Positions 1-64,000 of a stretch of DNA of 64,000 nt are shown piece by piece. Location of the stretch: the IMG/VR virus record IMGVR_UViG_3300021197_000592, positions 1 through 64,000 of that record. The stretch is one strand, 5' to 3'. How positions within the stretch are numbered: position 1 is the first letter of the stretch; each line of letters begins with the position of its first letter. A model generated the notes under the pieces. The model was given only the letters and a program-made list of their open reading frames with translations. It was not told the DNA's origin and ran no database searches. This DNA is from a virus. A program made the position numbers and the translations under genes.

Positions 1-172
1 ATACTATTCTTATTCTGGAAATGGAATAAACAAAAAAAATAAATCGGCGCAAGTGCTAAAAAAATACCGTGACAATTTCTGAGAAAGTATGGTATAATGT
101 TTTTATCCAGCATGCAAAAGGTAGATGTTCGTTCGATTATTCGATTATGTCGTAGTCCGGGCGGTGAACGAT

Positions 173-451
173 ATGGAATGGTTCGATAATGTGCGAAAAA
201 ATAGCATGAATGAGCGATTGTATGAGATTACGATGAGAAACAAGGCAAAATTAGACGTAATGTTGGATGAACACTATGAATTTGTCGAATCAGAGGTCAA
301 AAGGATGGTTTCTATGGGTATTTCCGAGGAAAATGCGAAAAAACTCGTTGCTGACATGAGTGAGGAGACTAGAAAGGTAATTTTAGATGGAATTGAGGAA
401 AATAAGAAGAATCTAGAGCGAATTATCTCTACTCAAATTATTGAAGAGTAA
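173..451 (+). CDS. hypothetical helical protein with W-tag variant (MEWFDNVRK)
   Basis: In-frame ATG at 173 of ORF 125..451, preceded by GGTGA SD at 163-167; starts with a variant of the shared N-terminal motif. Confidence 0.7.
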   Translation: MEWFDNVRKNSMNERLYEITMRNKAKLDVMLDEHYEFVESEVKRMVSMGISEENAKKLVADMSEETRKVILDGIEENKKNLERIISTQIIEE

Positions 452-503
452 ATTTCGATAATTCAGAACAATAAAGTGTTACCTTCAAGTGGAACTCGTT
501 TAG

Positions 504-767
504 ATGGTAGAGGATTCTCAAAATGAGTTGGGAAATGACCCTTCTAAATTGATTGAGTTGTCAAGGGATGAAAATGACTGGTTTACCGTGCTTAGAGGGG
601 CAGGAGCGGTAACTAGCACATCAGCAGGAACGGCTCCGTTGTTCAATATCTCGTATGGAAAGTATTTGAGAGTAAAACCGAAGAAAAAGAAGAAACTAGA
701 GGGAACCATCTTTGAGAATTTAGAGAAAGATGGGGAACATGAGGAGGGATGTGGTTGTGGCTGCTAA
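504..767 (+). CDS. hypothetical protein, internal W-tag-like segment (DWFTVLRG), C-terminal CGCGC
   Basis: ORF track; motif inspection. Confidence 0.6.
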   Translation: MVEDSQNELGNDPSKLIELSRDENDWFTVLRGAGAVTSTSAGTAPLFNISYGKYLRVKPKKKKKLEGTIFENLEKDGEHEEGCGCGC

Positions 768-1890
768 GAAGTTGAAGAAGGACAGAGTTTCCCTTAATCT
801 CGGCAAGTATAAGTTGAATTCTCGTAGGAACTACAAATTGTTCACCAAGGACTGGTCTAATTGGTTGCGAACCACGAAGGGACTCAGTGGGGATGCGATA
901 GGGAACGCCAAACTCAGTGAGTCACTATTCGATATGGTTGAGGGTCAGGGAATCTCAGGTCGTCAGGCTGGTAACAGCGGTCCTGATGGCGAGCCTTGGT
1001 CAAGAGATGCGATAGCAGACATGAGAGACATCGAGAAGTTCTTCCGAACTCAGAACTACAGCGAGGAGCATCTGAATAAACTGATGGCACTGGACAAGCA
1101 GATGGATGATTGGAAGAACAGTAGTGAGGTCGGTGGAGGAAATGCGGCTAACATCAAGTTCACACAACCTGCTGCATGGGATGACGAGGATGGAACCATT
1201 GCCGAGTATGAGTTTGTCTATGGTCACTATCTGACAGACAAGTATGTCGAGTATCGAAACAACTTCAAGGATGATAATCTGTCTGCTGTTTCCTCTGAGT
1301 GGTATTCTGACACGCCCGGAAGCGCTAGGCCTCCGATGTGGCAAGCAATGTATGCAGAGGGGAACTTCCTCGGTAAGAACTCGATGAGTCTGCATAAGAT
1401 AATCAAGGATGCAATCAAAGACCTACAGGAGTTGGACTTTGAGTTAGACCAATCCACGCCAATTCCAATCGAAGGACAAGGCAGTGCGAAACTAGCCTTG
1501 GAGATTCCTGAGATTGCCAAGATGTTCAAGATGATGGTTGACCATGAGGAGTACACCACAAGCAGTGGTAACTTCGCAACGACAAGAGCGGCTAGTCAAA
1601 TCAAGAACGTTCCAATCATGCTCAAGACGAACAGGGAGGTCAACATCGTCAAGAGGATAGCAGATGAGATGGGTGGAATACCCAACGACATAGAGAAGAT
1701 ATTCATCACGATGTCAAGGAGGCAGATGGCTAACATGGCGAAACTCGCTGGATGGAAGCCACATCCAGAATCGACCTACATGAAGAGGAAGAAGAGAGAG
1801 GCCGAGGAAGCACAGGAGACTGATGAGGTGAAGACCAGTGCTGATGTCGAGGAGACTGATTGGAGAACCATAATGAAGGTGAATGCATGA
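730..1890 (+). CDS. hypothetical protein with C-terminal W-tag (DWRTIMKVNA)
   Basis: 386-aa ORF; true start may be GTG 751/757 after GAGGAGGG. Confidence 0.75.
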   Translation: MGNMRRDVVVAAKKLKKDRVSLNLGKYKLNSRRNYKLFTKDWSNWLRTTKGLSGDAIGNAKLSESLFDMVEGQGISGRQAGNSGPDGEPWSRDAIADMRDIEKFFRTQNYSEEHLNKLMALDKQMDDWKNSSEVGGGNAANIKFTQPAAWDDEDGTIAEYEFVYGHYLTDKYVEYRNNFKDDNLSAVSSEWYSDTPGSARPPMWQAMYAEGNFLGKNSMSLHKIIKDAIKDLQELDFELDQSTPIPIEGQGSAKLALEIPEIAKMFKMMVDHEEYTTSSGNFATTRAASQIKNVPIMLKTNREVNIVKRIADEMGGIPNDIEKIFITMSRRQMANMAKLAGWKPHPESTYMKRKKREAEEAQETDEVKTSADVEETDWRTIMKVNA

Positions 1891-1976
1891 AATTACCATG
1901 CTGTGGAGTGAACGTTTCAAATGATAACTATGCAATGGCAATTTGCATGTATTGTTTTGGGAGAGGAAAGAAATGA
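1887..1976 (+). CDS. 29-aa Cys-rich microprotein (MKLPCCGVNVSNDNYAMAICMYCFGRGKK), possible Zn finger
   Basis: Hand-translated; ATGA overlaps with both neighbours; CC plus CxxC. Confidence 0.55.
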   Translation: MKLPCCGVNVSNDNYAMAICMYCFGRGKK

Positions 1977-2200
1977 ATTGGAAGAGTAATGTAGAGAAGG
2001 CCATAGAGATTCTAGATTCAGATATGGTAGCAGAGAACAAGGTTGCTAGAGCCTTGGATTTCCTTGTAGCGTCATTGCGAGTGGGTATAGCGATGGAGCA
2101 TGAGAACAGAATGGAGAAAGCAGACTGGTTTGAAACCATCAAGGGAGATTGCGGAACTCACAAGATTGACGATGAGGAAGATGAGGAGGAGATGGATTAG
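1973..2200 (+). CDS. hypothetical protein, W-tag variants at N-terminus (MNWKSNVEK) and internally (DWFETIKG)
   Basis: ATG 1973 after GAGAGG within ORF 1943..2200. Confidence 0.7.
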   Translation: MNWKSNVEKAIEILDSDMVAENKVARALDFLVASLRVGIAMEHENRMEKADWFETIKGDCGTHKIDDEEDEEEMD

Positions 2201-2689
2201 ATGAGTTGGTTTGAGATATTGAAGGAACTATCGGATTATGAGAGAGCAGTAGCGGAGGAGTTCGCTACAGATGAGGATATGGATAGACCTGACTACAGTA
2301 AGACTGGTCCGTTTGCAAACATGCCTGAGTTTCCGAAGATGAGAACCAAGGATTCCACTACACAAGACGAGGATGCCAAAAGGAGAACAGAGGAGAACGA
2401 AGCAGAACTCCTCGCTCGCTTGAAGGCACGAAACCAGAAGAGCAGAGAGAGGATAGGCAAACAAGTCCCGATTCCACCACCGCCTACTGGTGGCCCTATG
2501 CCCCCACCCCCACCGATGGATGGTATGGGAATGCCACCACCACCAATGGGGATGCCACCAGAGCAGCCGGAGAAGCCGGTAGTCAATCCAGAGAACGCAT
2601 CGGAATTTCCCGTTGACCCTGAGCAGGATGACGACATGGAAGACAAGACTGGTATCAGAGTGAAGAAGTGGTTTGAACAGTTGAAGTGA
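2201..2689 (+). CDS. Pro-rich protein tagged at both ends (MSWFEILK ... KWFEQLK)
   Basis: ORF track; poly-Pro/Met tract. Confidence 0.75.
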   Translation: MSWFEILKELSDYERAVAEEFATDEDMDRPDYSKTGPFANMPEFPKMRTKDSTTQDEDAKRRTEENEAELLARLKARNQKSRERIGKQVPIPPPPTGGPMPPPPPMDGMGMPPPPMGMPPEQPEKPVVNPENASEFPVDPEQDDDMEDKTGIRVKKWFEQLK

Positions 2690-2693
2690 TAGC

Positions 2694-3881
2694 ATGAATT
2701 GGATGACTGTGCTAAAGCAAACCGAGGATGACCCCGGTAACGTCAACACGGCGGCTAATGCACAGGCACAAGAAAACGCGAGAAAGCAAAAAGCGGCTGA
2801 ATTGGAACAGCAGAGGACTGCCAGCGCTAGGGCTAGGAACACGACTTCTCCTGTGCAAAGCCAAATGCCAGCAAGAGCAAGACAGGCTACTGATTTAGCA
2901 GGACGGGGAGCGAGGGCTTTGGGTCGCATGGGTAGCAACTATCTTGATGATATGAGAAACACTGCTCTACCGATTTCCAGTAAAGATGTGCTAAGGCAGA
3001 ATCAACTGTCAGGAGCGGCACAGGGAGCAAGAGCAGATGCAAAGTCTGGTAAGAACACCTACTACCAAGATGTGTACGGTGTTGACCCTTCAAGTTCAAA
3101 GGAACTAGGAGGAGCGATTGCCCAAGACAGAGCAGGGTATGAGGAATTCTTGGAGAGTGGTGCTGAGGGATTGGACACTAAAGATGTGGCAACTCAAGGT
3201 TGGCGTGGTAAGGTGAAGGGAGCGTTGGGTTTCGGTCCAACGGCCTCTGACCAAGCAAGAGCATCTTCCGCAAATCTAGAGTTGTATAGGCAACAGCAGA
3301 AACAACGTATGGAAAGGGACAAGATGGCTGATGAGGCCACTGCTAGAGCGCAACAGACAAAGAAGCCAATGGGTGGTCAATATGATGCTCTACTTGAAGC
3401 CGCAGGAAAACTAGAACAACCCGCATTGGATGACAAGGGTAAGATAAATCCAGCATTTGTAGAAGAAGCACAAACTGCAAGAGATGTTTTGGAGGAGAGC
3501 AATCAAGGATTATCACAACAGGCGCAAGAACAATTGCAAGCCCCTAGTTCCACACAATCGACAGATTGGCAAGGAGAAATCAGAGATGATGGACAGGCTA
3601 CTTTTGGTTCTAGTATTGTAACTGATGGTTCGGAAGAATCTCCGGCGGCTAAAGCGGCAAGAGAAGCCGAGCAAAAGAGGCAAGCGAACAAACCAAAAAC
3701 CAAGCAAACTAAACTAGGTAGGAATCTGAAAGGACACTGGTTGCCGGGTTATGGTGGTAGCAAGAACGTAGCCGCAGTTACGAATTTAGAGAGAACAAAG
3801 AACGTCAGACAAGACCTTGCTGATAAAAGAAAGAGAGAGCAAGAATCTATGTCTGGTAAACAAGGAACATTGGATGTGTGA
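2694..3881 (+). CDS. Ala/Gln-rich W-tagged protein (MNWMTVLK)
   Basis: 395-aa ORF, low complexity. Confidence 0.75.
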   Translation: MNWMTVLKQTEDDPGNVNTAANAQAQENARKQKAAELEQQRTASARARNTTSPVQSQMPARARQATDLAGRGARALGRMGSNYLDDMRNTALPISSKDVLRQNQLSGAAQGARADAKSGKNTYYQDVYGVDPSSSKELGGAIAQDRAGYEEFLESGAEGLDTKDVATQGWRGKVKGALGFGPTASDQARASSANLELYRQQQKQRMERDKMADEATARAQQTKKPMGGQYDALLEAAGKLEQPALDDKGKINPAFVEEAQTARDVLEESNQGLSQQAQEQLQAPSSTQSTDWQGEIRDDGQATFGSSIVTDGSEESPAAKAAREAEQKRQANKPKTKQTKLGRNLKGHWLPGYGGSKNVAAVTNLERTKNVRQDLADKRKREQESMSGKQGTLDV

Positions 3882-4777
3882 TGATGGCTTGGTTTGATTT
3901 GGTTAGAAAAGACTTCTATTTCGGAGACAATGACCCTAACGCGGCTAATCTTGCATATCAACAACAAATGGAAGCGGCGGCACAGAATCCAGATACGATG
4001 GCTAGATTAAGAGCAGAAAGCCGTGCAAGAAACGAAAAAAGGAGTCAACTTGCGAACTTAGGTAGTGGTAAAGAATATGGGTATGCTAGAAACAGGACTC
4101 CATTTTTCGGAACTAATCTTTCAGCAGTCGGTAGAAAGGGAAAAGACCTGCAAGAGAAAGAGTGGTTCAAGGATGAGGATGAAATGGAGGATTACTACAC
4201 TGATATGATTAGTGAGATAGAAACACATGAGGGTACGCATCAAGCAATGAAACCAGCCCTGAGAGATGCGGCTAATGAGGAAAGACAAAAGAGAATTGAA
4301 GAGGCCAAGAAAAGAGGAATTAAGGTTCTCAGAGATAATGAAAGTAAACAAGGTGTGACTAATCTTGAGAATCCTACTCCCCAACAGCATCGAGGAGGAA
4401 AAAACTACTACGAATCAGATGCGAGTCTTCCCACTGAACCTTCTTTCTTCGACAAGGTAAGAAGAAGAAAGATTGCACCAGAGAGTGAATTCAATGTTAA
4501 ACCCGGCCAAATGTCTGAATGGGAGGAGAAGGGTGCTGGCACTGCTCAATTCTACACTCCGGCTCGCGGTGACAAACCGTGGACTAGTGCTACTAACTAT
4601 CCTTACTCATCAACAAGAGTTGACCCTGCGAAGTTCAAAGACCCGCGAGCAACTCAAGACCCCAAACAAATGAGGGACATGCAAATAGATGGCGGATATC
4701 AAGAAATACAAAGAGACAGGGAACAAAGGCAGAAACCATTCAATGAGTATTATGACACAGGGAGGGCTTCGTTTTGA
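3881..4777 (+). CDS. W-tagged protein (MAWFDLVRK) with HExxH motif, possible zincin-like metalloprotein
   Basis: EIETHEGTHQAM in a helical context; start could be 3878, 3881 or 3884. Confidence 0.6.
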   Translation: MMAWFDLVRKDFYFGDNDPNAANLAYQQQMEAAAQNPDTMARLRAESRARNEKRSQLANLGSGKEYGYARNRTPFFGTNLSAVGRKGKDLQEKEWFKDEDEMEDYYTDMISEIETHEGTHQAMKPALRDAANEERQKRIEEAKKRGIKVLRDNESKQGVTNLENPTPQQHRGGKNYYESDASLPTEPSFFDKVRRRKIAPESEFNVKPGQMSEWEEKGAGTAQFYTPARGDKPWTSATNYPYSSTRVDPAKFKDPRATQDPKQMRDMQIDGGYQEIQRDREQRQKPFNEYYDTGRASF

Positions 4778-5430
4778 TTACTAGAAAGAGATGCTCACTT
4801 TGCAATCACGAAGACCGTGACCAACTAGAGCATGACTTGGAGTCTATGGCTATCACTTCCGATGAGTTGGACAATCGAATGAACTGGCCTAGTGGCACAT
4901 CATCAAGACATCAGAGGAATCACATGGCTGGTTACACCAACACATCAAACCCAAGGTGCAAGATATGCATACATCCGATTCGCATAGAGATAGAGAAGCA
5001 AGTGCATGATGGGATAATGACACCAACGACTGCGGCAGAGGTAGTCGGTTGTTCGGAAGACCAAATCATGCGACACATGAAGCATCATCTACAACCACTA
5101 GTGCAGCAATCAGCAGCACAACTAATCGCACAGAAGGATGTCGATGAGATTGGAGTTCTCAGTAGCAACATCACTAGGCTTGAGTCGAAGGTTGACGACT
5201 TGTTCGCAGAGGATGGCCTCGACCCCAAGTACATCGACTCGCTGACCAAGTTGGCGAAGGAGATTCGTGAGAGCCTCAAGTACCTCATGGAGTTCAAGGG
5301 CAAGTTGGTTCACAAGAGGCAAGACACAATTATAGTTCATCAGATGCAAGTTATCAAGGAGGTTCTAGCACAGAACCATCCTGAAGTTTGGCTAGATGTC
5401 AGAAAGCAAATGGAGAGTAAGATGCAATGA
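4774..5430 (+). CDS. protein with two CxxCxH...HxxxH repeats and C-terminal coiled coil; terminase small subunit candidate
   Basis: CSLCNH..HQRNH and CKICIH..HMKHH; no W-tag; TerS call is from architecture only. Confidence 0.4.
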   Translation: MITRKRCSLCNHEDRDQLEHDLESMAITSDELDNRMNWPSGTSSRHQRNHMAGYTNTSNPRCKICIHPIRIEIEKQVHDGIMTPTTAAEVVGCSEDQIMRHMKHHLQPLVQQSAAQLIAQKDVDEIGVLSSNITRLESKVDDLFAEDGLDPKYIDSLTKLAKEIRESLKYLMEFKGKLVHKRQDTIIVHQMQVIKEVLAQNHPEVWLDVRKQMESKMQ

Positions 5431-5792
5431 ATTGGAAAGATATTCTTCTGAAGGACACTAGTACAGCAACTAGGAGTGCTGACCTGTGGGTCATGAATAG
5501 CGAGGAGAATTACTTTCCAATCATACAACTCATTAAGCAGAAGGTGAAATCTTATTTGGATTGGGGTTGGTCTAAGGAAGAAGTAGTAGAGGATATCCTG
5601 AATGCCGTAGCAAAGGAATTGCCTGAGATGCTATCCCAACACAAGGGATTCATGGACGAGTTGTTATCTCCTGTAGATGATAGGGATGAACAGGGAGATA
5701 GCATATCGGATGTGGATTGGCTAGAGGTTGCTAGGAATTTTGAAGAGGATATTGAAGATGCTATGGGGGATTATCCGGAGGAATGGCAATGA
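5427..5792 (+). CDS. acidic W-tagged protein (MNWKDILLK)
   Basis: ORF track; ATGA coupling. Confidence 0.75.
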   Translation: MNWKDILLKDTSTATRSADLWVMNSEENYFPIIQLIKQKVKSYLDWGWSKEEVVEDILNAVAKELPEMLSQHKGFMDELLSPVDDRDEQGDSISDVDWLEVARNFEEDIEDAMGDYPEEWQ

Positions 5793-6061
5793 GTTGGAAA
5801 AATCTAGTTAAAATTGAAGATTATGATACTCTTTCCTATCTAACTAGAGAATCATTAGATTCACTTAAAGATTTAGAAAGACAGTTATTTGAAACAATAT
5901 ACAAGTTACAGTCAAGTAAACTAGGTAGTAACTTAAGGGATAAACCGGAATCAAACCTTGATTTCCAATTTCTTTTACAGTTCAAGAGGCAGTTGGGAGA
6001 ACTTCTGTATGACATTGAAAATCCTATGAGAGACTACGCGGAGAAATGGCAATGAGTTGGA
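5748..6061 (+). repeat. 51-bp imperfect direct repeat at consecutive gene junctions (5748-5798, 6011-6061)
   Basis: 42/51 identical by hand alignment; encodes DIEDAMGDYPEEWQ* and DIENPMRDYAEKWQ*, each running into ATGAGTTGGA. Confidence 0.85.
5789..6055 (+). CDS. W-tagged protein (MSWKNLVK), AT-rich
   Basis: ATG 5789 overlaps upstream stop. Confidence 0.7.
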   Translation: MSWKNLVKIEDYDTLSYLTRESLDSLKDLERQLFETIYKLQSSKLGSNLRDKPESNLDFQFLLQFKRQLGELLYDIENPMRDYAEKWQ

Positions 6062-6711
6062 GCGAAAACAAAGATTGGTTTAATGTGTTAAAGGCTCCAC
6101 GGCCTTTTCGTGATGATACAGGAGCAAAAAGAACGAAGGGAAATATTCCATATTATACATATGATGAATTAGATGATACGGAAAGAGAACAGGCTGACAG
6201 AGGATTGGGAATACAGGCTGACAAGGATGCACGTGCAAGGATGAAAGACCCATCATTGCAAAGCCGCATAGAAATGGAGATGCGAAGAAAGGGAAAACGT
6301 GCAGGGAAGAAAGAGGCTAGAACAAGACTCACGGAAGAAGCGAGAGAAGACCTAGAAGGAAAGAAAGGTGAAAGAGCATTCATGGGAAGAGGGCGCGAAC
6401 CCGGATTGTATGGTCGTTCCGCAGGATATGACATAGACACAGACGAGGGTGTTGCAACGTATGAGTCAGGGTACAAAGGAGCAGAGAGATTCAGGGGATT
6501 CAAACCCGTTCAACTGACTAATTTTTTAAAGGGTGTACTGAGAGAGAAGGGAAAGAAAGAAAACATCGAGTCAAAATTTAGACAAGCCATAGATGACTAT
6601 ATGCGAAATGGTGGTAAGTTTGAGAGACAACACATAACTCTACTGAACAAGGCTGGTCTTGGTGGTTCTGTTATGATGGACATAGTGAGAGACAATTTAG
6701 CAAGAAGGTGA
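6052..6711 (+). CDS. basic W-tagged protein (MSWSENKDWFNVLKA)
   Basis: ATG 6052 overlaps upstream stop. Confidence 0.75.
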   Translation: MSWSENKDWFNVLKAPRPFRDDTGAKRTKGNIPYYTYDELDDTEREQADRGLGIQADKDARARMKDPSLQSRIEMEMRRKGKRAGKKEARTRLTEEAREDLEGKKGERAFMGRGREPGLYGRSAGYDIDTDEGVATYESGYKGAERFRGFKPVQLTNFLKGVLREKGKKENIESKFRQAIDDYMRNGGKFERQHITLLNKAGLGGSVMMDIVRDNLARR

Positions 6712-6715
6712 GACA

Positions 6716-8371
6716 ATGGCATGGGAGTCTTTGTTGAAAGTCAGGCGATTCTTGTCTGATGACGAAGTTAAGATTGCACATGCACTTATTGTGGCAAAGG
6801 CATCTGGTGACCCACTAGATTTGTCAGAATATGAAACACCAGAGAAGAAGAGAACCATCACTATGTTCACTAAGAAGATAGAGCGCGTTGAAGACAAGGA
6901 GTTTGAAGAGAAGTTCCAACAGGTAAAATGGAAGTTGGGAGACAAGGAAGACTACTTGAGAATGCTCAAAGAATATAGACAAACGCAACCTACCCCCAAA
7001 GAAATTGACAAACCGTATCTAAAAGATAAGATTGAGGACTTCTTAGAGGGAAACCACGATGGTCTTTTAGAATTGATAGAAAGGAGTAAAAGAAAGGGAT
7101 TAATTTCTGCTATTCAGAATTGGAATAAAGTCAACAATGATACCTTGAGGGAGTACGTCAAGGACAAGCCCGAACTCGCTGAGAAGATGAAGAAGGTGTT
7201 CAGGCAACTGGAATCATCTGAGGAGATGAAGAGGCAGGTGTCTCCTGCTTCGATTGGGGATGACGTTGCTGCGGAATATGTCAAGATGGTGGTGAATGAT
7301 TTGAAACTAGCATCTACTGGTAATGAGATGAGACTAGGAAAGGAGTCCTACTTGCCAATAAGAGAGGGGTTGTCTCCTAACTTCGCACGTAAGTTGTTTG
7401 GGTTGGGAGCGAATCAAGGAGGGAACCTCCCACCTGTAACCATGTATATTCTAGAGAATGACTCAGTTAACTTTGAGGAGTTCATGGCTGTTGCTGATAC
7501 AAAGTCAAGCACAGTCAAGGAGATGCTGTACAATAAACTCAGGCGAAGCGAGTTCGATAATGACATTCAAGAGGAATGGGATAGAAGCGAAAGCATTGTG
7601 TCGTTTGAGAATACGGTAGCGGCAGACAGGGAGATGAGCAAGGAATTCAAATCCATGTTGGCTAACTTGGGAGAAGGCATGAAAGTAGAGGATGTAACTA
7701 CAGATGTGAAATTCTCCATGCCGAAGGATGACTATGACAAGATGATGAGCGGAAAGTGGGATGAGTCCTTGGAGACATATGGGATAAACTCCGATGACGC
7801 ATTGGAGGACTTGTTGGATGTGCATGAGGAGGACTTGAAGAAACTACAGGAGAAGGTCAAGGGTTTCGTGAGGCTAGTTGACATGGAGACAAAGAAGAGG
7901 TTGGAGGACTCCGAACTCCTACAGGATGAGGGAATAGAACTCTGGAACAATGATGGCTCATTGAAGCAGATAACAACCGAGGAGACTGGTGAGAAGGCTT
8001 TCCCGAAATACCTGCAAACTCTTGCCGAGATAGACAATCCTACCAGAGCCGTATTCCTAGCCGCAGAGGGAAACAAGAACCAAGTGATGCTAGGAGACTT
8101 CATTCTCTACTTAGCAAGAGCAGAACTATCATATCAAGAAAGGACAAGTGATGTGAGAAGCGCGGTCAATGCCTATGCTAAAGAGCAAAGCGATGAGAAC
8201 AAGAAAAAACTAGATGACGAACTCTCCACTGCTAAGTACAAAGAGATTAGAAACGACATGCTACTAGCGATAAAGGAGAAGATGGCAACGCTTCTCAGTG
8301 AGTATGATACTAACATGTTGCACGAAAGAAAGACTATAGAACCGTTGGATTGGTTGAGGGAGAACATATGA
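6716..8371 (+). CDS. large acidic helical W-tagged protein (MAWESLLK); internal virion protein candidate
   Basis: 551-aa ORF with GGTGA SD; function is inference. Confidence 0.7.
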   Translation: MAWESLLKVRRFLSDDEVKIAHALIVAKASGDPLDLSEYETPEKKRTITMFTKKIERVEDKEFEEKFQQVKWKLGDKEDYLRMLKEYRQTQPTPKEIDKPYLKDKIEDFLEGNHDGLLELIERSKRKGLISAIQNWNKVNNDTLREYVKDKPELAEKMKKVFRQLESSEEMKRQVSPASIGDDVAAEYVKMVVNDLKLASTGNEMRLGKESYLPIREGLSPNFARKLFGLGANQGGNLPPVTMYILENDSVNFEEFMAVADTKSSTVKEMLYNKLRRSEFDNDIQEEWDRSESIVSFENTVAADREMSKEFKSMLANLGEGMKVEDVTTDVKFSMPKDDYDKMMSGKWDESLETYGINSDDALEDLLDVHEEDLKKLQEKVKGFVRLVDMETKKRLEDSELLQDEGIELWNNDGSLKQITTEETGEKAFPKYLQTLAEIDNPTRAVFLAAEGNKNQVMLGDFILYLARAELSYQERTSDVRSAVNAYAKEQSDENKKKLDDELSTAKYKEIRNDMLLAIKEKMATLLSEYDTNMLHERKTIEPLDWLRENI

Positions 8372-10977
8372 CTCTAGAGATGCTTAATGATAACAAAATT
8401 GAATTTGTTCGCAAGTTCATCACAGAAGACAAAGGACAGTTCTCAAAGAGCATACAAGAGCATGTTGATGACAAACAGAAAGAAACTTTCTCACTAGAAG
8501 AAGCAGTTGCTTTGGCAAAGCAATTCAGAGGAAGCATCACCAATCAGGAGGTTATGCAAGTAGTGAAGGAAGATGGGGTATTTCCCGCAAAGTTGGATAT
8601 GCCAGCAGAGGAGGCTACACAGAAACTCAAGGAGAGATATCCTAACATTGGTAGATTGAAGAATCTAAAGTCGTATATCACATTCATCCTAACGGCTCTG
8701 AGTGATGATGTCATTGAGGAGATACCTGAACTAACGACAGAACTAGATGAGGTTCTCAGGAACTTCACAGCAGAAGGACAAAGACTGACTTCCAAGATGT
8801 TCCTAACCAATGACGTTCCATCTCTCATCAACCTACAGATTGTAGGTGATACTAGCCCAAGCAAACTCAAGACATACAAGAGAGCGTTGGAGACTGAGAG
8901 AAACAGCAAACTCAGAAACAGGGTCAAGCCAATCATCAACTATCTAACTGGACTAATCCAGAGGGACATGCCGTTCTACGAAGCAGACAAGTTGGATGCT
9001 GATATGCTGATTGGCAAACTCGACCTCAAGTTCCTGACTAGGAGAGAGGGAATCTACGACTATTGGCAGGGAATACATGAGAAGACATTCGATGAACTGG
9101 TGAAGGCTGTTGGTGATTTCGCTGATGGCTTGGAGGATTTCGACACGGAAGACGAGAGACTCAAGGGAATAGTCACCAAGATTGGGAAGTATGCTGATGA
9201 GTTTAACCAGTATCCTCACAGTATGCAATACACCTTCGTAATGAAACCACTCAAGATGCAAGACCACATGGACAAGAGAGACAAGTATCTCATTTTCTTT
9301 GAGAGATTCATGACATTGACTCAGGGACTTGGTAGTGGTCAGTACACTGACAGGAAGATTCGTGATGAGTTGAGAGAGGAGTTAGGAGAACTCGGACCCG
9401 CCATAGTCGGAGAACAAGGAGATATTGTTCCATCAGATGATGATGATTACGGTATCGAAGATGTAGTTGAGGACTTGGATGATGCTAACCCATACGAGTC
9501 ATCTGCAACTGATACTAGAACAACCGATGATGCAAGGGAGTCTGCACAGGAGAGAACCCTACTCGGTAGGAAACTAAAGAGACTGATGGAGGATGTCGAT
9601 GTTGACCCATTGTTCTACTACGTCTATGCACCGCAACAGCAGAAGGAGAACAAGTACAGTGCTTGGCTAGACGGTCCTCTGTTCTTGAAGGAACTCAGGA
9701 AACTTAGTCGTAACTTCGCTATAGCAGGAGCCAAATATACAACTGACATCAGTTCCGAGTTGTCTTCACACATAGACAAACTCATGCAACAGGCATCATC
9801 GACTCGTTCCGAGTATCACCTACCAGTATCACCGAAATTAGTTGCGATGATTGATGATAGAGAACTCTACTCGGAGTTGGATGATGATGCGCGTAAACTA
9901 CTACAGGACTACAACAGCACTATGGAAAACATCACTGAATTCCTCAAAGCAGTCGGTGAGATAATTGACAGTAGCGAGAATGAGATGGAGAGACTCTCAA
10001 GCCCATTCACGGCACAGGAGAGAAGCATGGATGCCACAATGGGTACGACTGGTTTCGGAACGGGTCGCAAGAAGACATTCACATCCGAGTTAGGAGACTT
10101 GAAGGATGACTTCGACAGGATGCTAGATGCCATCTTTGAGTATTATGTCAAGCCAATCAACAGCAGGTACAAGCCATTCGATGATGCGATAGCATTCGGT
10201 GATAGCGGGGAACTAGGTTCTGCAATTGACTTGTTCAAGACCCTTGCTCAGGACAACAAGGAAGCAAATGCATTCTTCATGCTACTATGGGCTGAGAGCA
10301 TAGGACAGGGTGGATTGATTATACCATCACAACTAGAAAAGATGAGCAGGGCATTGAAGGAACTCAGCAACCCATCCAAGTTCAAGGACATGAACAAGTT
10401 AGAGAATGCCCTCGTTGACTTGAAGAAAGCGGCAATGGAGATAATGGCTGTCGGAGGCAGGTCATTCAAGGATGCCATTGACATAGAGATTGGATACTGG
10501 TATCACAACTTCCTACAGAAGAACAACAAGTCAGATAGGACATTCGGTGGCAAGTCAGTAGCAGAACTAGCAGAGAGTTGGGACAAGGCGGAGATTTATC
10601 CAATCGAAGCGATAGAATCCTACTTGGAGAGAAGCAGTTCTGTCTATGAGAAGGCCGGGATGGAGAAGGAAGTAGCGGAGTTCCGCTCTGCATTGGATGA
10701 CATGAACATCATCAAGTCCAATGAGATACCAGTCCTAGAGGTACATGACACAATCAGGAAGATGATGGACAAGCCCATCTACTACAACACATCGAAACTA
10801 GACAACTTCAATCATATCTCAAAGGCGATGGGTATCATGGAGAAGGAGTACAGTGTGGAAGTATCCGCTGGTGAGATTGAGAATATCGTTACAGATATGG
10901 ATTCGATGGACAATCTAAGCAAAAAGTATGGTGTCCCCAAGGAGAGCATCTACTTCCTCAAGGCGACATTCCGGTGA
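8368..10977 (+). CDS. large acidic helical protein, unknown function
   Basis: ATG 8368 overlaps upstream TGA within ORF 8350..10977; NIIK|S precedes the C-terminal segment. Confidence 0.75.
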   Translation: MTLEMLNDNKIEFVRKFITEDKGQFSKSIQEHVDDKQKETFSLEEAVALAKQFRGSITNQEVMQVVKEDGVFPAKLDMPAEEATQKLKERYPNIGRLKNLKSYITFILTALSDDVIEEIPELTTELDEVLRNFTAEGQRLTSKMFLTNDVPSLINLQIVGDTSPSKLKTYKRALETERNSKLRNRVKPIINYLTGLIQRDMPFYEADKLDADMLIGKLDLKFLTRREGIYDYWQGIHEKTFDELVKAVGDFADGLEDFDTEDERLKGIVTKIGKYADEFNQYPHSMQYTFVMKPLKMQDHMDKRDKYLIFFERFMTLTQGLGSGQYTDRKIRDELREELGELGPAIVGEQGDIVPSDDDDYGIEDVVEDLDDANPYESSATDTRTTDDARESAQERTLLGRKLKRLMEDVDVDPLFYYVYAPQQQKENKYSAWLDGPLFLKELRKLSRNFAIAGAKYTTDISSELSSHIDKLMQQASSTRSEYHLPVSPKLVAMIDDRELYSELDDDARKLLQDYNSTMENITEFLKAVGEIIDSSENEMERLSSPFTAQERSMDATMGTTGFGTGRKKTFTSELGDLKDDFDRMLDAIFEYYVKPINSRYKPFDDAIAFGDSGELGSAIDLFKTLAQDNKEANAFFMLLWAESIGQGGLIIPSQLEKMSRALKELSNPSKFKDMNKLENALVDLKKAAMEIMAVGGRSFKDAIDIEIGYWYHNFLQKNNKSDRTFGGKSVAELAESWDKAEIYPIEAIESYLERSSSVYEKAGMEKEVAEFRSALDDMNIIKSNEIPVLEVHDTIRKMMDKPIYYNTSKLDNFNHISKAMGIMEKEYSVEVSAGEIENIVTDMDSMDNLSKKYGVPKESIYFLKATFR

Positions 10978-10981
10978 TTAG

Positions 10982-11770
10982 ATGGCAGAGTTTCAGATTT
11001 CACCTCCATTGTCGGAAGATGAGGTCAAAGCGCGTTTTGCAGAACACGGCATAGACTACCAAACGAGAGCAGATAGATACCAGATGCTCACTAATACTCC
11101 CTTTGGTCAGGCCAATCCGAAGTATTACATTGCATACTACCCAACGGTAGAAGACGGTAAGCCAATTGCAGTTCAAGGAATCGCACCATACAAGAACGTC
11201 TATCTTCTAACTGGTTTGAAAAGCCACGCGAAGGAGTCTGGTCTTAGCAAAGAAGAGACAAGGGGTGCTGGTAGTTGGATATCAAACAAAGTAATTGACA
11301 TGCATAGTAACAGACCAATCGTAGGAGCGGCAAAACCAGCAGGTGTACCAGTTTTTGAACAACAGGGATTCAACCCCATACAATTTGACTCAAATAACAA
11401 GGTCATGAACCAAGATGATATCCCTGACGACATAAGAGAGGTCTTCACGATGTTGGAGAATGAAGGAAGTTCGACAACCGCAATCAGGAAACTATTCTAC
11501 AAACCAAGCATACAATGGTTCGCCCTAGTCAAAGCACAATGCAAGGGACCAACGAAGAAGACCAGTTCAACTTCCAAGGGCAAGAAGTGGATGAAGTGCG
11601 TCAGCAAACCCGGTGGAGGATACAAGCGAGTTCATTGGGGACAGAGGGGAGTAACAGTATCAGGCAAGAGGTCAGGCAAGAGGAGAAAGTCATTCAGGGC
11701 TAGACACAAATGTTCCACTTGCAAGGGTGGTGACAACTCCCCTAGATGCATGGCTTGTAGGGATTGGTGA
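10982..11770 (+). CDS. GNAT-like acetyltransferase domain fused through an internal W-tag to a basic Cys-rich domain
   Basis: RGAGSW (motif A-like) and AGVPVFEQQGF; then QWFALVK|AQC...RRKSFRARHKC. Confidence 0.55.
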   Translation: MAEFQISPPLSEDEVKARFAEHGIDYQTRADRYQMLTNTPFGQANPKYYIAYYPTVEDGKPIAVQGIAPYKNVYLLTGLKSHAKESGLSKEETRGAGSWISNKVIDMHSNRPIVGAAKPAGVPVFEQQGFNPIQFDSNNKVMNQDDIPDDIREVFTMLENEGSSTTAIRKLFYKPSIQWFALVKAQCKGPTKKTSSTSKGKKWMKCVSKPGGGYKRVHWGQRGVTVSGKRSGKRRKSFRARHKCSTCKGGDNSPRCMACRDW

Positions 11771-11774
11771 TAGC

Positions 11775-12755
11775 ATGGAACTCTGGTTTGAGGACTTGAA
11801 GAAGAAGAAAGATGCTTGCTATCGCAAGGTCAGGAGCCGATACGACAAGTGGCCTTCTGCATATGCGTCAGGTGCGTTGGTACAGTGCCGAAAGGTCGGC
11901 GCAGCAAATTGGGGTAACTCAAAAAAAAAAGCATTGACCAAAGCAGAGTCAAAATGGGTAGATAAACTACCAGACGACAAGCAGAAACTTCTGGAAAAGA
12001 CTCCTAGTTTCGATGTGACATTCCCTGAGTATTCACATCCATCCAACGAGGAGGAACTCCCCAAGGTCATCGAGATGATGAAGGATAAGAAAATCGATGA
12101 GAGTGAGATAGAAGACCTAGACATGAACAACCATGAGATGATGTTGAAGATAGTCGGGGAGGAGATGGAAGATAGGGAGAAACTAATCGAGGACATCGAT
12201 ATCCACATAATCAAACTCAAGATGAAGTACAGAAGACCTAGACCGTATGAGATATCCGATAAGATAGAATCCATGACTAGCACGGATGACACACCGTCAT
12301 TCCCAAGTGGACATGCAACAGAATCGTATGCCCTTGCGAAGATACTAGGGAAGGAGCATCCCGATAAGCAGAAGGAACTCAATGAGATGGCAGAGAAGAT
12401 ATCCATGTCAAGGATACAGATGGGAAATCATTTCCCAAGTGATGTCGAGACTGGGAAGAAAGTCGGTGCATTGATTGCTGATGCGTATCTTGATTCGGAT
12501 AAAGTCAGTAAGAGTTGGCAGGAAGTAATATCCAAGGATTGGGTTAGTTGTTCGTCTTGCACAGATGACAAACCCGGAACAGAGCCTTGTGGTAGGAAGG
12601 ATGCATCAAAGGGACAGAAGAGAAGATGCAGACCGACTTGCTCTGCTTGTAGAGACTACAAGAGAAGGGGCGGAAAGCCGAAGAAAAGAAAGGCCGGAAC
12701 GTTCAGTAGAGAGAAGGACGAGGGGCTTCACGGTTGGTTCAAGAGGAGGGGTTGA
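11775..12755 (+). CDS. W-tagged multidomain protein with PAP2 / vanadium-haloperoxidase superfamily phosphatase domain
   Basis: Motifs KMKYRRPRP, PSFPSGH, SRIQMGNHFPSD; ATG 11775 after GGTGA; flanked by basic Cys-containing domains. Confidence 0.8.
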   Translation: MELWFEDLKKKKDACYRKVRSRYDKWPSAYASGALVQCRKVGAANWGNSKKKALTKAESKWVDKLPDDKQKLLEKTPSFDVTFPEYSHPSNEEELPKVIEMMKDKKIDESEIEDLDMNNHEMMLKIVGEEMEDREKLIEDIDIHIIKLKMKYRRPRPYEISDKIESMTSTDDTPSFPSGHATESYALAKILGKEHPDKQKELNEMAEKISMSRIQMGNHFPSDVETGKKVGALIADAYLDSDKVSKSWQEVISKDWVSCSSCTDDKPGTEPCGRKDASKGQKRRCRPTCSACRDYKRRGGKPKKRKAGTFSREKDEGLHGWFKRRG

Positions 12756-12818
12756 ATGAGTTGGTTCGACATCCTAAAAATAAGTGGACCGCCTAACATA
12801 TTCGGAGGTAAGGCCTGA
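12756..12818 (+). CDS. 20-aa tag-only micro-ORF MSWFDILKISGPPNIFGGKA
   Basis: Hand-translated; GAGGAGGGG upstream; stop overlaps terL ATG (TGATG). Confidence 0.65.
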   Translation: MSWFDILKISGPPNIFGGKA

Positions 12819-14260
12819 TGGAACTAGATGACATGGACTTCGTATCTGCGATGGACATGGAGTTGTCAAAGACATCGTTCCCTTACTTCTTCCAGAACGT
12901 ACTCGGCATGATGTTCCCACCATACATGGAAGAGTGGTTGGAATCCATGCAGAACACGGATAGGACTGTCATAATCTGTAGTCGTGACCACGGCAAGTCT
13001 GTTTTCATGCATTGTTGGGTGGTATGGAATCTAGTCTTCCAAGAACCGCCATATCAGATGCTATACATCTCATCGAACCAGAAGCAGACTCTAGTTCACA
13101 TGAGGGAGATTGACAGGTACTTCAATCATCCAGCACTAAAGAAGTTCCGACCCTCACGCAATTGGGCTATTGGTAACATACAACTCACAAACGGTAATGC
13201 GATACTTGAGAGGTCAGTAGGCTCTCAGATTCGTGGTCTTCACCCACAGGAGATTGTCATTGACGACCCCTTGAAGGAGTTCAGTCTATCAGCAATACAG
13301 AGAGTTACAGATTGGTTCTTCGGTGACATGATACCAACGCTTCACCATACATCCAACCTTCGTATGATTGGTACGCCATTCACATACACTGACATCTTTG
13401 CACAATTGGAGGAGAACCAAGCATACACCGTAACCAAGTATCCCTGTTTCAATGCATTGAACGAACCGCTTTGGCCTGAGCGTTGGGACCATGATGCACT
13501 CTTGCAGAGGAAGGCTGAGATAGGCTCTCTCAAGTTCACAAGGGAATACTTGTGCGTACCGATATCAACAGGTACTTCGTTGTTCAACCCTGAGTTCATA
13601 GAGAATTGCAAGAACAAGGAATACGTTCTGAAACTAGGGAATAGGAGGGATAAGGGATACAAGTATTACGTTGGGGTTGACCCAGCGATATCCACTGACG
13701 GTGACTACAATGTAATCACGGTGCTTGAGGTTGATGATGAGGCAAACAAGACAATTGTGCATGTTGACCGAGCCAAGAACGTTGAGTTCAGGGAGAACAT
13801 AGAGAAGATTAGATTGATTGGGAAGATATTCCAACCAGAGGTAGTTCTCTATGAGACTAACACATTCGCTAAGGCGTTCACTCAGGAATTGAGAAGCATC
13901 TCTGACTTGAACGTCAAGGACTTCGACACGACAAGGAAGAAGAAGCAGGAGATAATCTTGAACTTGCAGATGAACATAGAAAACAAAAAATTCAACTTTC
14001 CCTATGGCGATAACGCCAGCAGAAGGTTGACTAACCTCTTGATTGAGGAACTTTCTATGTTCAGCATCACGGACTCCGGTAGGTTTGAGGGAGTTGGTGC
14101 GCATGACGACTTGGTTATGAGCCTCGCTTTGGCTAATGCCGCTACCCAATCACCGGGGGAGAACTTTATTCTGCTAGACGACATGGACTTGTTTGATACG
14201 GCTCCGACATCGCCGGTAGGTAGTGGGATACCACCGGGTATTTTGGGATTGAATCTATAG
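12818..14260 (+). CDS. terL: terminase large subunit
   Basis: Walker A SRDHGKS, Walker B IVIDD, coupling motif GTP, nuclease VGVDPA ... HDDLVMS. Confidence 0.95.
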   Translation: MELDDMDFVSAMDMELSKTSFPYFFQNVLGMMFPPYMEEWLESMQNTDRTVIICSRDHGKSVFMHCWVVWNLVFQEPPYQMLYISSNQKQTLVHMREIDRYFNHPALKKFRPSRNWAIGNIQLTNGNAILERSVGSQIRGLHPQEIVIDDPLKEFSLSAIQRVTDWFFGDMIPTLHHTSNLRMIGTPFTYTDIFAQLEENQAYTVTKYPCFNALNEPLWPERWDHDALLQRKAEIGSLKFTREYLCVPISTGTSLFNPEFIENCKNKEYVLKLGNRRDKGYKYYVGVDPAISTDGDYNVITVLEVDDEANKTIVHVDRAKNVEFRENIEKIRLIGKIFQPEVVLYETNTFAKAFTQELRSISDLNVKDFDTTRKKKQEIILNLQMNIENKKFNFPYGDNASRRLTNLLIEELSMFSITDSGRFEGVGAHDDLVMSLALANAATQSPGENFILLDDMDLFDTAPTSPVGSGIPPGILGLNL

Positions 14261-14269
14261 GTGAATACA

Positions 14270-15604
14270 ATGGGAGAAAAAGGAGATAAACTCAGGGAGA
14301 TGGCTTCTCTCGCTGATGAGGAACAAACCCTAGTTGAAGAGCAGAAGAGGCTCTCTGACGAACTCAAGAGGTCTTGGTTATCAGAGCAGAACACGACCAA
14401 TCACTTTGACATAGAGAAGAAGTTCGCAGTAGAATATAGCATCTCCCTATCAGATGCCAAAAAGCAACTCAATGACGAGTTCAAGAAGTATGAGGTAGAG
14501 GGCAAGGACATTCCATCCCTCATCAAGGAACTCAAGGATTACCGAAGAACATTGAAAGGAGAGCAAAAGATAGCCATCACGGAATCGATTGACAATCTAA
14601 TCAAAGGATACGCATCTCATTTGGATAATACAATAGACAGAATATACTGGATTGCCAAGTACAAACCTGTAGTCAAGGAGATGGTTTGTTCCGAAGAGCA
14701 ACTAATCAAACTCTCATACATACATGACGAGAACACTAGAAGAGATGCGATTGATTCTCTATGCAAGTATTGGGAAGCCAAGTTGCATAGAGCAGATATA
14801 CCATATAACTCCGATTACTCATCCCTGTCGAAAGAAATGACAAATGGGAAGAGGGAGTTCAAGAAGATAATCAAGAATCATATGCCGAGCATCAGCCCGA
14901 AGGAGGTAATCAAACAAGAGATTCTTCACGCTGTCTGTGAGGAACCCGGCATATCGGCTAGACAGATTCATGAGAGACTACCGAAGAACCTGTTCAAGAA
15001 AACCTCGCCTAGTATAATTTCAAAGATGGCTAGGACTCAGAACATTACCACGATTGACGGTGCTTTCTACAAATTCAGTGATGAAATAAAGAAGGATATC
15101 TATGCATACACTGCCGCTTTCATAGACTCTGATGGATACATTACAATGGATAAAAACTTTAATCCAAGAGTCGGCCTAGTAGCAACAGGAGACAGGGGTA
15201 AGGCGTTCATGTTGGAGATGCACAAGTCCCTTGGGTGTGGTAGATTGCATCTAGACCAGAAATCCCCACAGGATACCAAACCTGTCAACAGACTAAACTT
15301 CTACTCTGCGGCGGATGTAAATGAGATTCTTACAAAATGCAAACCCTTCTTGAAGATGAAAGGAGCAAATGCAGACATACTATTGGAATTACTTAGAATG
15401 AAGAAGTCGCACAAGAAGGCAGAGTGGTACAAACCACGAAGGCAAGAGTTGTTTCAACTGATGAAGTACGAAAACCACAAAGACAATGCCAACTATGATT
15501 TTATTCAATATGGCATAGACAGAGACACAGTATCCAAATTCCATGAAAACTCTAAGATGACAGAGATGGATGTCATTGAAGGGGTCATAAAGACGGAGGC
15601 ATAG
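14270..15604 (+). CDS. helical/HTH-like N-terminus plus C-terminal LAGLIDADG endonuclease domain
   Basis: YTAAFIDSDGYI motif and downstream LGCGRL pattern; ATG 14270 after GGTGA. Confidence 0.8.
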   Translation: MGEKGDKLREMASLADEEQTLVEEQKRLSDELKRSWLSEQNTTNHFDIEKKFAVEYSISLSDAKKQLNDEFKKYEVEGKDIPSLIKELKDYRRTLKGEQKIAITESIDNLIKGYASHLDNTIDRIYWIAKYKPVVKEMVCSEEQLIKLSYIHDENTRRDAIDSLCKYWEAKLHRADIPYNSDYSSLSKEMTNGKREFKKIIKNHMPSISPKEVIKQEILHAVCEEPGISARQIHERLPKNLFKKTSPSIISKMARTQNITTIDGAFYKFSDEIKKDIYAYTAAFIDSDGYITMDKNFNPRVGLVATGDRGKAFMLEMHKSLGCGRLHLDQKSPQDTKPVNRLNFYSAADVNEILTKCKPFLKMKGANADILLELLRMKKSHKKAEWYKPRRQELFQLMKYENHKDNANYDFIQYGIDRDTVSKFHENSKMTEMDVIEGVIKTEA

Positions 15605-15605
15605 T

Positions 15606-17243
15606 ATGGCAGATGAAAAAAGAAGATTCAGAATAGGAAACCTATTTCGTAGGACAACTCCAAAACCAGCAGATAGAACAATATACAATCCGGGGATTCA
15701 GGAGAAGGACACATCGTATCTACTCACATCTCCTGTGATATACCACATAGCACAGCAATCAGTCATTGTCAGGACTTGCACTACTCAACTCAAGCAGGAG
15801 ATATTCAGAAGAGGATATCTGTGGGAAGAGAAATTCGTGAAGAGATGCAAAGACTGTGGTAAGGAACACCAGTCACCAGTTGAGCAATGTGTAGAGTGTG
15901 GCTCAATGAATCTAGAGAAGCCAAATCCACAACAACTGAAATACGCTCAGAAATTCCTAGGTGGCTACGTCAACAAATCAGAGCAGATGTTCATAGACGT
16001 ATTGAAGGAACTAGAGGATGACTTGAATATCATGGATGATGCATATCTTGTTATGGTGAAGGAATACTTCATAGATAACAACAACGAAATTCGTATGCAT
16101 CGAATCAAGGAGGTCTATCGTGGTGACCCCGTTTCAATGCACATCTATTCCAATGACACTGGTGAGAGAGGCAAAGGAGGATACATCTGTGTCAAACACA
16201 GGGACAGGATAGAAACAAGTCCCACTGGTCTTTGTGAAGAATGCAATTCCGAACTGCATCCTGTTCATTACGTGAACAGAGTCAAGGGAGAGGAACAGTA
16301 TTTCACGAAGGGTGAAGTGTTGCATTTCAGCAAATACTCACCCGGTAGGATGTACGGGCTATCACCAATCATAACGCTATGGAATCATGTTACGACTCTG
16401 ATAGCAATGGAGAACTACGTCAACTCATCATATACCAAGGCTAGAATGCCCAAGGGCCTACTAGCAGTGCAGACTAGGAACATCGATTCGATGAGGTCGT
16501 TTTGGCGAAGCGTCAAGGAGAAGATGGAGAAAGACCCACACTTCATTCCTGTGATGGGAATCGAAGCAGAAGGCGGTAAGGGTTCTGTCGAGTGGGTGAA
16601 GTTCATGGATAGCCTGAAAGAGATGGATTACATGTCTGTCAAGGATGACCTGAGAGATAGAATATCAGGGTTCTATGGAGTGAGCAAGGTATTCATGGCG
16701 GATAACTCTGCTAGTGGTGGGTTGAACAACGAGGGTATGCAGATACTCGTAACCAACCGAGCAGTCGAGATGGCTCAGACAATTTGGAACAACTATGTGT
16801 TCCCATTCATGACATCAGAGTTCGGTATAAGCGATTGGGAATTGAAACTACCACCATCCGAAGAGGAGGATGAGATTGCTAAACTGCGAAAGAGAGAGAT
16901 TGAGGTCAACGTAGCGGCGGCTATCAAGAATCTAGGGTTTGAGGTCAATATGGATGATGAGGGTAGATTCACCTACGTGAAGCCACCACAACCAGAAGAC
17001 CAACAACAAACAGATGACATCGAATTGGACCCATACGCTGGAACTAACATTGACCAATCACAACTCGGTCAGATGATGGAAACCGGAACTAGACCAACTG
17101 GCGAAGAAGCAGGTCAACCCGCGACTGTGAAAGGTAGAAACAAACCAAGCATGAGCGTTGGTCCCGACAAGAGATTCAGTGGTTTGCCAAGGGAAGCAGG
17201 GAATGAAAATGTCGATAGGCGTAGTGAGAGGCGGGTAGGTTGA
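15606..17243 (+). CDS. portal protein with Zn-ribbon insertions
   Basis: Position after terL; EVLHF...YGLSPI and RISGFYGV portal-like motifs; CKDC/CVEC and CVKH/CEEC. Confidence 0.9.
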   Translation: MADEKRRFRIGNLFRRTTPKPADRTIYNPGIQEKDTSYLLTSPVIYHIAQQSVIVRTCTTQLKQEIFRRGYLWEEKFVKRCKDCGKEHQSPVEQCVECGSMNLEKPNPQQLKYAQKFLGGYVNKSEQMFIDVLKELEDDLNIMDDAYLVMVKEYFIDNNNEIRMHRIKEVYRGDPVSMHIYSNDTGERGKGGYICVKHRDRIETSPTGLCEECNSELHPVHYVNRVKGEEQYFTKGEVLHFSKYSPGRMYGLSPIITLWNHVTTLIAMENYVNSSYTKARMPKGLLAVQTRNIDSMRSFWRSVKEKMEKDPHFIPVMGIEAEGGKGSVEWVKFMDSLKEMDYMSVKDDLRDRISGFYGVSKVFMADNSASGGLNNEGMQILVTNRAVEMAQTIWNNYVFPFMTSEFGISDWELKLPPSEEEDEIAKLRKREIEVNVAAAIKNLGFEVNMDDEGRFTYVKPPQPEDQQQTDDIELDPYAGTNIDQSQLGQMMETGTRPTGEEAGQPATVKGRNKPSMSVGPDKRFSGLPREAGNENVDRRSERRVG

Positions 17244-17362
17244 GTCAACTGCTTGAAACCGCGAGAAGATGGAAAGAAGAGATTGACAAACTGAATAAAG
17301 AGACAGACGAGAGAATCAGATTATTTACGGAGGAAGGAATATGGAATGGCAAGAAATATTGA
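17240..17362 (+). CDS. 40-aa helical microprotein (MSQLLETARRWKEEIDK...)
   Basis: Hand-translated; TTG start overlapping the portal stop, fills the gap. Confidence 0.45.
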   Translation: MSQLLETARRWKEEIDKLNKETDERIRLFTEEGIWNGKKY

Positions 17363-17466
17363 AAAAAAATGCAAAGCCCGATTTTATTGACATCGATGGA
17401 GATGGTGATAAGGAAGAGCCAATGCAGGATGCAGTAAAAGACAAGAAAGGTGAAACAAATGAGTGA
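17341..17466 (+). CDS. 41-aa W-tagged microprotein (MEWQEILKK) with DxDxDG Ca-binding-like loop
   Basis: Hand-translated MEWQEILKKNAKPDFIDIDGDGDKEEPMQDAVKDKKGETNE; GGAGGAAGG upstream. Confidence 0.75.
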   Translation: MEWQEILKKNAKPDFIDIDGDGDKEEPMQDAVKDKKGETNE

Positions 17467-17683
17467 AAAGAAAGGCGTAAGACAATTGGAAAGAGAATTG
17501 AAAGCAGCAAGGAATGAAGAAAGAAGGGACCATGAGAACAGAATCACGAAGAACCGTGATTTCTCAATAGGAGGCATTGACCCAAATACAAAGTCAAAGC
17601 CACTACCCAACTCCACTGATATCCCTGATGCTATTCTCCTGCCTAAGAAGAAGAAGTTGAAGAAAGAAAACATTCCGTGGTGA
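17459..17683 (+). CDS. basic hypothetical protein
   Basis: ATG 17459 after AGGTGA. Confidence 0.65.
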   Translation: MSEKKGVRQLERELKAARNEERRDHENRITKNRDFSIGGIDPNTKSKPLPNSTDIPDAILLPKKKKLKKENIPW

Positions 17684-17687
17684 TTGA

Positions 17688-18875
17688 ATGTCATTCATGG
17701 ATATCCTCAGAAAGCAGGGTGAGGAAGTCCAATCTGACATATACGACTTGAAGGGAAACTTAACCCCCAAGCAATTGAGAGATGCGGCAGAGACATGGGA
17801 GAAGTACGGGGAGAACTTCGGTCCAAATCTGCTGACTCAACCAGCACCGCTGGAAGATAAGAGAGCAAGAGAAGGAGGAGACTTGAGAAACAATCCGGGT
17901 TTCATGGCCGATGCTACCAAAGCACTACAGATGATTGAGTCACTACCATCGGCTTCCACAGAAGAGGAGTTGATGTCTCCTGAATATCAAGCAAGAGGAG
18001 AGATAGAGGAAGTTCTAGAGATACTTCAAGAGAACTTCATCAAAGAAATAGAGAGAAGAGCAGGACAGAAGAAAACCTTCGTTAGTAGAAAGATGAATGC
18101 TGATAGCCTAGAGGAAATACTACGAATGGTTTCAAAGTTCAACAGTCCAGCAGAGATGGAAGAAAAGTTTCCGAACAAGAAGAAGTTCGCAAAGGAATGG
18201 TCTACACAGTTTGCAACATTCAAGGATAAGATAAACGAGTTCCTCTATCTAGGTGAGAGAATAGCACAGCCCGTTCGTGAGGTGTATCTAGAGAATCCAA
18301 TCAGACTCGCTAGGTTCGATGATGACAAGAAGGAATGGATGCAAGAGGATGAACTAGGATACAAGATGTACAATGGCAAGACATCCAAGGAAGTATGGGA
18401 AGACTTGCTGAACTTCTTGGGTATGGAAGCAATGACACCATACGACAAGAAAGAATCCAGAAGCCGATTAGAGAGATACGTTCGATTCGATGAGAGCAAC
18501 TTAGATGAACTATTCAATCTCATTAAAGAAGACAACTTGATGGAAGCATTTCCTGCTCTGTTTGAAGAATCATCATTCGATGACTTGGAGAGCGCATTAT
18601 ACTTACTTATAGAAGACGTAATGGAAATGCATGACGACTACTTGGATGCAGACGGAGAGGATGAAAAGATAGAGGAGAACATCGAGAAGTACCTCACAGC
18701 AATAGAGTTCCTGATGCATGTGTTTGAGATAACGAGAAGGGATGATTTCATCAACGATGGAGTTGTAAACGAACTCAAGGAGATAGAGGAACCAAGGCCA
18801 TTCCAGTTCCACAGGGAATTCAGAAACATAATAGAGGCCCATGATTTGTACGATGAAGAGGAGGAAGACGAGTGA
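17688..18875 (+). CDS. acidic protein with tag variant (MSFMDILRK)
   Basis: 395-aa ORF with GGTGA SD. Confidence 0.75.
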   Translation: MSFMDILRKQGEEVQSDIYDLKGNLTPKQLRDAAETWEKYGENFGPNLLTQPAPLEDKRAREGGDLRNNPGFMADATKALQMIESLPSASTEEELMSPEYQARGEIEEVLEILQENFIKEIERRAGQKKTFVSRKMNADSLEEILRMVSKFNSPAEMEEKFPNKKKFAKEWSTQFATFKDKINEFLYLGERIAQPVREVYLENPIRLARFDDDKKEWMQEDELGYKMYNGKTSKEVWEDLLNFLGMEAMTPYDKKESRSRLERYVRFDESNLDELFNLIKEDNLMEAFPALFEESSFDDLESALYLLIEDVMEMHDDYLDADGEDEKIEENIEKYLTAIEFLMHVFEITRRDDFINDGVVNELKEIEEPRPFQFHREFRNIIEAHDLYDEEEEDE

Positions 18876-19198
18876 GTTGGCAAACAATCCTGAAAGCAAA
18901 TGGTCTAGTGGATAAACTTGACCCAAAGGAGAAGAAGAAGATAAAGAAACTCCTACAGTCTGCTCAACCGTCTGAGTTCATGGGTCAGGAGATAACGCAG
19001 TTGTCTGATTTGCTGACTGCGATGAAGGGTATTGGCTTGGTGAAGAACGACAAGAACATGCAGAAGAAGTTTGAGAAGTTCGATGAAAACAACTTAGACC
19101 TAGTTGCCACAGCATCCGAATTACGGAAGGACTATGAAACACTTTACAACCAGTTGAGAGCAGAGATTTATCCAAAGAAGAAGGGGAAGTTAGAATGA
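18872..19198 (+). CDS. W-tagged protein (MSWQTILK|A)
   Basis: GTG start overlapping upstream stop. Confidence 0.75.
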   Translation: MSWQTILKANGLVDKLDPKEKKKIKKLLQSAQPSEFMGQEITQLSDLLTAMKGIGLVKNDKNMQKKFEKFDENNLDLVATASELRKDYETLYNQLRAEIYPKKKGKLE

Positions 19199-19743
19199 GT
19201 TGGTTTGACATACTAAAGTTGTATGGTAATGAAGACGATTATATTCCTGAAGCAATGCGTGAGTTACTTGAAGAGAACGAGTCGCTACAAGATAAATATG
19301 TTAGTTTCATGGATGAACTCAACTATGAGGTATATCAACTAGGAGAAAAAATGGCTAAGATAGCAGAGGAGGATAATCTCGATGATTATGCTACGAAAGC
19401 CATTGACAAGTATATGAACATGAATGTAACTGGCGGTGAACACTTTGAGGATGTATACCAATCAGTCTCAGATGAATACTATACAAGGAAAAGGGATGCA
19501 GGGGAAGAGGAAGACTCAGCCCCTCAACTTGAGTATGGTAATAAGAACCAAAAAACATTAGAAGCCTTAGAAGATTTCCAAGGTCAGTATTATGAAAACG
19601 AATGGACTGATTATCGAACAAACAGAGAGTTGTCTGCATTAATGGCGGCAGTAAGTCGTGGCGATACTGATAATCTAGAAGGAGAATTCCCTGAAGCATA
19701 CCTTATTTTTAATGAAGCCGGACTACTTAATGAGTTGGAGTGA
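19195..19743 (+). CDS. acidic W-tagged protein (MSWFDILK)
   Basis: ORF track; ATGA coupling. Confidence 0.75.
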   Translation: MSWFDILKLYGNEDDYIPEAMRELLEENESLQDKYVSFMDELNYEVYQLGEKMAKIAEEDNLDDYATKAIDKYMNMNVTGGEHFEDVYQSVSDEYYTRKRDAGEEEDSAPQLEYGNKNQKTLEALEDFQGQYYENEWTDYRTNRELSALMAAVSRGDTDNLEGEFPEAYLIFNEAGLLNELE

Positions 19744-19748
19744 TTGAA

Positions 19749-20078
19749 ATGAGTTGGAAAGATATAATCAAAAATGAAAGAGGGTTCTACACTGACAAAG
19801 AGAATGCCAAGGAGAAAGCAAAGAGCCTACCGAGGATGAAGAAAGAGTTGGATAAAACACTTACAGAATTGAAAATGCTTGTAGATGAAATAGGCGGAGA
19901 CGAAATGGATAAAATGTTCGATGGCCCTGATGGTCAAGAGGTAGGAAGCACTACTCAACTGATGGAAGACTTCAATGAGTTCAAGAAAAAGGTTGAAGAT
20001 GCATATGAGGATGCTTTAATATTTAACACTCAACTTGCAGAAATGTCATTTAATGAAGCAAGGTATGGTAGGCGATGA
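19749..20078 (+). CDS. W-tagged coiled-coil protein (MSWKDIIK)
   Basis: ATG 19749 within ORF 19740..20078. Confidence 0.75.
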   Translation: MSWKDIIKNERGFYTDKENAKEKAKSLPRMKKELDKTLTELKMLVDEIGGDEMDKMFDGPDGQEVGSTTQLMEDFNEFKKKVEDAYEDALIFNTQLAEMSFNEARYGRR

Positions 20079-20079
20079 A

Positions 20080-20583
20080 ATGAGTTGGCAAGATATCCTG
20101 AAAGACATGGATGCAGAAGAGGAATTTGAGAGAGATGCTCTAAGAAGAGATATTGAAGCGGAGCGATATTCAGAGTCCTATCAAAGCCCTAATTTCAAAA
20201 AGGTTGAAGAGAAGTTGAGGGAGTTAGTGAATATCACTATTCCACAAGATGAGCGAATGTTACAAATTGTAATGAGTGCAGGATTCAAAGAACCACCAGT
20301 CACTAGACAACAACTAACATCTGCTACAAGGAAGATTTATCAAGATTTGAAAGAACTTGATAAGATAAAGAAAGAAGCCAAGGAGTATGCAGATAAAAAC
20401 CCAAAATCCGGTCCTTACGATGACGAATTGATTAATGATGTGTTTAAGGATTCAAATTCAGAATACGCTACTGATAGGGGTTTTGAAATGTTAATGGGTA
20501 ATAAAATTGAAGATATACGCTTAGGCTTCGCTAACACGATAACGAGCAACATGCAACAATACAAGCAATTGTTTGAAAAGTGA
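20080..20583 (+). CDS. W-tagged protein (MSWQDILK)
   Basis: ATG 20080 within ORF 20035..20583. Confidence 0.75.
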   Translation: MSWQDILKDMDAEEEFERDALRRDIEAERYSESYQSPNFKKVEEKLRELVNITIPQDERMLQIVMSAGFKEPPVTRQQLTSATRKIYQDLKELDKIKKEAKEYADKNPKSGPYDDELINDVFKDSNSEYATDRGFEMLMGNKIEDIRLGFANTITSNMQQYKQLFEK

Positions 20584-20588
20584 TTGAA

Positions 20589-20663
20589 ATGAACATGAAA
20601 GGAACACTAAAAAGAAATCTTAAGGAAAAACTAAATGAGTTCAGGAAGGAGGAAGAGGCATGA
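20589..20663 (+). CDS. 24-aa micro-ORF MNMKGTLKRNLKEKLNEFRKEEEA
   Basis: Hand-translated; same junction GTGATTGAAATGA as at 19740; ATGA overlap downstream. Confidence 0.45.
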   Translation: MNMKGTLKRNLKEKLNEFRKEEEA

Positions 20664-20893
20664 GTGACGAGAAGAACGAGATGCTACTGCTCCTGAAAGA
20701 ACTGGTTGGCAAGGTGAAATCCTTGGAAGAGGTCGTTTATCAGAAAGATAATCTACTGATGAAGAGTGGACTTGTTGTAGTCGATAGTCCACGACCAGCA
20801 ATAAGCAACGAACAATCAGGAATGTCAGGAGACACAATAGCGAAGATGGACTGGTCAGAAATCAATCAAATCATAGAGACAATAGAGGGATAG
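20660..20893 (+). CDS. small protein with scaffold-like C-terminal helix (DWSEINQIIE)
   Basis: ORF track; C-terminus resembles the end of the protease/scaffold. Confidence 0.7.
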   Translation: MSDEKNEMLLLLKELVGKVKSLEEVVYQKDNLLMKSGLVVVDSPRPAISNEQSGMSGDTIAKMDWSEINQIIETIEG

Positions 20894-20894
20894 A

Positions 20895-21290
20895 ATGGCA
20901 AACTGGCAAAACTTATTGAAAGTTGACATTCGCAATCCTCAATTCAAAGAGTTACTGGATTCGCTTCCTCCTAAAGCGCGAAAAGAAATTGAATCGAGGA
21001 TGAAAGACCGTGATAGTAGTGAGGACAGCGTAAAGTATAACCTTCAAGTAGAGGGACTTCTAAGTGACCCTAAAGTAGAATCTATGCGAAATGAACTTGA
21101 ATCAATGAAAGAAAAAATGGATGATAAAGCATCTAAGTTGATGAGGTATATGTGGGATAACGACAAGAATCCTGTAGACTCGGATGACCCTGAAGTGGAT
21201 AGATTCGGCCCCGGATTCAAAGCCTCAGAGATACTAGGAAAAGAGATTAACGAGATACAAAGAGAATTTGGTGGATATAAACCGTGGTGA
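20895..21290 (+). CDS. W-tagged protein (MANWQNLLK)
   Basis: ORF track. Confidence 0.75.
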   Translation: MANWQNLLKVDIRNPQFKELLDSLPPKARKEIESRMKDRDSSEDSVKYNLQVEGLLSDPKVESMRNELESMKEKMDDKASKLMRYMWDNDKNPVDSDDPEVDRFGPGFKASEILGKEINEIQREFGGYKPW

Positions 21291-21295
21291 GATAA

Positions 21296-21550
21296 ATGAC
21301 AGAAGAAGAAATCATACAGGAAGCCATTGCGAAGGCAAAGGAGATTATACAGGAAGCAGGACATCTAGGAATCCTTGAGAACAAGGATGACCTGATGGGA
21401 GAGGAAATCAAGATGAAGAAGCCGAAGAAGAATCCGTCAGAAGAGCCTATCCCGAAGACGAGCAACATCGAAGGGAAGGAAGATAAGACAAACGATGGCA
21501 CTCTGAAAAAGTCGTCTTGGTTCAACACTGGTGAAGCGAGACAGGTGTGA
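21296..21550 (+). CDS. hypothetical charged protein
   Basis: ORF track, GGTGA SD. Confidence 0.65.
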   Translation: MTEEEIIQEAIAKAKEIIQEAGHLGILENKDDLMGEEIKMKKPKKNPSEEPIPKTSNIEGKEDKTNDGTLKKSSWFNTGEARQV

Positions 21551-21556
21551 GGATGA

Positions 21557-24199
21557 ATGCCTCGTTCTGGTCTAGCATTTGAGAAGGAAGAAGACGGACT
21601 CACTAAGAGAGTCCTTGATTTCTTTGAGCGCACCAGATTCGCATACCTCTCAGCAAAGGCAGACCCATCTGAGTATGGGAAGAAATGGAAGGACATCGTC
21701 AAGAAGATTCGTGAGGACTTCGACCAGATGAGCAACTTCGCTCAGGAGTTGAAGGAGTACGTCACTGAGAAGATTCTGTTCGATGATGATGTCTATGATG
21801 CCAAGTCGGGAACTGCCGAGACTCTGTTCAAGGAAATAAAGGAGATGAGATTCAAGTCGGAGAAGATAAGCGACCCCTTCTCCAAGTTGCTAGGTGATGA
21901 TGTCATTGACACATTCATGGAGAAGCCTGACATCTTCATATCATTCATCCATTATGCGATGCGCTCCCATTCCAACAAGATGCCTGACAAGATATACGAG
22001 TCACAGAAACTCAAGCCCGACCAGATAACTCAGGGAACGATGGGACTTGACTTGAAGGTAGAAGACATTCCACTTTACATCATAGAGCATTACGGAGCAG
22101 AGGGGAAGGACACTCGTAGGGTAAAGAGCAAGTTCAAGTCGTCATTCTCTAGATTGAAGGAGATGTACAACGAGACTTACCCGGAGGACAAGTGGGATGC
22201 TCTCGTTGACTTGGATGTTGTGAAAGCGGAGAAGAGCGAGGAGGAGAAGCAGGAAGTTGACTTCCTCATACCCAACAAGCCGATGTATCGAATCTTTGAG
22301 ACTGATGACTTGAAGCAACTCAAGGGATTCAGTGGTGAGTGGCTCGTTCAGGAGAAGTACGATGGGATGCGAATACAGATTCACAAGGATGGAGACAGCA
22401 TCAAGATATACTCATTCAACAAGAAGGACATCACGGATAAGTGTCCATTGCAAGTCAAGGAGATGGAGAAGAAGAACTTCGGTGACTGCATACTCGATGC
22501 TGAACTCACCCTATTCCTAGAAGATGAGCCATTGCATCGTGCTGATACTGTGGCACATGTGTTCAAGAAGGAAACGAAGGGAAGGCTATCTGCTCACGTT
22601 TTCGACATCATGAAGCATGAGGGCAAGATGATTGCCGATGAGCCACTGAGGGAAAGAGTGAACATTCTCTTCTACCAGTACAGTTCTCATTCCACTGAGA
22701 ATCTAGCATTCCCATCCAAGAAGGACACAAGAATAGCAGACTCAATCAAGGAGGTCGAGGACTACTCTAAGGTGATAATGGAACTACCATCATCAGAGGG
22801 AGTCGTAATCAAGGACATAGAATCCACATACATCATAGGAAAGCAGAAGAATCCTAAGTGGATAAAATGGAAGAAGTTTGTTGACTTGGATGTCGTAGTA
22901 TTGGATTCCAAGAAGACTGCTAGTGGACTCTTCTCTTACACTATGGGAATAGGGCCAGTAAATGCTGAGACAGCAAGAACCTACAAGACCACTGAACTAG
23001 GAGATAAAGCATATCTTTCAGTTGGGAAGGCATTGAACACTAAGGAAAAGGTGGATGTCGGTGATATAGTCAGAGTCAAGGTAGACGAAGTGAAGAAAGG
23101 CAAGGATGGTTTCAGTCTCTATTCGGCCAAGGTTATCGAGATACCAGAGGTAACGGAGTCTGACAAGGTAGAAACTCTAGAGCAACTATCAACCAAGACC
23201 AAGAAATCTCTTGACTCGGCTATAGAGTTCATTGCTGGTAAAGCAGTTGGTGATAGATTCAAAGTGATGAGTGGAGTTCAAAATGCTGCTAAAGCAAAGA
23301 CTGCTGCTGATATCGCTAGAGATAAGAAGAAGAAGAAGGTCAAGAAAGGGTATTACATCACGGATGACATACACGGTACTGCTGAGATAATACTCAAGTC
23401 AGACCTAGATGGGTTTACCATCTACGGTTTCAGCGGTGATGACCTGATGCAGAAGAATGCTCTGTACAACATAGACATCTGGAAGGAGCAAGTTACTGAG
23501 ATACTCAAAACAAAGAGGTCAGAACTGAGGGTTGGAATAAGAAACGATATCATTGAGCATGGTGATGACCCCAAGCCATTCGACAAGATACTGGATTTCG
23601 TAGAAGAACACTACAAGGACACCTACGAAGAACTGTTTGAGATGAAGCCTGACAAACTCATGTCATGGTTGAAGAGACAAGAGGACATACAGTACGTTCA
23701 CCCGAACAAGTTCCAAGCAAGAGATGACGTTCTTGAGAAAGACATTGAAGAGTTGAAAAAAAAAGACACTCCTAACCAAGGTAAATTCAAGTTGTTCCAA
23801 CGTGAAGACGGAAACATAGACTTCGTAATCAGAGCAGGTGGGGAGAAGATGGCTTGGACAATAGACATAGAAGACACAGAGGATGTGTTCAATCTGTTCG
23901 GGAAGTCTGGTAAGTTCCCTGCAATTGTGGCAACTACTGTAAATGAAGAGAAACTACTAGATGCAGGTGACTTGGAACTAGGAGTTCAGAAGGATGGATA
24001 TCATGAGTATAGGTTGGATGGTGATAAGTTCCAGACCAGAATGCACGTGCGAGTTGTTCCATTGGATGAGCAAAAAACATGGTTGGCTTGGACCGGAAAG
24101 AAACAAGAGATGTTAGACAAGACAGATGATGACGGAGTATGGATGATATCAGAAGATAAGTATGCTGATTTGCCATTTCCCAAGAAAAATAGCGAGTAG
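21557..24199 (+). CDS. lig: ATP-dependent DNA ligase with long N- and C-terminal extensions
   Basis: Motif I QEKYDG, ILDAEL, VFDIM, EGVVIK, KWIKWK, followed by an OB-fold region. Confidence 0.92.
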   Translation: MPRSGLAFEKEEDGLTKRVLDFFERTRFAYLSAKADPSEYGKKWKDIVKKIREDFDQMSNFAQELKEYVTEKILFDDDVYDAKSGTAETLFKEIKEMRFKSEKISDPFSKLLGDDVIDTFMEKPDIFISFIHYAMRSHSNKMPDKIYESQKLKPDQITQGTMGLDLKVEDIPLYIIEHYGAEGKDTRRVKSKFKSSFSRLKEMYNETYPEDKWDALVDLDVVKAEKSEEEKQEVDFLIPNKPMYRIFETDDLKQLKGFSGEWLVQEKYDGMRIQIHKDGDSIKIYSFNKKDITDKCPLQVKEMEKKNFGDCILDAELTLFLEDEPLHRADTVAHVFKKETKGRLSAHVFDIMKHEGKMIADEPLRERVNILFYQYSSHSTENLAFPSKKDTRIADSIKEVEDYSKVIMELPSSEGVVIKDIESTYIIGKQKNPKWIKWKKFVDLDVVVLDSKKTASGLFSYTMGIGPVNAETARTYKTTELGDKAYLSVGKALNTKEKVDVGDIVRVKVDEVKKGKDGFSLYSAKVIEIPEVTESDKVETLEQLSTKTKKSLDSAIEFIAGKAVGDRFKVMSGVQNAAKAKTAADIARDKKKKKVKKGYYITDDIHGTAEIILKSDLDGFTIYGFSGDDLMQKNALYNIDIWKEQVTEILKTKRSELRVGIRNDIIEHGDDPKPFDKILDFVEEHYKDTYEELFEMKPDKLMSWLKRQEDIQYVHPNKFQARDDVLEKDIEELKKKDTPNQGKFKLFQREDGNIDFVIRAGGEKMAWTIDIEDTEDVFNLFGKSGKFPAIVATTVNEEKLLDAGDLELGVQKDGYHEYRLDGDKFQTRMHVRVVPLDEQKTWLAWTGKKQEMLDKTDDDGVWMISEDKYADLPFPKKNSE

Positions 24200-24224
24200 G
24201 TTAAATAGTAAGAAAAAAAGGTGA
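24200..24224 (+). promoter_or_regulatory. possible archaeal TATA box (TTAAATA) and GGTGA SD upstream of protease/capsid genes
   Basis: TTAAATA at 24201-24207, about 25 nt before GTG 24230. Confidence 0.35.
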
Positions 24225-24229
24225 TTTGA

Positions 24230-25444
24230 GTGTTAGCAACAACAGGAGTATTATTGAAAGCAGAAACTGATGCCGAATTCAGCATTCTAAAATCAGATAA
24301 TCTAGTCATTGGAGGGTATGCATCTATAGAAATTGTAGACAAGCAAAACGACCTAATAACACTAGAAGCATTGGAAGAAGCAGTCAATAAATACATGGAA
24401 GAAGAAAAATACAGAAATGTAATGTCAAATCATTCAAATGTTCAAGTCGGGGAGGTCGTAGAAAAATATCGAGATTCAAACGGTGTCTTACACAAAACAG
24501 GTGTAGATGACGTTGGATTCTATGTAGTAATCAAGATGCGCGATGACATCGAGAAGGCTAAGGAAATCTCAAGAGGTATTAGAAAAGGAACTCTACGGTC
24601 ATTTAGTATAGGTGGACAAGCAATATCAAAGAGACAGAGAAAATCTGAGGAGTTCGGGGAATACAACGAGATAGAAAAACTTGAGTTGCATGAAGTTACT
24701 GTCTGTGAAAAAGGAATAAACCCGGAAGCGAAATTCGACATTTTAAAAATGGAGGAAAAAAATATGAGTGAAAAACTGGAAAAAGCCCTAGAGGAGTTGA
24801 ACAGCCTGATGAAGCAGGTCAATTCGCTCCGAAAGGAAGAAGAAAAAGAAGAAATGGAGAAAGGTGACATGTCAGAGATGATGGACACTGAAGAAATGAT
24901 GATGACCGAGGATGAGAAGATGGGCGGCGAGATGAAAGCCGATGACGATGAAGACATGGAGGAGAAGGCTCTTGATGAAGATTCAACAAGAGACTTTGAG
25001 GCCGGTGAGGAAGTCGTTAGCGGTGGCAACCCCGTTGCAACACCTGCTCCTCTAAAGGTATCAAAGGGATTGGAGAACGCTGATTTCTCTACTCTCGACC
25101 TAACTGTGGAGAATGTCGAAAAGGCATATGAAGCATTCAAGGCCGAGAAGTTAGAGGCAATGGCGTATGATTCCCTTAACAAAGAATTCAGTACCCGTCT
25201 AGAGGCAGAACTATCCGTAAAGAAATCAGTCGCAGAGAGAGCAGAGTACGATGCTCGCAACGATGTGGCTGCTCTTAAGGAAGAGTTCGCTGAACTACGC
25301 AAGTCTCTTTCGGCAGAAAGCGATGAGATAAAGAAGGCAAAGGAAGTTGCATTTGAGATACCAGAAGGCATCCCAAGCAACCTACAAGAGGCTTCTGAGA
25401 TTTCATGGAGTGACATTCACAATATTGTGGAGAGGTATCAGTGA
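24230..25444 (+). CDS. HK97-type prohead protease fused to acidic coiled-coil scaffold
   Basis: IGGYAS...DKQND, putative catalytic H (MSNHS), S (RSFSIGG), ELHEVTV; directly upstream of capsid gene. Confidence 0.92.
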   Translation: MLATTGVLLKAETDAEFSILKSDNLVIGGYASIEIVDKQNDLITLEALEEAVNKYMEEEKYRNVMSNHSNVQVGEVVEKYRDSNGVLHKTGVDDVGFYVVIKMRDDIEKAKEISRGIRKGTLRSFSIGGQAISKRQRKSEEFGEYNEIEKLELHEVTVCEKGINPEAKFDILKMEEKNMSEKLEKALEELNSLMKQVNSLRKEEEKEEMEKGDMSEMMDTEEMMMTEDEKMGGEMKADDDEDMEEKALDEDSTRDFEAGEEVVSGGNPVATPAPLKVSKGLENADFSTLDLTVENVEKAYEAFKAEKLEAMAYDSLNKEFSTRLEAELSVKKSVAERAEYDARNDVAALKEEFAELRKSLSAESDEIKKAKEVAFEIPEGIPSNLQEASEISWSDIHNIVERYQ

Positions 25445-25455
25445 GGTGATTAAGT

Positions 25456-26826
25456 ATGAGCAATGGACATATTAGAACAATAACAGACCTAGAAGCCAGC
25501 ACCTATGGCATGGTCGGAGGAACAGGGAACGCCCTGCTGAAGTCAGCAGGAGTAGTTGGAGGATTTGGAACCCCGCACGACAATTCGGGCAACAACTTCA
25601 GCGGTGCAAGTGGGCTTGGTGACCTATACAACTTGCTATACGGACAGAAAGTCTGGTCAATGCTAAATCAGGAAGTCAACGCACTGTCGATGATTTCCAA
25701 GAGGCCATACACTTCCAGTGGTTGGAGGGTTCTCAAGAGCCGACCTGCTGGTGGTAGTGGAAACGCATTCGCGGTTGGTACACAAGACCCCGGTGCAACT
25801 ACGGCTGACCTATCTGGAATATCCGCAGACAAGATTGGTGGTGTTGGAGAGAACGCAGTGCTTGGAGGAGATGCTTCATTCAGAGCATTGTCTCCTGAGT
25901 ACACGAAACTCTACGTCAGTCCAAAGACTGTGGCACACCTCTTTGAGTTCTCTGAACTCGGAATGGAGTTGGCTGCAATCGATGACGGTGTTGGTGACAT
26001 ACGCTCCATAGTCCGTGAGGACATGGGTAAGCACCACGCAGAGGTTCAGAACAAGATGCTTCTGATGCCACTAGAGTTCTACGACAAGGCAGAGTATGAC
26101 GAGATTGAGGAGAACTACACTTCTCTATTGAAGATAGTCTCGTCTGCCGGTGAACTTGCTGCAATGGGTGACGCAGATATGGGTGAGCAGAGTGCTGCCG
26201 CCGCAACACTGCCAGTCACACAGACCAAGATTTTCGGTGCAACCAGAACTGTCGCTAACAGCAGTGGTGACTACACTGGTACTGAGGACTTCCTCTCAGC
26301 AGAGGTTGACTTCGGTGCAGGATATGCCGCTGGTAACGCAAGGGTTCTAACCCTGACCCTCCTAAACGACATGATTAGGAGAATCAGGCAGAACGGAGGT
26401 AACCCCAAGGTCATGATTACTGGATACGATACTATCCAGCACATCTCTGACCTACTACAGAGCCAAGAGAGGTTCATGGACAGGAAGGAAATCGTACCTA
26501 CCCACAACGGAGTTCGTGGAGTAAAGGGTGCAGAGGTCGGATTCAGAGTTGCAACATACTATGACATCCCACTGATTCCAGCCAAGGACATGACACAGAC
26601 TGGTAATGCGACTGCAAACAAGTTGAGTGACATACTCATCCTAGACACTGACCACCTGTGGCTATCTGTAATGAAGCCGACTCAGTATTTCGAGAACGGT
26701 ATCACCAACGGTGACCCATTCGGGGTCGGAAAACTTGGGAACCAAGGCATGTACCGCACAATGGGCGAGACAGGCTGTTCGTTCTTCAAGGGTCAAGGAA
26801 AGATTACCAACATAACGAGTGCGTGA
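25456..26826 (+). CDS. major capsid protein (HK97 fold)
   Basis: Size and position after protease; strong GAGGTGA SD; capsid-like C-terminal pattern (IPLIP...ILILDT...YRTMGE). Confidence 0.9.
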   Translation: MSNGHIRTITDLEASTYGMVGGTGNALLKSAGVVGGFGTPHDNSGNNFSGASGLGDLYNLLYGQKVWSMLNQEVNALSMISKRPYTSSGWRVLKSRPAGGSGNAFAVGTQDPGATTADLSGISADKIGGVGENAVLGGDASFRALSPEYTKLYVSPKTVAHLFEFSELGMELAAIDDGVGDIRSIVREDMGKHHAEVQNKMLLMPLEFYDKAEYDEIEENYTSLLKIVSSAGELAAMGDADMGEQSAAAATLPVTQTKIFGATRTVANSSGDYTGTEDFLSAEVDFGAGYAAGNARVLTLTLLNDMIRRIRQNGGNPKVMITGYDTIQHISDLLQSQERFMDRKEIVPTHNGVRGVKGAEVGFRVATYYDIPLIPAKDMTQTGNATANKLSDILILDTDHLWLSVMKPTQYFENGITNGDPFGVGKLGNQGMYRTMGETGCSFFKGQGKITNITSA

Positions 26827-26835
26827 GGTGTTTAA

Positions 26836-27195
26836 GTGGCAGTTACAGTTACTTTAATCGCTGACCATAAGGGCTTTACTGGCCCTAAAGTAATGGGCGA
26901 TGAGTATTGTGTTGACGCGCTTTGCAACGTCACTGCATACACGACTGGCGGAGAAGTGGTAACGGCAGCATCCTTGGGCCTATCTAGCATCAATCAAGTA
27001 TTGATTACTGGTAGGGAAGAGTCTGCTTCCAACGTTATCGTGGACAGCGTGCATACAGAAGTTAGTGCGACAGGGGACTATGAGTCCAATACCTCGTTCA
27101 AACTACACGCGACCATAAAGTCAACTGGTGCGGCTACCGGAAGCGGTGCTACAACAGTCAACATGGTAAGAGTCCGAGTATACGGGCTTCTTTGA
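26836..27195 (+). CDS. small beta-rich virion protein, head decoration/cement candidate
   Basis: Immediately after capsid gene, before the hairpin; GAGGTG SD. Confidence 0.55.
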   Translation: MAVTVTLIADHKGFTGPKVMGDEYCVDALCNVTAYTTGGEVVTAASLGLSSINQVLITGREESASNVIVDSVHTEVSATGDYESNTSFKLHATIKSTGAATGSGATTVNMVRVRVYGLL

Positions 27196-27207
27196 GTAAA
27201 ACATAAA

Positions 27208-27249
27208 GTAGCGGCCCTCTTCCTAGAGTAACAGGAAGGGGGTTGCTAC
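27208..27249 (+). terminator. 17-bp RNA hairpin (3 G-U pairs), loop AGAGTAAC; attenuator/stabiliser candidate
   Basis: GTAGCGGCCCTCTTCCT pairs with AGGAAGGGGGTTGCTAC; no U-tract. Confidence 0.65.
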
Positions 27250-27269
27250 CCCCAATTTATGGTGTGAAT

Positions 27270-27761
27270 ATGGCAGTAGTAAGAAGCAAAAACGGTGGTA
27301 AAATACAGTGGCAGGGATACACTTTCGATAGGAACGGTACGAGAGTTCCTACCAGAAAGGGTATTCTGCTTTACGGCGATAGAAACGTACATGTAGAATT
27401 CACAGCAGACGACAAGAGAGAGATTCAAAGGTTGATGGAACAGAATCCTCACAAGGTAAGACACCTATCCAAAATGCTGAAACTTCGCGGTCCTGATGGA
27501 AAGGGTGTAATGGATAACCTATATCCAAAATCTAGAACAGAGAAACTAATGGGAAGAAAGAAGGCTCCTGCACCTGAGATAGCAGAGGTAAAGGAAGAGC
27601 CAAAGGAAGAACCAAAGGAAGAGAAGAAGGAGGGAAAACCACTTCCTCCTGACTTAAACAAACTCACAGTGAAAGTCCTAAAGGAACTCTTAGAAGAAAG
27701 AGGACTTTCTACAGAAGGTAGAAAAGCAGACCTGATTAAGACACTAACTGAGGGAGCATAG
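27270..27761 (+). CDS. protein with C-terminal SAP (helix-extended-helix) domain
   Basis: LNKLTVKVLKELLEERGLSTEGRKADLIKTL; KEEP linker repeats. Confidence 0.8.
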   Translation: MAVVRSKNGGKIQWQGYTFDRNGTRVPTRKGILLYGDRNVHVEFTADDKREIQRLMEQNPHKVRHLSKMLKLRGPDGKGVMDNLYPKSRTEKLMGRKKAPAPEIAEVKEEPKEEPKEEKKEGKPLPPDLNKLTVKVLKELLEERGLSTEGRKADLIKTLTEGA

Positions 27762-28072
27762 TGGCAAGCAGTGGGACTTGTTTTACCAGCGGTGTAAGAA
27801 CTGCTGATGCTATCATATGCACGGGTAGATGCAAACTGGTTTCCATACACGCATCTACAGTCACATCTGGAACATTCACCGTCAAGGTCTTTGACAGCGC
27901 TGATAACGACCCAAGTTCAGCAGGTGAGGTAGAGGTGGCACGATTGCAGATTAGTTCGACAGGAGCGACTAACGGGCAATCAATGGAATATGACATGCAT
28001 GGGGTAGTATGCCAAAACGGTATCTTTGTCGATGTGACAGGTACTGGTGCTTACTCGATAGAATTTGCGTGA
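27761..28072 (+). CDS. small beta-strand protein, probably structural
   Basis: ORF track; coupled start. Confidence 0.6.
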   Translation: MASSGTCFTSGVRTADAIICTGRCKLVSIHASTVTSGTFTVKVFDSADNDPSSAGEVEVARLQISSTGATNGQSMEYDMHGVVCQNGIFVDVTGTGAYSIEFA

Positions 28073-28077
28073 TAAAT

Positions 28078-28500
28078 ATGCCAAGTATAGATACAGACAC
28101 AAGATTAGTGATGACAATACTGTTCGTAGGAGCAGTCAGTGGAATAAACATTTACTTCTATTCCCAATACGGAATGAGTTTCCCATACGGAGCAGAGGAA
28201 CATGCTGTCCTCTTCGGTATATCCACCATAGGTGGGATTATGATTTTAAAAGCCCTATTCGATATGATTCTCAATGATTGGATTGAGGAATTCTTGCTAC
28301 AGAGGAGAATAGACGCTTATTGGTCTAGGAAGGCTAGGGAAGAGGAGAACAGAAAGAGAGTCAGGGACTCTTTCAGGCAGTTCCAACAGAACTGGAACCA
28401 GACAGTGGTTTCTCCCCCTAACGTCTATGGTGACAGCAACCTTCCAAACCTGAACCCAAACACACCGGGTTCTTTCCTAACCTTGGAGACAGAACAGTGA
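28078..28500 (+). CDS. membrane protein, two predicted TM helices plus charged tail
   Basis: LVMTILFVGAVSGINIYFY and AVLFGISTIGGIMILKALF. Confidence 0.75.
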   Translation: MPSIDTDTRLVMTILFVGAVSGINIYFYSQYGMSFPYGAEEHAVLFGISTIGGIMILKALFDMILNDWIEEFLLQRRIDAYWSRKAREEENRKRVRDSFRQFQQNWNQTVVSPPNVYGDSNLPNLNPNTPGSFLTLETEQ

Positions 28501-28513
28501 GGGAGTGATGTGA

Positions 28514-28738
28514 GTGGTCAGCGAAATCCTATTTGGAATGGATGAGTCAACACTTGCATATGACTTACAAAGAGCGCATTCTGCTGATATCTGGTTCTTA
28601 CGGGCTAGGTTCTGGTTTTGGGGGATAGTATCCTGTCTCTCTAGTTTTGTAGTGGGACAGGCCTTGGCTGTCTTTGGGATTAATACTCTATCCATAGCAT
28701 GGAATGGCTTAGTGGATTTCTGGAATCATCTGTGGTGA
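28514..28738 (+). CDS. small membrane protein
   Basis: FWFWGIVSCLSSFVVGQALAVFGI hydrophobic segment plus Trp-rich end. Confidence 0.7.
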   Translation: MVSEILFGMDESTLAYDLQRAHSADIWFLRARFWFWGIVSCLSSFVVGQALAVFGINTLSIAWNGLVDFWNHLW

Positions 28739-28742
28739 TATC

Positions 28743-29414
28743 TTGTCAGTAATGGCAGGATTTGCCATATTGATTGTCGAGGGACTTAACAAGATATACC
28801 AGAGAATACATGCAATTAACTTTGGAATATACGGTGCAAGTCAAGCGGGGAAGACAACATTGAATCACCAGTTGAGAACAAGGGGTGAGGTTCCGGATAT
28901 TCGACATAGGACAGAGGGATTGCAACGTGCAAGTAGGAAGTACGTCAAACTAGATGGAGATGCACATACAGTCAAGACGGCTGACTTAGGAGGACAGACG
29001 GTCTATTGGCAAGAGTGGATTAAGGACATGAAAGAGAGGAAAGTGAAGTATGTCATATTCATGATTGACGATAGACACATGAACAAGCATTATGACATCG
29101 AACAGCAATTGTGTTGGACGTTCCTAGTAGATACAATCTGTGAACCATATTGGCATCACAATGGTAAGAAGAAGAAAAAGAGGGAGGCAGATTACCCAAT
29201 TGCAGTGTCAATATGGGCTAACAAATATGACTTGTGGAAGGATAGGTATGAACACGATGGACCGATAGAAAGCCATCCTATTTTCGCCGCATTCAGAGAA
29301 GGAATGCAGAAGTTAAACGACAAGGGAATACCCTGTCACAAGTACATTGTAAGTGCCAAATCTGACTCGGAGATGGTTTACAGGGGTGTCCTAACAATGA
29401 TAAAGGACTACTAG
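28743..29414 (+). CDS. small GTPase, Arf/Arl/Sar-like (Ras superfamily)
   Basis: G1 GASQAGKT, G2 RTEG, G3 DLGGQ, VIFMID, G4 ANKYD, G5 SAK; hydrophobic N-terminal helix. Confidence 0.88.
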   Translation: MSVMAGFAILIVEGLNKIYQRIHAINFGIYGASQAGKTTLNHQLRTRGEVPDIRHRTEGLQRASRKYVKLDGDAHTVKTADLGGQTVYWQEWIKDMKERKVKYVIFMIDDRHMNKHYDIEQQLCWTFLVDTICEPYWHHNGKKKKKREADYPIAVSIWANKYDLWKDRYEHDGPIESHPIFAAFREGMQKLNDKGIPCHKYIVSAKSDSEMVYRGVLTMIKDY

Positions 29415-29426
29415 AGGTGAACCAGC

Positions 29427-30101
29427 ATGAGCATGCAGTTTACACCACCTAGCCTCATCGGGGCTAACTCGACAAACGTGACGAACAAAGCATTCATGGA
29501 TAGGGAAGACGCTGCAAGAGCAGCCGGTCCAGTGATGCAATATGAGTACAAAAGTCTCAAGCAAAAGAAACAATTGAAGGAGATAATGAAAGTCCTGAAA
29601 CCAGAGAACAAAACTTTCATGAAAGTACCTTACAAGTTCAAGTACAACATAAAGGACAGATGTGTAGTTTGTGGCACACATAAGGTTTGGGAGGCTGGTG
29701 ATAACCTAAGACCACCACTTCCACTGCACAAAGTAAGGAAGGGATATCCAATGAGAGGAACATACTGTGAGAAACACGCAGCAATACACCGACAATATGA
29801 GATGCTAGAACAGCAGATACTAGCAGAGGAACATGGTCTTTCTTTCAGTGCATACATTCCAAAGGCTCCTTCTATGCAATCCTTGAATCCCTTGGCGAGT
29901 GGTCCCCTAACAAGTCTGAAAGCAACCGACATTGCTTCCTTGAGTTCATTGGGATGGACTATTAAGCCTCCTTCATCCAATGAGGAAAGCAAAGAAGAGG
30001 AATTATTTCGCCTAACAGTGGAATCAGACACACTTAACTCAAGAGTGAAAACATTATTGACTGAGGGTGCTAAGGTTGCTGTAGTGGAGAGTGAGCAGTA
30101 A
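29427..30101 (+). CDS. hypothetical protein with CxxC...CxxH Zn site
   Basis: CVVC and CEKH; GAGGTGA SD. Confidence 0.7.
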   Translation: MSMQFTPPSLIGANSTNVTNKAFMDREDAARAAGPVMQYEYKSLKQKKQLKEIMKVLKPENKTFMKVPYKFKYNIKDRCVVCGTHKVWEAGDNLRPPLPLHKVRKGYPMRGTYCEKHAAIHRQYEMLEQQILAEEHGLSFSAYIPKAPSMQSLNPLASGPLTSLKATDIASLSSLGWTIKPPSSNEESKEEELFRLTVESDTLNSRVKTLLTEGAKVAVVESEQ

Positions 30102-30805
30102 TGGGATTATTCGGCACTAGTAACGGCACATTGATGAATACAATGGCGTCCAATCAACAATCACAGTTCAAAACAATGAACAATCTTTTGACCCTACAAG
30201 AGAACCATGTAGAGGATTTCTTTCAGTATCATGGTGAGGCTTTCCTTGCGGCTTTCGCACAACTTATCGAGGATACTGTGCAGAAGGTATTGGGACAAAT
30301 GCTCCCTCAATTGAAGTTCACAACTGACAGTGCTGGTGTAATGAATATGCATGCTGATGCTACCACAGCATTTGGCGCGATTACAGATGCTAACATAAAC
30401 CTAGACCTACAGACCCTCCTTGCTTCTGCAATTAACTCAGAGGTAGTAATGCAAAGGAGAATGGCAAAAGCACAGTATTTGGAATCTCAAGGGTTCGCTA
30501 CGCCAGCAGGAGAGCAGCAAATGTCGATGGGCGGCATGGGACAGATGAATCCGGGTGGAATAGACCCCTCACAGATACAAGGTAACAGTGCCGCAGTTGG
30601 AATGAACAATACCATGATGCAACAGCAACAGGCGTTCAACAACCAATCAGGATATCCTGTTCCACCTGCTGGATATGACAACATGAATAATCCATACTGG
30701 ATTGACCCTGTGTCAGGTCAGATGTCCTATACACCACCTGCAAGTGGTCTTGGTCTTGCTAATGCTATGAGTAAGGGCATTGCATGGGCTAAGTGGCTTG
30801 CATAG
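30101..30805 (+). CDS. Q/M/N/G-rich protein with amphipathic C-terminal helix
   Basis: Low-complexity C-half; ends GLANAMSKGIAWAKWLA. Confidence 0.7.
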   Translation: MGLFGTSNGTLMNTMASNQQSQFKTMNNLLTLQENHVEDFFQYHGEAFLAAFAQLIEDTVQKVLGQMLPQLKFTTDSAGVMNMHADATTAFGAITDANINLDLQTLLASAINSEVVMQRRMAKAQYLESQGFATPAGEQQMSMGGMGQMNPGGIDPSQIQGNSAAVGMNNTMMQQQQAFNNQSGYPVPPAGYDNMNNPYWIDPVSGQMSYTPPASGLGLANAMSKGIAWAKWLA

Positions 30806-30814
30806 GTGGGGTGA

Positions 30815-32500
30815 ATGGGTAGAATCTATCTGGATGAAGACGTAAGCGCAGATGGGCAGACGTTGATTCTAGATGCCAATAAGAACGCAGATTATCAGAC
30901 TCTCATCGAAGAGAAGTTCTTTCGACAGATGTTAGCATATCCCTTCTCTTGGATAAGCAACAGGAAATCCAATATTAAACTGGATATGATACAGGGTAGA
31001 ATGGGTGGACTTCTCACCTACACCCAAGAAGAGTTTGATAGAGAATCAGAAGGCAAGGGATATGAATTTGATGAAGAAGACTTTGAAGACTATCAGAAAA
31101 AATTCCTAGACACAATGGAAAGTCAATTGATTGACGAGATAGTCAAGGACTTACAACGTGAAAATTTACTTCCAGATGACATCCTGTCTACTTCGATTCT
31201 TGCAAAGATGAAGGAAATGGGTTTCATCCTATCTGATTTGGATAACAACAACAAACTGCAAAGAACGATGAAAGCAAAGAAGACCGAAGAGGGATTCAAG
31301 GAAGGATTGCCATTTGGTGCTATGGATGATGATACTACAGGTGGATTCATTGAAGCCTTCCTTGATTCCAGACCGATACTGTATGAGGAGATAAAAGACC
31401 ACATAGAGGTTAAGGGAAACCAAATCATATTCGATACTGAGAAGTACATTGAACAGATATCAGTAGCAGAGGGCTATGGGAAGTTAGAGAAGGAAGACTC
31501 CAAACTAACCATTGCCAGCCCAAAGAGTGGTGAAGTAGACGAGACAGTTGAGATATTCAGCATATATAGAACCAATGATGGTAGATACAGAATGGAAGGG
31601 TTTGGTAAAACCAGACTAGTTAGTAATGTAGAGGAGACATGGGATGTGTACCAGAATCTACTTTCGATGGACAACTTGGAGAAGTACATCGAGAAGGTCG
31701 TTCTATCACAGAAGCAATCTCCGTTGAAAAACGTTCTACTGTCATTGGTCGAACCAGAGGATAGAATGCTGAACGTAGGTAAACTAGACATATTCGTGGA
31801 TAACCTATCTGCCGGTGACATGAAGAACGTTGGTTTCGGACTAAACAACCCGTTGACTAAGGAGACTTGGATGAAGTACGTGAGAAGTCTAGAGGGCAAG
31901 GCTGTAGAGGGAAGCAAGAAGGTCGGTGTTGTTGAGGAACTAATGATGTACGCATTCAACCTATTTTCAAGAGATAGACCATTCAGTGACTTAGACGACT
32001 CAAAGCAGATGGAAAAGGTAAGAGGATTGAAAGACTCTAAGAAAAAGGAGATACTAGACGATTTGACTTCTGAACAACTCTACGACATTTGGGAGGACAA
32101 CGGAAAACCTACGGGTGCTGACCTAAACAAGATTGATGATTTAGCAAATGCTCTGTACAATCAGGCTATGGGTAAGGATATCATTGAAGAAACGAAAGAC
32201 AGGGATGGCAATCCAATACCAGTGATGGAATCAGGAAAAGCAAGAAGGGGCATGGTTAGACTAAGGGTAAATTTCAGACCAACCAAACTAGTCAGTGCTA
32301 GGGACTATGAGATATATCAAAAAAGAATTGACGATAAGGGCAAGCCGATGAAAGACCTTGGAAGAAGGTCCTTGGGTGGTGAGGGACCAAGAACCGCCAT
32401 AGAACTAGACAGACAGAAGATGCAGGATACGGACAAGGATTTCAAAAGCATAATGGAGTTGAAGTTGGGATACAATAGATTGAAGGGGCTGGTGAACTAA
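30815..32500 (+). CDS. hypothetical acidic protein
   Basis: 561-aa ORF. Confidence 0.75.
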   Translation: MGRIYLDEDVSADGQTLILDANKNADYQTLIEEKFFRQMLAYPFSWISNRKSNIKLDMIQGRMGGLLTYTQEEFDRESEGKGYEFDEEDFEDYQKKFLDTMESQLIDEIVKDLQRENLLPDDILSTSILAKMKEMGFILSDLDNNNKLQRTMKAKKTEEGFKEGLPFGAMDDDTTGGFIEAFLDSRPILYEEIKDHIEVKGNQIIFDTEKYIEQISVAEGYGKLEKEDSKLTIASPKSGEVDETVEIFSIYRTNDGRYRMEGFGKTRLVSNVEETWDVYQNLLSMDNLEKYIEKVVLSQKQSPLKNVLLSLVEPEDRMLNVGKLDIFVDNLSAGDMKNVGFGLNNPLTKETWMKYVRSLEGKAVEGSKKVGVVEELMMYAFNLFSRDRPFSDLDDSKQMEKVRGLKDSKKKEILDDLTSEQLYDIWEDNGKPTGADLNKIDDLANALYNQAMGKDIIEETKDRDGNPIPVMESGKARRGMVRLRVNFRPTKLVSARDYEIYQKRIDDKGKPMKDLGRRSLGGEGPRTAIELDRQKMQDTDKDFKSIMELKLGYNRLKGLVN

Positions 32501-33597
32501 TGGGCAAGGTATCCTCCCCTAGTGATTTCACCTCAATCAATCCTAACTACACCACTGGTTTAGGCTACTATACCACACATACAGATGTATCCAACCTCCT
32601 ACAGATAAACTCCTTCACTTCTAGCACTACTCCTACGATAGCGGAAGTAGGCAAGATAATCAAGAGAGTGGAGGAGAAGATAGATGATAAGACAAAGACA
32701 TCCTATCGACCAACCATCTACAAGGATGAGTTTCATGAATTTGAAGGATTCAGCAAAAGTGCATATCCACTAAGGTCATACAAGGACTATGTTGGTTTTG
32801 TCCAATTGTCATATCCCAAGGTACAGAAGATTGTCAGACTAGAGGTTTGGCAAGGTAATGACTACAAGGACTTGGCTTCTGCTACTGCATCTCTTGACGT
32901 TCCTGAGTCAGCAACCACAAGTGACTGGACAATCACGCTAACCGTTGGTATTCCTACTACATACACATTCACAATACGAAACCTAGCGAACAACTCAGTC
33001 AGGGACTTCTATGACAACTTCGGTGCTAAGACAACTGCTAGTCAGATAGTAGACGTAATCAATGAAGTATACCCAATGAAGACTGCTAAGTTCACTGGTG
33101 AGACAGCGGCAAAAACGCTGAAAGATACTACCAATGCAGTCAATATCTCTGACTTCTTCTATGCGACCACAGACAGTGAAGACAGTTCAAAGGTAATCAT
33201 ATCCTCACTCTTGATGGGAGAGGATGGAACGAATTGCACATTAGCATCCACATATGGGACAGTAACAGGATTCACAGACAACCAAGACCAACGTAGGCTA
33301 GGTGACTATTGGAGCATTGGTGACGAGGGAAAGATATTCTTCCATTCAGAATACCCATTCACGGCACATAACTCAGTGCGTGTAACTTATCTTGCCGGAG
33401 AGGGAAGAGTACCTGCTACAATACACGATGCTGCTACTAAGTTAGTTGCCGCAGAGGTGATACGACATGATGACAATTCTATTCTGATTGCAGAGACTAA
33501 CTCTAACATCGACTTGAAGACCAAACATGACATTCTGATAGAAGAAGCCAACAAGACCCTAGAGGGCAAGGCAAACATGGTATACTTCATTGGGTGA
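32500..33597 (+). CDS. head-tail adaptor/neck protein with beta-rich insertion
   Basis: YYTTHTDV...IKRVEEKID N-terminus and VRVTY.AG..VPATIHDAATKLVA C-terminus typical of adaptors; position. Confidence 0.65.
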   Translation: MGKVSSPSDFTSINPNYTTGLGYYTTHTDVSNLLQINSFTSSTTPTIAEVGKIIKRVEEKIDDKTKTSYRPTIYKDEFHEFEGFSKSAYPLRSYKDYVGFVQLSYPKVQKIVRLEVWQGNDYKDLASATASLDVPESATTSDWTITLTVGIPTTYTFTIRNLANNSVRDFYDNFGAKTTASQIVDVINEVYPMKTAKFTGETAAKTLKDTTNAVNISDFFYATTDSEDSSKVIISSLLMGEDGTNCTLASTYGTVTGFTDNQDQRRLGDYWSIGDEGKIFFHSEYPFTAHNSVRVTYLAGEGRVPATIHDAATKLVAAEVIRHDDNSILIAETNSNIDLKTKHDILIEEANKTLEGKANMVYFIG

Positions 33598-33802
33598 TAT
33601 TATGTTAGATGCAAACCCGACTAGGATACTAGAAGAGATACTAGACCGGGAAAAGGAAAGAAATGAATTGCTAAAGGACAGTGCTTATGCCGCCTTTGCT
33701 TTATCTGATGAATCTGTAATAGAAGAAGCACAGAAGGCATATCACGCTCGTATGTTGAAAGAGATACAGAAGGCGACCAAAGAGGTGTTGAACGGTGGAT
33801 GA
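33590..33802 (+). CDS. small hypothetical protein in neck region
   Basis: ORF track. Confidence 0.55.
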   Translation: MGDIMLDANPTRILEEILDREKERNELLKDSAYAAFALSDESVIEEAQKAYHARMLKEIQKATKEVLNGG

Positions 33803-34322
33803 AGTGACGTTCATCATACGATTGCTAAGTGACAACTGGTCGTCTGCGGCTAGTGCCTTGATTTCAAGTGGAGATATCACATCCAGTCACAATGAAACCC
33901 CTAACTTCATTGATGTGCGTTCCATTGCCCCTAACGAGGGAAGAAGAGTTGACATGGACTCAAAGTCTGCCATAATAGTATACGAGGATAGTGGTGCTAC
34001 GGAGTATCCAACGATTGACTATGCAGTGAGAAACGAAGTGTTTGGCTTTACTGTTCACATAAGAACACTACACAGAAGAGACTTCTCGGAGTTGACCTTT
34101 TCAAGAGATAGGCTACAGGCACTTTACAGAATAACAAGATACATCTTTGAGAACAATAGCCTTCAACCCAAGGTGTATGTCAGTGGTAACAGTAGCAATT
34201 CAGTAGAAGATAGCGCACAATTAGTCAAACTACAGAGTCGAAGCGAAGCCAATGATAGGGGCAAAAGGTTATTGGGCTACAAGTTAACGGTTGAGATGAA
34301 GAGGATGGCTATCAGCGTATAG
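33795..34322 (+). CDS. tail terminator/completion protein candidate
   Basis: Size and position just before the tail tube gene. Confidence 0.5.
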   Translation: MDEVTFIIRLLSDNWSSAASALISSGDITSSHNETPNFIDVRSIAPNEGRRVDMDSKSAIIVYEDSGATEYPTIDYAVRNEVFGFTVHIRTLHRRDFSELTFSRDRLQALYRITRYIFENNSLQPKVYVSGNSSNSVEDSAQLVKLQSRSEANDRGKRLLGYKLTVEMKRMAISV

Positions 34323-34334
34323 GGAGATGAATAA

Positions 34335-35906
34335 ATGGCAACAGGAGCAACGTTAGGAAATCAAGTATGGGTAGGTGCAGGTTCAGCGGCAACAATGATA
34401 CCGGAGACAGATATCTACCTAGTTAGCGCAAATGCAGTAGCAACGAACAGGGCCAACGGATTTGAAACTGAGTTACAAGATATGGTTTCGGGGTTGTATG
34501 TAGGATGCATGGCAACTGTAACCGATGACAGTAATTCTGATTTAGAAACTGTAGCCATGATTACCGCCAATGACGGGGACAGCATAACTTTCGATAGGGA
34601 TGTCGCTAATGCAACTAGCAATGTCCTACATGTGAGAATACATGCCTTTGGCGCACCTGTCCCAGCAAAGACGGTGAACTTAGGAAGCGCAGACAGGCCA
34701 GTTCTTCTAGGAGACAACTGGTTGGGTCTTGTAAACAGCATCACTCCTCCAACGGTGGATGTCGAACTAGGAGAAGTTCCCCTAGCATTGACTGGTAGGA
34801 ACATGGGGTTCAGATTCAAGAAGGGAGAGACTGTCACTGGTGGTTCGATGGACTTGTCCATGAGCAACGGAATGTGGTTGTACTACGCACTAGGAAAAAT
34901 AAATTCGGTAGGCCACACAAAGGGTGCTGCCGCAGATACTAACACAAATGATTTCGTGACTTTAGGAGATAACTCCACAACCTTCGTAAGAGCAGAGAGT
35001 AACAAATTGTATCCTCCTGTTTTCGCTCCAAGTAGTCAAACTGATTATACTACGATGAAAGCACCGGCAAATGCCTTTGTTCTTGGAACCGGAGCGATAA
35101 CATATGGTTTCTCTGAACACAATGGGGATACTCTGCCCTCCTTCGCATTAGAAGTCACGATGGAGAAAGACGGTCTTGCCAATGCCAACTACTATGTTGG
35201 CTCTGAGGGGACAGACACGGATGACACCACTAGGCCATTCAAGGACATTTACTCAAGGATATTCACTGGATGTCAAGTGAACACACTAACGATGAACTTT
35301 GAGGAAGGGCAAGAACTCAAGGCAAACCTAGACCTAGTGAGTAGAAGAGCATTCGATTCTCCAAATGGCTATGTTCCCAAGAAGAACCAGAGAAGCACAA
35401 CCAGTCTCAAGAATTACTCAAGCACCGAGGCAGACAACCAACCATACCTTTTCTCTGAGGGGTTGATTCAGGTGTTCGGACAGGATGTCGCTAGAGTGAA
35501 GAGTGGAAGTCTGACTATAAACAACAACATCGCACCTCAAAGATTCATCGGCACATACGACAGAGGAATAACATCTGCTCACATTCCCGGTGCTAGGACA
35601 TACGAGGTTTCCCTGAATCTACTAGTGACCGACACGGATGTGTGGGATAACTTGAGAGCGGCTAACGAACATGGCTCTGGTGAGACACTAACTCTCAAAT
35701 TCACAAAATCAGCAAATGATATCATACAGATACAATTACAGGACTACATAGTGCAATCACTAGACGTACCCTTCCCCGAAGACAAGGGACCAATCGAGTA
35801 TGCAATCACGCTTACGGCTAGAACTCTAGTGGCGGGAAGCGGTGTGACTGGCACTCCTGCTGGAACGTTCTACAAAGGTAAGTGGGTAATTCAAAACATA
35901 GATTAG
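34335..35906 (+). CDS. major tail tube protein
   Basis: LPSFALE, FTGCQVNTLTMNF, SGSLTINNN tube-like motifs; followed by chaperone and tape measure. Confidence 0.8.
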   Translation: MATGATLGNQVWVGAGSAATMIPETDIYLVSANAVATNRANGFETELQDMVSGLYVGCMATVTDDSNSDLETVAMITANDGDSITFDRDVANATSNVLHVRIHAFGAPVPAKTVNLGSADRPVLLGDNWLGLVNSITPPTVDVELGEVPLALTGRNMGFRFKKGETVTGGSMDLSMSNGMWLYYALGKINSVGHTKGAAADTNTNDFVTLGDNSTTFVRAESNKLYPPVFAPSSQTDYTTMKAPANAFVLGTGAITYGFSEHNGDTLPSFALEVTMEKDGLANANYYVGSEGTDTDDTTRPFKDIYSRIFTGCQVNTLTMNFEEGQELKANLDLVSRRAFDSPNGYVPKKNQRSTTSLKNYSSTEADNQPYLFSEGLIQVFGQDVARVKSGSLTINNNIAPQRFIGTYDRGITSAHIPGARTYEVSLNLLVTDTDVWDNLRAANEHGSGETLTLKFTKSANDIIQIQLQDYIVQSLDVPFPEDKGPIEYAITLTARTLVAGSGVTGTPAGTFYKGKWVIQNID

Positions 35907-35935
35907 GAGGGATATCAAGAGTAACGATATCTCTC
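35907..35935 (+). terminator. 10-bp hairpin with loop AAGAGTAAC
   Basis: GAGGGATATC pairs with GATATCTCTC (one G-U); directly after the tail tube stop. Confidence 0.55.
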
Positions 35936-35992
35936 AAAAACATTCCACCAACATCTGTTTGTTTGTTGGTTAGAAAAAAGGTGGAATAAAAT

Positions 35993-36352
35993 ATGACAAA
36001 TGTAGTAAATGATAAGAGTATGCTGTTCGCAAGAACAGAAACCGAATGCCATGAGTTGAGGGTCAGCCCTGACTCAGATGAAATAATGAAAGTGTGGGTA
36101 AAGGAACCTACTTGGCTTCAAGTCGAGAAGGCTACCTCTCAGTTGATGAAGGTAAATTCCAGAACCCAAGAGATGGAAGTTGACATGAACAGTCTCTACA
36201 AGTACCTAGTGACGGAGTTTGTAGAGAAGACAGAACCGCCATTAGAAGCGATAGACATGTTGAGGCTGAGTCCTTACATCGGCGCACAACTCAAGGAAGT
36301 CCTCCCAAATCCATTCATGGATGTGGAGGATGATATGGGAAAAGCAAGTTAA
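35993..36352 (+). CDS. tail assembly chaperone (lambda gpG-like)
   Basis: Between tube and tape measure; slippery site near its end. Confidence 0.8.
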   Translation: MTNVVNDKSMLFARTETECHELRVSPDSDEIMKVWVKEPTWLQVEKATSQLMKVNSRTQEMEVDMNSLYKYLVTEFVEKTEPPLEAIDMLRLSPYIGAQLKEVLPNPFMDVEDDMGKAS

Positions 36353-36555
36353 TTCAAAAGGCACTAAGAGGAGGAGAAATAGAACCGGAGTTAGCAATGA
36401 ACATGATGCTATACTCCTACTGTAGAATATTCAATATCAATCCAATGGAGGCAAAGGATACACCGATTTCAAGAATGTTAGGAATGTTGCAGATACATGG
36501 GGAAGTTGAGACATACAAGAATGAAGAGTTAGAACGAAAAGCAAAGAAGAAGTGA
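36337..36555 (+). CDS. -1 frameshift extension of tail chaperone (gpGT-like), slippery heptamer G GGA AAA at 36337-36343
   Basis: -1 frame open from the site to TGA 36553-36555: SKLIQKALRGGEIEPELAMNMMLYSYCRIFNINPMEAK...KKK. Confidence 0.8.
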   Translation, partial: GKSKLIQKALRGGEIEPELAMNMMLYSYCRIFNINPMEAKDTPISRMLGMLQIHGEVETYKNEELERKAKKK

Positions 36556-36559
36556 GTGA

Positions 36560-37837
36560 ATGGCAACCAAGGAGATTTATTCGATATCTGCGGCTAACAA
36601 AGCACTTGCAAGTAGTTATGATGAGTTATCTGAGAGTCTTTTATTGAATGACAAATTTCTGAAAGGCTGGACTATTGTTGCTAGAATTACCTCTGGTAGT
36701 GCTTTTTGGAGGGCGCAAAACAAGATACGTGCAATTGCAGACGCTTATGCTGTTATGGATAAGGCACAGAAAGATAATATCGAAAGCATGAGCAAAGCCG
36801 CTGAGACAATGGAGATGTTGAGAAAGGCTCAGAAGAAAATGCCAAAGCGTAGTGAAATCACTAAAAAGTTTGACCCCGAAGAAATTAGGAAGACCAAGGA
36901 ATTCAAGAACCAAAGAAAGGCATTCGCTATGGCTTATGGTAGTGAGGAAAAAGGCGATAAAGCACTAGAAAGCCAAATCATAGGTCAACTGACAACCAAC
37001 GAGGATGTGATGGCTGGTATGCATAAGAGACAAGCAGAGGCTATTCGATATCAGGCAATGGGTTGGAGATTGGACAAGAAACTCGCATTCAAGACCATGA
37101 AGTTCATGCAATTCGTTGGTGGCGTTCTGAAAATGTCTGCCAAGTTCTTAGGCAATGCATTGCTATGGTCGTTCCTTCTCATACTGCTCATCCCACTTGC
37201 ACTCAAGTTCTTCAAGAACTTCAAGAACATTTTGGGAGAAATGGGCATATCATTAGGGTTGGAAGACATCAAGAAAGCGTTGAACTTTGCAGTTGATATA
37301 CTCAAGACGTTGTTTGAAGTATTTCAATTGGCCTTCTCAGGGGATGTGGTAGGCGCGTTGAAATTGTATGTTGGTGAGATACTAATCCCAATATTCGGGT
37401 TGGTTATGAAAGCCCTTCCAAAGATAATACTAGTAGTATCCGCTTTGTTTGGTGCATTTGTCAGAACTCTCATAGAAACGGCCAAGGCCATACCCGGTAT
37501 CATAATGAAAGAATTAAAGGCATCATTATTCAAAGGCATGAAATCTGGTTTGGGCGGCAGCGTAAGTAAAGGAAGGATGTTTGCAAGTGGAGGTACTTCG
37601 GCTGGCGGTATGGCTTTAGTCGGTGAAAGAGGACCGGAACTGGTGAATCTCCCTCCCGGTGCTAGGGTGCATTCCAATGCCGCTAGTAGGAACATGGGCG
37701 GTGGAGGGGCGATACACGTTCATGTCAACGGCAGAGTGGGTGCATCTGATGCTGAGATAAGGGACATCGCTCAGAAGGTCGCTAGGGAAATCAAACTACA
37801 GATGAACAGAACAGGAAGCGCGGTAGGTAGATTCTGA
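36560..37837 (+). CDS. tape measure protein (short, 425 aa)
   Basis: Helical, hydrophobic middle; C-terminal FASGG...ALVGERGPELV; position. Confidence 0.8.
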   Translation: MATKEIYSISAANKALASSYDELSESLLLNDKFLKGWTIVARITSGSAFWRAQNKIRAIADAYAVMDKAQKDNIESMSKAAETMEMLRKAQKKMPKRSEITKKFDPEEIRKTKEFKNQRKAFAMAYGSEEKGDKALESQIIGQLTTNEDVMAGMHKRQAEAIRYQAMGWRLDKKLAFKTMKFMQFVGGVLKMSAKFLGNALLWSFLLILLIPLALKFFKNFKNILGEMGISLGLEDIKKALNFAVDILKTLFEVFQLAFSGDVVGALKLYVGEILIPIFGLVMKALPKIILVVSALFGAFVRTLIETAKAIPGIIMKELKASLFKGMKSGLGGSVSKGRMFASGGTSAGGMALVGERGPELVNLPPGARVHSNAASRNMGGGGAIHVHVNGRVGASDAEIRDIAQKVAREIKLQMNRTGSAVGRF

Positions 37838-38538
37838 TGACAGGTGAGAACTTCTCCAACTTTCAGGTGTTCCTAGAACTACAAAGAAGAAACGATGAGG
37901 GTATTGGAATACAAACCGGAAACGTGAACAGGATACCACTGATGGCTGACTCAATCACCATAAACACATCAAAGACCGTGATGAACATGGGGGTTCCATT
38001 CTCAGGAGCCGTGACTGGTGAATCACTGAACCTAGCCTTTGACACTGGCATGGCACAGAAAACCGTGAATATCTCTGGTACTCTTCTAGGGCAGACGATA
38101 ACGAAGAAGAGAGATGGTGAAGATGCGAAGAGCAGAAAACTAACGTCATATGAACTGGCCCAGTTGATTCACACATATGTAGACTCAAGCGCATTCCAAG
38201 ACGACCAAAGCCTGAACAAACTCATCATACTAATTCCAAGTAGGGTTAATCAGGCATTTGAATACAGAAATGCGGCAGATGAGGATAAGGATTTACTTGA
38301 GTTGCCTAAAATACCATTCACTTTCAAGAATCGTGGGTATGACAACGTATTCACATCACAGGGTAGCAACGAGGAGTTCTACGCGGCATACACCGGCTCA
38401 GAAGCAGATTCTATAGGATTAATGGGTTTCATACGGTCTTTCAATACTACATTGACAGGAATGGATTTCCCAGCAGTTACATTTACTCTCGACTTTGAGG
38501 AGGCGTTCGTTCTCGCTGAGAACTTCTTGGATGGGTGA
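37837..38538 (+). CDS. distal tail/hub protein candidate
   Basis: Position after tape measure; beta-rich. Confidence 0.5.
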   Translation: MTGENFSNFQVFLELQRRNDEGIGIQTGNVNRIPLMADSITINTSKTVMNMGVPFSGAVTGESLNLAFDTGMAQKTVNISGTLLGQTITKKRDGEDAKSRKLTSYELAQLIHTYVDSSAFQDDQSLNKLIILIPSRVNQAFEYRNAADEDKDLLELPKIPFTFKNRGYDNVFTSQGSNEEFYAAYTGSEADSIGLMGFIRSFNTTLTGMDFPAVTFTLDFEEAFVLAENFLDG

Positions 38539-41500
38539 ATATGGTCAATGCGTTTATTGAGAACTCGTACAAATTGGTATTTCCCCTAATGTCCAATGGG
38601 TATCTCAATCTTGATTACGACAAGGCTGTGAATCATGCGGCTGGTGCTGTTGAATCAAGTGGTGTTCTAGTTAACAATGGTAGTGGAATAGGAGCCACCT
38701 CTACAACAACGATAGCAGTTGATACTGTTGATGCTACAACCAAGTTCTCAATCGAAGACAACGTGTTCGATGATACTGGTGCTTTGGTTGGAGTTGTAAG
38801 TGCAGTAACAGCCACACAGATAACACTGGTGGCAAACAACGCAGTTGCATTGAACAACAATGAGAATCTCAAAAAAAACATAACACCAACGTCATCGTTG
38901 AGAGACAGAAGCATCTGGTCTGATAACGCTGACATAGGCATAGCAAACGGTTTCGTGTTAGAAGCCATAATTACCCCATACGATGTGAATGGAGCGGGTT
39001 CTAGGGCTTCGGGTAGGCATGGAGTGCTTGACTCCCAAAGAACGCCTCCATACCCCACAGATGCGATAACCGATAGAACGGTATACGAGAGTATAGATTA
39101 CCTCGGTGCGTCTGCTTATCTAACTCAGAAGATGATGCTGTTTCACAATCAATATCTCAAGTTCTACTTGCAGAACACTACAAGCAGTTCTTACAATCAA
39201 CCAGCAGAATACAAGTTGAAGGCTGAACTCAGCAATGCGGCTGGCTCCTCGGTTAGCATAGAGAGCGGTACTATCATCAGTGCGGATAGTGCCTTACAGG
39301 GATACTATGACGCAAGTGGATACTACAAAGGTCTGACTACCAGTCATAGTAGGGTATCGGCATCTGCTAGTGGTAGTAATCCAAGCAACGTTGTGACCAT
39401 TGGCACATTTGGTAATCTTGAGAAGAATACGAAGGCAACTGGTCAGATTGTGGTTTCGGGTGATATAGCAAATTATATCAGTCCAGTTAACGCTACGGCT
39501 ACTATAGGGATAGTAGATAGAAACGCATTGAACACTGATGTATTTCCAGTGCTGGAACAGGGAGAGGTAGTCTTCGGTCCGACCAATCCGACAGATGCAG
39601 TATCGGCAGGTCTTATCAATAATCATATTCAACTAGTACATGAGTTGGGCGGTGAAACAACAAAATGGTATGCTATAGCATCCGGAGGAAGTGTAAGCAA
39701 TGGTGATGCTTTATCTGGTAACAATGGTGCTTTCACATATCCTAGTGGTTCCAGAGCATATCTGATAGGAGGCGATTTAGATACAACAGCATCTAATTTT
39801 GCAACTGCTGTAAATGCATATGATGCCGGTTTTGCTGGTACTGCTTCAAGTCCTAGAAACACGACAGACCTAAGCGGGGCCACCACAAAGAGCGTTACAC
39901 TGACTGTAGTGCAAACTGCTTCTGCTCCAAACAGAATAGGCATCACTAGTGCCGCATTGACCACAGGCGCACAGGTTTCCAGTGGACAATTGAAGACAAA
40001 CGATTTCAGTAGTGGTGCGGCGGTTGGTGCTGGACTTAATGCCGGAGTCAATGAGTTGATTCTAGGTGAGTCTACTGGTTCAAATGACAACACAATCAAC
40101 TACTTCACGATAACAGATAGTGCTGGTAATGTGAAGAACTACTTTCCAGCACACGATTCATCTCAGTCTACTGGTTCTACTGGCACTAGGACATTAGATG
40201 ACAGTAGCACTGTATCTGTGGTTTACTTCAATTTCGCAAGTAATGCAAGCAATACTACGGCGGCTATTGCATTAATATCAGCAATCAATGGGTCATCTGG
40301 ACACCCAAGCACAATAACAGCACAGAACAACGGTAGTGGAAACATCGGATTATCTCATGATGTAACTGGAACTGCTGGTAACGGTGCGGCCTTAGCAAAG
40401 GCAAACATCGCTAACGGCGTAGGGACCATCTCTGGTGCTAATTTCACAGGAGGGGTCAATGAGGCAAATGCGACTAGCACCCCTTTCATACAACTAATAG
40501 ACAACGAATCAAGCCCAACTACGAAGAAGTATGTCCCGGTAAAGAACGGGGATGCCTTGGGTAACGGAAATAACGGTGGAGGAAGCATCGGGGATGTCAG
40601 TGGTGGAATAGCGTTCCAAGAGGGAGGTAGTGCTTCTGCTACTGCTGATAATCTAAGAACTGCTATTGCTCATAGTAATGGTCACAATGGAACCATACTC
40701 ACAGACTCAGCGGGTAGTGCTACAATCAACCTGACTCAGAACAAGATAGGTGCTAATACCGCCGCAATAACTCTAACCAATCTGCCTTCAAACATCAGCA
40801 GGACTAATTTCAGCGGTGGTGGAACACCCGATAACTTCCTTGGTCTGACAGATGCCGCTGGTACATTGAAGAAGTACAAGGCATCACAACATGAAACCAC
40901 TGGAACAACAGATGGCACATATGTATTCTACAAAGCAGAAAGCAACAACGACACAACTGCCGCAAATCTAGAGACTGCTATAGACGGAGCAAATGGGCAT
41001 AATGGTACTCTCATCACAACTAGAGCCAGCAATGCAGTTACAGTGAAGTTGAATCAAGCCGGAGCCGGAAGTTCAGCAGTAACAGAGAATGTCACAGGAT
41101 TATCCACAAATCCAACTAGTGGAAATGGGTTCTCCACTAGCACTGCTAACACAGTTGAAGTCGGAAGCGGTGAAGCAGAGGGTATCAGTGCAGGAAACAA
41201 GATATACGATTCATCGACCACTCTCATAGGTACAGTGCAGAGCGTATCCGGAGATACAATCACGCTCGATGCCACACCTGCTACGGCTATTACTAGTACA
41301 GTATACACTGACCAATTGAAGGAGGCTCTATATCTTGAACAGGTATACAAGGTAGCATTAGTATATACCAAAAGTACATTGTCTTTGTTTCTAAATGAGG
41401 AGTTAGTAAAGAAAGACACCCACACTCTCAATCCTTTCCATCTGCATCACAGTGATTGCAAGATAGGAAGGGGAGCGAACAACGCAGAGCAGTTCTTCGG

Positions 41501-41609
41501 TGAACTGTTTGAGATAGCAATGCACAAGGGAAAGAGGCCATCTTCCACACAAAAGACACTCACGCCGGGATTCTCGGACATCTTGTTTTACTATACGTTT
41601 GGTGAGTGA
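38535..41609 (+). CDS. tail-tip protein, LamG-like ends with large repeat insertion
   Basis: FVLEAIITP...; C-terminal LFLNEELV..IGRG..QFFGELFEI; internal Gly/Thr/Asn repeats. Confidence 0.65.
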   Translation: MNMVNAFIENSYKLVFPLMSNGYLNLDYDKAVNHAAGAVESSGVLVNNGSGIGATSTTTIAVDTVDATTKFSIEDNVFDDTGALVGVVSAVTATQITLVANNAVALNNNENLKKNITPTSSLRDRSIWSDNADIGIANGFVLEAIITPYDVNGAGSRASGRHGVLDSQRTPPYPTDAITDRTVYESIDYLGASAYLTQKMMLFHNQYLKFYLQNTTSSSYNQPAEYKLKAELSNAAGSSVSIESGTIISADSALQGYYDASGYYKGLTTSHSRVSASASGSNPSNVVTIGTFGNLEKNTKATGQIVVSGDIANYISPVNATATIGIVDRNALNTDVFPVLEQGEVVFGPTNPTDAVSAGLINNHIQLVHELGGETTKWYAIASGGSVSNGDALSGNNGAFTYPSGSRAYLIGGDLDTTASNFATAVNAYDAGFAGTASSPRNTTDLSGATTKSVTLTVVQTASAPNRIGITSAALTTGAQVSSGQLKTNDFSSGAAVGAGLNAGVNELILGESTGSNDNTINYFTITDSAGNVKNYFPAHDSSQSTGSTGTRTLDDSSTVSVVYFNFASNASNTTAAIALISAINGSSGHPSTITAQNNGSGNIGLSHDVTGTAGNGAALAKANIANGVGTISGANFTGGVNEANATSTPFIQLIDNESSPTTKKYVPVKNGDALGNGNNGGGSIGDVSGGIAFQEGGSASATADNLRTAIAHSNGHNGTILTDSAGSATINLTQNKIGANTAAITLTNLPSNISRTNFSGGGTPDNFLGLTDAAGTLKKYKASQHETTGTTDGTYVFYKAESNNDTTAANLETAIDGANGHNGTLITTRASNAVTVKLNQAGAGSSAVTENVTGLSTNPTSGNGFSTSTANTVEVGSGEAEGISAGNKIYDSSTTLIGTVQSVSGDTITLDATPATAITSTVYTDQLKEALYLEQVYKVALVYTKSTLSLFLNEELVKKDTHTLNPFHLHHSDCKIGRGANNAEQFFGELFEIAMHKGKRPSSTQKTLTPGFSDILFYYTFGE

Positions 41610-44600
41610 ATGGGTACGACAGACAAGGGCAAGGCACTATTCGTGATGAATGCTGGTAAAACGGAGTCAGACATCACAGACGACAGTACGTCATTTGACT
41701 ATGGTGACCATGCTACGAAGAAAACAGAGGCATATCTATCTACATCTGTAAATCCTCTATTCGTACAGAACAATCTACAGTACGAGAACTCATTAATAGG
41801 CACAGACTCTACGTGTGATTACAATAATGACCCTACTATTACAATGGATGATACGTCTATTTTAGTAGTGGGAATGGGAGTTTCGGGAACTGGAATACCA
41901 TCAGGAGCAACAGTTGCAAGCATCACCAATAGTACAACATTTGAGTTAAGTGTATCTACTACTGGTGGTGCTGTAACTAATGGCACACTTACTTTTAGCA
42001 AACTTGTCAATTCAGCGAACTTCATAGAGATAAGAAAGGACTCTCATGGCGGGTCTATCAGCAATGATTTGGCAGATAAGGTAGGAAACAGATTGTATCC
42101 CGGTAACACTACGCTGACTTCCTTCGCTCAGAACAGAAATGAGACACATTCCTTCAAACTAAAAGTATTTGACTCACAGGTTGCTAACTCTGAAACAAAC
42201 AGGAAGTTAGTCTACTCCACATCTAATTATCCTGCTACCGAGGAGATAGGGCTGGATATAGAGAACTATGACTACTTCGTTCTCTTGAATCCCGATACGG
42301 TCCAGATGGGTGCTGATGCAGTAAGACCACACTTTGCAAAGGTAACTAGAATCATAACGTTCGATGAGTTTGGAGATGGCTTAGAGTTCAGTCCACCGTA
42401 CCCAACCGAGGTTCCCCTCAACACCAAGTTTGAGATATACAAGGGACCAGCGAAGACCGCTACTGATATCGTAGCAGTCAGTTATGGATTGAGAGGAGAT
42501 ACATCCTCTTCTACTCCGAAGCATGATAGGGTCAATGTATGCAGTAGACCAACTTGGTACTTCTATGATGAGAGACTGGATGAGAAAAACCAGTTGGATT
42601 ACATGACCAAGTACAACGCTACTCATCTACGATGGTGGGGATACTCAACGAACATATCCATCACCGAGGTAAAGGAACACGCACAGTTCGCAGTCGGCTC
42701 TAACACTGTCAAGTTCATCACTAGTGGTAGCAGTGATACAAACAAACTCTCTGTGGGTATGTCTCTGTTCAATGCCAGTGATGTGTATCTAGGAAACATA
42801 GAAAGCATATCAAGCAACGATGTACTTCTGGACTTTGCAAGAATAGCAGTCAGTGCGACCACATCTGACTTCAACGTGAAAGTAGGTAAGACGATACAGA
42901 ATGTGATATTCAGGACAGAGGGCAAGTTTGACAATACGATACCAAGTCTAGGTAAAGAGAGATTAGATGCTGTTCTTGTTGATGCGAATCTGACCAGTGA
43001 CGACTCAAATTCTAGTGATTTCTATCGATGGCAAAATGCATTCCCGAAGATGCATCGCCATACAGCGAATTCAGATACAACCACTGCTACTACATTGGAT
43101 GGTAATCTTACTGGACCCGGAAAGTATGTTACCTTTGAATTAGCGAATTTTAAGAACAATAGGATTCCTCATGTTATAGATGCTATAGTTAACAATCCTC
43201 GCAATAAAATGAGCCAAATAGGAAAGTTCAGCATAATAGACAACAGTGGACTGCAACACTTGAAGGTTCAAGAAGAGGACGATTTGATTATTCAGAAAAA
43301 TATCCACAATGATGATTTAAAATTAATCGCTTTTCATGGCACAGCAGCAAGGGATTCATCTAACACCTCCTTGATTGTATTGAGTGATATCAAGAAGGAA
43401 ACTGAACTGAGAGCAATACTCTCAACAAACGACATCGTTGAGATTGATGGCTATCAGTATGTGGTCAATGCGGTAAACGCACAGTCTAGCGGTACGCAAT
43501 CATTCACGGTAAAGGACAAGAAACTCAGGACTGCCAATACTTGGACTGGCAGTGCAGTAGCAGAGAACTTCACTGGAAAGACGCTGTTCTTGACTCCTTA
43601 CACAGGAGTTCTCAATACGGAGTTAGAACCTGATACCGAGTTCAACTATACGCAAAGCAGGTTGAATATTGATGGCATCACCGTAGAGAAGGAGAAGACC
43701 AAACTCTACAACGCTAGATTGGTGAATGGCATATTCAACGGTCACGACAATAAGATAGACTATGGTGACAGGGACAACAAGTATCTCAAGATGCAAGACT
43801 CAGACAGGGTGTTCTACCAAAGAAGTAATGAGAACCTCAGTCGTTTCTACTACTACAAAGGAGCATATGCAGTCAGTGACACTGTATTCACTGGGATAGT
43901 GGAGGATGTGACCAGTAGTGCGGAGAATGGCCTCAGTACCCTGAACATCGTGGGCAGGGATGAGACATCCCAACTACTCACTCAAACCATCACTAGGGAT
44001 ACTTTGCTCTTGGATGATGTGGTGCATACCAATGTGCCACCAACATTGAGTCACGCAACTACCCTGACTGGTTTCGCTACGGAGGACAGTGGCGTGAATG
44101 TCAATGGCGCATTGAGTGCCGGGGCTTACAATTCGATTGTCGTGGATGGTACTGACCCTAGAACTAAATTCGTGGTAGGTGATAAAATCTACAAAGACGA
44201 TGGAACATTCATTGGTGTCATTACTGTTATGGCAAATGCCAATACAATCTCCTTAGACTCTGCTGATTTAAGCACAAGACCAGCACTGGCTGATAATCAC
44301 AATCTGCACAAGTCTGTAATCATAGACAACGGACAAGTCGTTGAAACTCTTTCTGGTAATGTAAATGCAACTGGATACATTAGCCTGTCTCCGGGTGGAC
44401 TAAGTGACCTTAACGTTGCTCCGAAAAGAGGAGGAATACTGATGAACCAAGCGGGGGAGTTCGTTGGGGTTGTCAAGGACACAAGCAATAATAGCGTCTT
44501 GTATCTATTCAATTCGCCTGTTTCCACGGCTACAGTCACAACCGACTTGAAGTATTACCATCCGTATGATAGTTCATTCGTGAACGTAATGACCGGAACG

Positions 44601-47600
44601 AAGGTGTTAGCAAGCAACCCGAATAACTCTGGTCTACAGGGAATGGAATCCACCAGTGAACAGGGAATAAACTTCAACAGTGGATTGAAACTCATCTCGA
44701 CTCCGGCTAACACCACTCAAACCATTACCACTAGTAAACTGAGAGCAACCTCAAACGAAGGAACATACTCCAAAGATAGAACACTTGGATATGACATATC
44801 CAATGTCAAGTCGCTCTCTACAAATGACTCCTTCTTCTCCTTCAACCTTGCAAATGAGAACGGAGTAAGTTCCACAACTCAGGATATTAAGACTGTAGCG
44901 AAAGATATGTTCCACGTGGTTGACGTACAAGAGAAAGCAGAGGGTACGACTACGATGACTCTTGCTCCTAATATGCCAGTTGTGCTTGGAAGACTTGATT
45001 CCAACACCTCTGACACTAGAGGTAATACCGCCTTGTACTTCGTTAATTCCAACTTGGATACTGGTGGTTTCGTTCATCGTCTAGCAGATACACACGTAGG
45101 CGCACATCTGAGTTTTGACCACGTTAACGGAGGAGGAACCACGAAGGAACCCGGAATATACGGGACCAAGGAGACAATGAGGTATTGGGATTTTCAAAGA
45201 TTGACGCCCGGCATACTAAGCACGACATACGATAGCATATACAACATTGGTCTAACACCTCAGAAGATACAGGGATATGCAATTGCCTACGGAACGAAAC
45301 TAGATGGCACAGTAACCACCCCCTCTACCACTCCTACAGGAAAGCCGATTCATGGTAGTAATACCCTCAAGGGTTGGGAGTATATTGGTAATTTCTATGG
45401 GGGCGGAATAGACCCCGATACCCTTGTCGAATCATATGATGCCTCCGATAGTGAGACTGCGTATGAGGCGGATATAGACTATGATGTCTTTGAGCAGATA
45501 GACCCACGGGCTACTACTTACGAACTACTGGCTACTGGTGATATATTGCCAAACTCAAAACTAAGAGATAATAACATTGGATACCACACTTTTAGTTTCG
45601 ATGAGTTCGGTGTTCTTCTAGAATCAGAGCCTAACGTAACGGGGACAACCAACCATGAGAAGTACACTGGAACAAGCCAAACTACATCCCAAACAGAGAA
45701 CATGTTTGAGGAGAACTCAATACAATCTGCAACGATAACCACTAACCAAATCAGGAGATTCGGGGTAATGAGACTAGTGGAGGCTACCTTTGATTGGCAT
45801 TTCAATCCGGTTGAATTCGATGCTCTGAAGAAAAGCGATGAGATTCCACTAGTAGGATACTTTGACTACATCACAATGAAAGACCCTACAGAACATCAAG
45901 ACACTGGTAGCATCACTGTAAACAATAGTGGTACTATAACTTCTGAATCCGTGACTGACACTGCGGGAGATATGTTCTATTCCTCTAACCTTGTCGGAGA
46001 TTTCCCATTTAAATCCACACTGCCTACCCAAGTAGCGGGTATCAATGGGTTAGTTGCTATCAAGAAGACTGATAATAGTAGTTTTGTGAGTAATAATGCA
46101 TTCACAATAAGCGGTGTAAATGGCTTTACTACTAGTGGGGAACTATTGAAATTTGCAGGAAGCAGTTCTAAACAAGGAGTACACCACTACAAGGTCTTTG
46201 GAACCACTGACTACAACATTGAAAGTCTAACCACTAGGGGCGGTCATGCTAATCTATTGACAGATTTGACACAGGGCAAGAACGCAATTAGATGGACTGA
46301 TGTATTTATTGCTAGACCTAGTTACTTTGGAACGAACTTCAAGTATGCCTTATTACAAGAGGACAGTGGTGACGGGTCTGACACATACAACCCGCATAAT
46401 ATCATACTGCCATTGATTGTGGAGGAACAATCTGCTAATGGGACTAATCGGACATCCAGAACCAAGCACCCATTCAGTATAGATGGGTTCACTGGATACA
46501 ATCACATCTCAAGGGTGATTTGTGGATTGTCTGATAGAACCTTCGCTACTCACGGTAGTAATTTCGGTGTAGGGGATAAGTTCGGACATGGGAATAGTGC
46601 CGCGATTGATGAGGGTAGCGCACACCCATATGCAGGTTGCATAGCACTGTTCAAGGATGTCAGAAGCAGTGCGGCGGGGGTCAAGTACGAATTGATGAGC
46701 AGTCCTTTGCAGTTGGACTCACACTCTAATTACACAGGATATATCTCAACTATATCAGGTGAGAACGACCACGACCAGCACACTAGGAATTGCATGATAC
46801 AAGAGTATGGCACTAACAATTTCCTTGCTATGCTAGGAACCAAGACAAAGGATGTCCAATACTTGCAGAATCTAGATGATAGCAATCACGATAGGCTATT
46901 TGAGAACACAACAACTAATACCGCATTGGAAGCATCAGGAGTAACACTCAACGATGGTGGCGGTATTAATGCTAATTCTACAACTACTCTTACCGTTGAT
47001 GGTAAGGATGCTACTGACCATTTCTCTGTAGGTGATATTGTATTTGATGAGAGTAGCGTACTCATAGGTGTGGTGGCATCACTTGTGGATGACGAAATAA
47101 CACTAGTTGCTAACAATGCAATTGCTGTGTCTGATAATGAGAACCTAAAGAAGCATGTTGTTCCTATCTCAACTCGTCTTAGAGTTGATGACCATAACAG
47201 CCTAGTTAACTCTTCTAAGGGGACTAAGGTAGATTCAGCCCAACTGTTGTTGAAACCCACACTCAGGCTAGGCACTGGGCAGGGAGTAACATACAGTAAT
47301 AGCAATAAAACGGCTACCTTCGTATTAGATGAATTGAACTATGTTAGTAATGGGAACCCTTGGTTGAGTTACATGCCTGATTTGACGGGACATTACATTG
47401 TCTCAGAGGAAACTACCCTTGGAGTAGATATCACTGAGACACAAACAAAGAGTTCACCTAAGTTCATCTCTAAGATAACCAGCCATGTAATCTCCACCGC
47501 CCCTTCCGGCTTTACTAATGAGCAACACACAATTACATTTGATAGGGCTATCGACACCAGCACCAACGGCAATGACTATCGTTTGATGCGTCCAGCAGAA

Positions 47601-49226
47601 ACGACCTTTGATTCCAAGAGAGATAACGTGGAATTCAACATTATGGATGATACTGGGCTAAGAGGAGATGTAGTTGTTAGTGATTTCAGAGATGGTTCAA
47701 CTAGTGGTGTCAGTGACAAGTACCGAGAAGGTGTGTTCTCCATGTACCTGTTAGTAGACATTGACCATTCCAATACGACTGGTAATCAGAACAAATACCT
47801 AGAGAAGAGAACTGGAACCGATGCGATTGCAGGTTTCACTAATGGTGAGTCCATCGATGTGTTTGTCACTGATGGTATTAACTCTCAAAGAACTCTGTTG
47901 AATGTGAGTACGACTAGGAAAAAGGGAGGGGGTGCTGCTACGGAAAACATACTGAGTTTCACTTTCGATGGTACACTAGACGGTAATGGAGTCGTATCCG
48001 TTGGGGGAGTGTTTGACATAACGCTTGGAAAGAGGCCACAATTGCAAAACCCGACTCGTTGTCATATAGGAACGACATACAGTGTTTCGTCACAATTGGA
48101 AAAAGAAGTCGAGAAGATTGTGAAGGAGGCTAACTTGGACTACGACAATGCACGTAGTTTCGCTAACCCAACCGGCATGATAGTGAATAGCGGTACGACT
48201 TCCTCAACCTCGATAACATGCACAGAGAATGTAACTGGAATAAGCGCAGGTGACGTTCTATTCTCCTTTGATGGACATCTGATTGGTGAAGTAGCGAATG
48301 GTGGGATATCGAATGCAGTCATAACACTGACAAAGAAATATTTCACTCCTTTGCAGTATGATGAATTAGTAAAGATAAACAAGAAGACGTTCGTAACTAA
48401 CATTAAATTCAACAATGAGAATATGTATAGCGCAGTCAACTCTTTAATCTCAAAACGCGGTTTAGATTACACTATCAAGAATGGGTCTTTCATTACAAGG
48501 AACATAGAGGACACTAGCATTCTCAGGAAACACGCATTGTCTTACAAGGAATCAAGTCGTTTGATAAAGGTCGGAAGCAACAAATCTATGTTTGACAAGG
48601 CGAATAAGATAATCGTTATTGGAGACAGGGTTCAATACGAACTAGAACAACCTACCAAGAAACAAACAAGAGCCATAAAGGTAGTTGATTCAACGATAAA
48701 AACAAGAGTGGATGCTGAGACAAAGGCAGTTGAATTAATGAGTATCTACAGCGGTGAAACTAGAAAGATAAACGTGGAAGTACAGAAGAAGGGACTTGAA
48801 CTGATAGAGGCAGGTGACATAATCAGAATGAACTTCCCTAACCACAACATACCAGTCAATGACTACATCGTGTTTGAGATAGAGAACGTTCTATCTGGAA
48901 CCCTGAAACTACAAGTCGGTACGTTTGACAAGACAATAGCAGAGAGATTAAGCGAACTGTCTTCTCAACAATCAGGGGACAGTACAGTGTTACTAGGTAG
49001 AGATGCTGAAATAAACAGTTCAGGTAAGTTCCTATTCGATGCAATTAAACTAAAGAACATCAGTTTGTCCTATACAATTACAGGGTCTTCCAATGCACTT
49101 TCTCGTAACTCTAACATGGGATTCGATGACTTGGTTGGATTCACCGAAGAAGTAGGATTTGAGCATAGTGTCGTTACCAAGAAGAGTTACAGAGATAGGT
49201 TCTACGAACAGGAGGACTACACATGA
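41610..49226 (+). CDS. very large tail-tip/baseplate protein (2538 aa)
   Basis: Beta-rich; C-terminal hub-like region (ANKIIVIG...IEAGDIIRMN). Confidence 0.7.
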   Translation: MGTTDKGKALFVMNAGKTESDITDDSTSFDYGDHATKKTEAYLSTSVNPLFVQNNLQYENSLIGTDSTCDYNNDPTITMDDTSILVVGMGVSGTGIPSGATVASITNSTTFELSVSTTGGAVTNGTLTFSKLVNSANFIEIRKDSHGGSISNDLADKVGNRLYPGNTTLTSFAQNRNETHSFKLKVFDSQVANSETNRKLVYSTSNYPATEEIGLDIENYDYFVLLNPDTVQMGADAVRPHFAKVTRIITFDEFGDGLEFSPPYPTEVPLNTKFEIYKGPAKTATDIVAVSYGLRGDTSSSTPKHDRVNVCSRPTWYFYDERLDEKNQLDYMTKYNATHLRWWGYSTNISITEVKEHAQFAVGSNTVKFITSGSSDTNKLSVGMSLFNASDVYLGNIESISSNDVLLDFARIAVSATTSDFNVKVGKTIQNVIFRTEGKFDNTIPSLGKERLDAVLVDANLTSDDSNSSDFYRWQNAFPKMHRHTANSDTTTATTLDGNLTGPGKYVTFELANFKNNRIPHVIDAIVNNPRNKMSQIGKFSIIDNSGLQHLKVQEEDDLIIQKNIHNDDLKLIAFHGTAARDSSNTSLIVLSDIKKETELRAILSTNDIVEIDGYQYVVNAVNAQSSGTQSFTVKDKKLRTANTWTGSAVAENFTGKTLFLTPYTGVLNTELEPDTEFNYTQSRLNIDGITVEKEKTKLYNARLVNGIFNGHDNKIDYGDRDNKYLKMQDSDRVFYQRSNENLSRFYYYKGAYAVSDTVFTGIVEDVTSSAENGLSTLNIVGRDETSQLLTQTITRDTLLLDDVVHTNVPPTLSHATTLTGFATEDSGVNVNGALSAGAYNSIVVDGTDPRTKFVVGDKIYKDDGTFIGVITVMANANTISLDSADLSTRPALADNHNLHKSVIIDNGQVVETLSGNVNATGYISLSPGGLSDLNVAPKRGGILMNQAGEFVGVVKDTSNNSVLYLFNSPVSTATVTTDLKYYHPYDSSFVNVMTGTKVLASNPNNSGLQGMESTSEQGINFNSGLKLISTPANTTQTITTSKLRATSNEGTYSKDRTLGYDISNVKSLSTNDSFFSFNLANENGVSSTTQDIKTVAKDMFHVVDVQEKAEGTTTMTLAPNMPVVLGRLDSNTSDTRGNTALYFVNSNLDTGGFVHRLADTHVGAHLSFDHVNGGGTTKEPGIYGTKETMRYWDFQRLTPGILSTTYDSIYNIGLTPQKIQGYAIAYGTKLDGTVTTPSTTPTGKPIHGSNTLKGWEYIGNFYGGGIDPDTLVESYDASDSETAYEADIDYDVFEQIDPRATTYELLATGDILPNSKLRDNNIGYHTFSFDEFGVLLESEPNVTGTTNHEKYTGTSQTTSQTENMFEENSIQSATITTNQIRRFGVMRLVEATFDWHFNPVEFDALKKSDEIPLVGYFDYITMKDPTEHQDTGSITVNNSGTITSESVTDTAGDMFYSSNLVGDFPFKSTLPTQVAGINGLVAIKKTDNSSFVSNNAFTISGVNGFTTSGELLKFAGSSSKQGVHHYKVFGTTDYNIESLTTRGGHANLLTDLTQGKNAIRWTDVFIARPSYFGTNFKYALLQEDSGDGSDTYNPHNIILPLIVEEQSANGTNRTSRTKHPFSIDGFTGYNHISRVICGLSDRTFATHGSNFGVGDKFGHGNSAAIDEGSAHPYAGCIALFKDVRSSAAGVKYELMSSPLQLDSHSNYTGYISTISGENDHDQHTRNCMIQEYGTNNFLAMLGTKTKDVQYLQNLDDSNHDRLFENTTTNTALEASGVTLNDGGGINANSTTTLTVDGKDATDHFSVGDIVFDESSVLIGVVASLVDDEITLVANNAIAVSDNENLKKHVVPISTRLRVDDHNSLVNSSKGTKVDSAQLLLKPTLRLGTGQGVTYSNSNKTATFVLDELNYVSNGNPWLSYMPDLTGHYIVSEETTLGVDITETQTKSSPKFISKITSHVISTAPSGFTNEQHTITFDRAIDTSTNGNDYRLMRPAETTFDSKRDNVEFNIMDDTGLRGDVVVSDFRDGSTSGVSDKYREGVFSMYLLVDIDHSNTTGNQNKYLEKRTGTDAIAGFTNGESIDVFVTDGINSQRTLLNVSTTRKKGGGAATENILSFTFDGTLDGNGVVSVGGVFDITLGKRPQLQNPTRCHIGTTYSVSSQLEKEVEKIVKEANLDYDNARSFANPTGMIVNSGTTSSTSITCTENVTGISAGDVLFSFDGHLIGEVANGGISNAVITLTKKYFTPLQYDELVKINKKTFVTNIKFNNENMYSAVNSLISKRGLDYTIKNGSFITRNIEDTSILRKHALSYKESSRLIKVGSNKSMFDKANKIIVIGDRVQYELEQPTKKQTRAIKVVDSTIKTRVDAETKAVELMSIYSGETRKINVEVQKKGLELIEAGDIIRMNFPNHNIPVNDYIVFEIENVLSGTLKLQVGTFDKTIAERLSELSSQQSGDSTVLLGRDAEINSSGKFLFDAIKLKNISLSYTITGSSNALSRNSNMGFDDLVGFTEEVGFEHSVVTKKSYRDRFYEQEDYT

Positions 49227-49555
49227 TAGTTAACACAGGGAAAGAAGCGTTGGCAACAACAATGGCAAGCACATACACGAAGGTAAAGGTTGGAAATGGA
49301 GGGGATGATACTGCTGCTTCACAAAGCGCGTTAGACTCCTTTGTGGCAGAGAAAACTGTCACTCCCTCTGTTATAGGGTCACAATTGGTTTGGACTGCAA
49401 CATTCACAGGTGCAGAGTTAGGGACACAAGGAGTATCAGAACTAGGCATATTCGATACTTCCAACACGTTATTGAGCCGAGTCACGTTCACAAACACCGG
49501 GGTTGTAGCGTCAGCGGATACTGTGACATTTACAATTAGAGTGGAGGTAGACTGA
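49223..49555 (+). CDS. small tail/fibre attachment protein
   Basis: MIVNTGKEALA...VSELGIFD...LLSR pattern of fibre-attachment domains. Confidence 0.6.
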   Translation: MIVNTGKEALATTMASTYTKVKVGNGGDDTAASQSALDSFVAEKTVTPSVIGSQLVWTATFTGAELGTQGVSELGIFDTSNTLLSRVTFTNTGVVASADTVTFTIRVEVD

Positions 49556-52500
49556 TGGTTAATTCAAATCCGGGCTTTCTAACTACTTTATCCGCTACTC
49601 CAAATACAAGAATAGTAGATGGCACAGACAATATCCACAGTGGAATAATCAATGCGCTGAATGTTGCAACTGGCGGTAATGCAGTCATCAGTGGGTTCAA
49701 CATAACACAAGAGGATGGTGGTACATACACACAGTATGATGTTGCGACTGGAAAGATACTGAGAGATGGAATATTAGTCAGCGTATCTGCTAGAAGTGAT
49801 ATCGCTCCGGGTGTAGGAGCAAGAGCAGACAATGACTGGTATGCTACAGTAGTGGTAGATTCTTCAAACGTAATACAAATCAGGACTGGCGGTAGTGGTG
49901 TATCTACTGCGTCTGTATCTACTCTAACGGCGAGCGACATTCCTGTTGCAATCATAAAATATCCAGCAGGAACAGACCATGATGCAGTAGACAGGCCTGT
50001 TCAGTTTCTAGGATACAATGGCTCTACCAGAGGGCTGAGCATACTCAACAGTGGTTCTGAGACACTCAGGATAAACGCAAATGCGACACTGACCAAAGGT
50101 TCAGCAACGCTGACTCTACCATCATCAACAGGAACGATAGCACTCACATCAGACATAACATACACATCTGCCATATCAGAAGGAAATTCTGGACTTATAC
50201 CAAGTGGTGGTGTAGGTACATCAAATATTGCAAATGATGCAGTGACTTACGCTAAGATGCAGAATGTATCAGGCACAGACAAGATACTCGGAAGAGATAG
50301 TTCTGGTGCTGGAATAGTCGAGGAAATGACTCCTGCTAATGTGAGAACGATGCTAGGCATCGAAACAGGTGCTACTGCTGACCAGAGCGATGCTGAGATT
50401 GAAACTGCATATCACAATCAGGTGGCACAAGTGTCCTCTGCTGAAAGAACAGCAGGAAACTCAACCGCAATCAAGAGGTATACTCCTGCTGATATCAAGA
50501 GCATGATTGATGCTCATCAGACAGATACAAACACTGATGTCACTGTTGCTAACCTAAAAACCAAACTAAACTCAGATTTTGGTGGAGACTTTACCATTGG
50601 TACACAATCAAACGACACTGCGATATTAAGTGGTCATCTAACAGTCGGTGGGAATCTTACGGTAAATGGTGCGACCCAAACAATCAACTCGACAGTCGTA
50701 ACAATCGATGACCCTGTATTCACTCTAGGAGGAGATAGTGCAGGAACCAATGATGATAAAGACAGAGGAATTGAATTCAAATGGCATGATGGTGCTAACC
50801 CCAAAGTAGGTTTCTTCGGGTTCGATGACAGTGTAGGTAAGTTCACATTCATACCAGATTCAACAAACTCAAGTGAGGTCTTCTCCGGCACTGCTGGAAC
50901 CATTGTAGCAAACCTAGAGGGAGCAGTTACCGGAAACGCTTCCACTGCAACTGCTTTGGCTACATCTAGGAATTTTAGCATCACTGGTGATGTGACTGCG
51001 GGCGCAATTGGATTCACTGGTGCTGGTAATGTAGCGCTTTCAACTACCCTAGCAGATGATGCTGTGGCAACGGCCAAGATTGCTGACGATGCAGTTACCA
51101 GTGCTAAGATTGCAGATGCTACGATTGCCACAGGAAACTTAGCCGATGATTCTGTTACATTCGCAAAGATGCAGGATACTTCGACTAACAACCGTGTGCT
51201 AGGCGCAACGACTGCTGGAACAATCGGAGAAGTGCAAGTCGCTACTGCAATGGTAGCAGACGATGCGATAACATCGGCAAAGATAGCAGATGATGCTGTT
51301 GGGGCTGACCAACTGGCCTCTAACGCTGTTGTGAACGCAAGTGTCGCTAGTAATGCGGCAATAGCACAAAGCAAGATAGATGGCTTGGTATCCGCTCTGA
51401 GTGGAAAGGAACCAAGTCAAACCATTGGTGATGGACTAGATAGAACTAGTGCTACATTGAAGGTTGACATCGATGGACTGACGATTGAGAACGGCATAGA
51501 CAGAACTGCTGATTTCATAATGTATGATGATGCTACCAATGGGCTTAGGAGAATCAATCCTGCTAACCTCTTTGGGCTACTGATTGCTTCCGATGTTCCT
51601 GATATTAGTTCTGCATACAGAGCAACTGGAACGGCTCTTGTGAATGCAGACATCTCAAACAGTGCTGCAATAAGCGCAGACAAGATTGCTGATGGTTCGA
51701 CTAACAAGGTCTTCACGGCTACACTGAAATCAAAACTTGATGGAGTTGCCGCTGGTGCTACTGCTGGTGCTGACTGGTCTAGCAATGTGTCTAATATTTC
51801 TGTAGCCAACTCCCAACTTGCAGGTAGTATCGCTAATGCAAAACTTGCTAACTCATCAGTTACTATCAATAGCAACTCATTGAATCTCGGTGGGACTCTA
51901 ACATTAGATACTGATGATTTCGCAGAGGGAACTAACAAGTTCTATACTGATGAAAGAGTTGATGACAGAGTAAACACTCTTATCACAGATGGAGAGGGAA
52001 TAACCACTACTTACAATGATAGTTCAAACACCCTTACACTAGCGGCAGAACTCGCTACCACATCGAACAAAGGTGTAGCATCTTTCTCCTCTGCTCACTT
52101 TGATGTAACATCAGGAGCAGTATCGATAAAGGCCGCTAGTATATCTGATTCACAAATAGCAAGTAATGGTAGTATAGCACAAAGCAAAATAGCAAATTTA
52201 GTTTCCAACCTTTCCGATAAGATTGAAAATCTAGGTGATTTGAGCATCACCTCTTCTGCCACTGAGTTAAATGTCTTGGATGGGATACCAGCGACACTCA
52301 CGGCAACTGAATTGGGATATGTTGACGGTGTAACCTCTGCCATACAGACTCAACTAAACAGTAAGTTGTCTTCAGTGGCAGTAGCAGATTTAACCGATAT
52401 AAACTCACTAAGCACAAGCATCAACACTAACTCCACACATACTCAATTAGCCACGGCCAAGGCAGTTAAGGATTACATTACTCAACAGCAGGTAGAGGAC

Positions 52501-55500
52501 CGAACATATACAATATCTGCGACACTAGACGGAGGAAGCACTCCTCTGCTTACGATATCAGACCAGTTTGGAGGTAGTTCTACTGTAGCCGTAACTGGTG
52601 GAGATAGAATAACTACTACGGTGATTTCTGATAGATTACATATTTCTGATTCAGGAAAGGGAGGAGTCGCTAGTGCGGCTTTCAACCAAGGACTACTGAC
52701 GCTAACTCACGATGATGGAACAACTACCACCGCTACTGTTCCTGACTCTACGACTGATGCTCATGGTCTAATGACTGACGACCAGTTTGATAAACTGGCG
52801 GCGATAGAAGCCCAAGCAGATGTTACCGATAAAGCAAATGTGGTGGCTTCTCTTGGACTTCTTAATGAGAGCGACACTCTTTACCTTGGTGACGCTGGCA
52901 ATGATACTACTGTTAGGGTCAGGGGTAATTTCTTCGTAGACGGGACGACCACCACAATTAATCAAACTGAGATTAACGTACAAGACGCAATCAAGTTTGA
53001 GGGGCAGACTGCTGATGACCACGAAACCATCCTTCGTATCATAGACCCGACTGCTGACAGGGTAATTTCTCTACCTGATATCACTGGTACGGTTGTCACA
53101 ACAGGAGATTCACAGACTATTGCTACTGGTATGATAGCAAATCTAGGAGTGACAACAGGCAAGATAGCGAGCAACGCAGTCAGTAGTGGTAAATTAGCAA
53201 CAGGAGCAGTGGCAACTGCTAAGATTGCGGATGACGCTGTAACAGGAGCGAAGATTGATTTCATCGATGACTCAATTGCGGCTACAGATACTCACATAAT
53301 GGTAGCAGATGGGACTGACTACAACAACGTAGCAATGTCGGGTGACGCAACTCTAGCCAATGATGGTGTCCTAACGATAGCAAACCTCGCAGTAGAGACA
53401 GGAATGTTGGCGAATCTAGGAGTGACCACTGCTAAGATTGCCGCAGATGCAATCACTGGTGCTAAGATAGCAGATGATGCAATAAACTCTGAGCATTACA
53501 CTAATGGGTCAATTGATGAGGCTCACATCGCAGACAATGCAGTTACCGTTTCTAAGATAAGTGGGTTAACGAGTCTAGGCAGTGGAACTGTAATTAGTTC
53601 TGCTGAGAGAACCAAACTATCTGGAATAGCGACTTCTGCTGATGTTACTGGCACTACGAATGTAAATGCCGCAGGTGCGGTAATGCACACAGATATCCCT
53701 GATTCAGATACAGGATTCGTAAAGAGGACTGGTTCGGAGACTTATGACATTGATACTAATACATATCTTACTTCTCTAGCCGTTACTGGTTTAAGTGACA
53801 TTGCCCAATTAGAACAGAATCTTGCAAGTATCACTGATGACCATGCAGGGCTTGCTACTGCAAAGGCAGTCAAGGCTTATGTGGATAGCATTCCCGGTGG
53901 CGTAGGTGGAATGTCATTCGTCTTAGAAGACGGTGATGGAACAGAACTTACGATTGCTGATTCTAAGGAAATTAAGTTTGTACCTGCTTCAAGCCTTCTC
54001 ACAATAAACTGGACAGATGTTGACAACGGTACGGATGCTGACCCATACGACCTGACTTTCACAGTAGACAATGACCTTGCAAACTATGACAACTCAAGCA
54101 GTTCATTCGCAACTACGACTGCATTGACTAATGCAACTGCGGCTACTGCGATAACTGGAAAGGTTCTGACAAATCTAGGAAGTGGGACTGGTGGAGCAAT
54201 AGCGGCAGGAGATACGATTCTAGCCGCAATGCAGAAACTAGAGACTAGGACTGCACTGAATGATGCTAAGGTAACCAACACGGATGTCAACGTAAACGTA
54301 TCAAATCTAACTGCTAGACTACCACAGATTACTGAGAGTGTCACAATTGGTGATGCAACAGATGTCACTGTGACAACATCAGGAGCATTGGTCGTCACTG
54401 GTAACTTGACTGTCAACGGCACGACTACCACTCTTGACACTACGAACCTAGCAATCGAGGACAAGAACATAGTTCTAGGAACTGGTAACAGCGGCTCTGA
54501 GGTTCTGGATGCGACTGGTCTGACTCTAGAGGGAGGCTCTGGTGACGATGTTACGTTCCAGTATAATGCAAGTGCAGATAGGATGGAACTCAAGCATGGC
54601 TCTGCATTTGAGGATTTCAAAGCAGGTACAATCCTTGCAGCATTTACTGGTGACTTAACTGGTGATGTGACGGGTAATGCTGACACTGCTACAACTCTCG
54701 CTACGGCTAGAAGCATAGCAGGTAAGTCATTCAATGGCTCTGCTGATATTACCATAGCAACAACTGACCTATCTGACATCAGTGCATTAGATACTGACCT
54801 TTCATCTGTAAGTGCCAATGATGACTCTCTTGCTAGTGCGAAGGCAATCAAGGCTTATGTTGATGCTCAAGTAGATACTGAGGATACGATTGCTGAGTTG
54901 AATGACACGAACATCGGTTCTCTATCAGCAGGTCATCTACTCATCTACGACTCTACTGCTGGTGTATTCGATAACGCTATACCAACAGGAAGCGATACTA
55001 GCACAATAGACATGACCGTAACTGGTGGAGATGGAACACTAGCAATCTCTGCTGATTTGAAAGACCCGAATTCTCTGACTGAGATGACAGACGATGGTGC
55101 TAGTTCTACTCGGACTGCGGCAACTGCTGACCAGATACTAGTTTGGGAGGATGACCCCGGTGCTTTCAGGAAGATGACACTGGCAAACCTATCAGACTTC
55201 GCTGTGCAAAATGGTGCTGGTGGTATCAGCACATTCAAGACGATATCAGTTAGTGGACAGGATGACATTGTAGCAGATGACACTGCTGATACTCTAACAC
55301 TAACTGCGGGTTCAGGAATCACAATAGCAAATACTGCGGCAAGTGATACCATTGCATTCTCGATAGCGGCTGGTGCGATTGCTAATACAATGCTTGCAAA
55401 TGACTCCGTGAGTTTCGGTGGAGTAAGTCTAGACTTAGGACAATCAGATGCCACACCAGCATTTGATTTGGCAGATGCCACTAATTATCCTACTTCATCT

Positions 55501-58500
55501 CTAAGTGGAACAATCACTAATGCTCAACTTGCAGGTTCTATTGCTAATGCGAAACTAGCAAACTCTAGCATTACCGTAAGTGATGGCTCTAACTCAACTG
55601 CTACTGCTCTTGGTGGAACGATTACCTTTGCAGGTACGAGTAATGAAACAACTGTAGCAGAAAGTAGTGGTACAGTTACAATAGGATTACCGGATGCGAT
55701 AACTGCTAATGTTACTGGTGACTTAACAGGTAATGCTGATACGGCAACTGCATTAGCAAATGCAAGAAACATCGGTGGAGTATCATTTGATGGAACTGCA
55801 AACATCAACTTACCGGGAGTAAACTCGGCAGGTAATCAATCAACTTCAAGTCACGCAAGGTTCCTTTATTCTAATGATGATAGAGATTTAGCCCCCGAAG
55901 ATTTGACTTATGGTAGATATGTGCATACGTTTTTCAGCACTAAAACGGGTTTAACTACGGGTTCAGCAGGTTCAGATTATGTAGATGCAATAGTGCTAAA
56001 CACTTATTCAGGACAAAGCGGTGGTGATGCAAACGTTCTCGCCTTTAACAAAAACGCAAGTTCCCCCGCTATTTATCATTACACGGCAGACCAAGCCGGT
56101 ACTAATTGGGGAACGCCAAAAACATTAGCATATACTGATAGCAATATTACAGGTAATGCCGCTACTGCAACTACTGCAACTGCTTTGGCAAATGCACGAA
56201 CAATTAGCGGAGTATCATTTGATGGTTCTGCGAACATAAACCTAGTTACAGATAGTAGTGCTAACACCAACTTCCCTGTTGTTTTCACAAACGAAACCAG
56301 TGGTGCATTGCATGATGACACAGGAGCATTACGATACAATCCTTCTACTGGAACTCTACTTGTTCCTAATTTGAATGTATCAGGAACCACTACTCAAGTG
56401 AATACTGTGACGATGGAAGCGGCGAATGCCATTGTGTTTGAAGGAGCGACATCTGATGCATATGAGACTACTCTTACAATAACAGACCCTACTGCGGATA
56501 GGACAATTACTCTGCCAAATGAAACAGGAACACTCGCATTAATTTCCGATGTAACTTCTGCGGCAGGAGATGGAGTTACTCTAGCAAATGGTGTAGATAA
56601 CAGAATAGTCACGGCTACTGGTGCGGCGGCATTGAATGGTGAGGCAAACCTAACATTCGATGGAAGCGTATTAACTGCACCTGCAATAACAATGGGTAAT
56701 ATTAAACTAAGAAGCACTAATGAAATTGAAACAGATAGTGGTGCAATACATCTACAATACAATACGGGTAATGCTGTCAATATCGGGTATGCTAGTTCAG
56801 ACTCAATCCTAGCGCATTGGGGAGAATATGATTTAACAGGTAGAATACATATTGATAGAAATGTAGATTCTGCTACTGATGCAACGGGTTCTGCTGCTAT
56901 ATTCATTGATTATGATTCATCAGGAACTAATACTCCCGGTCAAGATAATGAGCATTATGCAATTTATATTGACCAAGATAACTCATCAACTGCTGGTGGT
57001 TCAGGTTCAGATGAAATAGAGATGGCAGGTATTTACGTTGACCAAAGACAAAGCGGTGATGCTAACAGACAATATGCTTTCCAAAGTTATCAAGAGTATG
57101 AACCTTCAACTGCACAAACTATTCATTCAATGGCTGCTGTGAGGACTTCTGTTAATTCTCATATGACTCATGCTAGTGCTACTTTAAGCAGCCTATATGG
57201 TCATTACAGCGATGTAAGAATAGAAAAGAATGGAGTTAACACCAATTCCTATGCTGAATATAACTACATTGAAGTTAATGATGATAGGGAAAGTGATGTA
57301 GGGAACATCTATGGTTCATATAACCAAGTAGATATTGAAGGTGGTAATAGCAATTCAATATCAACAGGATATGTATATGGTGGTAGATACACAATAGACC
57401 ACAACGATGACTCAGTTACCACCGCACATGGTTATCTCATGTATCTTGATTGGCAAGGTGCTGCCAACGTAACTAATCCTTGGGGATTATATGTTACTGG
57501 TGAGACAAAGAATTACTTCTCAGGTAATGTCGGTATAGGCACTACGAGTCCTTCTGAAGCCCTGCACATTAGAAGTTCTAGCGACCATCCATTAGTATTG
57601 GAAAATGACCAAAATGCCGCTTATGTTGGTATCCAATTCAGCGACCACGCAGGAGGAAGTTATGCACAGAAGGGCGAGTTCAGATTCAATCACGCAGATG
57701 GTTCATCACAAGGTAGTGGTGCTTCGTTCACCTTTACTACAACAGAATCAGACTTGAGTATAATTGGTGGTAAATTCATCAGCGCAGTTGGTTCAGCGAG
57801 TGAACCCGGATTTGGATTTAGTGGCGATGTGGATAATGGTATGTTCCATCCGGCAACAAATGAAATAGCATTTACTACCGCAGGGGCGGAAGCAGTAAGG
57901 TTAGATGCTTCAGGTAATGTCGGAATAGGCACTACGAGTCCCGATTATGCATTAGACGTAGCAGGTAATATCGGTGTAGACAATATAATTTATCATAATG
58001 GAGATGGTAATACTTACCTCAATTTCCAAGACGATGATTTCAGAATTGTTGTAGGGAATGATTTAGCGTTCCATTATGATGAATCGGGTACTTCTGTCTT
58101 GCACCTATCGTATAACGGGGAAGCAGACGTAAACATTGGTAATGGTCATTTCTTCTTCGGAGGTTCACAAGGTTCGTATGATACTAAAATGGGAATAGGC
58201 ACTACTGCTCCCGGTAAAACTCTACACGTTTCTGATGGTTCAACAAGCGGAATTACAGGTGGGACTAATGCCGCCTTATTGATTACTGATGATGCTAACC
58301 CGCGTATTTACTTTGAAGATGTAGGTGAGGGTTCAGGCGATAGAGTCATGGATATAATGTATGATTCTGAATCATTATCGTTTAACTCCCTAAATGACGC
58401 GGCATCTGCATATGATACTCAAAACATAATGGTGATAAATCGAGATGGTAATGTCGGAATAGGCACTTCAAGCCCTGATGGTAATTTGCATATATCATCA

Positions 58501-59343
58501 GGAACTTCGGGAGATTGCACAGTTATCATAGGGGCAGATACAGATAACAATGCAGAAGGAGATGTGCCTCGTCTTTGGTTTAGAGCAGATAACAACATAA
58601 ACGAAGGTGCTATTCAACTGAGTGATAACGAATTAGATATCATATCAAACGCCAATACAAATAGCGCAATAAGATTCCTAACCGGAACTACTAGCAATAC
58701 AGGAACAACCGACCCCGCTACAAGCGCATCTGAAAGAATGAGAATTACATCTGCTGGTAAAGTTGCAATAGGTAGTACAAGCGCAACTGCCACACTAGAT
58801 GTGACAGTCGTAGGAAGCAACACTAGCACAAGTGGTATTGCTTTCGGTGATGCCAGTAAAGGATATTTGGCCGCAGGTTCAAGTTACGTTTCATTCGCAA
58901 CAAATGACGGCACTACAAGAATAGCCATAGACAATGGTGGAGATAATGTAGGGAACGTAGGGATAGGAACTACAACTCCTACACATAAACTAGAGGTAAA
59001 TGGTTCATTCGCCGCAACTACCAAGTCTTTCGATATAGAACACCCAACGAAAGAAGGCAAGAGATTGCATCACGGTTCTCTTGAAGGGCCGGAACACGGT
59101 GTCTACATCAGAGGTAGATTAGAAGGAGACACAATAGAACTACCTGACTACTGGCTAGGTCTAGTTGATGAGGATACAATCACAGTTCAACTAACTCCTA
59201 ACAAGGGATTCCAACAGATTTACGTTGACCACATAGAGGACAACAAGGTGTATGTCGGAACTCAGACTGATACTCCGATAGACTGCTTCTACTTCATACA
59301 GGCAGAGAGAAAGGATGTCGAGAAAATGGTGGTGGAATACTAA
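49555..59343 (+). CDS. very large tail fibre (3262 aa)
   Basis: AKIADDAVT, TGNADTAT.LA.AR.I and GNVGIGTTSP repeats; C-terminal KSFDIEHP...LEGPEHGVYIRG domain. Confidence 0.85.
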   Translation: MVNSNPGFLTTLSATPNTRIVDGTDNIHSGIINALNVATGGNAVISGFNITQEDGGTYTQYDVATGKILRDGILVSVSARSDIAPGVGARADNDWYATVVVDSSNVIQIRTGGSGVSTASVSTLTASDIPVAIIKYPAGTDHDAVDRPVQFLGYNGSTRGLSILNSGSETLRINANATLTKGSATLTLPSSTGTIALTSDITYTSAISEGNSGLIPSGGVGTSNIANDAVTYAKMQNVSGTDKILGRDSSGAGIVEEMTPANVRTMLGIETGATADQSDAEIETAYHNQVAQVSSAERTAGNSTAIKRYTPADIKSMIDAHQTDTNTDVTVANLKTKLNSDFGGDFTIGTQSNDTAILSGHLTVGGNLTVNGATQTINSTVVTIDDPVFTLGGDSAGTNDDKDRGIEFKWHDGANPKVGFFGFDDSVGKFTFIPDSTNSSEVFSGTAGTIVANLEGAVTGNASTATALATSRNFSITGDVTAGAIGFTGAGNVALSTTLADDAVATAKIADDAVTSAKIADATIATGNLADDSVTFAKMQDTSTNNRVLGATTAGTIGEVQVATAMVADDAITSAKIADDAVGADQLASNAVVNASVASNAAIAQSKIDGLVSALSGKEPSQTIGDGLDRTSATLKVDIDGLTIENGIDRTADFIMYDDATNGLRRINPANLFGLLIASDVPDISSAYRATGTALVNADISNSAAISADKIADGSTNKVFTATLKSKLDGVAAGATAGADWSSNVSNISVANSQLAGSIANAKLANSSVTINSNSLNLGGTLTLDTDDFAEGTNKFYTDERVDDRVNTLITDGEGITTTYNDSSNTLTLAAELATTSNKGVASFSSAHFDVTSGAVSIKAASISDSQIASNGSIAQSKIANLVSNLSDKIENLGDLSITSSATELNVLDGIPATLTATELGYVDGVTSAIQTQLNSKLSSVAVADLTDINSLSTSINTNSTHTQLATAKAVKDYITQQQVEDRTYTISATLDGGSTPLLTISDQFGGSSTVAVTGGDRITTTVISDRLHISDSGKGGVASAAFNQGLLTLTHDDGTTTTATVPDSTTDAHGLMTDDQFDKLAAIEAQADVTDKANVVASLGLLNESDTLYLGDAGNDTTVRVRGNFFVDGTTTTINQTEINVQDAIKFEGQTADDHETILRIIDPTADRVISLPDITGTVVTTGDSQTIATGMIANLGVTTGKIASNAVSSGKLATGAVATAKIADDAVTGAKIDFIDDSIAATDTHIMVADGTDYNNVAMSGDATLANDGVLTIANLAVETGMLANLGVTTAKIAADAITGAKIADDAINSEHYTNGSIDEAHIADNAVTVSKISGLTSLGSGTVISSAERTKLSGIATSADVTGTTNVNAAGAVMHTDIPDSDTGFVKRTGSETYDIDTNTYLTSLAVTGLSDIAQLEQNLASITDDHAGLATAKAVKAYVDSIPGGVGGMSFVLEDGDGTELTIADSKEIKFVPASSLLTINWTDVDNGTDADPYDLTFTVDNDLANYDNSSSSFATTTALTNATAATAITGKVLTNLGSGTGGAIAAGDTILAAMQKLETRTALNDAKVTNTDVNVNVSNLTARLPQITESVTIGDATDVTVTTSGALVVTGNLTVNGTTTTLDTTNLAIEDKNIVLGTGNSGSEVLDATGLTLEGGSGDDVTFQYNASADRMELKHGSAFEDFKAGTILAAFTGDLTGDVTGNADTATTLATARSIAGKSFNGSADITIATTDLSDISALDTDLSSVSANDDSLASAKAIKAYVDAQVDTEDTIAELNDTNIGSLSAGHLLIYDSTAGVFDNAIPTGSDTSTIDMTVTGGDGTLAISADLKDPNSLTEMTDDGASSTRTAATADQILVWEDDPGAFRKMTLANLSDFAVQNGAGGISTFKTISVSGQDDIVADDTADTLTLTAGSGITIANTAASDTIAFSIAAGAIANTMLANDSVSFGGVSLDLGQSDATPAFDLADATNYPTSSLSGTITNAQLAGSIANAKLANSSITVSDGSNSTATALGGTITFAGTSNETTVAESSGTVTIGLPDAITANVTGDLTGNADTATALANARNIGGVSFDGTANINLPGVNSAGNQSTSSHARFLYSNDDRDLAPEDLTYGRYVHTFFSTKTGLTTGSAGSDYVDAIVLNTYSGQSGGDANVLAFNKNASSPAIYHYTADQAGTNWGTPKTLAYTDSNITGNAATATTATALANARTISGVSFDGSANINLVTDSSANTNFPVVFTNETSGALHDDTGALRYNPSTGTLLVPNLNVSGTTTQVNTVTMEAANAIVFEGATSDAYETTLTITDPTADRTITLPNETGTLALISDVTSAAGDGVTLANGVDNRIVTATGAAALNGEANLTFDGSVLTAPAITMGNIKLRSTNEIETDSGAIHLQYNTGNAVNIGYASSDSILAHWGEYDLTGRIHIDRNVDSATDATGSAAIFIDYDSSGTNTPGQDNEHYAIYIDQDNSSTAGGSGSDEIEMAGIYVDQRQSGDANRQYAFQSYQEYEPSTAQTIHSMAAVRTSVNSHMTHASATLSSLYGHYSDVRIEKNGVNTNSYAEYNYIEVNDDRESDVGNIYGSYNQVDIEGGNSNSISTGYVYGGRYTIDHNDDSVTTAHGYLMYLDWQGAANVTNPWGLYVTGETKNYFSGNVGIGTTSPSEALHIRSSSDHPLVLENDQNAAYVGIQFSDHAGGSYAQKGEFRFNHADGSSQGSGASFTFTTTESDLSIIGGKFISAVGSASEPGFGFSGDVDNGMFHPATNEIAFTTAGAEAVRLDASGNVGIGTTSPDYALDVAGNIGVDNIIYHNGDGNTYLNFQDDDFRIVVGNDLAFHYDESGTSVLHLSYNGEADVNIGNGHFFFGGSQGSYDTKMGIGTTAPGKTLHVSDGSTSGITGGTNAALLITDDANPRIYFEDVGEGSGDRVMDIMYDSESLSFNSLNDAASAYDTQNIMVINRDGNVGIGTSSPDGNLHISSGTSGDCTVIIGADTDNNAEGDVPRLWFRADNNINEGAIQLSDNELDIISNANTNSAIRFLTGTTSNTGTTDPATSASERMRITSAGKVAIGSTSATATLDVTVVGSNTSTSGIAFGDASKGYLAAGSSYVSFATNDGTTRIAIDNGGDNVGNVGIGTTTPTHKLEVNGSFAATTKSFDIEHPTKEGKRLHHGSLEGPEHGVYIRGRLEGDTIELPDYWLGLVDEDTITVQLTPNKGFQQIYVDHIEDNKVYVGTQTDTPIDCFYFIQAERKDVEKMVVEY
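57520..57941 (+). repeat. 32-bp direct repeat within the fibre (57520-57551, 57910-57941)
   Basis: TCAGGTAATGTCGGWATAGGCACTACGAGTCC, 31/32 identical; partial third copy near 58447. Confidence 0.85.
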
Positions 59344-60107
59344 TGCACTACGGGCCGAAGATAGTCGTAGACAGTCTCGTATTCTGCTTCGATGCAGGTA
59401 GTGACAAATGCACAGATGCAGATGACGATTTGGCTAATATGAGAGACATTGGGCCAGTAGAGCATTCTTCTAGGACAGATAGGAGCATGGCTGGCGAGGG
59501 TATAACAGCGAATATCTCATTCCCGACTAATACAGGTGCGGCCAAGGCAATCAACACAGGAGTCACATGGAGAAGAAGCGATGATGACCCTGCTGACCCT
59601 TCTAATTTTAACAATAGAGTAGTAATGACCGATAATCTCGTATTCGCAGACGAATCTGCTTGGTCAATGGAGTTTTGGGCAAAGCCCGATTCTGATTCAG
59701 AACACACCTTCCTAAGTCTAGCAGGAAGGTCGGCAACGAATAACTGGATGATTTGGCAACAGGGAAGTAGCACATGGTATCCTCGTTATCGAGATAACAA
59801 TTCTAATTATTACAGGGATAGTGCTAACACCAATGTTGCAGGACCGGATGACTGGCATCAAGTCGTGTTTACTGCTGATACAAGCAGAAACATCGGGTTC
59901 TATGTAGATGGTGCTTTGCTTGGTGGTACTACTCAAGCCGCAGATACACAAGCAACCGTGAATAGAATCATGGCTGGTTATTCCTCTGGAACTTCTAGGT
60001 ATAATTTCCAAGGAAGTATGCTTTGTGCTAGAATCTACGCTAAGACACTATCAGCCGCAGAGGTATTGCAGAACTTTAATGCCACAAGAGGGAGAGTGGG
60101 GATATGA
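59343..60107 (+). CDS. LamG/concanavalin A-like domain protein
   Basis: WSMEFW, WHQVVFT, FYVDG, ARIYAKTLSAAEVLQNF. Confidence 0.85.
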   Translation: MHYGPKIVVDSLVFCFDAGSDKCTDADDDLANMRDIGPVEHSSRTDRSMAGEGITANISFPTNTGAAKAINTGVTWRRSDDDPADPSNFNNRVVMTDNLVFADESAWSMEFWAKPDSDSEHTFLSLAGRSATNNWMIWQQGSSTWYPRYRDNNSNYYRDSANTNVAGPDDWHQVVFTADTSRNIGFYVDGALLGGTTQAADTQATVNRIMAGYSSGTSRYNFQGSMLCARIYAKTLSAAEVLQNFNATRGRVGI

Positions 60108-60322
60108 AGTATAGAATAAACGGAGTATCTTATACTGAGGAAGAATTACAGAGTATCATCTCTGGTACTAATCCAGAGTATTGTGATGAAGAGGGTAACC
60201 CAATAGTGGAGTATCAAGACGCCGCTTTGGTTGCGATAGAAGGAGGTAGTAGTTTCATTCCACTCACATTTGAAGAGGCTATGATTCAATCTAGATTATT
60301 ATACACTACGGAGGAGGAATAA
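60104..60322 (+). CDS. small acidic protein
   Basis: ORF track; coupled start and stop. Confidence 0.6.
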   Translation: MKYRINGVSYTEEELQSIISGTNPEYCDEEGNPIVEYQDAALVAIEGGSSFIPLTFEEAMIQSRLLYTTEEE

Positions 60323-60501
60323 TGTCATTCCACAATGGTGCTAACGTAGTGACTGATGACATATTGATAAATCAGATTGTAGGCTCAAACACCGATGCTA
60401 ACTTTCAAGGAGATGTTGCTCTATTCAGGCATTACGATGTGGGATTGACAGGAGCAGAAGTAATACAGACCTACGAAGCGACTAGAGGTAGGTTTGTATG
60501 A
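60322..60501 (+). pseudogene. internally deleted LamG paralogue (59 aa, in frame)
   Basis: MSFHNGANVVTDDIL...NFQGDVALFRHYDVGLTGAEVIQTYEATRGRFV matches only the termini of its neighbours. Confidence 0.7.
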
Positions 60502-60620
60502 ATAAGGATTGCATTACAAGCACATTTCGCAGATTGGAATTCAGGGATGTAATCAAGAGAGTAGAAGAAGAATATGCAGAAGAGCATTTGAATCCCTATA
60601 TAGCATTGGAGGAAGAGTAA
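60498..60620 (+). CDS. 40-aa acidic micro-ORF
   Basis: Hand-translated MNKDCITSTFRRLEFRDVIKRVEEEYAEEHLNPYIALEEE; coupled at both ends. Confidence 0.5.
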   Translation: MNKDCITSTFRRLEFRDVIKRVEEEYAEEHLNPYIALEEE

Positions 60621-61402
60621 TGGGTTTCGGTAATGGTCTTACTCTTGCTTCTCCCCACAGGATTCTCTTCAATGTAGATGCCAAGAATACTAAGTGCTAT
60701 TCTGGTAGTGGTACAACCGTAACTGATTCTATCTCTGGAACCACTCTCTCATTGAACAATGGTGCGGCATTCTCCAATGGAGCGTTTGCCTTTGATGGTT
60801 CAAACGATGGACTGAAAGCAAGTGCGGTTATTCCCGGTATGGATTTCCAATACACTCAGGAGTTCACGTTAGAAGTAGTCGCTAAGGTGAAGGAGACTGG
60901 TAATGGTTTTCTCATAAACAATAGAGGCGCAAGTGATGGTACGCAGAACTATCGTGGTTGGGCGTTATTCTCTTCCGGTAGTAGTCCCAATACGATTATC
61001 AAAGGGACTATCGGAATGTACAAGGATTCAGCACATCATTGGGTTGGGACAGATTGCACCGCCGCAGATTTCACTAACATCGCATACGACAAATGGTGTC
61101 ACATAGTCTACTCATACGCAGGTAATGGTATAGAGGCCAGTCTGTTTCTGAATGGTGTCGATAAGAGCGATTATGCCAACCCACCCAATGATAACACAGA
61201 TGTGATTTATGATGCTAACAACGTAGCAGATACGATAAACTACGATTCTGACAACCTGATTTCAATTGGTATAGATAGCGTGAATGACTCTTCCTACGCA
61301 AGTTATAGTGATATTGCAATCGCTAGAGTATATGATATTGCGCTCACTCCAAAGGAAGTCTTGAAGAACTTCAATTCACTTAGAGGGAGGTTCGGATTGT
61401 AA
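60620..61402 (+). CDS. LamG/concanavalin A-like domain protein
   Basis: ATG 60620 after GGAGG; FDGSND, FTLEV, WCHIVYSY, ARVYDIALT. Confidence 0.85.
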   Translation: MGFGNGLTLASPHRILFNVDAKNTKCYSGSGTTVTDSISGTTLSLNNGAAFSNGAFAFDGSNDGLKASAVIPGMDFQYTQEFTLEVVAKVKETGNGFLINNRGASDGTQNYRGWALFSSGSSPNTIIKGTIGMYKDSAHHWVGTDCTAADFTNIAYDKWCHIVYSYAGNGIEASLFLNGVDKSDYANPPNDNTDVIYDANNVADTINYDSDNLISIGIDSVNDSSYASYSDIAIARVYDIALTPKEVLKNFNSLRGRFGL

Positions 61403-62718
61403 TGGGAGTAGCAGGTGGTTCTAATATCGCTACGCCTAGCAGTCTAGGTTTCTCCTTCGACCAATACAACAGTAAGTCACAGAAGGGCAAGGCTTCTATC
61501 AACGTAGTGCTGAATCAAAATCTACATGCTGGATGGTCACAAAGTTATACAGAAGGAATAGAGTGGAATATGATTGACCCGCCAGTAGGTATTACTGCTC
61601 CTGTTGTGTCTTTTCACGATGATGGAACCGGAAATGGTTATTGGTATTCCTACGGTGACCATGCACCACAGGCTAACAGTACCCAATATTCATATTCCAT
61701 ATATGTGAAGACGACAGATAAGACTGGTGCAAATATTAGAATGTACACCGCAAACAATCAGGAGAGCGATAGGGTGACTCTAGCATACAAGTATTTCACA
61801 CCCGAAGGTGAGACAAATTCCTCATATGTTCTGCTTACTGGTGCAGACGAGAACTTAGCAGATGAGAGAGGATGGATTAGATTAGAATGGGACAATGCCT
61901 TTACCACTGATTCGGATTGTGATTCAGATAGCGTCAGTCACAGATACAATAGTCTTCAATCAGACCCACACATAGAGAGACTATATCTCTGCGCTCCACA
62001 ATTAGAGGCGAATGATGTTTGCACTCCTTATGTTCCAGTAGAAGACTTTGCAAATCAGTTAACGAGGAAACAAACTCCGACCAGTGGGTATAATCTAACA
62101 TCGGTGAGAGGCAATGCATTGCACAATCTAGTTACTAGTGACGCTACGGCAACTGAGAACGTGACTTTCTTGGGAGACAATACGATTACCTTCGCAAGCG
62201 GAAATAACTTCCAAACAGGAGATATATCCTATCCTACTGCATTTGACCAAGACTTCTCACTTGAGATATGGATTTACCATGACAGTAGTAATACTTGGGC
62301 GAATTCATACAGGGGGAGATTAGTCGGTAGGGGTTCCTATGCAGGTTCACATGGATTATGGCGACACCCTACTAATGGAGTAGTTAGTGCGTGGGTCAGG
62401 TCTGGTGGAACTAGCAAGGAAAGAACGACTACTTTGAATGATAATGCTTGGAATCATGTAGTGATGACATGGGCAAATGATTCTCTTTTGGCGATATACA
62501 AGAATGGGGAACTAGGGCAATCATATGCCCCCGGCGATATATCAGGAAATGCACCAGATACAGGAACTTGGATAGTCGGAGGTTCCGGTGCGGCAAGTGG
62601 GGCTTCTGGTAGCAACTATATTGGCAAAATCGCCAAAGTACAAATATACAAAAGTGCGCTCACAGCCAATCAGGTGAAGCAGAACTTTGCGGCGCATAGG
62701 GTGAAATTCGGGTTGTGA
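61402..62718 (+). CDS. carbohydrate-binding-like domain plus LamG domain protein
   Basis: YSYSIYVK...PQLE..TPY followed by FSLEIW, WNHVVMTW, VQIYKSALT. Confidence 0.8.
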   Translation: MGVAGGSNIATPSSLGFSFDQYNSKSQKGKASINVVLNQNLHAGWSQSYTEGIEWNMIDPPVGITAPVVSFHDDGTGNGYWYSYGDHAPQANSTQYSYSIYVKTTDKTGANIRMYTANNQESDRVTLAYKYFTPEGETNSSYVLLTGADENLADERGWIRLEWDNAFTTDSDCDSDSVSHRYNSLQSDPHIERLYLCAPQLEANDVCTPYVPVEDFANQLTRKQTPTSGYNLTSVRGNALHNLVTSDATATENVTFLGDNTITFASGNNFQTGDISYPTAFDQDFSLEIWIYHDSSNTWANSYRGRLVGRGSYAGSHGLWRHPTNGVVSAWVRSGGTSKERTTTLNDNAWNHVVMTWANDSLLAIYKNGELGQSYAPGDISGNAPDTGTWIVGGSGAASGASGSNYIGKIAKVQIYKSALTANQVKQNFAAHRVKFGL

Positions 62719-62722
62719 TTAG

Positions 62723-64000
62723 ATGGCAGATAGTGACAAGGTAATTACGATAACGCCCAATACTAGCGTAGCGACTACGCACCCAGAAATCAAGTTCGTA
62801 GGGAAGGATAACTCTCCCATGTACCTGAGAGTATTGGATGACAATTCACTGTCCTTTGAGGGAGCAGAAGGACAGGTCTTCTCAATGAGTCCCACTCTCT
62901 CTAGTGGAGATATATTCAGCGTGAATGATATCTCAGGAGTCCAAAGCATGTCAGTGAATGCTGATGGTACAATCACAATGGACGCTCAGACCAAATCAGT
63001 CACGATAAAGAACAACGCATCGGCCACTTCTACTCTCATCCTAGAGAATACGAATGCTGATGCGGTTGATGGGCCTATATTGGAGTTCTATCGTAATACT
63101 CCTTCCCCCGCAGATGGTGATGATACTGGTGCTATCGTATGGGCAATGAAGAATGACAATGGAGACAGACACGAATATGGTAGAATAGTCATGGAGTATA
63201 GCGATGCTTCTGATGGTAGTGAAGATGGTGAATTAATATTCAAACTAACAGAAGCAGGTTCGGCAGAACAGGAGTTCATGAGACTTCGTGGTGGTTCTAG
63301 GCAGATTGAGTTGAATACTGCTCAAGATGACATAGACCTATGTTACAATTCTGATGCGACTGCTGATTTCTTCTACATCAATGCGAATACTCAACGGATA
63401 GGAGTTGGAGATGCAGGTACTGCTCCTGACTATCTATTACACCTAGAGGGAATAGATGGTGGCAATGGAGAGTTATTTGTTGAGAGGGCTAGTGGTACAG
63501 GTATTCGTATTCAAGCACAGGCAAGTTTTGGGTCTATTGGGACTACAACCAATGACGATTTTGGTTTGATAAGTAATGGTTCAACTAGAGTGCATGTACA
63601 GAATGATGGCAAGGTTGGAATAGGTACTACTAGTCCGGGCGAACTTCTTCATCTAAGTAGTGGGGCGGCAGGGGATAGCGTTTCCTTGAAGGTCACAAAT
63701 ACTGATGATACTAATAACGCATCCATTGCTTCTCTTCATCTTGAAAGCCAAAAGGGAACAGATAGCAATTTCTATATTGAGCATGATGCTTATGGTGTAA
63801 CTAAATTCTATAACGGTCAGGGAGCAAAGACTCATGCTTTGACTATAAATGCGTCAGGAAATATAGACATAGTTGGAAAATTACAATCAACTAATGATGA
63901 TGGTTGGAATCTTTTCCAGAAACTAACATTCGGTAAGTTGGATTACGGAACTGCCGCAGGTGGTGGTTCAGGACTTACTTCTTTTACTATTGATGACAAT
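62723..64000 (+). CDS. second tail fibre-like protein, truncated by window end
   Basis: ATG 62723, MADSDKVITITPN...; contains GKVGIGTTSP; absent from the ORF track, consistent with no stop in the window. Confidence 0.75.
   Translation, partial: MADSDKVITITPNTSVATTHPEIKFVGKDNSPMYLRVLDDNSLSFEGAEGQVFSMSPTLSSGDIFSVNDISGVQSMSVNADGTITMDAQTKSVTIKNNASATSTLILENTNADAVDGPILEFYRNTPSPADGDDTGAIVWAMKNDNGDRHEYGRIVMEYSDASDGSEDGELIFKLTEAGSAEQEFMRLRGGSRQIELNTAQDDIDLCYNSDATADFFYINANTQRIGVGDAGTAPDYLLHLEGIDGGNGELFVERASGTGIRIQAQASFGSIGTTTNDDFGLISNGSTRVHVQNDGKVGIGTTSPGELLHLSSGAAGDSVSLKVTNTDDTNNASIASLHLESQKGTDSNFYIEHDAYGVTKFYNGQGAKTHALTINASGNIDIVGKLQSTNDDGWNLFQKLTFGKLDYGTAAGGGSGLTSFTIDDN

What the first reader, a model, noticed from the sequence alone, without database searches (positions are those of the whole stretch)
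173..21290. Array of at least 18 unrelated genes sharing an N-terminal W-x-x-[ILV]-[LIV]-K tag: candidate capsid cargo-loading system
Seen: N-termini MEWFDNVRK (173), MNWKSNVEK (1973), MSWFEILK (2201), MNWMTVLK (2694), MAWFDLVRK (3884), MNWKDILLK (5427), MSWKNLVK (5789), MSWSENKDWFNVLK (6052), MAWESLLK (6716), MELWFEDLK (11775), MSWFDILK (12756 and 19195), MEWQEILKK (17341), MSFMDILRK (17688), MSWQTILK (18872), MSWKDIIK (19749), MSWQDILK (20080), MANWQNLLK (20895). Similarity stops after the Lys and the bodies look unrelated. The tag is confined to the packaging/head region; terL, portal and every gene after the capsid gene lack it at the N-terminus. Established: T4 internal proteins carry a 10-aa capsid targeting sequence (MKTYQEFIAE, also aromatic-x-x-hydrophobic-hydrophobic) that the prohead protease removes after Glu, and HK97 capsid protein is cut at Lys103|Ser. 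Inference: this is a Lys-terminated equivalent that loads many proteins into the prohead, is clipped off, and delivers a variable payload into the host. I know of no such description for archaeal viruses.
Basis: partly seen in the sequence, partly recalled or inferred. Interest (0 to 1): 0.95.

Follow-up and report, generated by a model that had tools for sequence, protein, structure and literature searches.

The report
Shared cargo tag in a magrovirus
Eighteen unrelated genes beside the head-assembly genes of an ocean archaeal virus start with the same eight-residue peptide, which resembles the scaffold protein's tail and ends like the predicted capsid-protease cut sites, so it is probably a label that loads a fast-changing set of small proteins into the capsid; neither packaging nor clipping has been shown.

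Summary
All 18 N-termini exist as listed: 15 strict matches in the window against 0.18 expected by shuffling. The record is a 98.4-kb magrovirus, a tailed virus of marine Poseidoniales archaea. In 80 related loci the tag (consensus M-S-W-x-D-I-L-K) heads 157 of 291 protein families whose bodies are unrelated. It occurs 424 times on the structural strand and 3 times on the other. It is absent from the replication arm, TerL, portal and capsid protein.

Conservation is at the peptide level, because D, I, L and K codons follow background usage. Codon 2 is the exception: Ser is AGT in 95% of tags, and many starts overlap the upstream stop as ATGA.

Two coincidences inside the genome support a capsid-loading, protease-clipped tag:
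- Its I-L-K end matches invariant motifs at the capsid protein's N-terminal propeptide (ALLK|S) and on both flanks of the HK97-type protease domain (FxILK|S, FDILK).
- Its M-S-W-x-D-I start matches the invariant C-terminus of the scaffold domain (MSWxDIHN).

The closest analogue is the T4 internal-protein capsid targeting sequence, with a different protease family and sequence. Packaging, cleavage and delivery are untested. The same tag was noted earlier in this scan on other magrovirus DNA. I found no published description.

The parts
173..451 (+). Tagged ORF, 92 aa, MEWFDNVRK
730..1890 (+). 386-aa ORF with no N-terminal tag; conserved C-terminal tag-like motif DWRTIMKVNA*
   Evidence: cluster 27: DWRT[IV]MKV conserved in relatives
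1973..2200 (+). Tagged ORF, 75 aa, MNWKSNVEK; second internal motif DWFETIK
2201..2689 (+). Tagged ORF, 162 aa, MSWFEILK at the N-terminus and KKWFEQLK* as the very last residues
2694..3881 (+). Tagged ORF, 395 aa, MNWMTVLK; low-complexity Q/A/R-rich body
3884..4777 (+). Tagged ORF, 297 aa, MAWFDLVRK
4774..5430 (+). 218-aa HTH/zinc-ribbon protein with no N-terminal tag; conserved C-terminal VWLDVRK
   Evidence: HTH_20, below Pfam cut-off
5427..5792 (+). Tagged ORF, 121 aa, MNWKDILLK; start overlaps the upstream stop (ATGA)
5789..6055 (+). Tagged ORF, 88 aa, MSWKNLVK; ATGA overlap
6052..6711 (+). Tagged ORF, 219 aa, doubled tag MSWSENKDWFNVLK; basic, pI 9.6
6716..8371 (+). Tagged ORF, 551 aa, MAWESLLK; family present in 19 related loci
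10982..11770 (+). 262-aa protein with internal WFALVK (aa 179-184) at the junction to a Cys-rich DUF5754-like module. In most relatives the protein ends at this motif.
11775..12755 (+). Tagged ORF, 326 aa, MELWFEDLK. It has a soluble PAP2-type phosphatase domain and an internal WQEVISK before a Cys-rich tail.
   Evidence: PF01569, E 1e-11
12756..12818 (+). Orphan 20-aa ORF, MSWFDILK plus 12 residues, abutting the TerL start; not found in 60 relatives
12818..14260 (+). Large terminase, untagged
   Evidence: Terminase_6C/6N, weak
15606..17243 (+). Portal protein, untagged
   Evidence: PF04860
17341..17466 (+). Tagged ORF, 41 aa, MEWQEILKK, then PDFIDIDGDGDKEEPM
   Evidence: (phrog_24078)
17688..18875 (+). 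Tagged ORF, 395 aa, MSFMDILRK (F in place of W; Y in some relatives)
18872..19198 (+). The only tagged core gene: 108 aa, GTG start, (M)SWQTILK. It is present in 75 of 81 loci. It is 685-777 aa and still tagged in other magrovirus groups.
19195..19743 (+). Tagged ORF, 182 aa, MSWFDILK
19749..20078 (+). Tagged ORF, 109 aa, MSWKDIIK
20080..20583 (+). Tagged ORF, 167 aa, MSWQDILK
20660..20893 (+). Core 77-aa protein. N-terminal LLLLK; C-terminal MDWSEINQ, which is M-[DSE]-W-x-[DEQ]-I-[HN] in relatives and resembles the scaffold tail.
20895..21290 (+). Tagged ORF, 131 aa, MANWQNLLK
24230..25444 (+). S78 prohead protease (aa ~22-168) fused to an acidic linker and a coiled-coil scaffold domain
   Evidence: PF04586, E 1.6e-9
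24278..24292 (+). FSILK (aa 17-21) just before the protease domain; FxILK|[SA] in 65 of 65 distinct relatives. Predicted autoprocessing site.
24734..24748 (+). FDILK (aa 169-173) just after the protease domain; 65 of 65 relatives. Predicted cut that would release the scaffold.
25403..25423 (+). Scaffold C-terminal motif SWSDIHN; [MIL]-S-W-x-[DE]-[ILV]-H-[NAS] in relatives. It matches the front half of the tag.
   Evidence: short helix 393-403
25456..26826 (+). HK97-fold major capsid protein
   Evidence: (pLDDT 80; Foldseek probability 1.0 to phage capsids including HK97)
25531..25542 (+). ALLK (aa 26-29) in the capsid protein. [LV][LM]K|[SA] in 55 of 55 relatives, and K in 82 of 100 homologues down to 25% identity. 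It lies in a predicted disordered linker after an N-terminal helix. Predicted maturation site.

Best explanation
The eight-residue N-terminal peptide (consensus Met-Ser-Trp-x-Asp-Ile-Leu-Lys) is most likely a two-part capsid-loading tag.

Its front half (S-W-x-D-I, a two-turn amphipathic helix) copies the docking motif at the C-terminus of the virus's own scaffold domain and of a 77-aa core protein. Tagged proteins would therefore be drawn into the assembling procapsid by the same contact. The receptor is not identified. Candidates are the inner face or N-terminal helix of the capsid protein, the scaffold core, and the portal.

Its back half (Ile-Leu-Lys) copies the P3-P1 residues of the sites where the HK97-type (S78) prohead protease is predicted to cut the capsid protein and itself. 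The tag would then be clipped off inside the head, leaving free cargo.

The cargo is a large, rapidly turning-over set of small, soluble, highly charged proteins, at least 157 families in this lineage. Presumably they stay with the DNA or enter the host with it.

Shown here:
- the motif, its distribution and its peptide-level conservation;
- the sequence matches to the scaffold tail and to the conserved Lys sites.

Inferred:
- docking, cleavage, presence in virions and delivery.
For: 1. All 18 tags are real and far above chance: 15 observed against 0.18 expected.
2. In 80 related loci there are 424 tagged starts on the structural strand and 3 on the other. 157 of 291 body families carry the tag, and nothing is conserved after the Lys.
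3. In four complete genomes the tags sit only in the block co-oriented with and upstream of the head genes, never in the replication arm.
4. D, I, L and K codons vary like the background.
5. The core assembly genes are untagged and conserved, while tagged genes are hypervariable. This is the pattern described for T4 internal proteins (PMC3012670).
6. Capsid protein [LV][LM]K|[SA] is found in 55 of 55 relatives, and K in 82 of 100 distant homologues. It lies in a disordered linker of a confident HK97-fold model.
7. The protease carries FxILK|[SA] and FDILK on both flanks of the S78 domain in 65 of 65 relatives.
8. HK97, the type member of S78, cuts at K103/S104 in an unstructured segment (PMC10275583).
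9. The scaffold C-terminus [MIL]SWx[DE][ILV]H[NAS] and the 77-aa protein C-terminus M[DSE]Wx[DEQ]I[HN] match the tag's MSWxDI.
10. 145 of 147 tagged families lack a TM-like segment. Median length is 111 aa and GRAVY is -0.84.
11. In the cultured relative HVTV-1, the portal-to-protease interval holds a protein annotated 'head assembly' and a large protein annotated zeta toxin. From general phage knowledge this is a usual place for head-internal proteins.
Against: - There is no proteomic, structural or biochemical evidence. Magroviruses are uncultured.
- The protease's specificity is inferred only from conserved motifs.
- The receptor of the tag is unknown and co-folding was not possible with these tools.
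- The AF2 model of the protease-scaffold was poor (pLDDT 48), so no docking of the motifs into the active site could be seen.
- Eighteen cargo species per genome, some of 395-551 aa, is a heavy load.
- A putative DNA-binding HTH protein (4774-5430) carries the C-terminal variant. That is not obviously a capsid cargo, and it hints that the motif may bind another hub.
- Position 2 (Ser AGT, ATGA overlaps) is under nucleotide-level constraint, so part of the similarity to the scaffold's 'MS' may be coincidental.
- The C-terminal enrichment is modest: 13 observed against 4.8 expected.
Confidence: 0.6

Rival explanations
1. The motif is a docking peptide for a hub other than the capsid interior. 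The hub could be the portal or terminase complex, a virus- or host-encoded chaperone (some magroviruses encode thermosomes), or another host machine. It would coordinate late proteins without packaging them.
For: - The motif works at either terminus, as in 2201-2689, 730-1890, 4774-5430 and the scaffold. That is typical of a generic short linear binding motif.
- An HTH/zinc-ribbon protein that could be a small terminase or a regulator carries it at the C-terminus.
- Thermosome genes in magroviruses are reported in PMC5434244.
Against: - It does not explain why the tag ends in the same hydrophobic-hydrophobic-Lys as the conserved sites in the capsid protein and around the protease domain.
- It does not explain why the scaffold, whose job is inside the procapsid, carries the same motif.
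- TerL and portal themselves are untagged.
Confidence: 0.17
2. The shared start is mainly a gene-expression or recombination device. It would be a conserved translation-initiation region for tightly coupled ORFs, or a microhomology that lets gene cassettes be swapped. The peptide itself would have little function.
For: - Ser2 is AGT in 95% of tags against 23% in the background.
- +4 is A in 79% of tagged starts.
- 41% of tagged starts overlap the upstream stop as ATGA, against 17% of untagged starts.
- Tagged genes are the most variable part of the genome.
- An orphan tag-only ORF (12756-12818) and tags at module junctions look like recombination scars.
Against: - Beyond codon 2, synonymous codons are used freely: six Leu codons, three Ile, both Lys and both Asp, close to background.
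- Trp, the aliphatic pair and Lys are kept across groups whose capsid proteins are only 50-54% identical.
- The same residues recur at C-termini, where initiation is irrelevant.
Confidence: 0.08
3. The tag is a short N-terminal amphipathic helix for transient membrane or envelope association, or a degradation/timing signal (N-degron) read by host proteolysis.
For: W, F, I and L on one helical face with a flanking Lys resembles small membrane-targeting helices. The proteins are otherwise soluble. The tagged set includes a PAP2-type phosphatase, a family that usually acts on lipid phosphates.
Against: - Eight residues is short for membrane anchoring.
- There is no explanation for confinement to the structural operon or for the match to scaffold, capsid-protein and protease motifs.
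- Nothing known about archaeal degrons fits (my own knowledge, not tested).
Confidence: 0.05

Closest known systems
Capsid targeting sequence (CTS) of phage T4 internal proteins IPII/IPIII (and IPI, Alt), removed by prohead protease gp21 (PMC9958956, PMC3012670)
   Same: A short conserved N-terminal peptide (about 10 aa) sits on otherwise unrelated, highly diverse small proteins. The genes are hypervariable between related viruses. The peptide is clipped by the head protease. The cargo serves counter-defence after injection.
   Different: - The host is an archaeon.
- The protease is Pfam S78 (HK97 type), not the T4 gp21 type.
- The predicted cut is after Lys, not Glu.
- The tag sequence is unrelated to the T4 CTS.
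- There are 18 tagged genes per genome and at least 157 families in the lineage, against a handful in T4.
- The tag mimics the scaffold's C-terminal motif and also occurs at C-termini.
- Nothing here is experimentally shown.
Phage P1 DarB N-terminal capsid localisation signal (Dar system) (PMC9024508)
   Same: An N-terminal signal of fewer than 30 residues is sufficient to send a foreign protein into an HK97-fold head. The cargo is an anti-restriction payload.
   Different: The P1 Dar proteins share no recognisable consensus signal, as that paper states. Here one consensus is shared by all cargo.
HK97 capsid maturation: S78 protease gp4 cutting the capsid protein at K103/S104 (PMC10275583)
   Same: The protease family is the same and the fold is HK97. 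A conserved Lys lies in a disordered segment between an N-terminal assembly segment and the capsid body.
   Different: In HK97 the scaffold is the 103-residue delta domain of the capsid protein. Here the propeptide is only 29 aa and the scaffold is fused to the protease. HK97 has no tagged cargo set.
Propeptide-bearing ejection and inner-body proteins of giant phages (SPN3US, phiKZ) (PMC7411985, PMC10052503)
   Same: Many head-internal proteins are processed by the prohead protease at a common short motif and are ejected into the host.
   Different: In those phages the propeptides are long and unrelated to each other, and only the cleavage motif is shared. The protease is T4-like. They are bacterial jumbo phages.
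Encapsulin cargo-loading peptides, and the SaPI1 CpmB / phage 80alpha scaffold C-terminal mimicry
   Same: A short terminal peptide docks cargo to the inner face of an HK97-fold shell. An unrelated protein copies a scaffold's capsid-binding end to use the same site.
   Different: Encapsulins have no portal, protease step or DNA, and their peptide consensus is different. CpmB redirects capsid size rather than loading cargo.

Membership tests
T4-type CTS / internal-protein system | Short conserved N-terminal peptide shared by otherwise unrelated proteins | tested here: met
   consensus MSWxDILK, with bodies unrelated.
T4-type CTS / internal-protein system | Peptide is sufficient to direct a foreign protein into the prohead | not testable with these tools
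   This needs expression of tag-reporter fusions with procapsid proteins.
T4-type CTS / internal-protein system | Peptide is removed by the prohead protease at its consensus site | tested here: inconclusive
   The tag ends in I-L-K, like the conserved ALLK|S in the capsid protein and the FxILK / FDILK flanks of the protease. No cleavage data exist.
T4-type CTS / internal-protein system | Homology of the tag and protease to T4 CTS and gp21 | tested here: not met
The protease matches Pfam S78 / S78_2.
T4-type CTS / internal-protein system | Tagged proteins present in virions and ejected | not testable with these tools
   The virus is uncultured and I found no proteomics.
HK97-type (S78) protease-driven capsid maturation | S78 prohead serine protease next to an HK97-fold capsid protein | tested here: met
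   (PF04586, E 1.6e-9, above cut-off). (capsid protein pLDDT 80, Foldseek probability 1.0 to HK97, T5 and GTA capsids).
HK97-type (S78) protease-driven capsid maturation | Cleavage of an N-terminal segment of the capsid protein after Lys | tested here: inconclusive
   K29 is kept in 82 of 100 homologues with a hydrophobic P3, in a linker with pLDDT below 50. This is a prediction only.
Magrovirus (order Magrovirales, viruses of Poseidoniales) | About 100-kb linear genome; archaeal-type replisome arm; ATP-dependent ligase and a homing endonuclease embedded in the structural module; head genes related to those of haloviruses | tested here: met
   compared with the description in PMC5434244. No named reference magrovirus genome was available for a direct comparison.
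Encapsulin cargo-loading peptide | HK97-fold nanocompartment without portal, tail or DNA; cargo peptide with the encapsulin consensus | tested here: not met
   Portal, terminase and tail genes are present. The tag consensus is different.

The most novel reading that the evidence does not exclude
Magroviruses, among the most abundant viruses of ocean archaea, may run a general, programmable protein-loading system. One eight-residue tag would combine a copy of the scaffold's docking motif with a copy of the head protease's cut site, and would address well over a hundred unrelated, fast-evolving small proteins to the capsid. These would include an intact soluble PAP2 phosphatase. The result would be an injected effector arsenal. 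This would be the first such system in an archaeal virus and the largest tagged cargo repertoire known for any tailed virus.
Probability: 0.45. Interest if true: 0.85.

Novelty: new variant of a known kind. Interest (0 to 1): 0.75.

Why it matters
If the reading is right, it would matter in four ways.
- It would give a function class, virion cargo, to most of the previously unannotated genes in the head region of a globally abundant virus group.
- It would point to an unexplored arms race between Poseidoniales archaea and their viruses.
- It would show that capsid loading by a terminal tag evolved independently with an HK97-type protease.
- The match between the tag and the scaffold tail gives a simple, testable mechanism. 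An eight-residue tag could also be used to load proteins into recombinant archaeal-virus capsids.

It would also explain why so many unrelated genes cluster among the structural genes. A ligase also sits in the structural module, but its own tag-like motif is kept only in close relatives.

Tried and rejected
- **DNA-level conservation:** rejected for positions 3-8 by codon counts, but it is real for codon 2.
- **Tag on TerL through a frameshift from the 20-aa ORF 12756-12818:** rejected. Sixty relatives have untagged TerL and no such ORF.
- **Function of cargo:** Pfam and PHROGs gave nothing except PAP2, a weak HTH and unnamed PHROGs. The ESM Atlas gave nothing.
- **AF2 of the protease-scaffold,** to see whether FSILK or FDILK docks in the active site: the model was too poor (pLDDT 48).
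- **Covariation of tag and scaffold tail across distant groups:** both are too conserved to covary.
- **More distant viruses with related capsid proteins,** including HVTV-1: they have no tag arrays, so the system is specific to the magrovirus lineage.
- **Literature:** three magrovirus papers and full-text searches found no description of the tag.

Full report
**What the window is.** The 64-kb window is the left two thirds of a 98,438-bp IMG/VR virus record that CheckV rates complete. All long ORFs in 1-64.7 kb are on the + strand. The rest of the record is a - strand arm that carries what read as replication genes: an apparently split PolB and other candidate replication proteins. These were read from N-terminal sequence only and were not searched. 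On the + strand, profile searches identify:
- large terminase at 12818-14260;
- a homing endonuclease at 14261-15604;
- portal at 15606-17243;
- an 880-aa ATP-dependent DNA ligase at 21557-24199;
- an S78 prohead protease fused to a scaffold at 24230-25444.

The next gene, 25456-26826, matches the annotated major capsid proteins of haloviruses HVTV-1 and HCTV-1 and of methanogen viruses. With a 100-sequence alignment it folds into a confident HK97 fold (pLDDT 80; Foldseek probability 1.0 to HK97, T5 and GTA capsids). A ligase and a homing endonuclease inside the structural module, together with an archaeal-type replication arm, are the published hallmarks of magroviruses, the viruses of marine group II (Poseidoniales) archaea (PMC5434244).

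**The observation.** A strict pattern gives 15 hits in the window against 0.18 expected from shuffles, with a maximum of 2. In the full record no ORF in the tail module or the replication arm starts with the tag. With the tag removed, the bodies are unrelated by BLASTP. Synonymous codons are used freely at the Asp, Ile, Leu and Lys positions and track background usage. The conservation is therefore at the peptide level. There is one nucleotide-level feature. Ser at position 2 is AGT in 95% of tags (background 23%). The base after ATG is A in 79% of tagged starts. 41% of tagged starts overlap the upstream stop as ATGA, against 17% of untagged genes. The tagged genes are thus tightly coupled in translation, and residue 2 is partly dictated by that.

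**How general it is.** A portal search brought in 80 related IMG/VR loci with 71-98% portal identity.
- The tag pattern followed by an open frame occurs 424 times on the structural strand and 3 times on the other.
- 1,672 ORFs were clustered with the tag masked, giving 291 families. Of these, 157 are tag-majority.
- The consensus from one representative per family is M-S-W-[FEQK]-D-I-L-K, with nothing conserved afterwards.
- The conserved core genes are untagged: portal, terminase, endonuclease, ligase, protease-scaffold, capsid protein and three small proteins.
- Only one tagged family is core. This is the 18872-19198 family, found in 75 loci. In other magrovirus groups it is a 685-777-aa protein that still carries the tag.
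- All other tagged genes are hypervariable accessory genes.
- Tagged families are small (median 111 aa), strongly hydrophilic and almost never have a TM-like segment.
- In three further complete genomes the tags again lie only in a block upstream of the capsid gene on the structural strand, wrapping round the record ends in two of them.
- Other magrovirus groups, whose capsid proteins are about 50-54% identical to this one, carry the same tag (MWEDILK, MNWQDILK, MGWENIVK). They have fewer copies near the head genes and some in a second hot spot in the neck/tail region.
- More distant viruses with related capsid proteins, including the cultured HVTV-1, have no tag arrays.

**Clues to mechanism inside the genome.** Three observations tie the tag to head assembly.

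First, the capsid protein has an N-terminal segment ending in A-L-L-K followed by S/A and a Gly-rich stretch.
- [LV][LM]K|[SA] is present in all 55 distinct relatives.
- Across 100 homologues down to 25% identity, the aligned column is Lys in 82 and Arg in 7, with a hydrophobic residue two positions before.
- In the model this Lys sits in a disordered linker (pLDDT below 50) between a short N-terminal helix (residues 9-22) and the HK97 body.
- HK97, the type example of the S78 protease family, cuts its capsid protein at K103/S104 in an unstructured segment (PMC10275583).

Second, the S78 domain of the protease-scaffold protein is flanked by two motifs: F-x-I-L-K|[SA] four residues before the domain, and F-D-[IV]-L-K right after it, ahead of a variable acidic linker. 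Both are invariant in 65 distinct sequences. These look like autoprocessing sites. The tag's I-L-K end fits the same pattern: aromatic, x, x or D, aliphatic, aliphatic, Lys.

Third, the scaffold domain ends in [MIL]-S-W-x-[DE]-[ILV]-H-[NAS], and a core 77-aa protein ends in M-[DSE]-W-x-[DEQ]-I-[HN]. That is the front half of the tag, M-S-W-x-D-I. Even distant relatives keep W/F-x-x-[IV]-H-[DN] at the scaffold C-terminus. From general phage knowledge, scaffold C-termini are the parts that hold the coat protein. The only fairly confident parts of the protease-scaffold model are a long helix (293-374) and a short terminal helix covering this motif.

**Motifs at other positions.** Tag-like motifs also occur at C-termini or module junctions of several genes in the block:
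- DWRTIMKVNA* in 730-1890;
- KKWFEQLK* in 2201-2689;
- VWLDVRK near the end of the HTH protein 4774-5430;
- WFALVK at the junction to a Cys-rich module in 10982-11770. In most relatives that protein simply ends at the motif.

The C-terminal enrichment over families is modest: 13 observed against 4.8 expected. Use at either end fits a docking motif better than a purely N-terminal processing signal.

**Best explanation and rivals.** I think the most likely reading (about 0.6) is a two-part capsid-loading tag. The S-W-x-D-I helix would use the scaffold's docking contact to enter the procapsid. The I-L-K end would let the S78 protease clip the tag off, as it is predicted to clip the capsid protein and itself. 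The hypervariable cargo with a constant tag mirrors T4 internal proteins. Those are a diverse set of counter-defence proteins that share only a capsid targeting sequence, which gp21 removes (PMC3012670, PMC9958956).

Docking, cleavage, presence in virions and injection are all inferred. The receptor is unknown.

- The main rival (about 0.17) is that the motif binds another hub, such as the portal or packaging complex or a chaperone. The HTH protein with the C-terminal variant argues a little for this. The match to the protease and capsid-protein sites argues against it.
- A pure expression or recombination role (about 0.08) is supported only at codon 2.
- A membrane or degron role (about 0.05) explains neither the location nor the matches.

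**Known or new.** The three magrovirus papers I could read and the full-text searches contain no mention of the tag or of cargo loading in archaeal tailed viruses. The same tag was noted earlier in this scan on other magrovirus windows, with the same reading (e1-5967397, e1-5998255). Those are unchecked AI notes, not independent evidence. I found the scaffold-tail match before reading them. Functionally this is a new variant of a known kind, terminal-tag loading of HK97-fold shells. It differs in using an HK97-type protease, a Lys-ended tag that copies the scaffold tail, an archaeal host and a much larger cargo repertoire.

**Limits.**
- No multimer folding was available.
- The protease-scaffold model was poor.
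- Cargo functions remain unknown except for a soluble PAP2-type phosphatase. Its three catalytic motifs are intact by my reading of the sequence.

Noticed in passing
window 12756-12818: A 20-aa ORF made of a perfect tag (MSWFDILK) plus 12 residues. Its stop shares a base with the TerL start codon. It is absent from 60 relatives. It may be a remnant of a lost cargo gene or a free tag peptide.
   Followed up: partly
tag starts across window 173-21290 and loci L002-L081: Ser at position 2 is AGT in 95% of tags (background 23%). 41% of tagged starts overlap the upstream stop as ATGA, against 17% of untagged starts. This indicates tight translational coupling of the cargo genes.
   Followed up: yes
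window 11775-12755: The tagged protein has a soluble PAP2-type phosphatase domain. The KxxxxxxRP, PSGH and SRxxxxxHxxxD motifs are present by eye. After the tag comes a Cys/WPSAYASGALVQCRK module that matches three unnamed PHROGs (727, 38880, 3477). A Cys-rich basic tail related to the one in 10982-11770 follows.
   Followed up: partly
window 5427-5792 and 5789-6055: Two adjacent tagged proteins share only a C-terminal ending, DY(P/A)E(E/K)WQ* (BLASTP E 0.004).
   Followed up: no
window 17341-17466: A 41-aa tagged ORF with PDFIDIDGDGDKEEPM, a calcium-loop-like motif, matching phrog_24078 (E 5e-6).
   Followed up: no
window 21557-24199: An 880-aa protein whose ATP-dependent ligase domain (aa 254-439) is flanked by long unannotated N- and C-terminal regions. 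A tag-like WKDIVKK at aa 44-50 is kept only in the closest relatives (13 of 63), so there is no firm sign that the ligase is cargo.
   Followed up: partly
window 17450-17683: A core 74-77-aa very basic protein just after the portal with a conserved C-terminal ENIP(W/F)*.
   Followed up: no
window 41610-49226 and 49555-59343: Two giant ORFs of 2,538 and 3,262 aa in the tail region.
   Followed up: no
G000 70465-71337 and 71976-73661 (- strand, beyond the window): What looks like a B-family DNA polymerase split into two ORFs with small ORFs between them, as reported for magrovirus group B1. This was judged from N-terminal sequence only.
   Followed up: no
L178 16820-17754; L213 16337-19182: In other magrovirus groups tagged genes sit in a second hot spot, between homologues of window 32500-33597 and 33795-34322. 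This window has only an untagged 70-aa ORF there (33590-33802).
   Followed up: partly

Follow-up and report, generated by a model that had tools for sequence, protein, structure and literature searches.

A lysine motif in the head protease–scaffold fusion of a magrovirus and its proposed role in HK97-type head maturation

The head module and its protease–scaffold gene

Magroviruses, the tailed viruses of Marine Group II archaea, rank with the most abundant archaeal viruses of the surface ocean, and we know of none in culture. The stretch of DNA analysed here—64,000 nucleotides of the IMG/VR record IMGVR_UViG_3300021197_000592, in the following called the window—is part of such a virus with a genome of 98 kb and carries every gene on its + strand. 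The head module is arranged in the order large terminase (12818–14260), portal (15606–17243), protease–scaffold (24230–25444), and major capsid protein (25456–26826), with a DNA ligase gene (21557–24199) lying just ahead of the protease. The protease–scaffold gene encodes 404 residues, sits within the head module, and adjoins the capsid gene, whose product of 456 residues is an HK97-fold major capsid protein according to both Pfam (SU10_MCP, 34.2 bits at a cut-off of 24.1) and PHROG (phrog_24667, major head protein, E 8.4e-21). In the magrovirus literature that could be searched, the enzyme is named just as "prohead protease", with no further detail.

Judged by its sequence, the gene encodes an HK97 gp4-type (MEROPS S78) serine protease with a helical scaffold joined to it in the same reading frame. 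Residues 26–179 match Pfam Peptidase_S78 (PF04586) with 38.6 bits at a cut-off of 21, and the ORF as a whole corresponds to the PHROG head maturation protease (E 2.7e-15). In an alignment with 97 homologues, the catalytic residues His68 (24431–24433) and Ser126 (24605–24607) are invariant, and K173 (24746–24748) is conserved in at least 90% of the sequences. Two observations support the GTG at 24230 as the start: the ribosome-binding motif GGTGA in front of it (24220–24224)—the same GGTGA or GAGGTGA precedes many genes of the window, the neighbouring ones included—and an ATG at the aligned position in relatives.

AlphaFold2 (AF2) calculations from the single sequence of the whole protein gave a pLDDT of 46.6 for the protease domain, and a model built with the 97 homologues was used instead (mean pLDDT 79.4, protease domain above 95). 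The best matches to this model in a Foldseek search are herpesvirus proteases (E 7.5e-5) and gp21 of phage T4 (5jbl; TM-score 0.58 on the target). A sequence search found neither a solved S78 structure nor a close capsid structure from which the beginning of the capsid N-arm could be located.

The model defines the borders of the protease domain. The N-terminal 21 residues (24230–24292) form a disordered candidate propeptide bearing the motifs VLLK10|A and SILK21|S: residues 1–20 stay below a pLDDT of 50, and the first strand spans residues 26–33, which places K21|S22 at the edge of the fold. This agrees with an earlier note on this DNA, in which the fold was taken to begin after K21. The idea that SILK21 is itself the first strand was rejected, as the strand is modelled at 26–33 and the linker that follows K|S differs in length among relatives, from 3 to 7 residues. 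The S78 domain proper (residues 22–173; 24293–24748) closes with a strand at 168–173, KFDILK, whose K173 is the final residue of the domain, and a five-residue linker leads to the first scaffold helix from residue 179. DILK|M marks the protease/scaffold boundary, just as the note had read it.

The scaffold part (residues 179–404; 24764–25444) bears seven sites of the type hydrophobic-x-K|[SAG]. It is predicted to consist of three long helices (179–215, 293–338, and 342–367), with an acidic disordered stretch at 218–290, and of a short C-terminal helix at 393–403. Lys369 (IKK|A; 25334–25336) lies where the last long helix ends, and 35 residues separate it from the C-terminus; as residues 368–384 are disordered, it marks the edge between helix and disorder and is a candidate site for the release of the tail. 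This tail (25382–25441) ends in the helix ISWSDIHNIV (W393), which resembles the MSWxDILK tag borne by neighbouring proteins of the window, and its pattern M-[ST]-W-x-[DE]-[ILV]-H is conserved in distant scaffolds. We infer that the SW-helix probably binds the capsid protein and, by this, anchors the scaffold together with the protease under the shell.

A second start appears to be nested within the gene. An internal GGAGG (24751–24755) is followed by a spacer of 8 nt and by the ATG of Met179 (24764–24766), six codons past K173, so that the entire element covers 24751–24766. Of about 70 distinct relatives, all but one have ATG, TTG (Leu), or GTG (Val) as the codon at this position, it is preceded by GGAGG or GGTGA throughout the group of the window, and four database proteins (P0004, P0097, P0101, and P0110) begin exactly at the nested start. 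These three observations—a start-capable codon, the motif ahead of it, and proteins that begin there—suggest that the nested start probably makes free scaffold as well, and probably in excess of the fusion.

Enrichment and conservation of the lysine motif

The earlier note had pointed to a recurring pattern of a hydrophobic residue two positions before a lysine and a small residue after it, and all motifs that it quoted are found in the protease–scaffold (VLLK10|A, SILK21|S, DILK173|M, LEK185|A, MEK211|G, VSK279|G, VEK298|A, VKK332|S, LRK358|S, and IKK369|A) and in the capsid protein (ALLK29|S). Within the protease fold the pattern is matched twice more, at K109 and K119, and two additional matches in the capsid protein are K94|S and K445|G. 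Expressed as [LIVMF]-x-K-[SAG]—a motif chosen after inspection of the sequence—and with the expectation derived from shuffling each protein, the pattern occurs 11 times in the protease–scaffold against 2.2 expected, a count that 0 of 5000 shuffles reach. For the scaffold part alone, seven motifs stand against 1.2 expected.

The note had itself raised a lysine-rich composition as a possible source of such motifs. Of the 54 window proteins tested by shuffling, the protease–scaffold is the one with enrichment of this extent, which is absent from the other 53. Variants of the motif that have E, R, D, or Q as their third residue are not enriched in the protease–scaffold (for E, 3 against 3.8 expected), even though Glu is its commonest residue. 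Hence, neither the lysine content nor a generic periodicity of amphipathic helices explains the pattern.

The enrichment extends to the family. Among 1.84 billion representative proteins, 1219 homologues were identified; for 104 distant ones, the stretches following the protease domain contain 313 copies of the motif where 150 are expected, counts that are not fully independent as these proteins share ancestry. The expectation is exceeded in 82 of the 104, and the excess amounts to about 1.5 sites per protein. Only one register is enriched in them, namely that with the hydrophobic residue two before the lysine and the small residue right after it (P3 and P1'). In a second group of magroviruses (group 2), the enrichment recurs: the protease–scaffold of one of these (G003), whose capsid protein is 36% identical, bears 12 motifs against 2.0 expected.

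Alternatively, the motif could be a structural habit of a coiled-coil scaffold, in which lysine and a small residue recur at fixed heptad positions for reasons unrelated to proteolysis. Most scaffold sites do lie in predicted long helices, and over the 104 homologues there is a slight excess of hydrophobic-x-R (ratio 1.35) and hydrophobic-x-E (1.22), with D, Q, N, S, T, and A all at about 1.0. However, such a habit would leave unexplained why Glu versions are not enriched in the protease–scaffold itself, why a single register stands out, and why the motif is also found in disordered stretches, at the borders of domains, and in the leader of the capsid protein; moreover, other K/E-rich helical proteins of the genome are depleted of it rather than enriched, and the cut site known from HK97 fits it. 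We regard a purely structural origin as improbable.

Conservation separates the sites into stronger and weaker candidates. Among 80 IMG/VR relatives, whose capsid proteins are 70–100% identical, the fold is preceded by an invariant FxILK|S, the domain closes with an invariant FDILK, and the scaffold sites V[KR]K|[S/A], LRK|[S/A], and I-x-K|[A/S/G/T] are nearly invariant. K332, K358, and K369 are retained even in relatives with an identity as low as 40%. K185 and K211 vary, and several of the listed scaffold sites, these two among them, may be due to chance or be redundant; K10 is likewise replaced by N, E, Q, or T in some relatives. In contrast to K10, K21|S retains its context in the two magrovirus groups as well as in the haloarchaeal virus HVTV-1. 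In the group-2 protease, DF[IL]LK|S precedes the fold, hLK|M (h, hydrophobic) ends the domain, and h-x-K|S stands about 35 residues from the C-terminus. At the place matching K369, h-x-K|[S/A] is present as IQK|S in group 2, as VQK|S in HVTV-1, and also in distant scaffolds. Four distant, free-standing scaffolds (P0097, P0101, P0110, and P0020) keep both C-terminal sites together with the SW tail, and over the distant homologues the distances of sites from the scaffold C-terminus show no sharp peak. For K173 and K21, conservation could also have structural reasons.

Capsid leader, tags, and tagged proteins

The capsid leader (residues 1–29; 25456–25545) ends in ALLK29|S30, a candidate maturation cut. 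LLK|[S/A] is invariant in 65 relatives that are at least 70% identical, and ALLK|[S/A] in the 80 IMG/VR relatives named above. The best 120 matches of the capsid homologue search are all at least 68% identical; more distant capsid proteins, those of group 2, were reached by an IMG/VR scan with P0015, and a scan with P0012 gave no matches. In group 2, the leader ends in TDLLK|[A/S]D at 36% identity, and the 18–35 residues that follow LLK|[S/A] are unrelated between the groups both in sequence and in length. Within the leader, T8, D11, E13, Y17, G18, and G21 are invariant. Such strong conservation might mean that the leader is kept as part of the N-arm of the mature capsid protein.

The tags bear a lysine of this kind, too. 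All 15 tags of the window contain h-x-K, and the residue following the lysine is S, A, or G in 2 of the 15. The view of the earlier note that head proteins and tag carry one and the same pattern hence holds for its hydrophobic-x-K part and fails for the small residue. Group-2 magroviruses bear a different tag, M-x-x-F-D-x-A-W-x-h-h-K, on eight proteins, and here the lysine is followed by M, A, A, S, G, A, N, and A—that is, by a small residue in 6 of 8. In both groups h-x-K nearly always makes up the last residues of the tag, and since the fronts differ, the lysine end is the part common to both tag types. The scarcity of S, A, and G after the window tags, taken together with the Met at the protease/scaffold border, indicates either that the P1' rule is loose or that the tags are poor substrates. 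The scaffold tail carries the SW-x-D-I core without a lysine; hence, lysine seems not to be needed for whatever this core binds.

A further line of evidence comes from the proteins to which the tags are attached. With the tags removed, the bodies of the 13 tagged proteins of the window contain 42 h-x-K against 57 expected (P 0.008), and those of the eight tagged proteins of group 2 contain 14 against 27 (P 0.003); for both groups together, 56 stand against 84.5 expected (P<0.001). In the same bodies h-x-R, h-x-E, and h-x-D are found at or above expectation, and in tail and other head proteins h-x-K itself is at expectation. Proteins enclosed in one shell together with a lysine-directed protease should tend to lose the sites that it cuts, and the depletion hence supports both a lysine specificity of the enzyme and the idea that the tagged proteins enter the head. 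It implies that the cargo bodies are exposed to the enzyme. The link that the note drew between the tag array and head maturation gains from this avoidance, and is weakened by the absence of [S/A/G] after most tags of the window.

These data also bear on a narrower reading, in which the protease cuts itself and the scaffold alone—as in phage lambda and the herpesviruses—and the lysines of leader and tags serve binding or the packing of the N-arm. The leader is short, with 29 residues, and highly conserved across groups, and the tags mostly lack a small P1' residue, all of which would fit. On the other hand, LLK|[S/A] is in two groups a conserved island beside a variable linker, and HVTV-1 has a matching capsid site after a basic leader of 102 residues. 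Also, the scaffold tail shares SW-D-I with the tags yet has no lysine, so that a lysine seems unneeded for a shared binding role, and a protease acting on itself and the scaffold alone would not account for cargo bodies depleted of h-x-K. We consider this reading unlikely, if the most serious of the alternatives.

The contrast between a scaffold enriched in the motif and a cargo depleted of h-x-K lends independent support to the idea that the products of the tagged genes meet the head protease. Tentatively, one might go further and regard hydrophobic-x-Lys as a single code that sorts all contents of the head: the scaffold would be loaded with it for destruction, and the passengers would survive by being cleared of it everywhere but in the last part of the tag. 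We hold this broader view to be possible, though somewhat less probable than its negation. If it is true, the signature of enrichment and avoidance could predict the capsid cargo of uncultured viruses from sequence alone. The contrast between scaffold and cargo may also be of more general use for recognising packaged proteins by their sequence.

Proposed maturation and comparison with known systems

Taken together, we propose an HK97-type, lysine-directed protease that would free itself, fragment the scaffold, trim the capsid leader, and probably clip the tags, a reading to which we assign a probability of roughly 0.6. In such a mechanism, the protease would be carried into the shell on the scaffold, with the C-terminal SW-helix as anchor. 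After assembly of the shell, it would cut after lysines that have a hydrophobic residue two positions before and usually a small residue after. The cut at K21|S22 would remove its own disordered N-terminal end, and the cut at K173 would separate it from the scaffold, which would then be chopped, with K332, K358, and K369 as conserved sites; the cut at K369 would at the same time free the anchoring tail. Finally, the capsid leader would be trimmed at K29|S30, and the MSWxDILK tags would probably be clipped from the neighbouring cargo proteins.

Each individual cut is a prediction, and the resulting map is a defined one: a protease beginning at Ser22 and split off at K173, a tail released at K369, and a mature capsid protein beginning at Ser30. 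The lysine specificity that the earlier note assigned to the prohead protease gains support from the family-wide enrichment, by the fit to the HK97 site, by conserved borders and leader in three clades, and by the avoidance in tagged proteins, and it loses some ground with the unconserved K185 and K211. Most likely, the head protease cuts after lysine, like the enzyme of HK97.

To our knowledge, the site cut in HK97 is the only one published for an S78 protease. It is the maturation cut of the capsid protein gp5 at K103|S104 (PMC10275583). HK97 gp4 belongs to the same Pfam family as the magrovirus enzyme and has the same His/Ser pair, and its site, TFNK|S, fits the hydrophobic-x-K-small pattern. 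The scaffolding (delta) domain of HK97—103 residues, taken from the GenBank record—is likewise enriched, with 4 motifs, TFNK103|S104 among them, against 0.77 expected (p 0.004); the mature part of the capsid protein has 1 against 0.71 expected. The architecture of the two systems differs. In HK97, residues 1–103 of the capsid protein make up the scaffold, and the protease, with 225 residues, is encoded as a protein of its own, whereas in the magrovirus the scaffold is fused to the protease, the capsid leader is 29 residues long, and the host is an archaeon. The presence of the same motif pattern in HK97 and in many homologues, with no conjugation system reported for them, also bears on the idea that the lysines are acceptors of another modification, such as a ubiquitin-like conjugation or capsid cross-linking; no sign of conjugation emerged from our analysis either, and we consider this idea very improbable.

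In herpesviruses, UL26 and UL26.5 provide a protease–scaffold fusion with a nested in-frame start for the scaffold, a release cut between protease and scaffold, and a cut that removes a C-terminal capsid-binding tail; nested scaffold starts are also known from some phages. The magrovirus gene resembles this layout in that its scaffold follows the protease within one reading frame, and herpesvirus proteases are the best fold matches of the model at an identity of about 10–14%. The herpesvirus sites, however, read (V/L)-x-A|S and bear no lysine, and those of the magrovirus are predicted.

T4 gp21, which has a related fold (5jbl), cuts at I/L-x-E (PMC12991175) and thereby combines a hydrophobic P3 with a charged P1, as proposed here. 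It differs in belonging to family S77 and in having Glu rather than Lys at P1. In T4, packaged proteins that are otherwise unrelated bear short N-terminal tags terminating in a site for the protease itself, to which the lysine end of the magrovirus tags may correspond. Unlike in T4, the magrovirus tag copies the motif of the scaffold's C-terminal tail, and packaging is putative. Phage P1 gp23 was also considered for what it might say on lysine specificity and was set aside, as it is cut at E120|S121.

The nearest cultured relatives are HVTV-1, HCTV-1, and HCTV-5, which have the same protease–scaffold fusion and bear h-x-K|S/A at the same four places. The HVTV-1 protease, at about 30% identity to that of the window, has PVFK|S before the fold, VVSK|A at the end of the domain, and EVQK|S 26 residues from its end. 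Its basic capsid leader contains LAK|A, LMK|S, LRK|A, and MSK102|A103, and MSK102|AD is spaced by 18 residues from G-x-x-V-[WF]-S, as in group-2 magroviruses. Differences lie in a 170-residue N-terminal extension of the protease, a very acidic scaffold of 300 residues, and the length of the leader, 102 residues. Being culturable, HVTV-1 could serve as a test bed for the predicted cuts.

Hence, the magrovirus head can be placed among known systems, as HK97 predicts the specificity and fused or nested protease–scaffold genes have been described before. It is well supported by sequence as a new case, in an archaeal virus, of the HK97-type (S78) system. Newly described here are the avoidance of h-x-K by tagged proteins outside their tags and a probable nested scaffold start shortly after K173.

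Tag elements in the second magrovirus group and in the window

In the second magrovirus group, eight genes located 5′ of the head module (locus L166/L167 of the group-2 sequence G003, G003:C1:346-18685) bear the group's own tag, which follows the pattern M-x-x-F-D-x-A-W-x-h-h-K with h as a hydrophobic residue. The W...LLK elements of this tag are also found in the capsid leader of the same group (NAWAYSGTDLLK) and likewise at the N-terminal end of its protease (ATWSADGSDFLLK).

In the window, a 20-codon ORF at 12756-12818 encodes little besides the tag (MSWFDILKISGPPNIFGGKA) and ends in a stop codon that overlaps the ATG of the terminase in a different frame (TGATG). This ORF might yield a peptide made of the tag alone, be a remnant, or mark a frameshift site.

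The proposed cut motif outside tagged proteins

Two untagged proteins of L166/L167 are enriched in h-x-K-[SAG], the proposed cut motif of the head protease: G003:C1:20120-21343 carries 8 copies versus 2.05 expected from shuffling, and G003:C1:11825-12547 carries 4 versus 0.49. Gene position and similar N-terminal sequences mark window 14261-15604 and 4774-5430, respectively, as their likely counterparts, and in the proteins of these two genes the enrichment is absent. For the two giant downstream proteins of 2538 and 3262 aa (window 41610-59343), the motif is rarer than in shuffles—4 versus 7.8 and 1 versus 6.2, respectively—which might be caused by composition.

Probable nested start and tail of the scaffold

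Within the protease–scaffold ORF (24230-25444), a GGAGG followed by an ATG at 24751-24766 probably allows free scaffold to be translated from a nested start; all but one of ~70 distinct relatives carry ATG, TTG, or GTG at this codon. The scaffold tail at 25382-25441 bears the motif [MT]-[ST]-W-x-[DE]-[ILV]. This motif is also C-terminal in many distant protease–scaffold proteins (among them the database homologues P0018, P0036, P0043, and P0089); given this recurrence, it probably serves as the family's general capsid-binding element.

Follow-up and report, generated by a model that had tools for sequence, protein, structure and literature searches.

What does a small GTPase with Arf-like motifs do among the structural genes of a tailed virus of archaea, and do the genes beside it belong to the same machinery? 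We addressed this question for a block of five genes in a window of 64,000 nucleotides (the window being this whole stretch, positions 1 to 64,000 of IMG/VR virus record IMGVR_UViG_3300021197_000592). The block is a virus-specific, strongly constrained, operon-like cassette centred on a divergent Arf-like small GTPase, and from its architecture and position we infer a function in membrane remodelling, egress timing or the making of an assembly site.

The cassette lies in the late region of a magrovirus genome

The source virus is a magrovirus, a 98-kb tailed virus of Marine Group II, abundant archaea of the ocean. Magroviruses (order Magrovirales) are recognised by a tailed-virus genome of ~65–100 kb that combines a structural with an archaeal-type replication module and carries, inside the former, a second ATP-dependent DNA ligase (PMC5434244), and this organization was found in the present genome (98,438 bp; completeness 100%, CheckV): the structural genes include those for terminase, portal, S78 protease, capsid and tail tube, the replication genes on the opposite strand include those for PolB, an RFC-like ATPase, a ligase and ribonucleotide reductase, and the ligase gene at 21557–24199 adjoins the protease gene. 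The nearest named capsids are those of Druskaviridae haloviruses, in agreement with the literature. Magroviruses reportedly rank among the commonest viruses of the surface ocean (PMC5434244; PMC11706807); the Marine Group II host of this one is uncultured.

All five ORFs of the cassette were recovered on the + strand at 28078–30805, bearing out a sequence-only reading that had clustered a GTPase with two membrane proteins, a Cys/His protein and a low-complexity protein:

28078–28500, + strand: gene 1, 140-aa membrane protein with two predicted TM helices (ORF, TM prediction; start fits the consensus of relatives)
28514–28738, + strand: gene 2, 74-aa predicted single-pass membrane protein (ORF, TM prediction, relatives)
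28743–29414, + strand: gene 3, 223-aa divergent Arf-like small GTPase (ORF, profiles, motifs, AlphaFold2 (AF2) model)
29427–30101, + strand: gene 4, 224-aa Cys/His protein, probably zinc-binding (invariants of alignment A4, AF2, hhalign)
30101–30805, + strand: gene 5, 234-aa Q/N/M-rich protein (composition, consensus, hhalign)

Adjacent genes overlap or are separated by gaps of 4–13 nt, and SD-like motifs are present: gene 2 starts at a GTG 4 nt after the SD-like GGAGTGAT, gene 3 at a TTG 4 nt after the SD-like GGTGAT (with an alternative ATG at 28752), and the start of gene 5 overlaps the stop of gene 4. In the window lineage, the cassette follows the capsid gene (25456–26826) and precedes the tail tube gene (34335–35906; Phage_tube_2), the first recognisable tail gene. 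Its original placement between head and neck genes holds for this lineage but not for others, where the cassette lies ~22–24 kb upstream of the capsid gene; the neck assignment downstream stands by position only, as the 365-aa gene found there has phrog_17057, a PHROG without assigned function, as its sole match.

The central gene encodes a divergent Arf-like small GTPase

Motifs and predicted fold confirm that gene 3 encodes a true Ras-superfamily small GTPase (TRAFAC P-loop class, G1–G5 in order), as had been claimed from the letters of the window. The motifs were evaluated mainly in alignment A1, which holds 16 relatives of 61–82% identity, and map as follows:

28749–28808, + strand: N-terminal helix, residues 3–22, putative membrane anchor (AF2 secondary structure, hydrophobic moment)
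28833–28856, + strand: G1/P-loop, G31-x4-G36-K37-T38 (invariant in A1; G31 and K37 also in alignment A3)
28911–28919, + strand: switch I, T57-x-G59, an Arf/G-alpha-type T-x-G (invariant in A1; aligns with T-I-G of GerdArfR1)
28983–29018, + strand: G3 and switch II, D81-L-G-G-Q85, W89 and W92 (alignments; D81-x-G83-G84, W89 and W92 invariant in A1)
29166–29183, + strand: polybasic insert K142–R147 between G3 and G4 (basic patch in all lineages, alignments A1 and A2)
29220–29231, + strand: G4, N160-K161-Y-D163 (N160-K161-x-D163 invariant in A1)
29352–29360, + strand: G5, S204-A205-K206 (invariant in A1)

The AF2 model (pLDDT 68, pTM 0.71; switch regions below pLDDT 50) places helix 3–22 on a Ras-like core that superimposes on many small GTPases with Z 11–14 over about 160–185 residues (Foldseek E about 1e-6). 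Arf GTPases use an amphipathic helix at the N-terminus for membrane binding that depends on the bound nucleotide. In the viral protein a hydrophobic N-terminal helix had been noted from the sequence, and residues 2–12 are indeed uniformly hydrophobic (<H> 0.8, muH 0.15), with amphipathic character confined to residues 10–23 (muH about 0.58); distant family members carry full TM-like N-terminal segments. Position 85, the catalytic Gln, is Q in the window, and roughly one relative in four has Glu or Asp there, a variation by which the GTP switch may be unusual or slow and which speaks against the egress role discussed below.

The further assignment to the Arf/Arl type proved only partly sound. 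T57-x-G59, D81-x-G-G-Q85 and W92, seven residues after the Gln, are Arf signatures, the Trp before the G3 Asp is absent (A80), and the interswitch, whose two-residue register shift in Arf proteins links the N-helix to the nucleotide state, is about seven residues longer than that of GerdArfR1. All Pfam matches of the window GTPase fall below cut-off (SRPRB 2.4e-4, Arf 8.7e-4, MMR_HSR1 2e-3), as does TIGR00231 small_GTP (2e-4); for Arf itself (PF00025) the score is 19.2 bits against a cut-off of 22.3. Among 31 family members the Arf model matches 12 at E<=0.05 (best 4e-9), compared with 14 each for Ras, Roc and MMR_HSR1, and the model is unspecific: 12 of 14 ordinary prokaryote genomes likewise contain matches above its cut-off. 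In the fold search, Rag, G-alpha, Arl, Arf, SR-beta and Sar1 structures are tied, and although the top PDB sequence match of the family profile is the Asgard ArfR GerdArfR1 (E 7e-11, 45 bits, from the N-helix to beyond G3), H-Ras follows only about 7 bits below. On motifs and model we therefore describe the protein as Arf-like, membership of the Arf family itself not being demonstrated.

Members of the family are found almost exclusively on marine viral contigs. The family profile finds only 81 matches among 1.84 billion representative proteins at E<=0.001, and two in 185,579 species genomes, both probably in mis-binned viral contigs. No match to the GTPase was found in 50,697 phage records, no homologue was detectable in related haloarchaeal tailed viruses (capsid 23% identical), and the searchable literature, magrovirus papers included, holds no description of the cassette or its GTPase; the impression that such a protein is unexpected in a tailed prokaryotic virus is upheld by these searches.

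Four partner proteins accompany the GTPase

Gene 1 is predicted to comprise two TM helices (~9–27 and ~42–60), a highly charged helix (19 of the 40 residues after TM2 are charged) and a Q/N/P-rich tail. It had no Pfam, PHROG or NCBIfam match at E<=0.1 and none in PADLOC, where the cassette as a whole was likewise without match. By a published description, holins are small, span the membrane with one or more TM helices and end in a charged, hydrophilic C-terminus (PMC10791045); gene 1 fits this description, a generic feature that is no proof of function, and we call it holin-like in predicted architecture only. As a holin of a known family it was rejected: it lacks holin-family homology and adjoins a GTPase block, not a lysin. 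Its TM helices number one or two depending on lineage, unlike a fixed holin class, which counts against egress. Gene 2 consists of a conserved N-terminal part of ~30 aa, a predicted TM helix (~35–53) and a Trp-rich C-terminal end, and is 53–95% identical across 80 relatives. Both upstream genes carry TM helices in every lineage, and in the present genome they are the only small predicted membrane proteins of the + strand late block.

The core of gene 4 (~40–140; AF2 pLDDT 73–88) is predicted to contain a helix, small beta hairpins with C79-x2-C82 and C114-x2-H117, and then a long helix; C79, G83, G106, C114 and H117 are invariant in alignment A4 (38 sequences, two lineages). An ArfGAP would have a CX2CX16CX2C finger followed by a catalytic Arg in an ArfGap fold; the spacing in gene 4 is C-x2-C-x31-C-x2-H, longer still in other lineages, with no Pfam match. 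Fold searches returned only generic helical hairpins (VIA, best Z 4.4) and, by Foldseek, nothing at E<=0.001; all 542 homologues are unnamed and without Pfam domains. By sequence and model, gene 4 is an orphan in both predicted fold and family.

Gene 5 has a conserved N-terminal domain (~36–131), a low-complexity middle rich in Q/N/M/G/P (136–215) and a strongly conserved, aromatic, Ala-rich C-terminal peptide (216–234; 30746–30802). Its Q+N+M content is 27% overall and 36% in 136–215, compared with 11% in neighbouring genes. The early description of this protein as Q/M/N-rich is accordingly accurate, but the C-terminal peptide, where an amphipathic helix had been proposed, is only weakly amphipathic (muH 0.24–0.32). 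Q/N-rich low-complexity regions are present in three of the cassette proteins.

The cassette is conserved, constrained and mobile as a unit

Purifying selection is very strong on the GTPase (dN/dS 0.014–0.03) and also acts on the other four genes (0.01–0.2 overall; gene 1, 0.012–0.08; gene 2, 0.03–0.2; gene 5, 0.08–0.10). All 70 close loci that hold the five genes show one gene order and orientation, and no related contig examined with sufficient flanking sequence lacked the cassette. The same series (small membrane proteins, GTPase, Cys/His protein, Q/N/M-rich protein) recurs in three further virus lineages, where the GTPase is only ~30% identical, and homology of the partners between lineages was demonstrated by HMM or hhalign (gene 4, 96.5%, E 9e-10; gene 5, 94%, E 1e-7). 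Co-conservation of the neighbours, whose failure the sequence-only reading had named as one possible refutation, thus extends over four lineages.

The cassette occupies a different genome position in lineage 2 and, judging by flanking genes, in lineage 4, and we conclude from these positions that it moved as a unit. In every lineage it lies on the strand of the structural (late) genes; in lineage 2 its membrane-protein genes stand at the head of the late transcription unit, and in lineage 4 it adjoins glycosyltransferases. Median identity is 80% for the GTPase and 72% for the capsid protein, a comparison biased by the selection of loci through GTPase similarity.

A GTP-switched membrane complex may control egress

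We tentatively propose that the five products form a GTP-switched complex at the host membrane which acts late and whose most likely task is to control the membrane breach that releases progeny. The complex would be made together with the late (virion) genes and would sit on the cytoplasmic face of the membrane, the GTPase docking through its N-terminal helix and basic loop beside the membrane-spanning products of genes 1 and 2. The Cys/His protein would regulate the GTPase or serve as its effector, and the Q/N/M-rich protein would be a multivalent scaffold. Together they would decide the site and timing of the breach: the 2-TM protein, with its charged C-terminal tail, would form the pore or lesion, and the GTPase would time or license it.

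Counted in favour of this proposal are the invariant G1–G5 motifs, the predicted small-GTPase fold, the low dN/dS, the conserved module, the TM helices, the hydrophobic N-terminus and conserved polybasic loop of the GTPase, the tight gene spacing and the late strand. The lysis genes of phage lambda stand at the head of its late operon, which the upstream position of the cassette resembles. The connection to egress is where the proposal is weakest: the partners have no holin, spanin or endolysin family match in Pfam or PHROGs, and we know of no lysis system that uses a GTPase. Archaeal tailed viruses do lyse their hosts, and the main players of their egress were called "still completely uncharacterized" in a 2024 review (PMC10791045).

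In a bolder version, which we consider doubtful, an Arf/ArvA-type GTP switch is the core of a self-contained membrane machine carried by the virus, in which an anchored GTPase, a zinc-type regulator, a coat-like scaffold and membrane proteins deform and rupture the archaeal membrane. If true, archaeal tailed viruses would have in this cassette the egress system so long looked for, prokaryotic viruses would have their first example of lysis timed by a GTPase, and Arf-like membrane switches with dedicated partners would be in circulation among archaeal viruses beyond the Asgard lineage. The cassette offers a compact, deeply conserved set of five candidate proteins for archaeal-virus egress, conserved like the capsid gene.

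Other readings of the cassette

Remodelling without lysis is possible, if rather doubtful. Here, insertion of the helix in the GTP form, together with scaffold and membrane partners, would bend or vesiculate the host membrane, yielding a membrane-bound replication or assembly site, receptor shedding or vesicles, with the Cys/His protein as a GAP-like off switch. In Haloferax volcanii, ArvA, a small GTPase with an N-terminal amphipathic helix, drives vesiculation with a Zn-ribbon partner that is a proposed GAP, and the ArvA-ArvB-ArvC operon, of the same logic as the viral cassette, is needed for extracellular vesicle formation (PMC10927574). ArvA and the viral GTPase are both annotated MMR_HSR1 with Arf as closest profile, the best solved relative of the latter is a membrane-binding Asgard ArfR, and the three Q/N-rich proteins also suit this reading. 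Pfam OapC and OapB, however, do not match the cassette proteins, the zinc protein has neither a known fold nor ArfGAP-type spacing, and a naked tailed virion has no need of budding.

Host take-over or protection at the membrane (superinfection exclusion, receptor masking or anti-defence) by genes riding in the late operon is unlikely. Small membrane proteins of phage late regions often serve exclusion, relocation as a unit is accessory-module-like, and the glycosyltransferases beside the lineage 4 cassette act on surface glycans. Accessory genes, however, are usually patchy and fast-evolving, whereas this cassette is present in all adequately flanked related contigs, its GTPase is conserved no less than the capsid protein (in the GTPase-selected, and so biased, loci), and PADLOC gave no match.

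A role in virion morphogenesis, either as a chaperone for head completion, head–tail joining or tail assembly at the membrane or as packaged proteins, seems to us quite improbable. It would account for the site between capsid and tail tube genes in the window lineage, but in other lineages the cassette is far from the capsid gene, the related haloarchaeal viruses have no detectable GTPase homologue, and two of the five proteins are predicted integral membrane proteins. A late-block position suits assembly and egress equally.

Finally, SR-beta-like targeting, in which a membrane-anchored Arf-like GTPase recruits ribosomes or nascent viral membrane proteins, is very improbable: SR-beta does carry an N-terminal membrane anchor, SRPRB is the best Pfam match of the window GTPase and SR-beta structures are among those tied at the head of the fold ranking (Z 13.3, 12.7, 11.7), but no more than 10 of the 31 family members show the SRPRB match, a partner of SR-alpha/SRX-like or longin type was not found, and the viral G3 (DxGGQ/E) is unlike the DLPGH of SR-beta.

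Comparison with known systems

Of the systems resembling the proposed egress complex, holin cassettes (for instance class II holins; lambda S-R-Rz) share small membrane proteins, a charged cytoplasmic C-terminal tail and a late unit. The viral cassette differs in that its neighbours include no endolysin or spanin, holin-family homology is lacking and TM number varies; to our knowledge, no lysis cassette includes a GTPase, a zinc protein or a low-complexity scaffold.

ArvA-ArvB-ArvC (OapABC) likewise combines a GTPase of the archaeal world, an N-terminal membrane helix, an operon with a zinc-binding protein and, as proposed here, the cytoplasmic membrane as target; the viral cassette has in addition a Q/N-rich protein and small membrane proteins, two or three in number. 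An OapABC system consists of the GTPase gene followed by those of OapB (DUF2073, PF09846) and OapC (DUF2072 Zn-ribbon, PF09845). The cassette was rejected as such a system: no OapB match was found in the genome and no OapC match in the cassette, and the sole OapC match (80360–80575; E 5e-4, below cut-off) contains an internal stop and lies outside the cassette. None of 38 zinc-protein homologues matches OapC at E<=1. Thermoplasmatota are not listed among the phyla holding most ArvA homologues (PMC10927574), and since only 81 of 1.84 billion representatives match the viral GTPase profile, any kinship to ArvA (HVO_3014) must be remote.

SR-beta resembles the viral GTPase in having a membrane anchor at the N-terminus ahead of an Arf-like G domain (Z 11.7–13.3); the differences are the sub-threshold match, the other G3 motif and the lack of an SR-alpha-like partner in the cassette. 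The Mimivirus Rab GTPase (PDB 5XC5; Z 11.7, rank 24) is a precedent for a virus-borne Ras-superfamily switch, but it is a clear Rab from a giant eukaryotic virus, whereas the viral Arf-like family has almost no cellular members.

Likeness to GerdArfR1 (PDB 8OUN/8OUM; bioRxiv 10.1101/2024.02.28.582541) extends to the N-helix ahead of the G domain, T-x-G, DxGGQ with W, and NKxD, and Arl2, Arf6, Sar1 and Arl13B are all within the tied top of the fold search. The viral GTPase differs from the Arf family in its structural-alignment identity of only 13–19%, the missing Trp before the G3 Asp, a polybasic insert of ~20 residues, an N-helix whose first half is hydrophobic rather than amphipathic, a catalytic Gln that is often Glu/Asp, and its encoding by a virus with unrelated partners. 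The range of Arf-like, membrane-anchored GTP switches with partners, known from eukaryotes, Asgard archaea (ArfR) and Euryarchaeota (ArvA), would now extend to a tailed virus, whose partner proteins bring folds without known match into that set.

Genomic setting of the cassette

The window covers the first 64 kb of an IMG/VR virus record that is 98,438 bp long and complete according to CheckV. The + strand of the window carries a tailed-virus morphogenesis block. Replication genes lie on the opposite strand in the remaining genome: a family B DNA polymerase, a ribonucleotide reductase, an RFC-like ATPase and another ATP-dependent ligase, which is complete.

Landmark genes (window coordinates, except for the last row, which lies on locus L082)
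12818-14260, +, terminase
15606-17243, +, portal
21557-24199, +, ATP-dependent DNA ligase fusion (880 aa), within the structural module and adjoining the prohead protease gene
24230-25444, +, S78 prohead protease
25456-26826, +, SU10-type major capsid protein
28743-29414, +, cassette gene 3, GTPase with all small-GTPase G motifs
34335-35906, +, tail tube-like protein
L082:17137-18666, -, second ligase, complete, archaeal-type, in the replication module

This two-ligase arrangement has been published as the hallmark of magroviruses, which are assigned to Marine Group II archaea and have a second ligase inside the structural module, an archaeal-type replication module and a genome of ~100 kb (PMC5434244). 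Among named capsid proteins, the closest come from haloarchaeal Druskaviridae (23% identity), in agreement with the literature. The stretch is present in 20 DNA sequencing runs from 10 marine studies, with no RNA run among those listed.

Within the late block, an ORF of 149 aa (17245-17694, -), predicted to have four TM helices and without a Pfam match, exactly fills the gap between the portal end (17243) and the start of the next + strand gene (17688), and is the sole minus-strand ORF of that kind there. Near the cassette, the one strong terminator-like site is a G+C-rich hairpin (27238-27253; 6-bp stem, 4-nt loop) between a 119-aa gene and a SAP-domain gene (27243-27761), upstream of the cassette. 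A sigma-70 promoter scan, a model not applicable to archaea, returned fewer sites than shuffled sequences.

The five genes travel as a module

The cassette consists of five + strand genes (28078-30805) running head to tail, overlapping or separated by gaps of 4-13 nt, with SD-like GGAGTGAT/GGTGAT motifs 4 nt ahead of two of the starts. The sequence-only reading had proposed examining whether this cluster is co-conserved in related viruses, and it is. A close GTPase occurs on 190 viral contigs (lineage 1, the window virus and its close relatives); among the best 80, all 70 that hold the five genes share identical order, strand and spacing, and the block recurs in three further lineages. Median identities in lineage 1 are 80% for the GTPase (biased upward, since loci were picked by GTPase similarity), 72% for both the capsid and the zinc protein, 74% and 68% for the two membrane proteins and 66% for the gene 5 product, and fall to 23-52% in the genes flanking the cassette. 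Against relatives, the GTPase has a dN/dS of 0.014-0.03, and the other four genes have values of 0.01-0.2.

A profile search of 1.84 billion representatives gave 81 matches in all at E<=0.001, with a few full-length distant clusters among them. Genomic context covers three of these clusters (P0133, P0132 and P0129 types), in a set of GTPase relatives whose far members also include P0138, P0153, P0158, P0180 and P0190-P0200; P0189 and P0176 had no relatives in viral contigs. In lineage 2 (P0133-type; 81 viral contigs), the GTPase is ~30% identical to that of the window, the gene series is the same, and both the zinc protein (hhalign 96.5%, E 9e-10) and the Q/N-rich protein (hhalign 94%, E 1e-7) are homologous to the window's. 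Its capsid protein shares 44-55% identity with that of the window, and its block precedes the capsid gene by ~22-24 kb, on the same strand, whereas the window's block follows that gene. Lineages 3 (P0132-type; each gene by HMM match) and 4 (P0129-type; metagenome contigs of up to 81 kb) likewise hold five of five genes. The block has thus stayed intact while changing its place within the genomes of these viruses.

Some loci carry additional genes. In lineage 4 (L188, L179, L184), the GTPase is separated from the 1-TM gene by an additional orphan gene of ~250 aa, whose identity as a second GTPase was rejected (hhalign probability 0.2%, no Pfam match). Upstream of the same cassettes lie several small TM proteins and two glycosyltransferase genes, GT4/GT1 (747 aa) and GT2 (286 aa); in L188 these additional genes map to L188:14-3117 and L188:5217-5999, with counterparts in L179 and L184.

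This arrangement resembles the published 'holin' region of Adrikavirales, a putative holin system described for a different order of Poseidoniales viruses (PMC11706807). In lineages 2 and 4 (L084-L163, e.g. L117:10172-10429, and L188:8221-8532), the Q/N-rich gene is followed by a sixth gene of 80-107 aa with two TM helices, of which no homologue was found in the window virus's own genome. Some lineage 2 loci have a giant ORF of 2,200-2,360 aa directly ahead of the cassette (L117:491-7102, L127:164-7096, L156:258-7106).

The GTPase had no match among 50,697 phage records, and is not mentioned in the magrovirus literature, so far as accessible, in keeping with the earlier remark that such a gene is unexpected in a tailed prokaryotic virus. 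Its only two matches in 185,579 species genomes are both contigs of one 'Maricaulis' MAG (L172 and L173; NZMJ01000101.1 and NZMJ01000024.1, 'MAG: Maricaulis sp.'), where the GTPase is 60-68% identical. Because the complete cassette is accompanied there by genes for a capsid protein and a prohead protease, these contigs are probably magrovirus DNA mis-binned into a bacterial genome, and, judged by these searches, the cassette is nearly absent outside viruses.

A Ras-superfamily GTPase nearest to Arf-like proteins

As read from the sequence alone, gene 3 encodes a full G1-G5 small GTPase, with motifs invariant among relatives of 61-82% identity (G31-x4-GKT, T57-x-G59, D81-x-GG, W89, W92, N160-K-x-D163, S204-A-K206). 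The hydrophobic N-terminal helix noted in that reading is likewise predicted, at residues 3-22, with a hydrophobic first half and amphipathic character in the second half only; more distant family members have full TM-like N-termini. In the AlphaFold2 model (pLDDT 68, pTM 0.71; switch regions poorly modelled), a Ras-like core follows this helix. A polybasic insert (K142-R147) lies between G3 and G4, and the basic patch is retained in all lineages.

Arf-type features comprise the switch I T-x-G, the G3 DxGGQ and a Trp seven residues past the Gln. With a broad family profile, the best genuine PDB match is GerdArfR1 (8OUN; E 7e-11, 45 bits), in an alignment that starts at the N-terminal helix and runs past G3. 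GerdArfR1 is an Arf-related GTPase from Asgard archaea, and the 8OUN structure shows it full-length and in its GDP form (10.1101/2024.02.28.582541). Arl2, Arf6, SR-beta, Sar1 and Arl13B appear at the top of the fold search, in a tied ranking (Z 14.2 to 11) that also includes Rag, G-alpha, Hbs1 and Rab. In ESM Atlas the viral clusters ranked first, followed by clusters from bacteria and Asgard archaea, some of them with an Arf label, which we treat as a lead only. A few homologues are named 'GTPase SAR1 family protein' by the JGI pipeline.

H-Ras follows GerdArfR1 by ~7 bits, and the Pfam models Ras, Roc and MMR_HSR1 each match as many family members as the Arf model, or more. The Pfam Arf model is unspecific, firing in 12 of 14 ordinary prokaryote genomes; the window GTPase scores under its cut-off, a six-frame search of the virus's own genome with it gave nothing at E<=0.01, and one relative (P0199, a singleton) bears its label. 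NCBIfam, run on the five cassette proteins, returned small_GTP alone, below cut-off. Unlike the Arf signature, the window GTPase lacks a Trp before the G3 Asp, and its interswitch is ~7 residues longer than that of GerdArfR1; about a quarter of its relatives replace the catalytic Gln with Glu/Asp. As the Arf signatures and the GerdArfR1 match are offset by near-equal Ras scores, tied folds and a sub-cut-off Pfam score, we call the protein a putative new virus-restricted family of the Ras superfamily, nearest to Arf-like GTPases and at most a candidate Arf-family member.

Partner proteins

The two membrane genes reported upstream of the GTPase are borne out by TM prediction: gene 1 combines a highly charged tail with two helices, and gene 2 has a single one. 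The CxxC/CxxH protein is gene 4 (C79-x2-C82 ... C114-x2-H117), in which C79, C114 and H117 are invariant across two lineages. Its predicted core (~40-140, pLDDT 73-88) begins with a helix, continues with small hairpins on which the Cys/His ligands sit, and closes with a long helix; it had no match among solved structures (best Z 4.4); all 542 homologues are unnamed marine proteins without Pfam domains, and the model points to an orphan fold. An ArfGAP identity appears unlikely, as Pfam gave no match and fold matches did not exceed Z 4.4. When the GTPase (with GTP and Mg) was modelled together with the core of the zinc protein (37-145), the predicted complex scored 0.00, which is uninformative either way.

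Gene 5 is rich in Q, N and M as described (27% versus a background of 11%), but the end described as amphipathic proved to be an aromatic peptide with very high conservation and only weak amphipathic character; ESM Atlas gave no usable match for this protein. The five proteins had no useful match in PHROGs (one at E 0.045), PADLOC or NCBIfam families, and the PADLOC result gave no support to a defence or anti-defence identity.

Proposed function and comparison with known systems

What the data show directly is a conserved cassette of membrane character; from there we infer a mechanism in which the cytoplasmic parts (the gene 1 charged tail, the gene 2 N-terminus, the GTPase, the zinc protein and gene 5) could meet at the inner membrane face. 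We rank egress first, with the cassette possibly exerting GTP-switched control of membrane breach. Archaeal tailed viruses lyse their hosts through players that a 2024 review describes as uncharacterised (PMC10791045). By TM prediction, genes 1 and 2 encode the sole small membrane proteins of the + strand late block in this genome, and the cassette is co-oriented with late genes in every case.

Ranked second is membrane remodelling of an ArvA-like kind. Vesicle formation in Haloferax is driven by a small GTPase whose N-terminus forms an amphipathic helix, together with a Zn-ribbon protein proposed to be its GAP (PMC10927574), a pair that genes 3 and 4 would parallel; against this, none of the viral partners within the block matches OapB or OapC, and that identity was rejected for them. 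Outside the window, in the replication module, G000:C1:80360-80575 (-) resembles an OapC-type Zn-ribbon weakly (E 5e-4, below cut-off, internal TAG), probably by chance. Roles in exclusion or anti-defence, in morphogenesis and in targeting of an SR-beta-like kind would each rank lower still.

Because the partners fail the OapB/OapC match, the likeness to the vesiculating operon ArvA-ArvB-ArvC (OapABC) is one of analogy rather than membership; on the side of egress, gene 1 agrees with the generic description of a holin.
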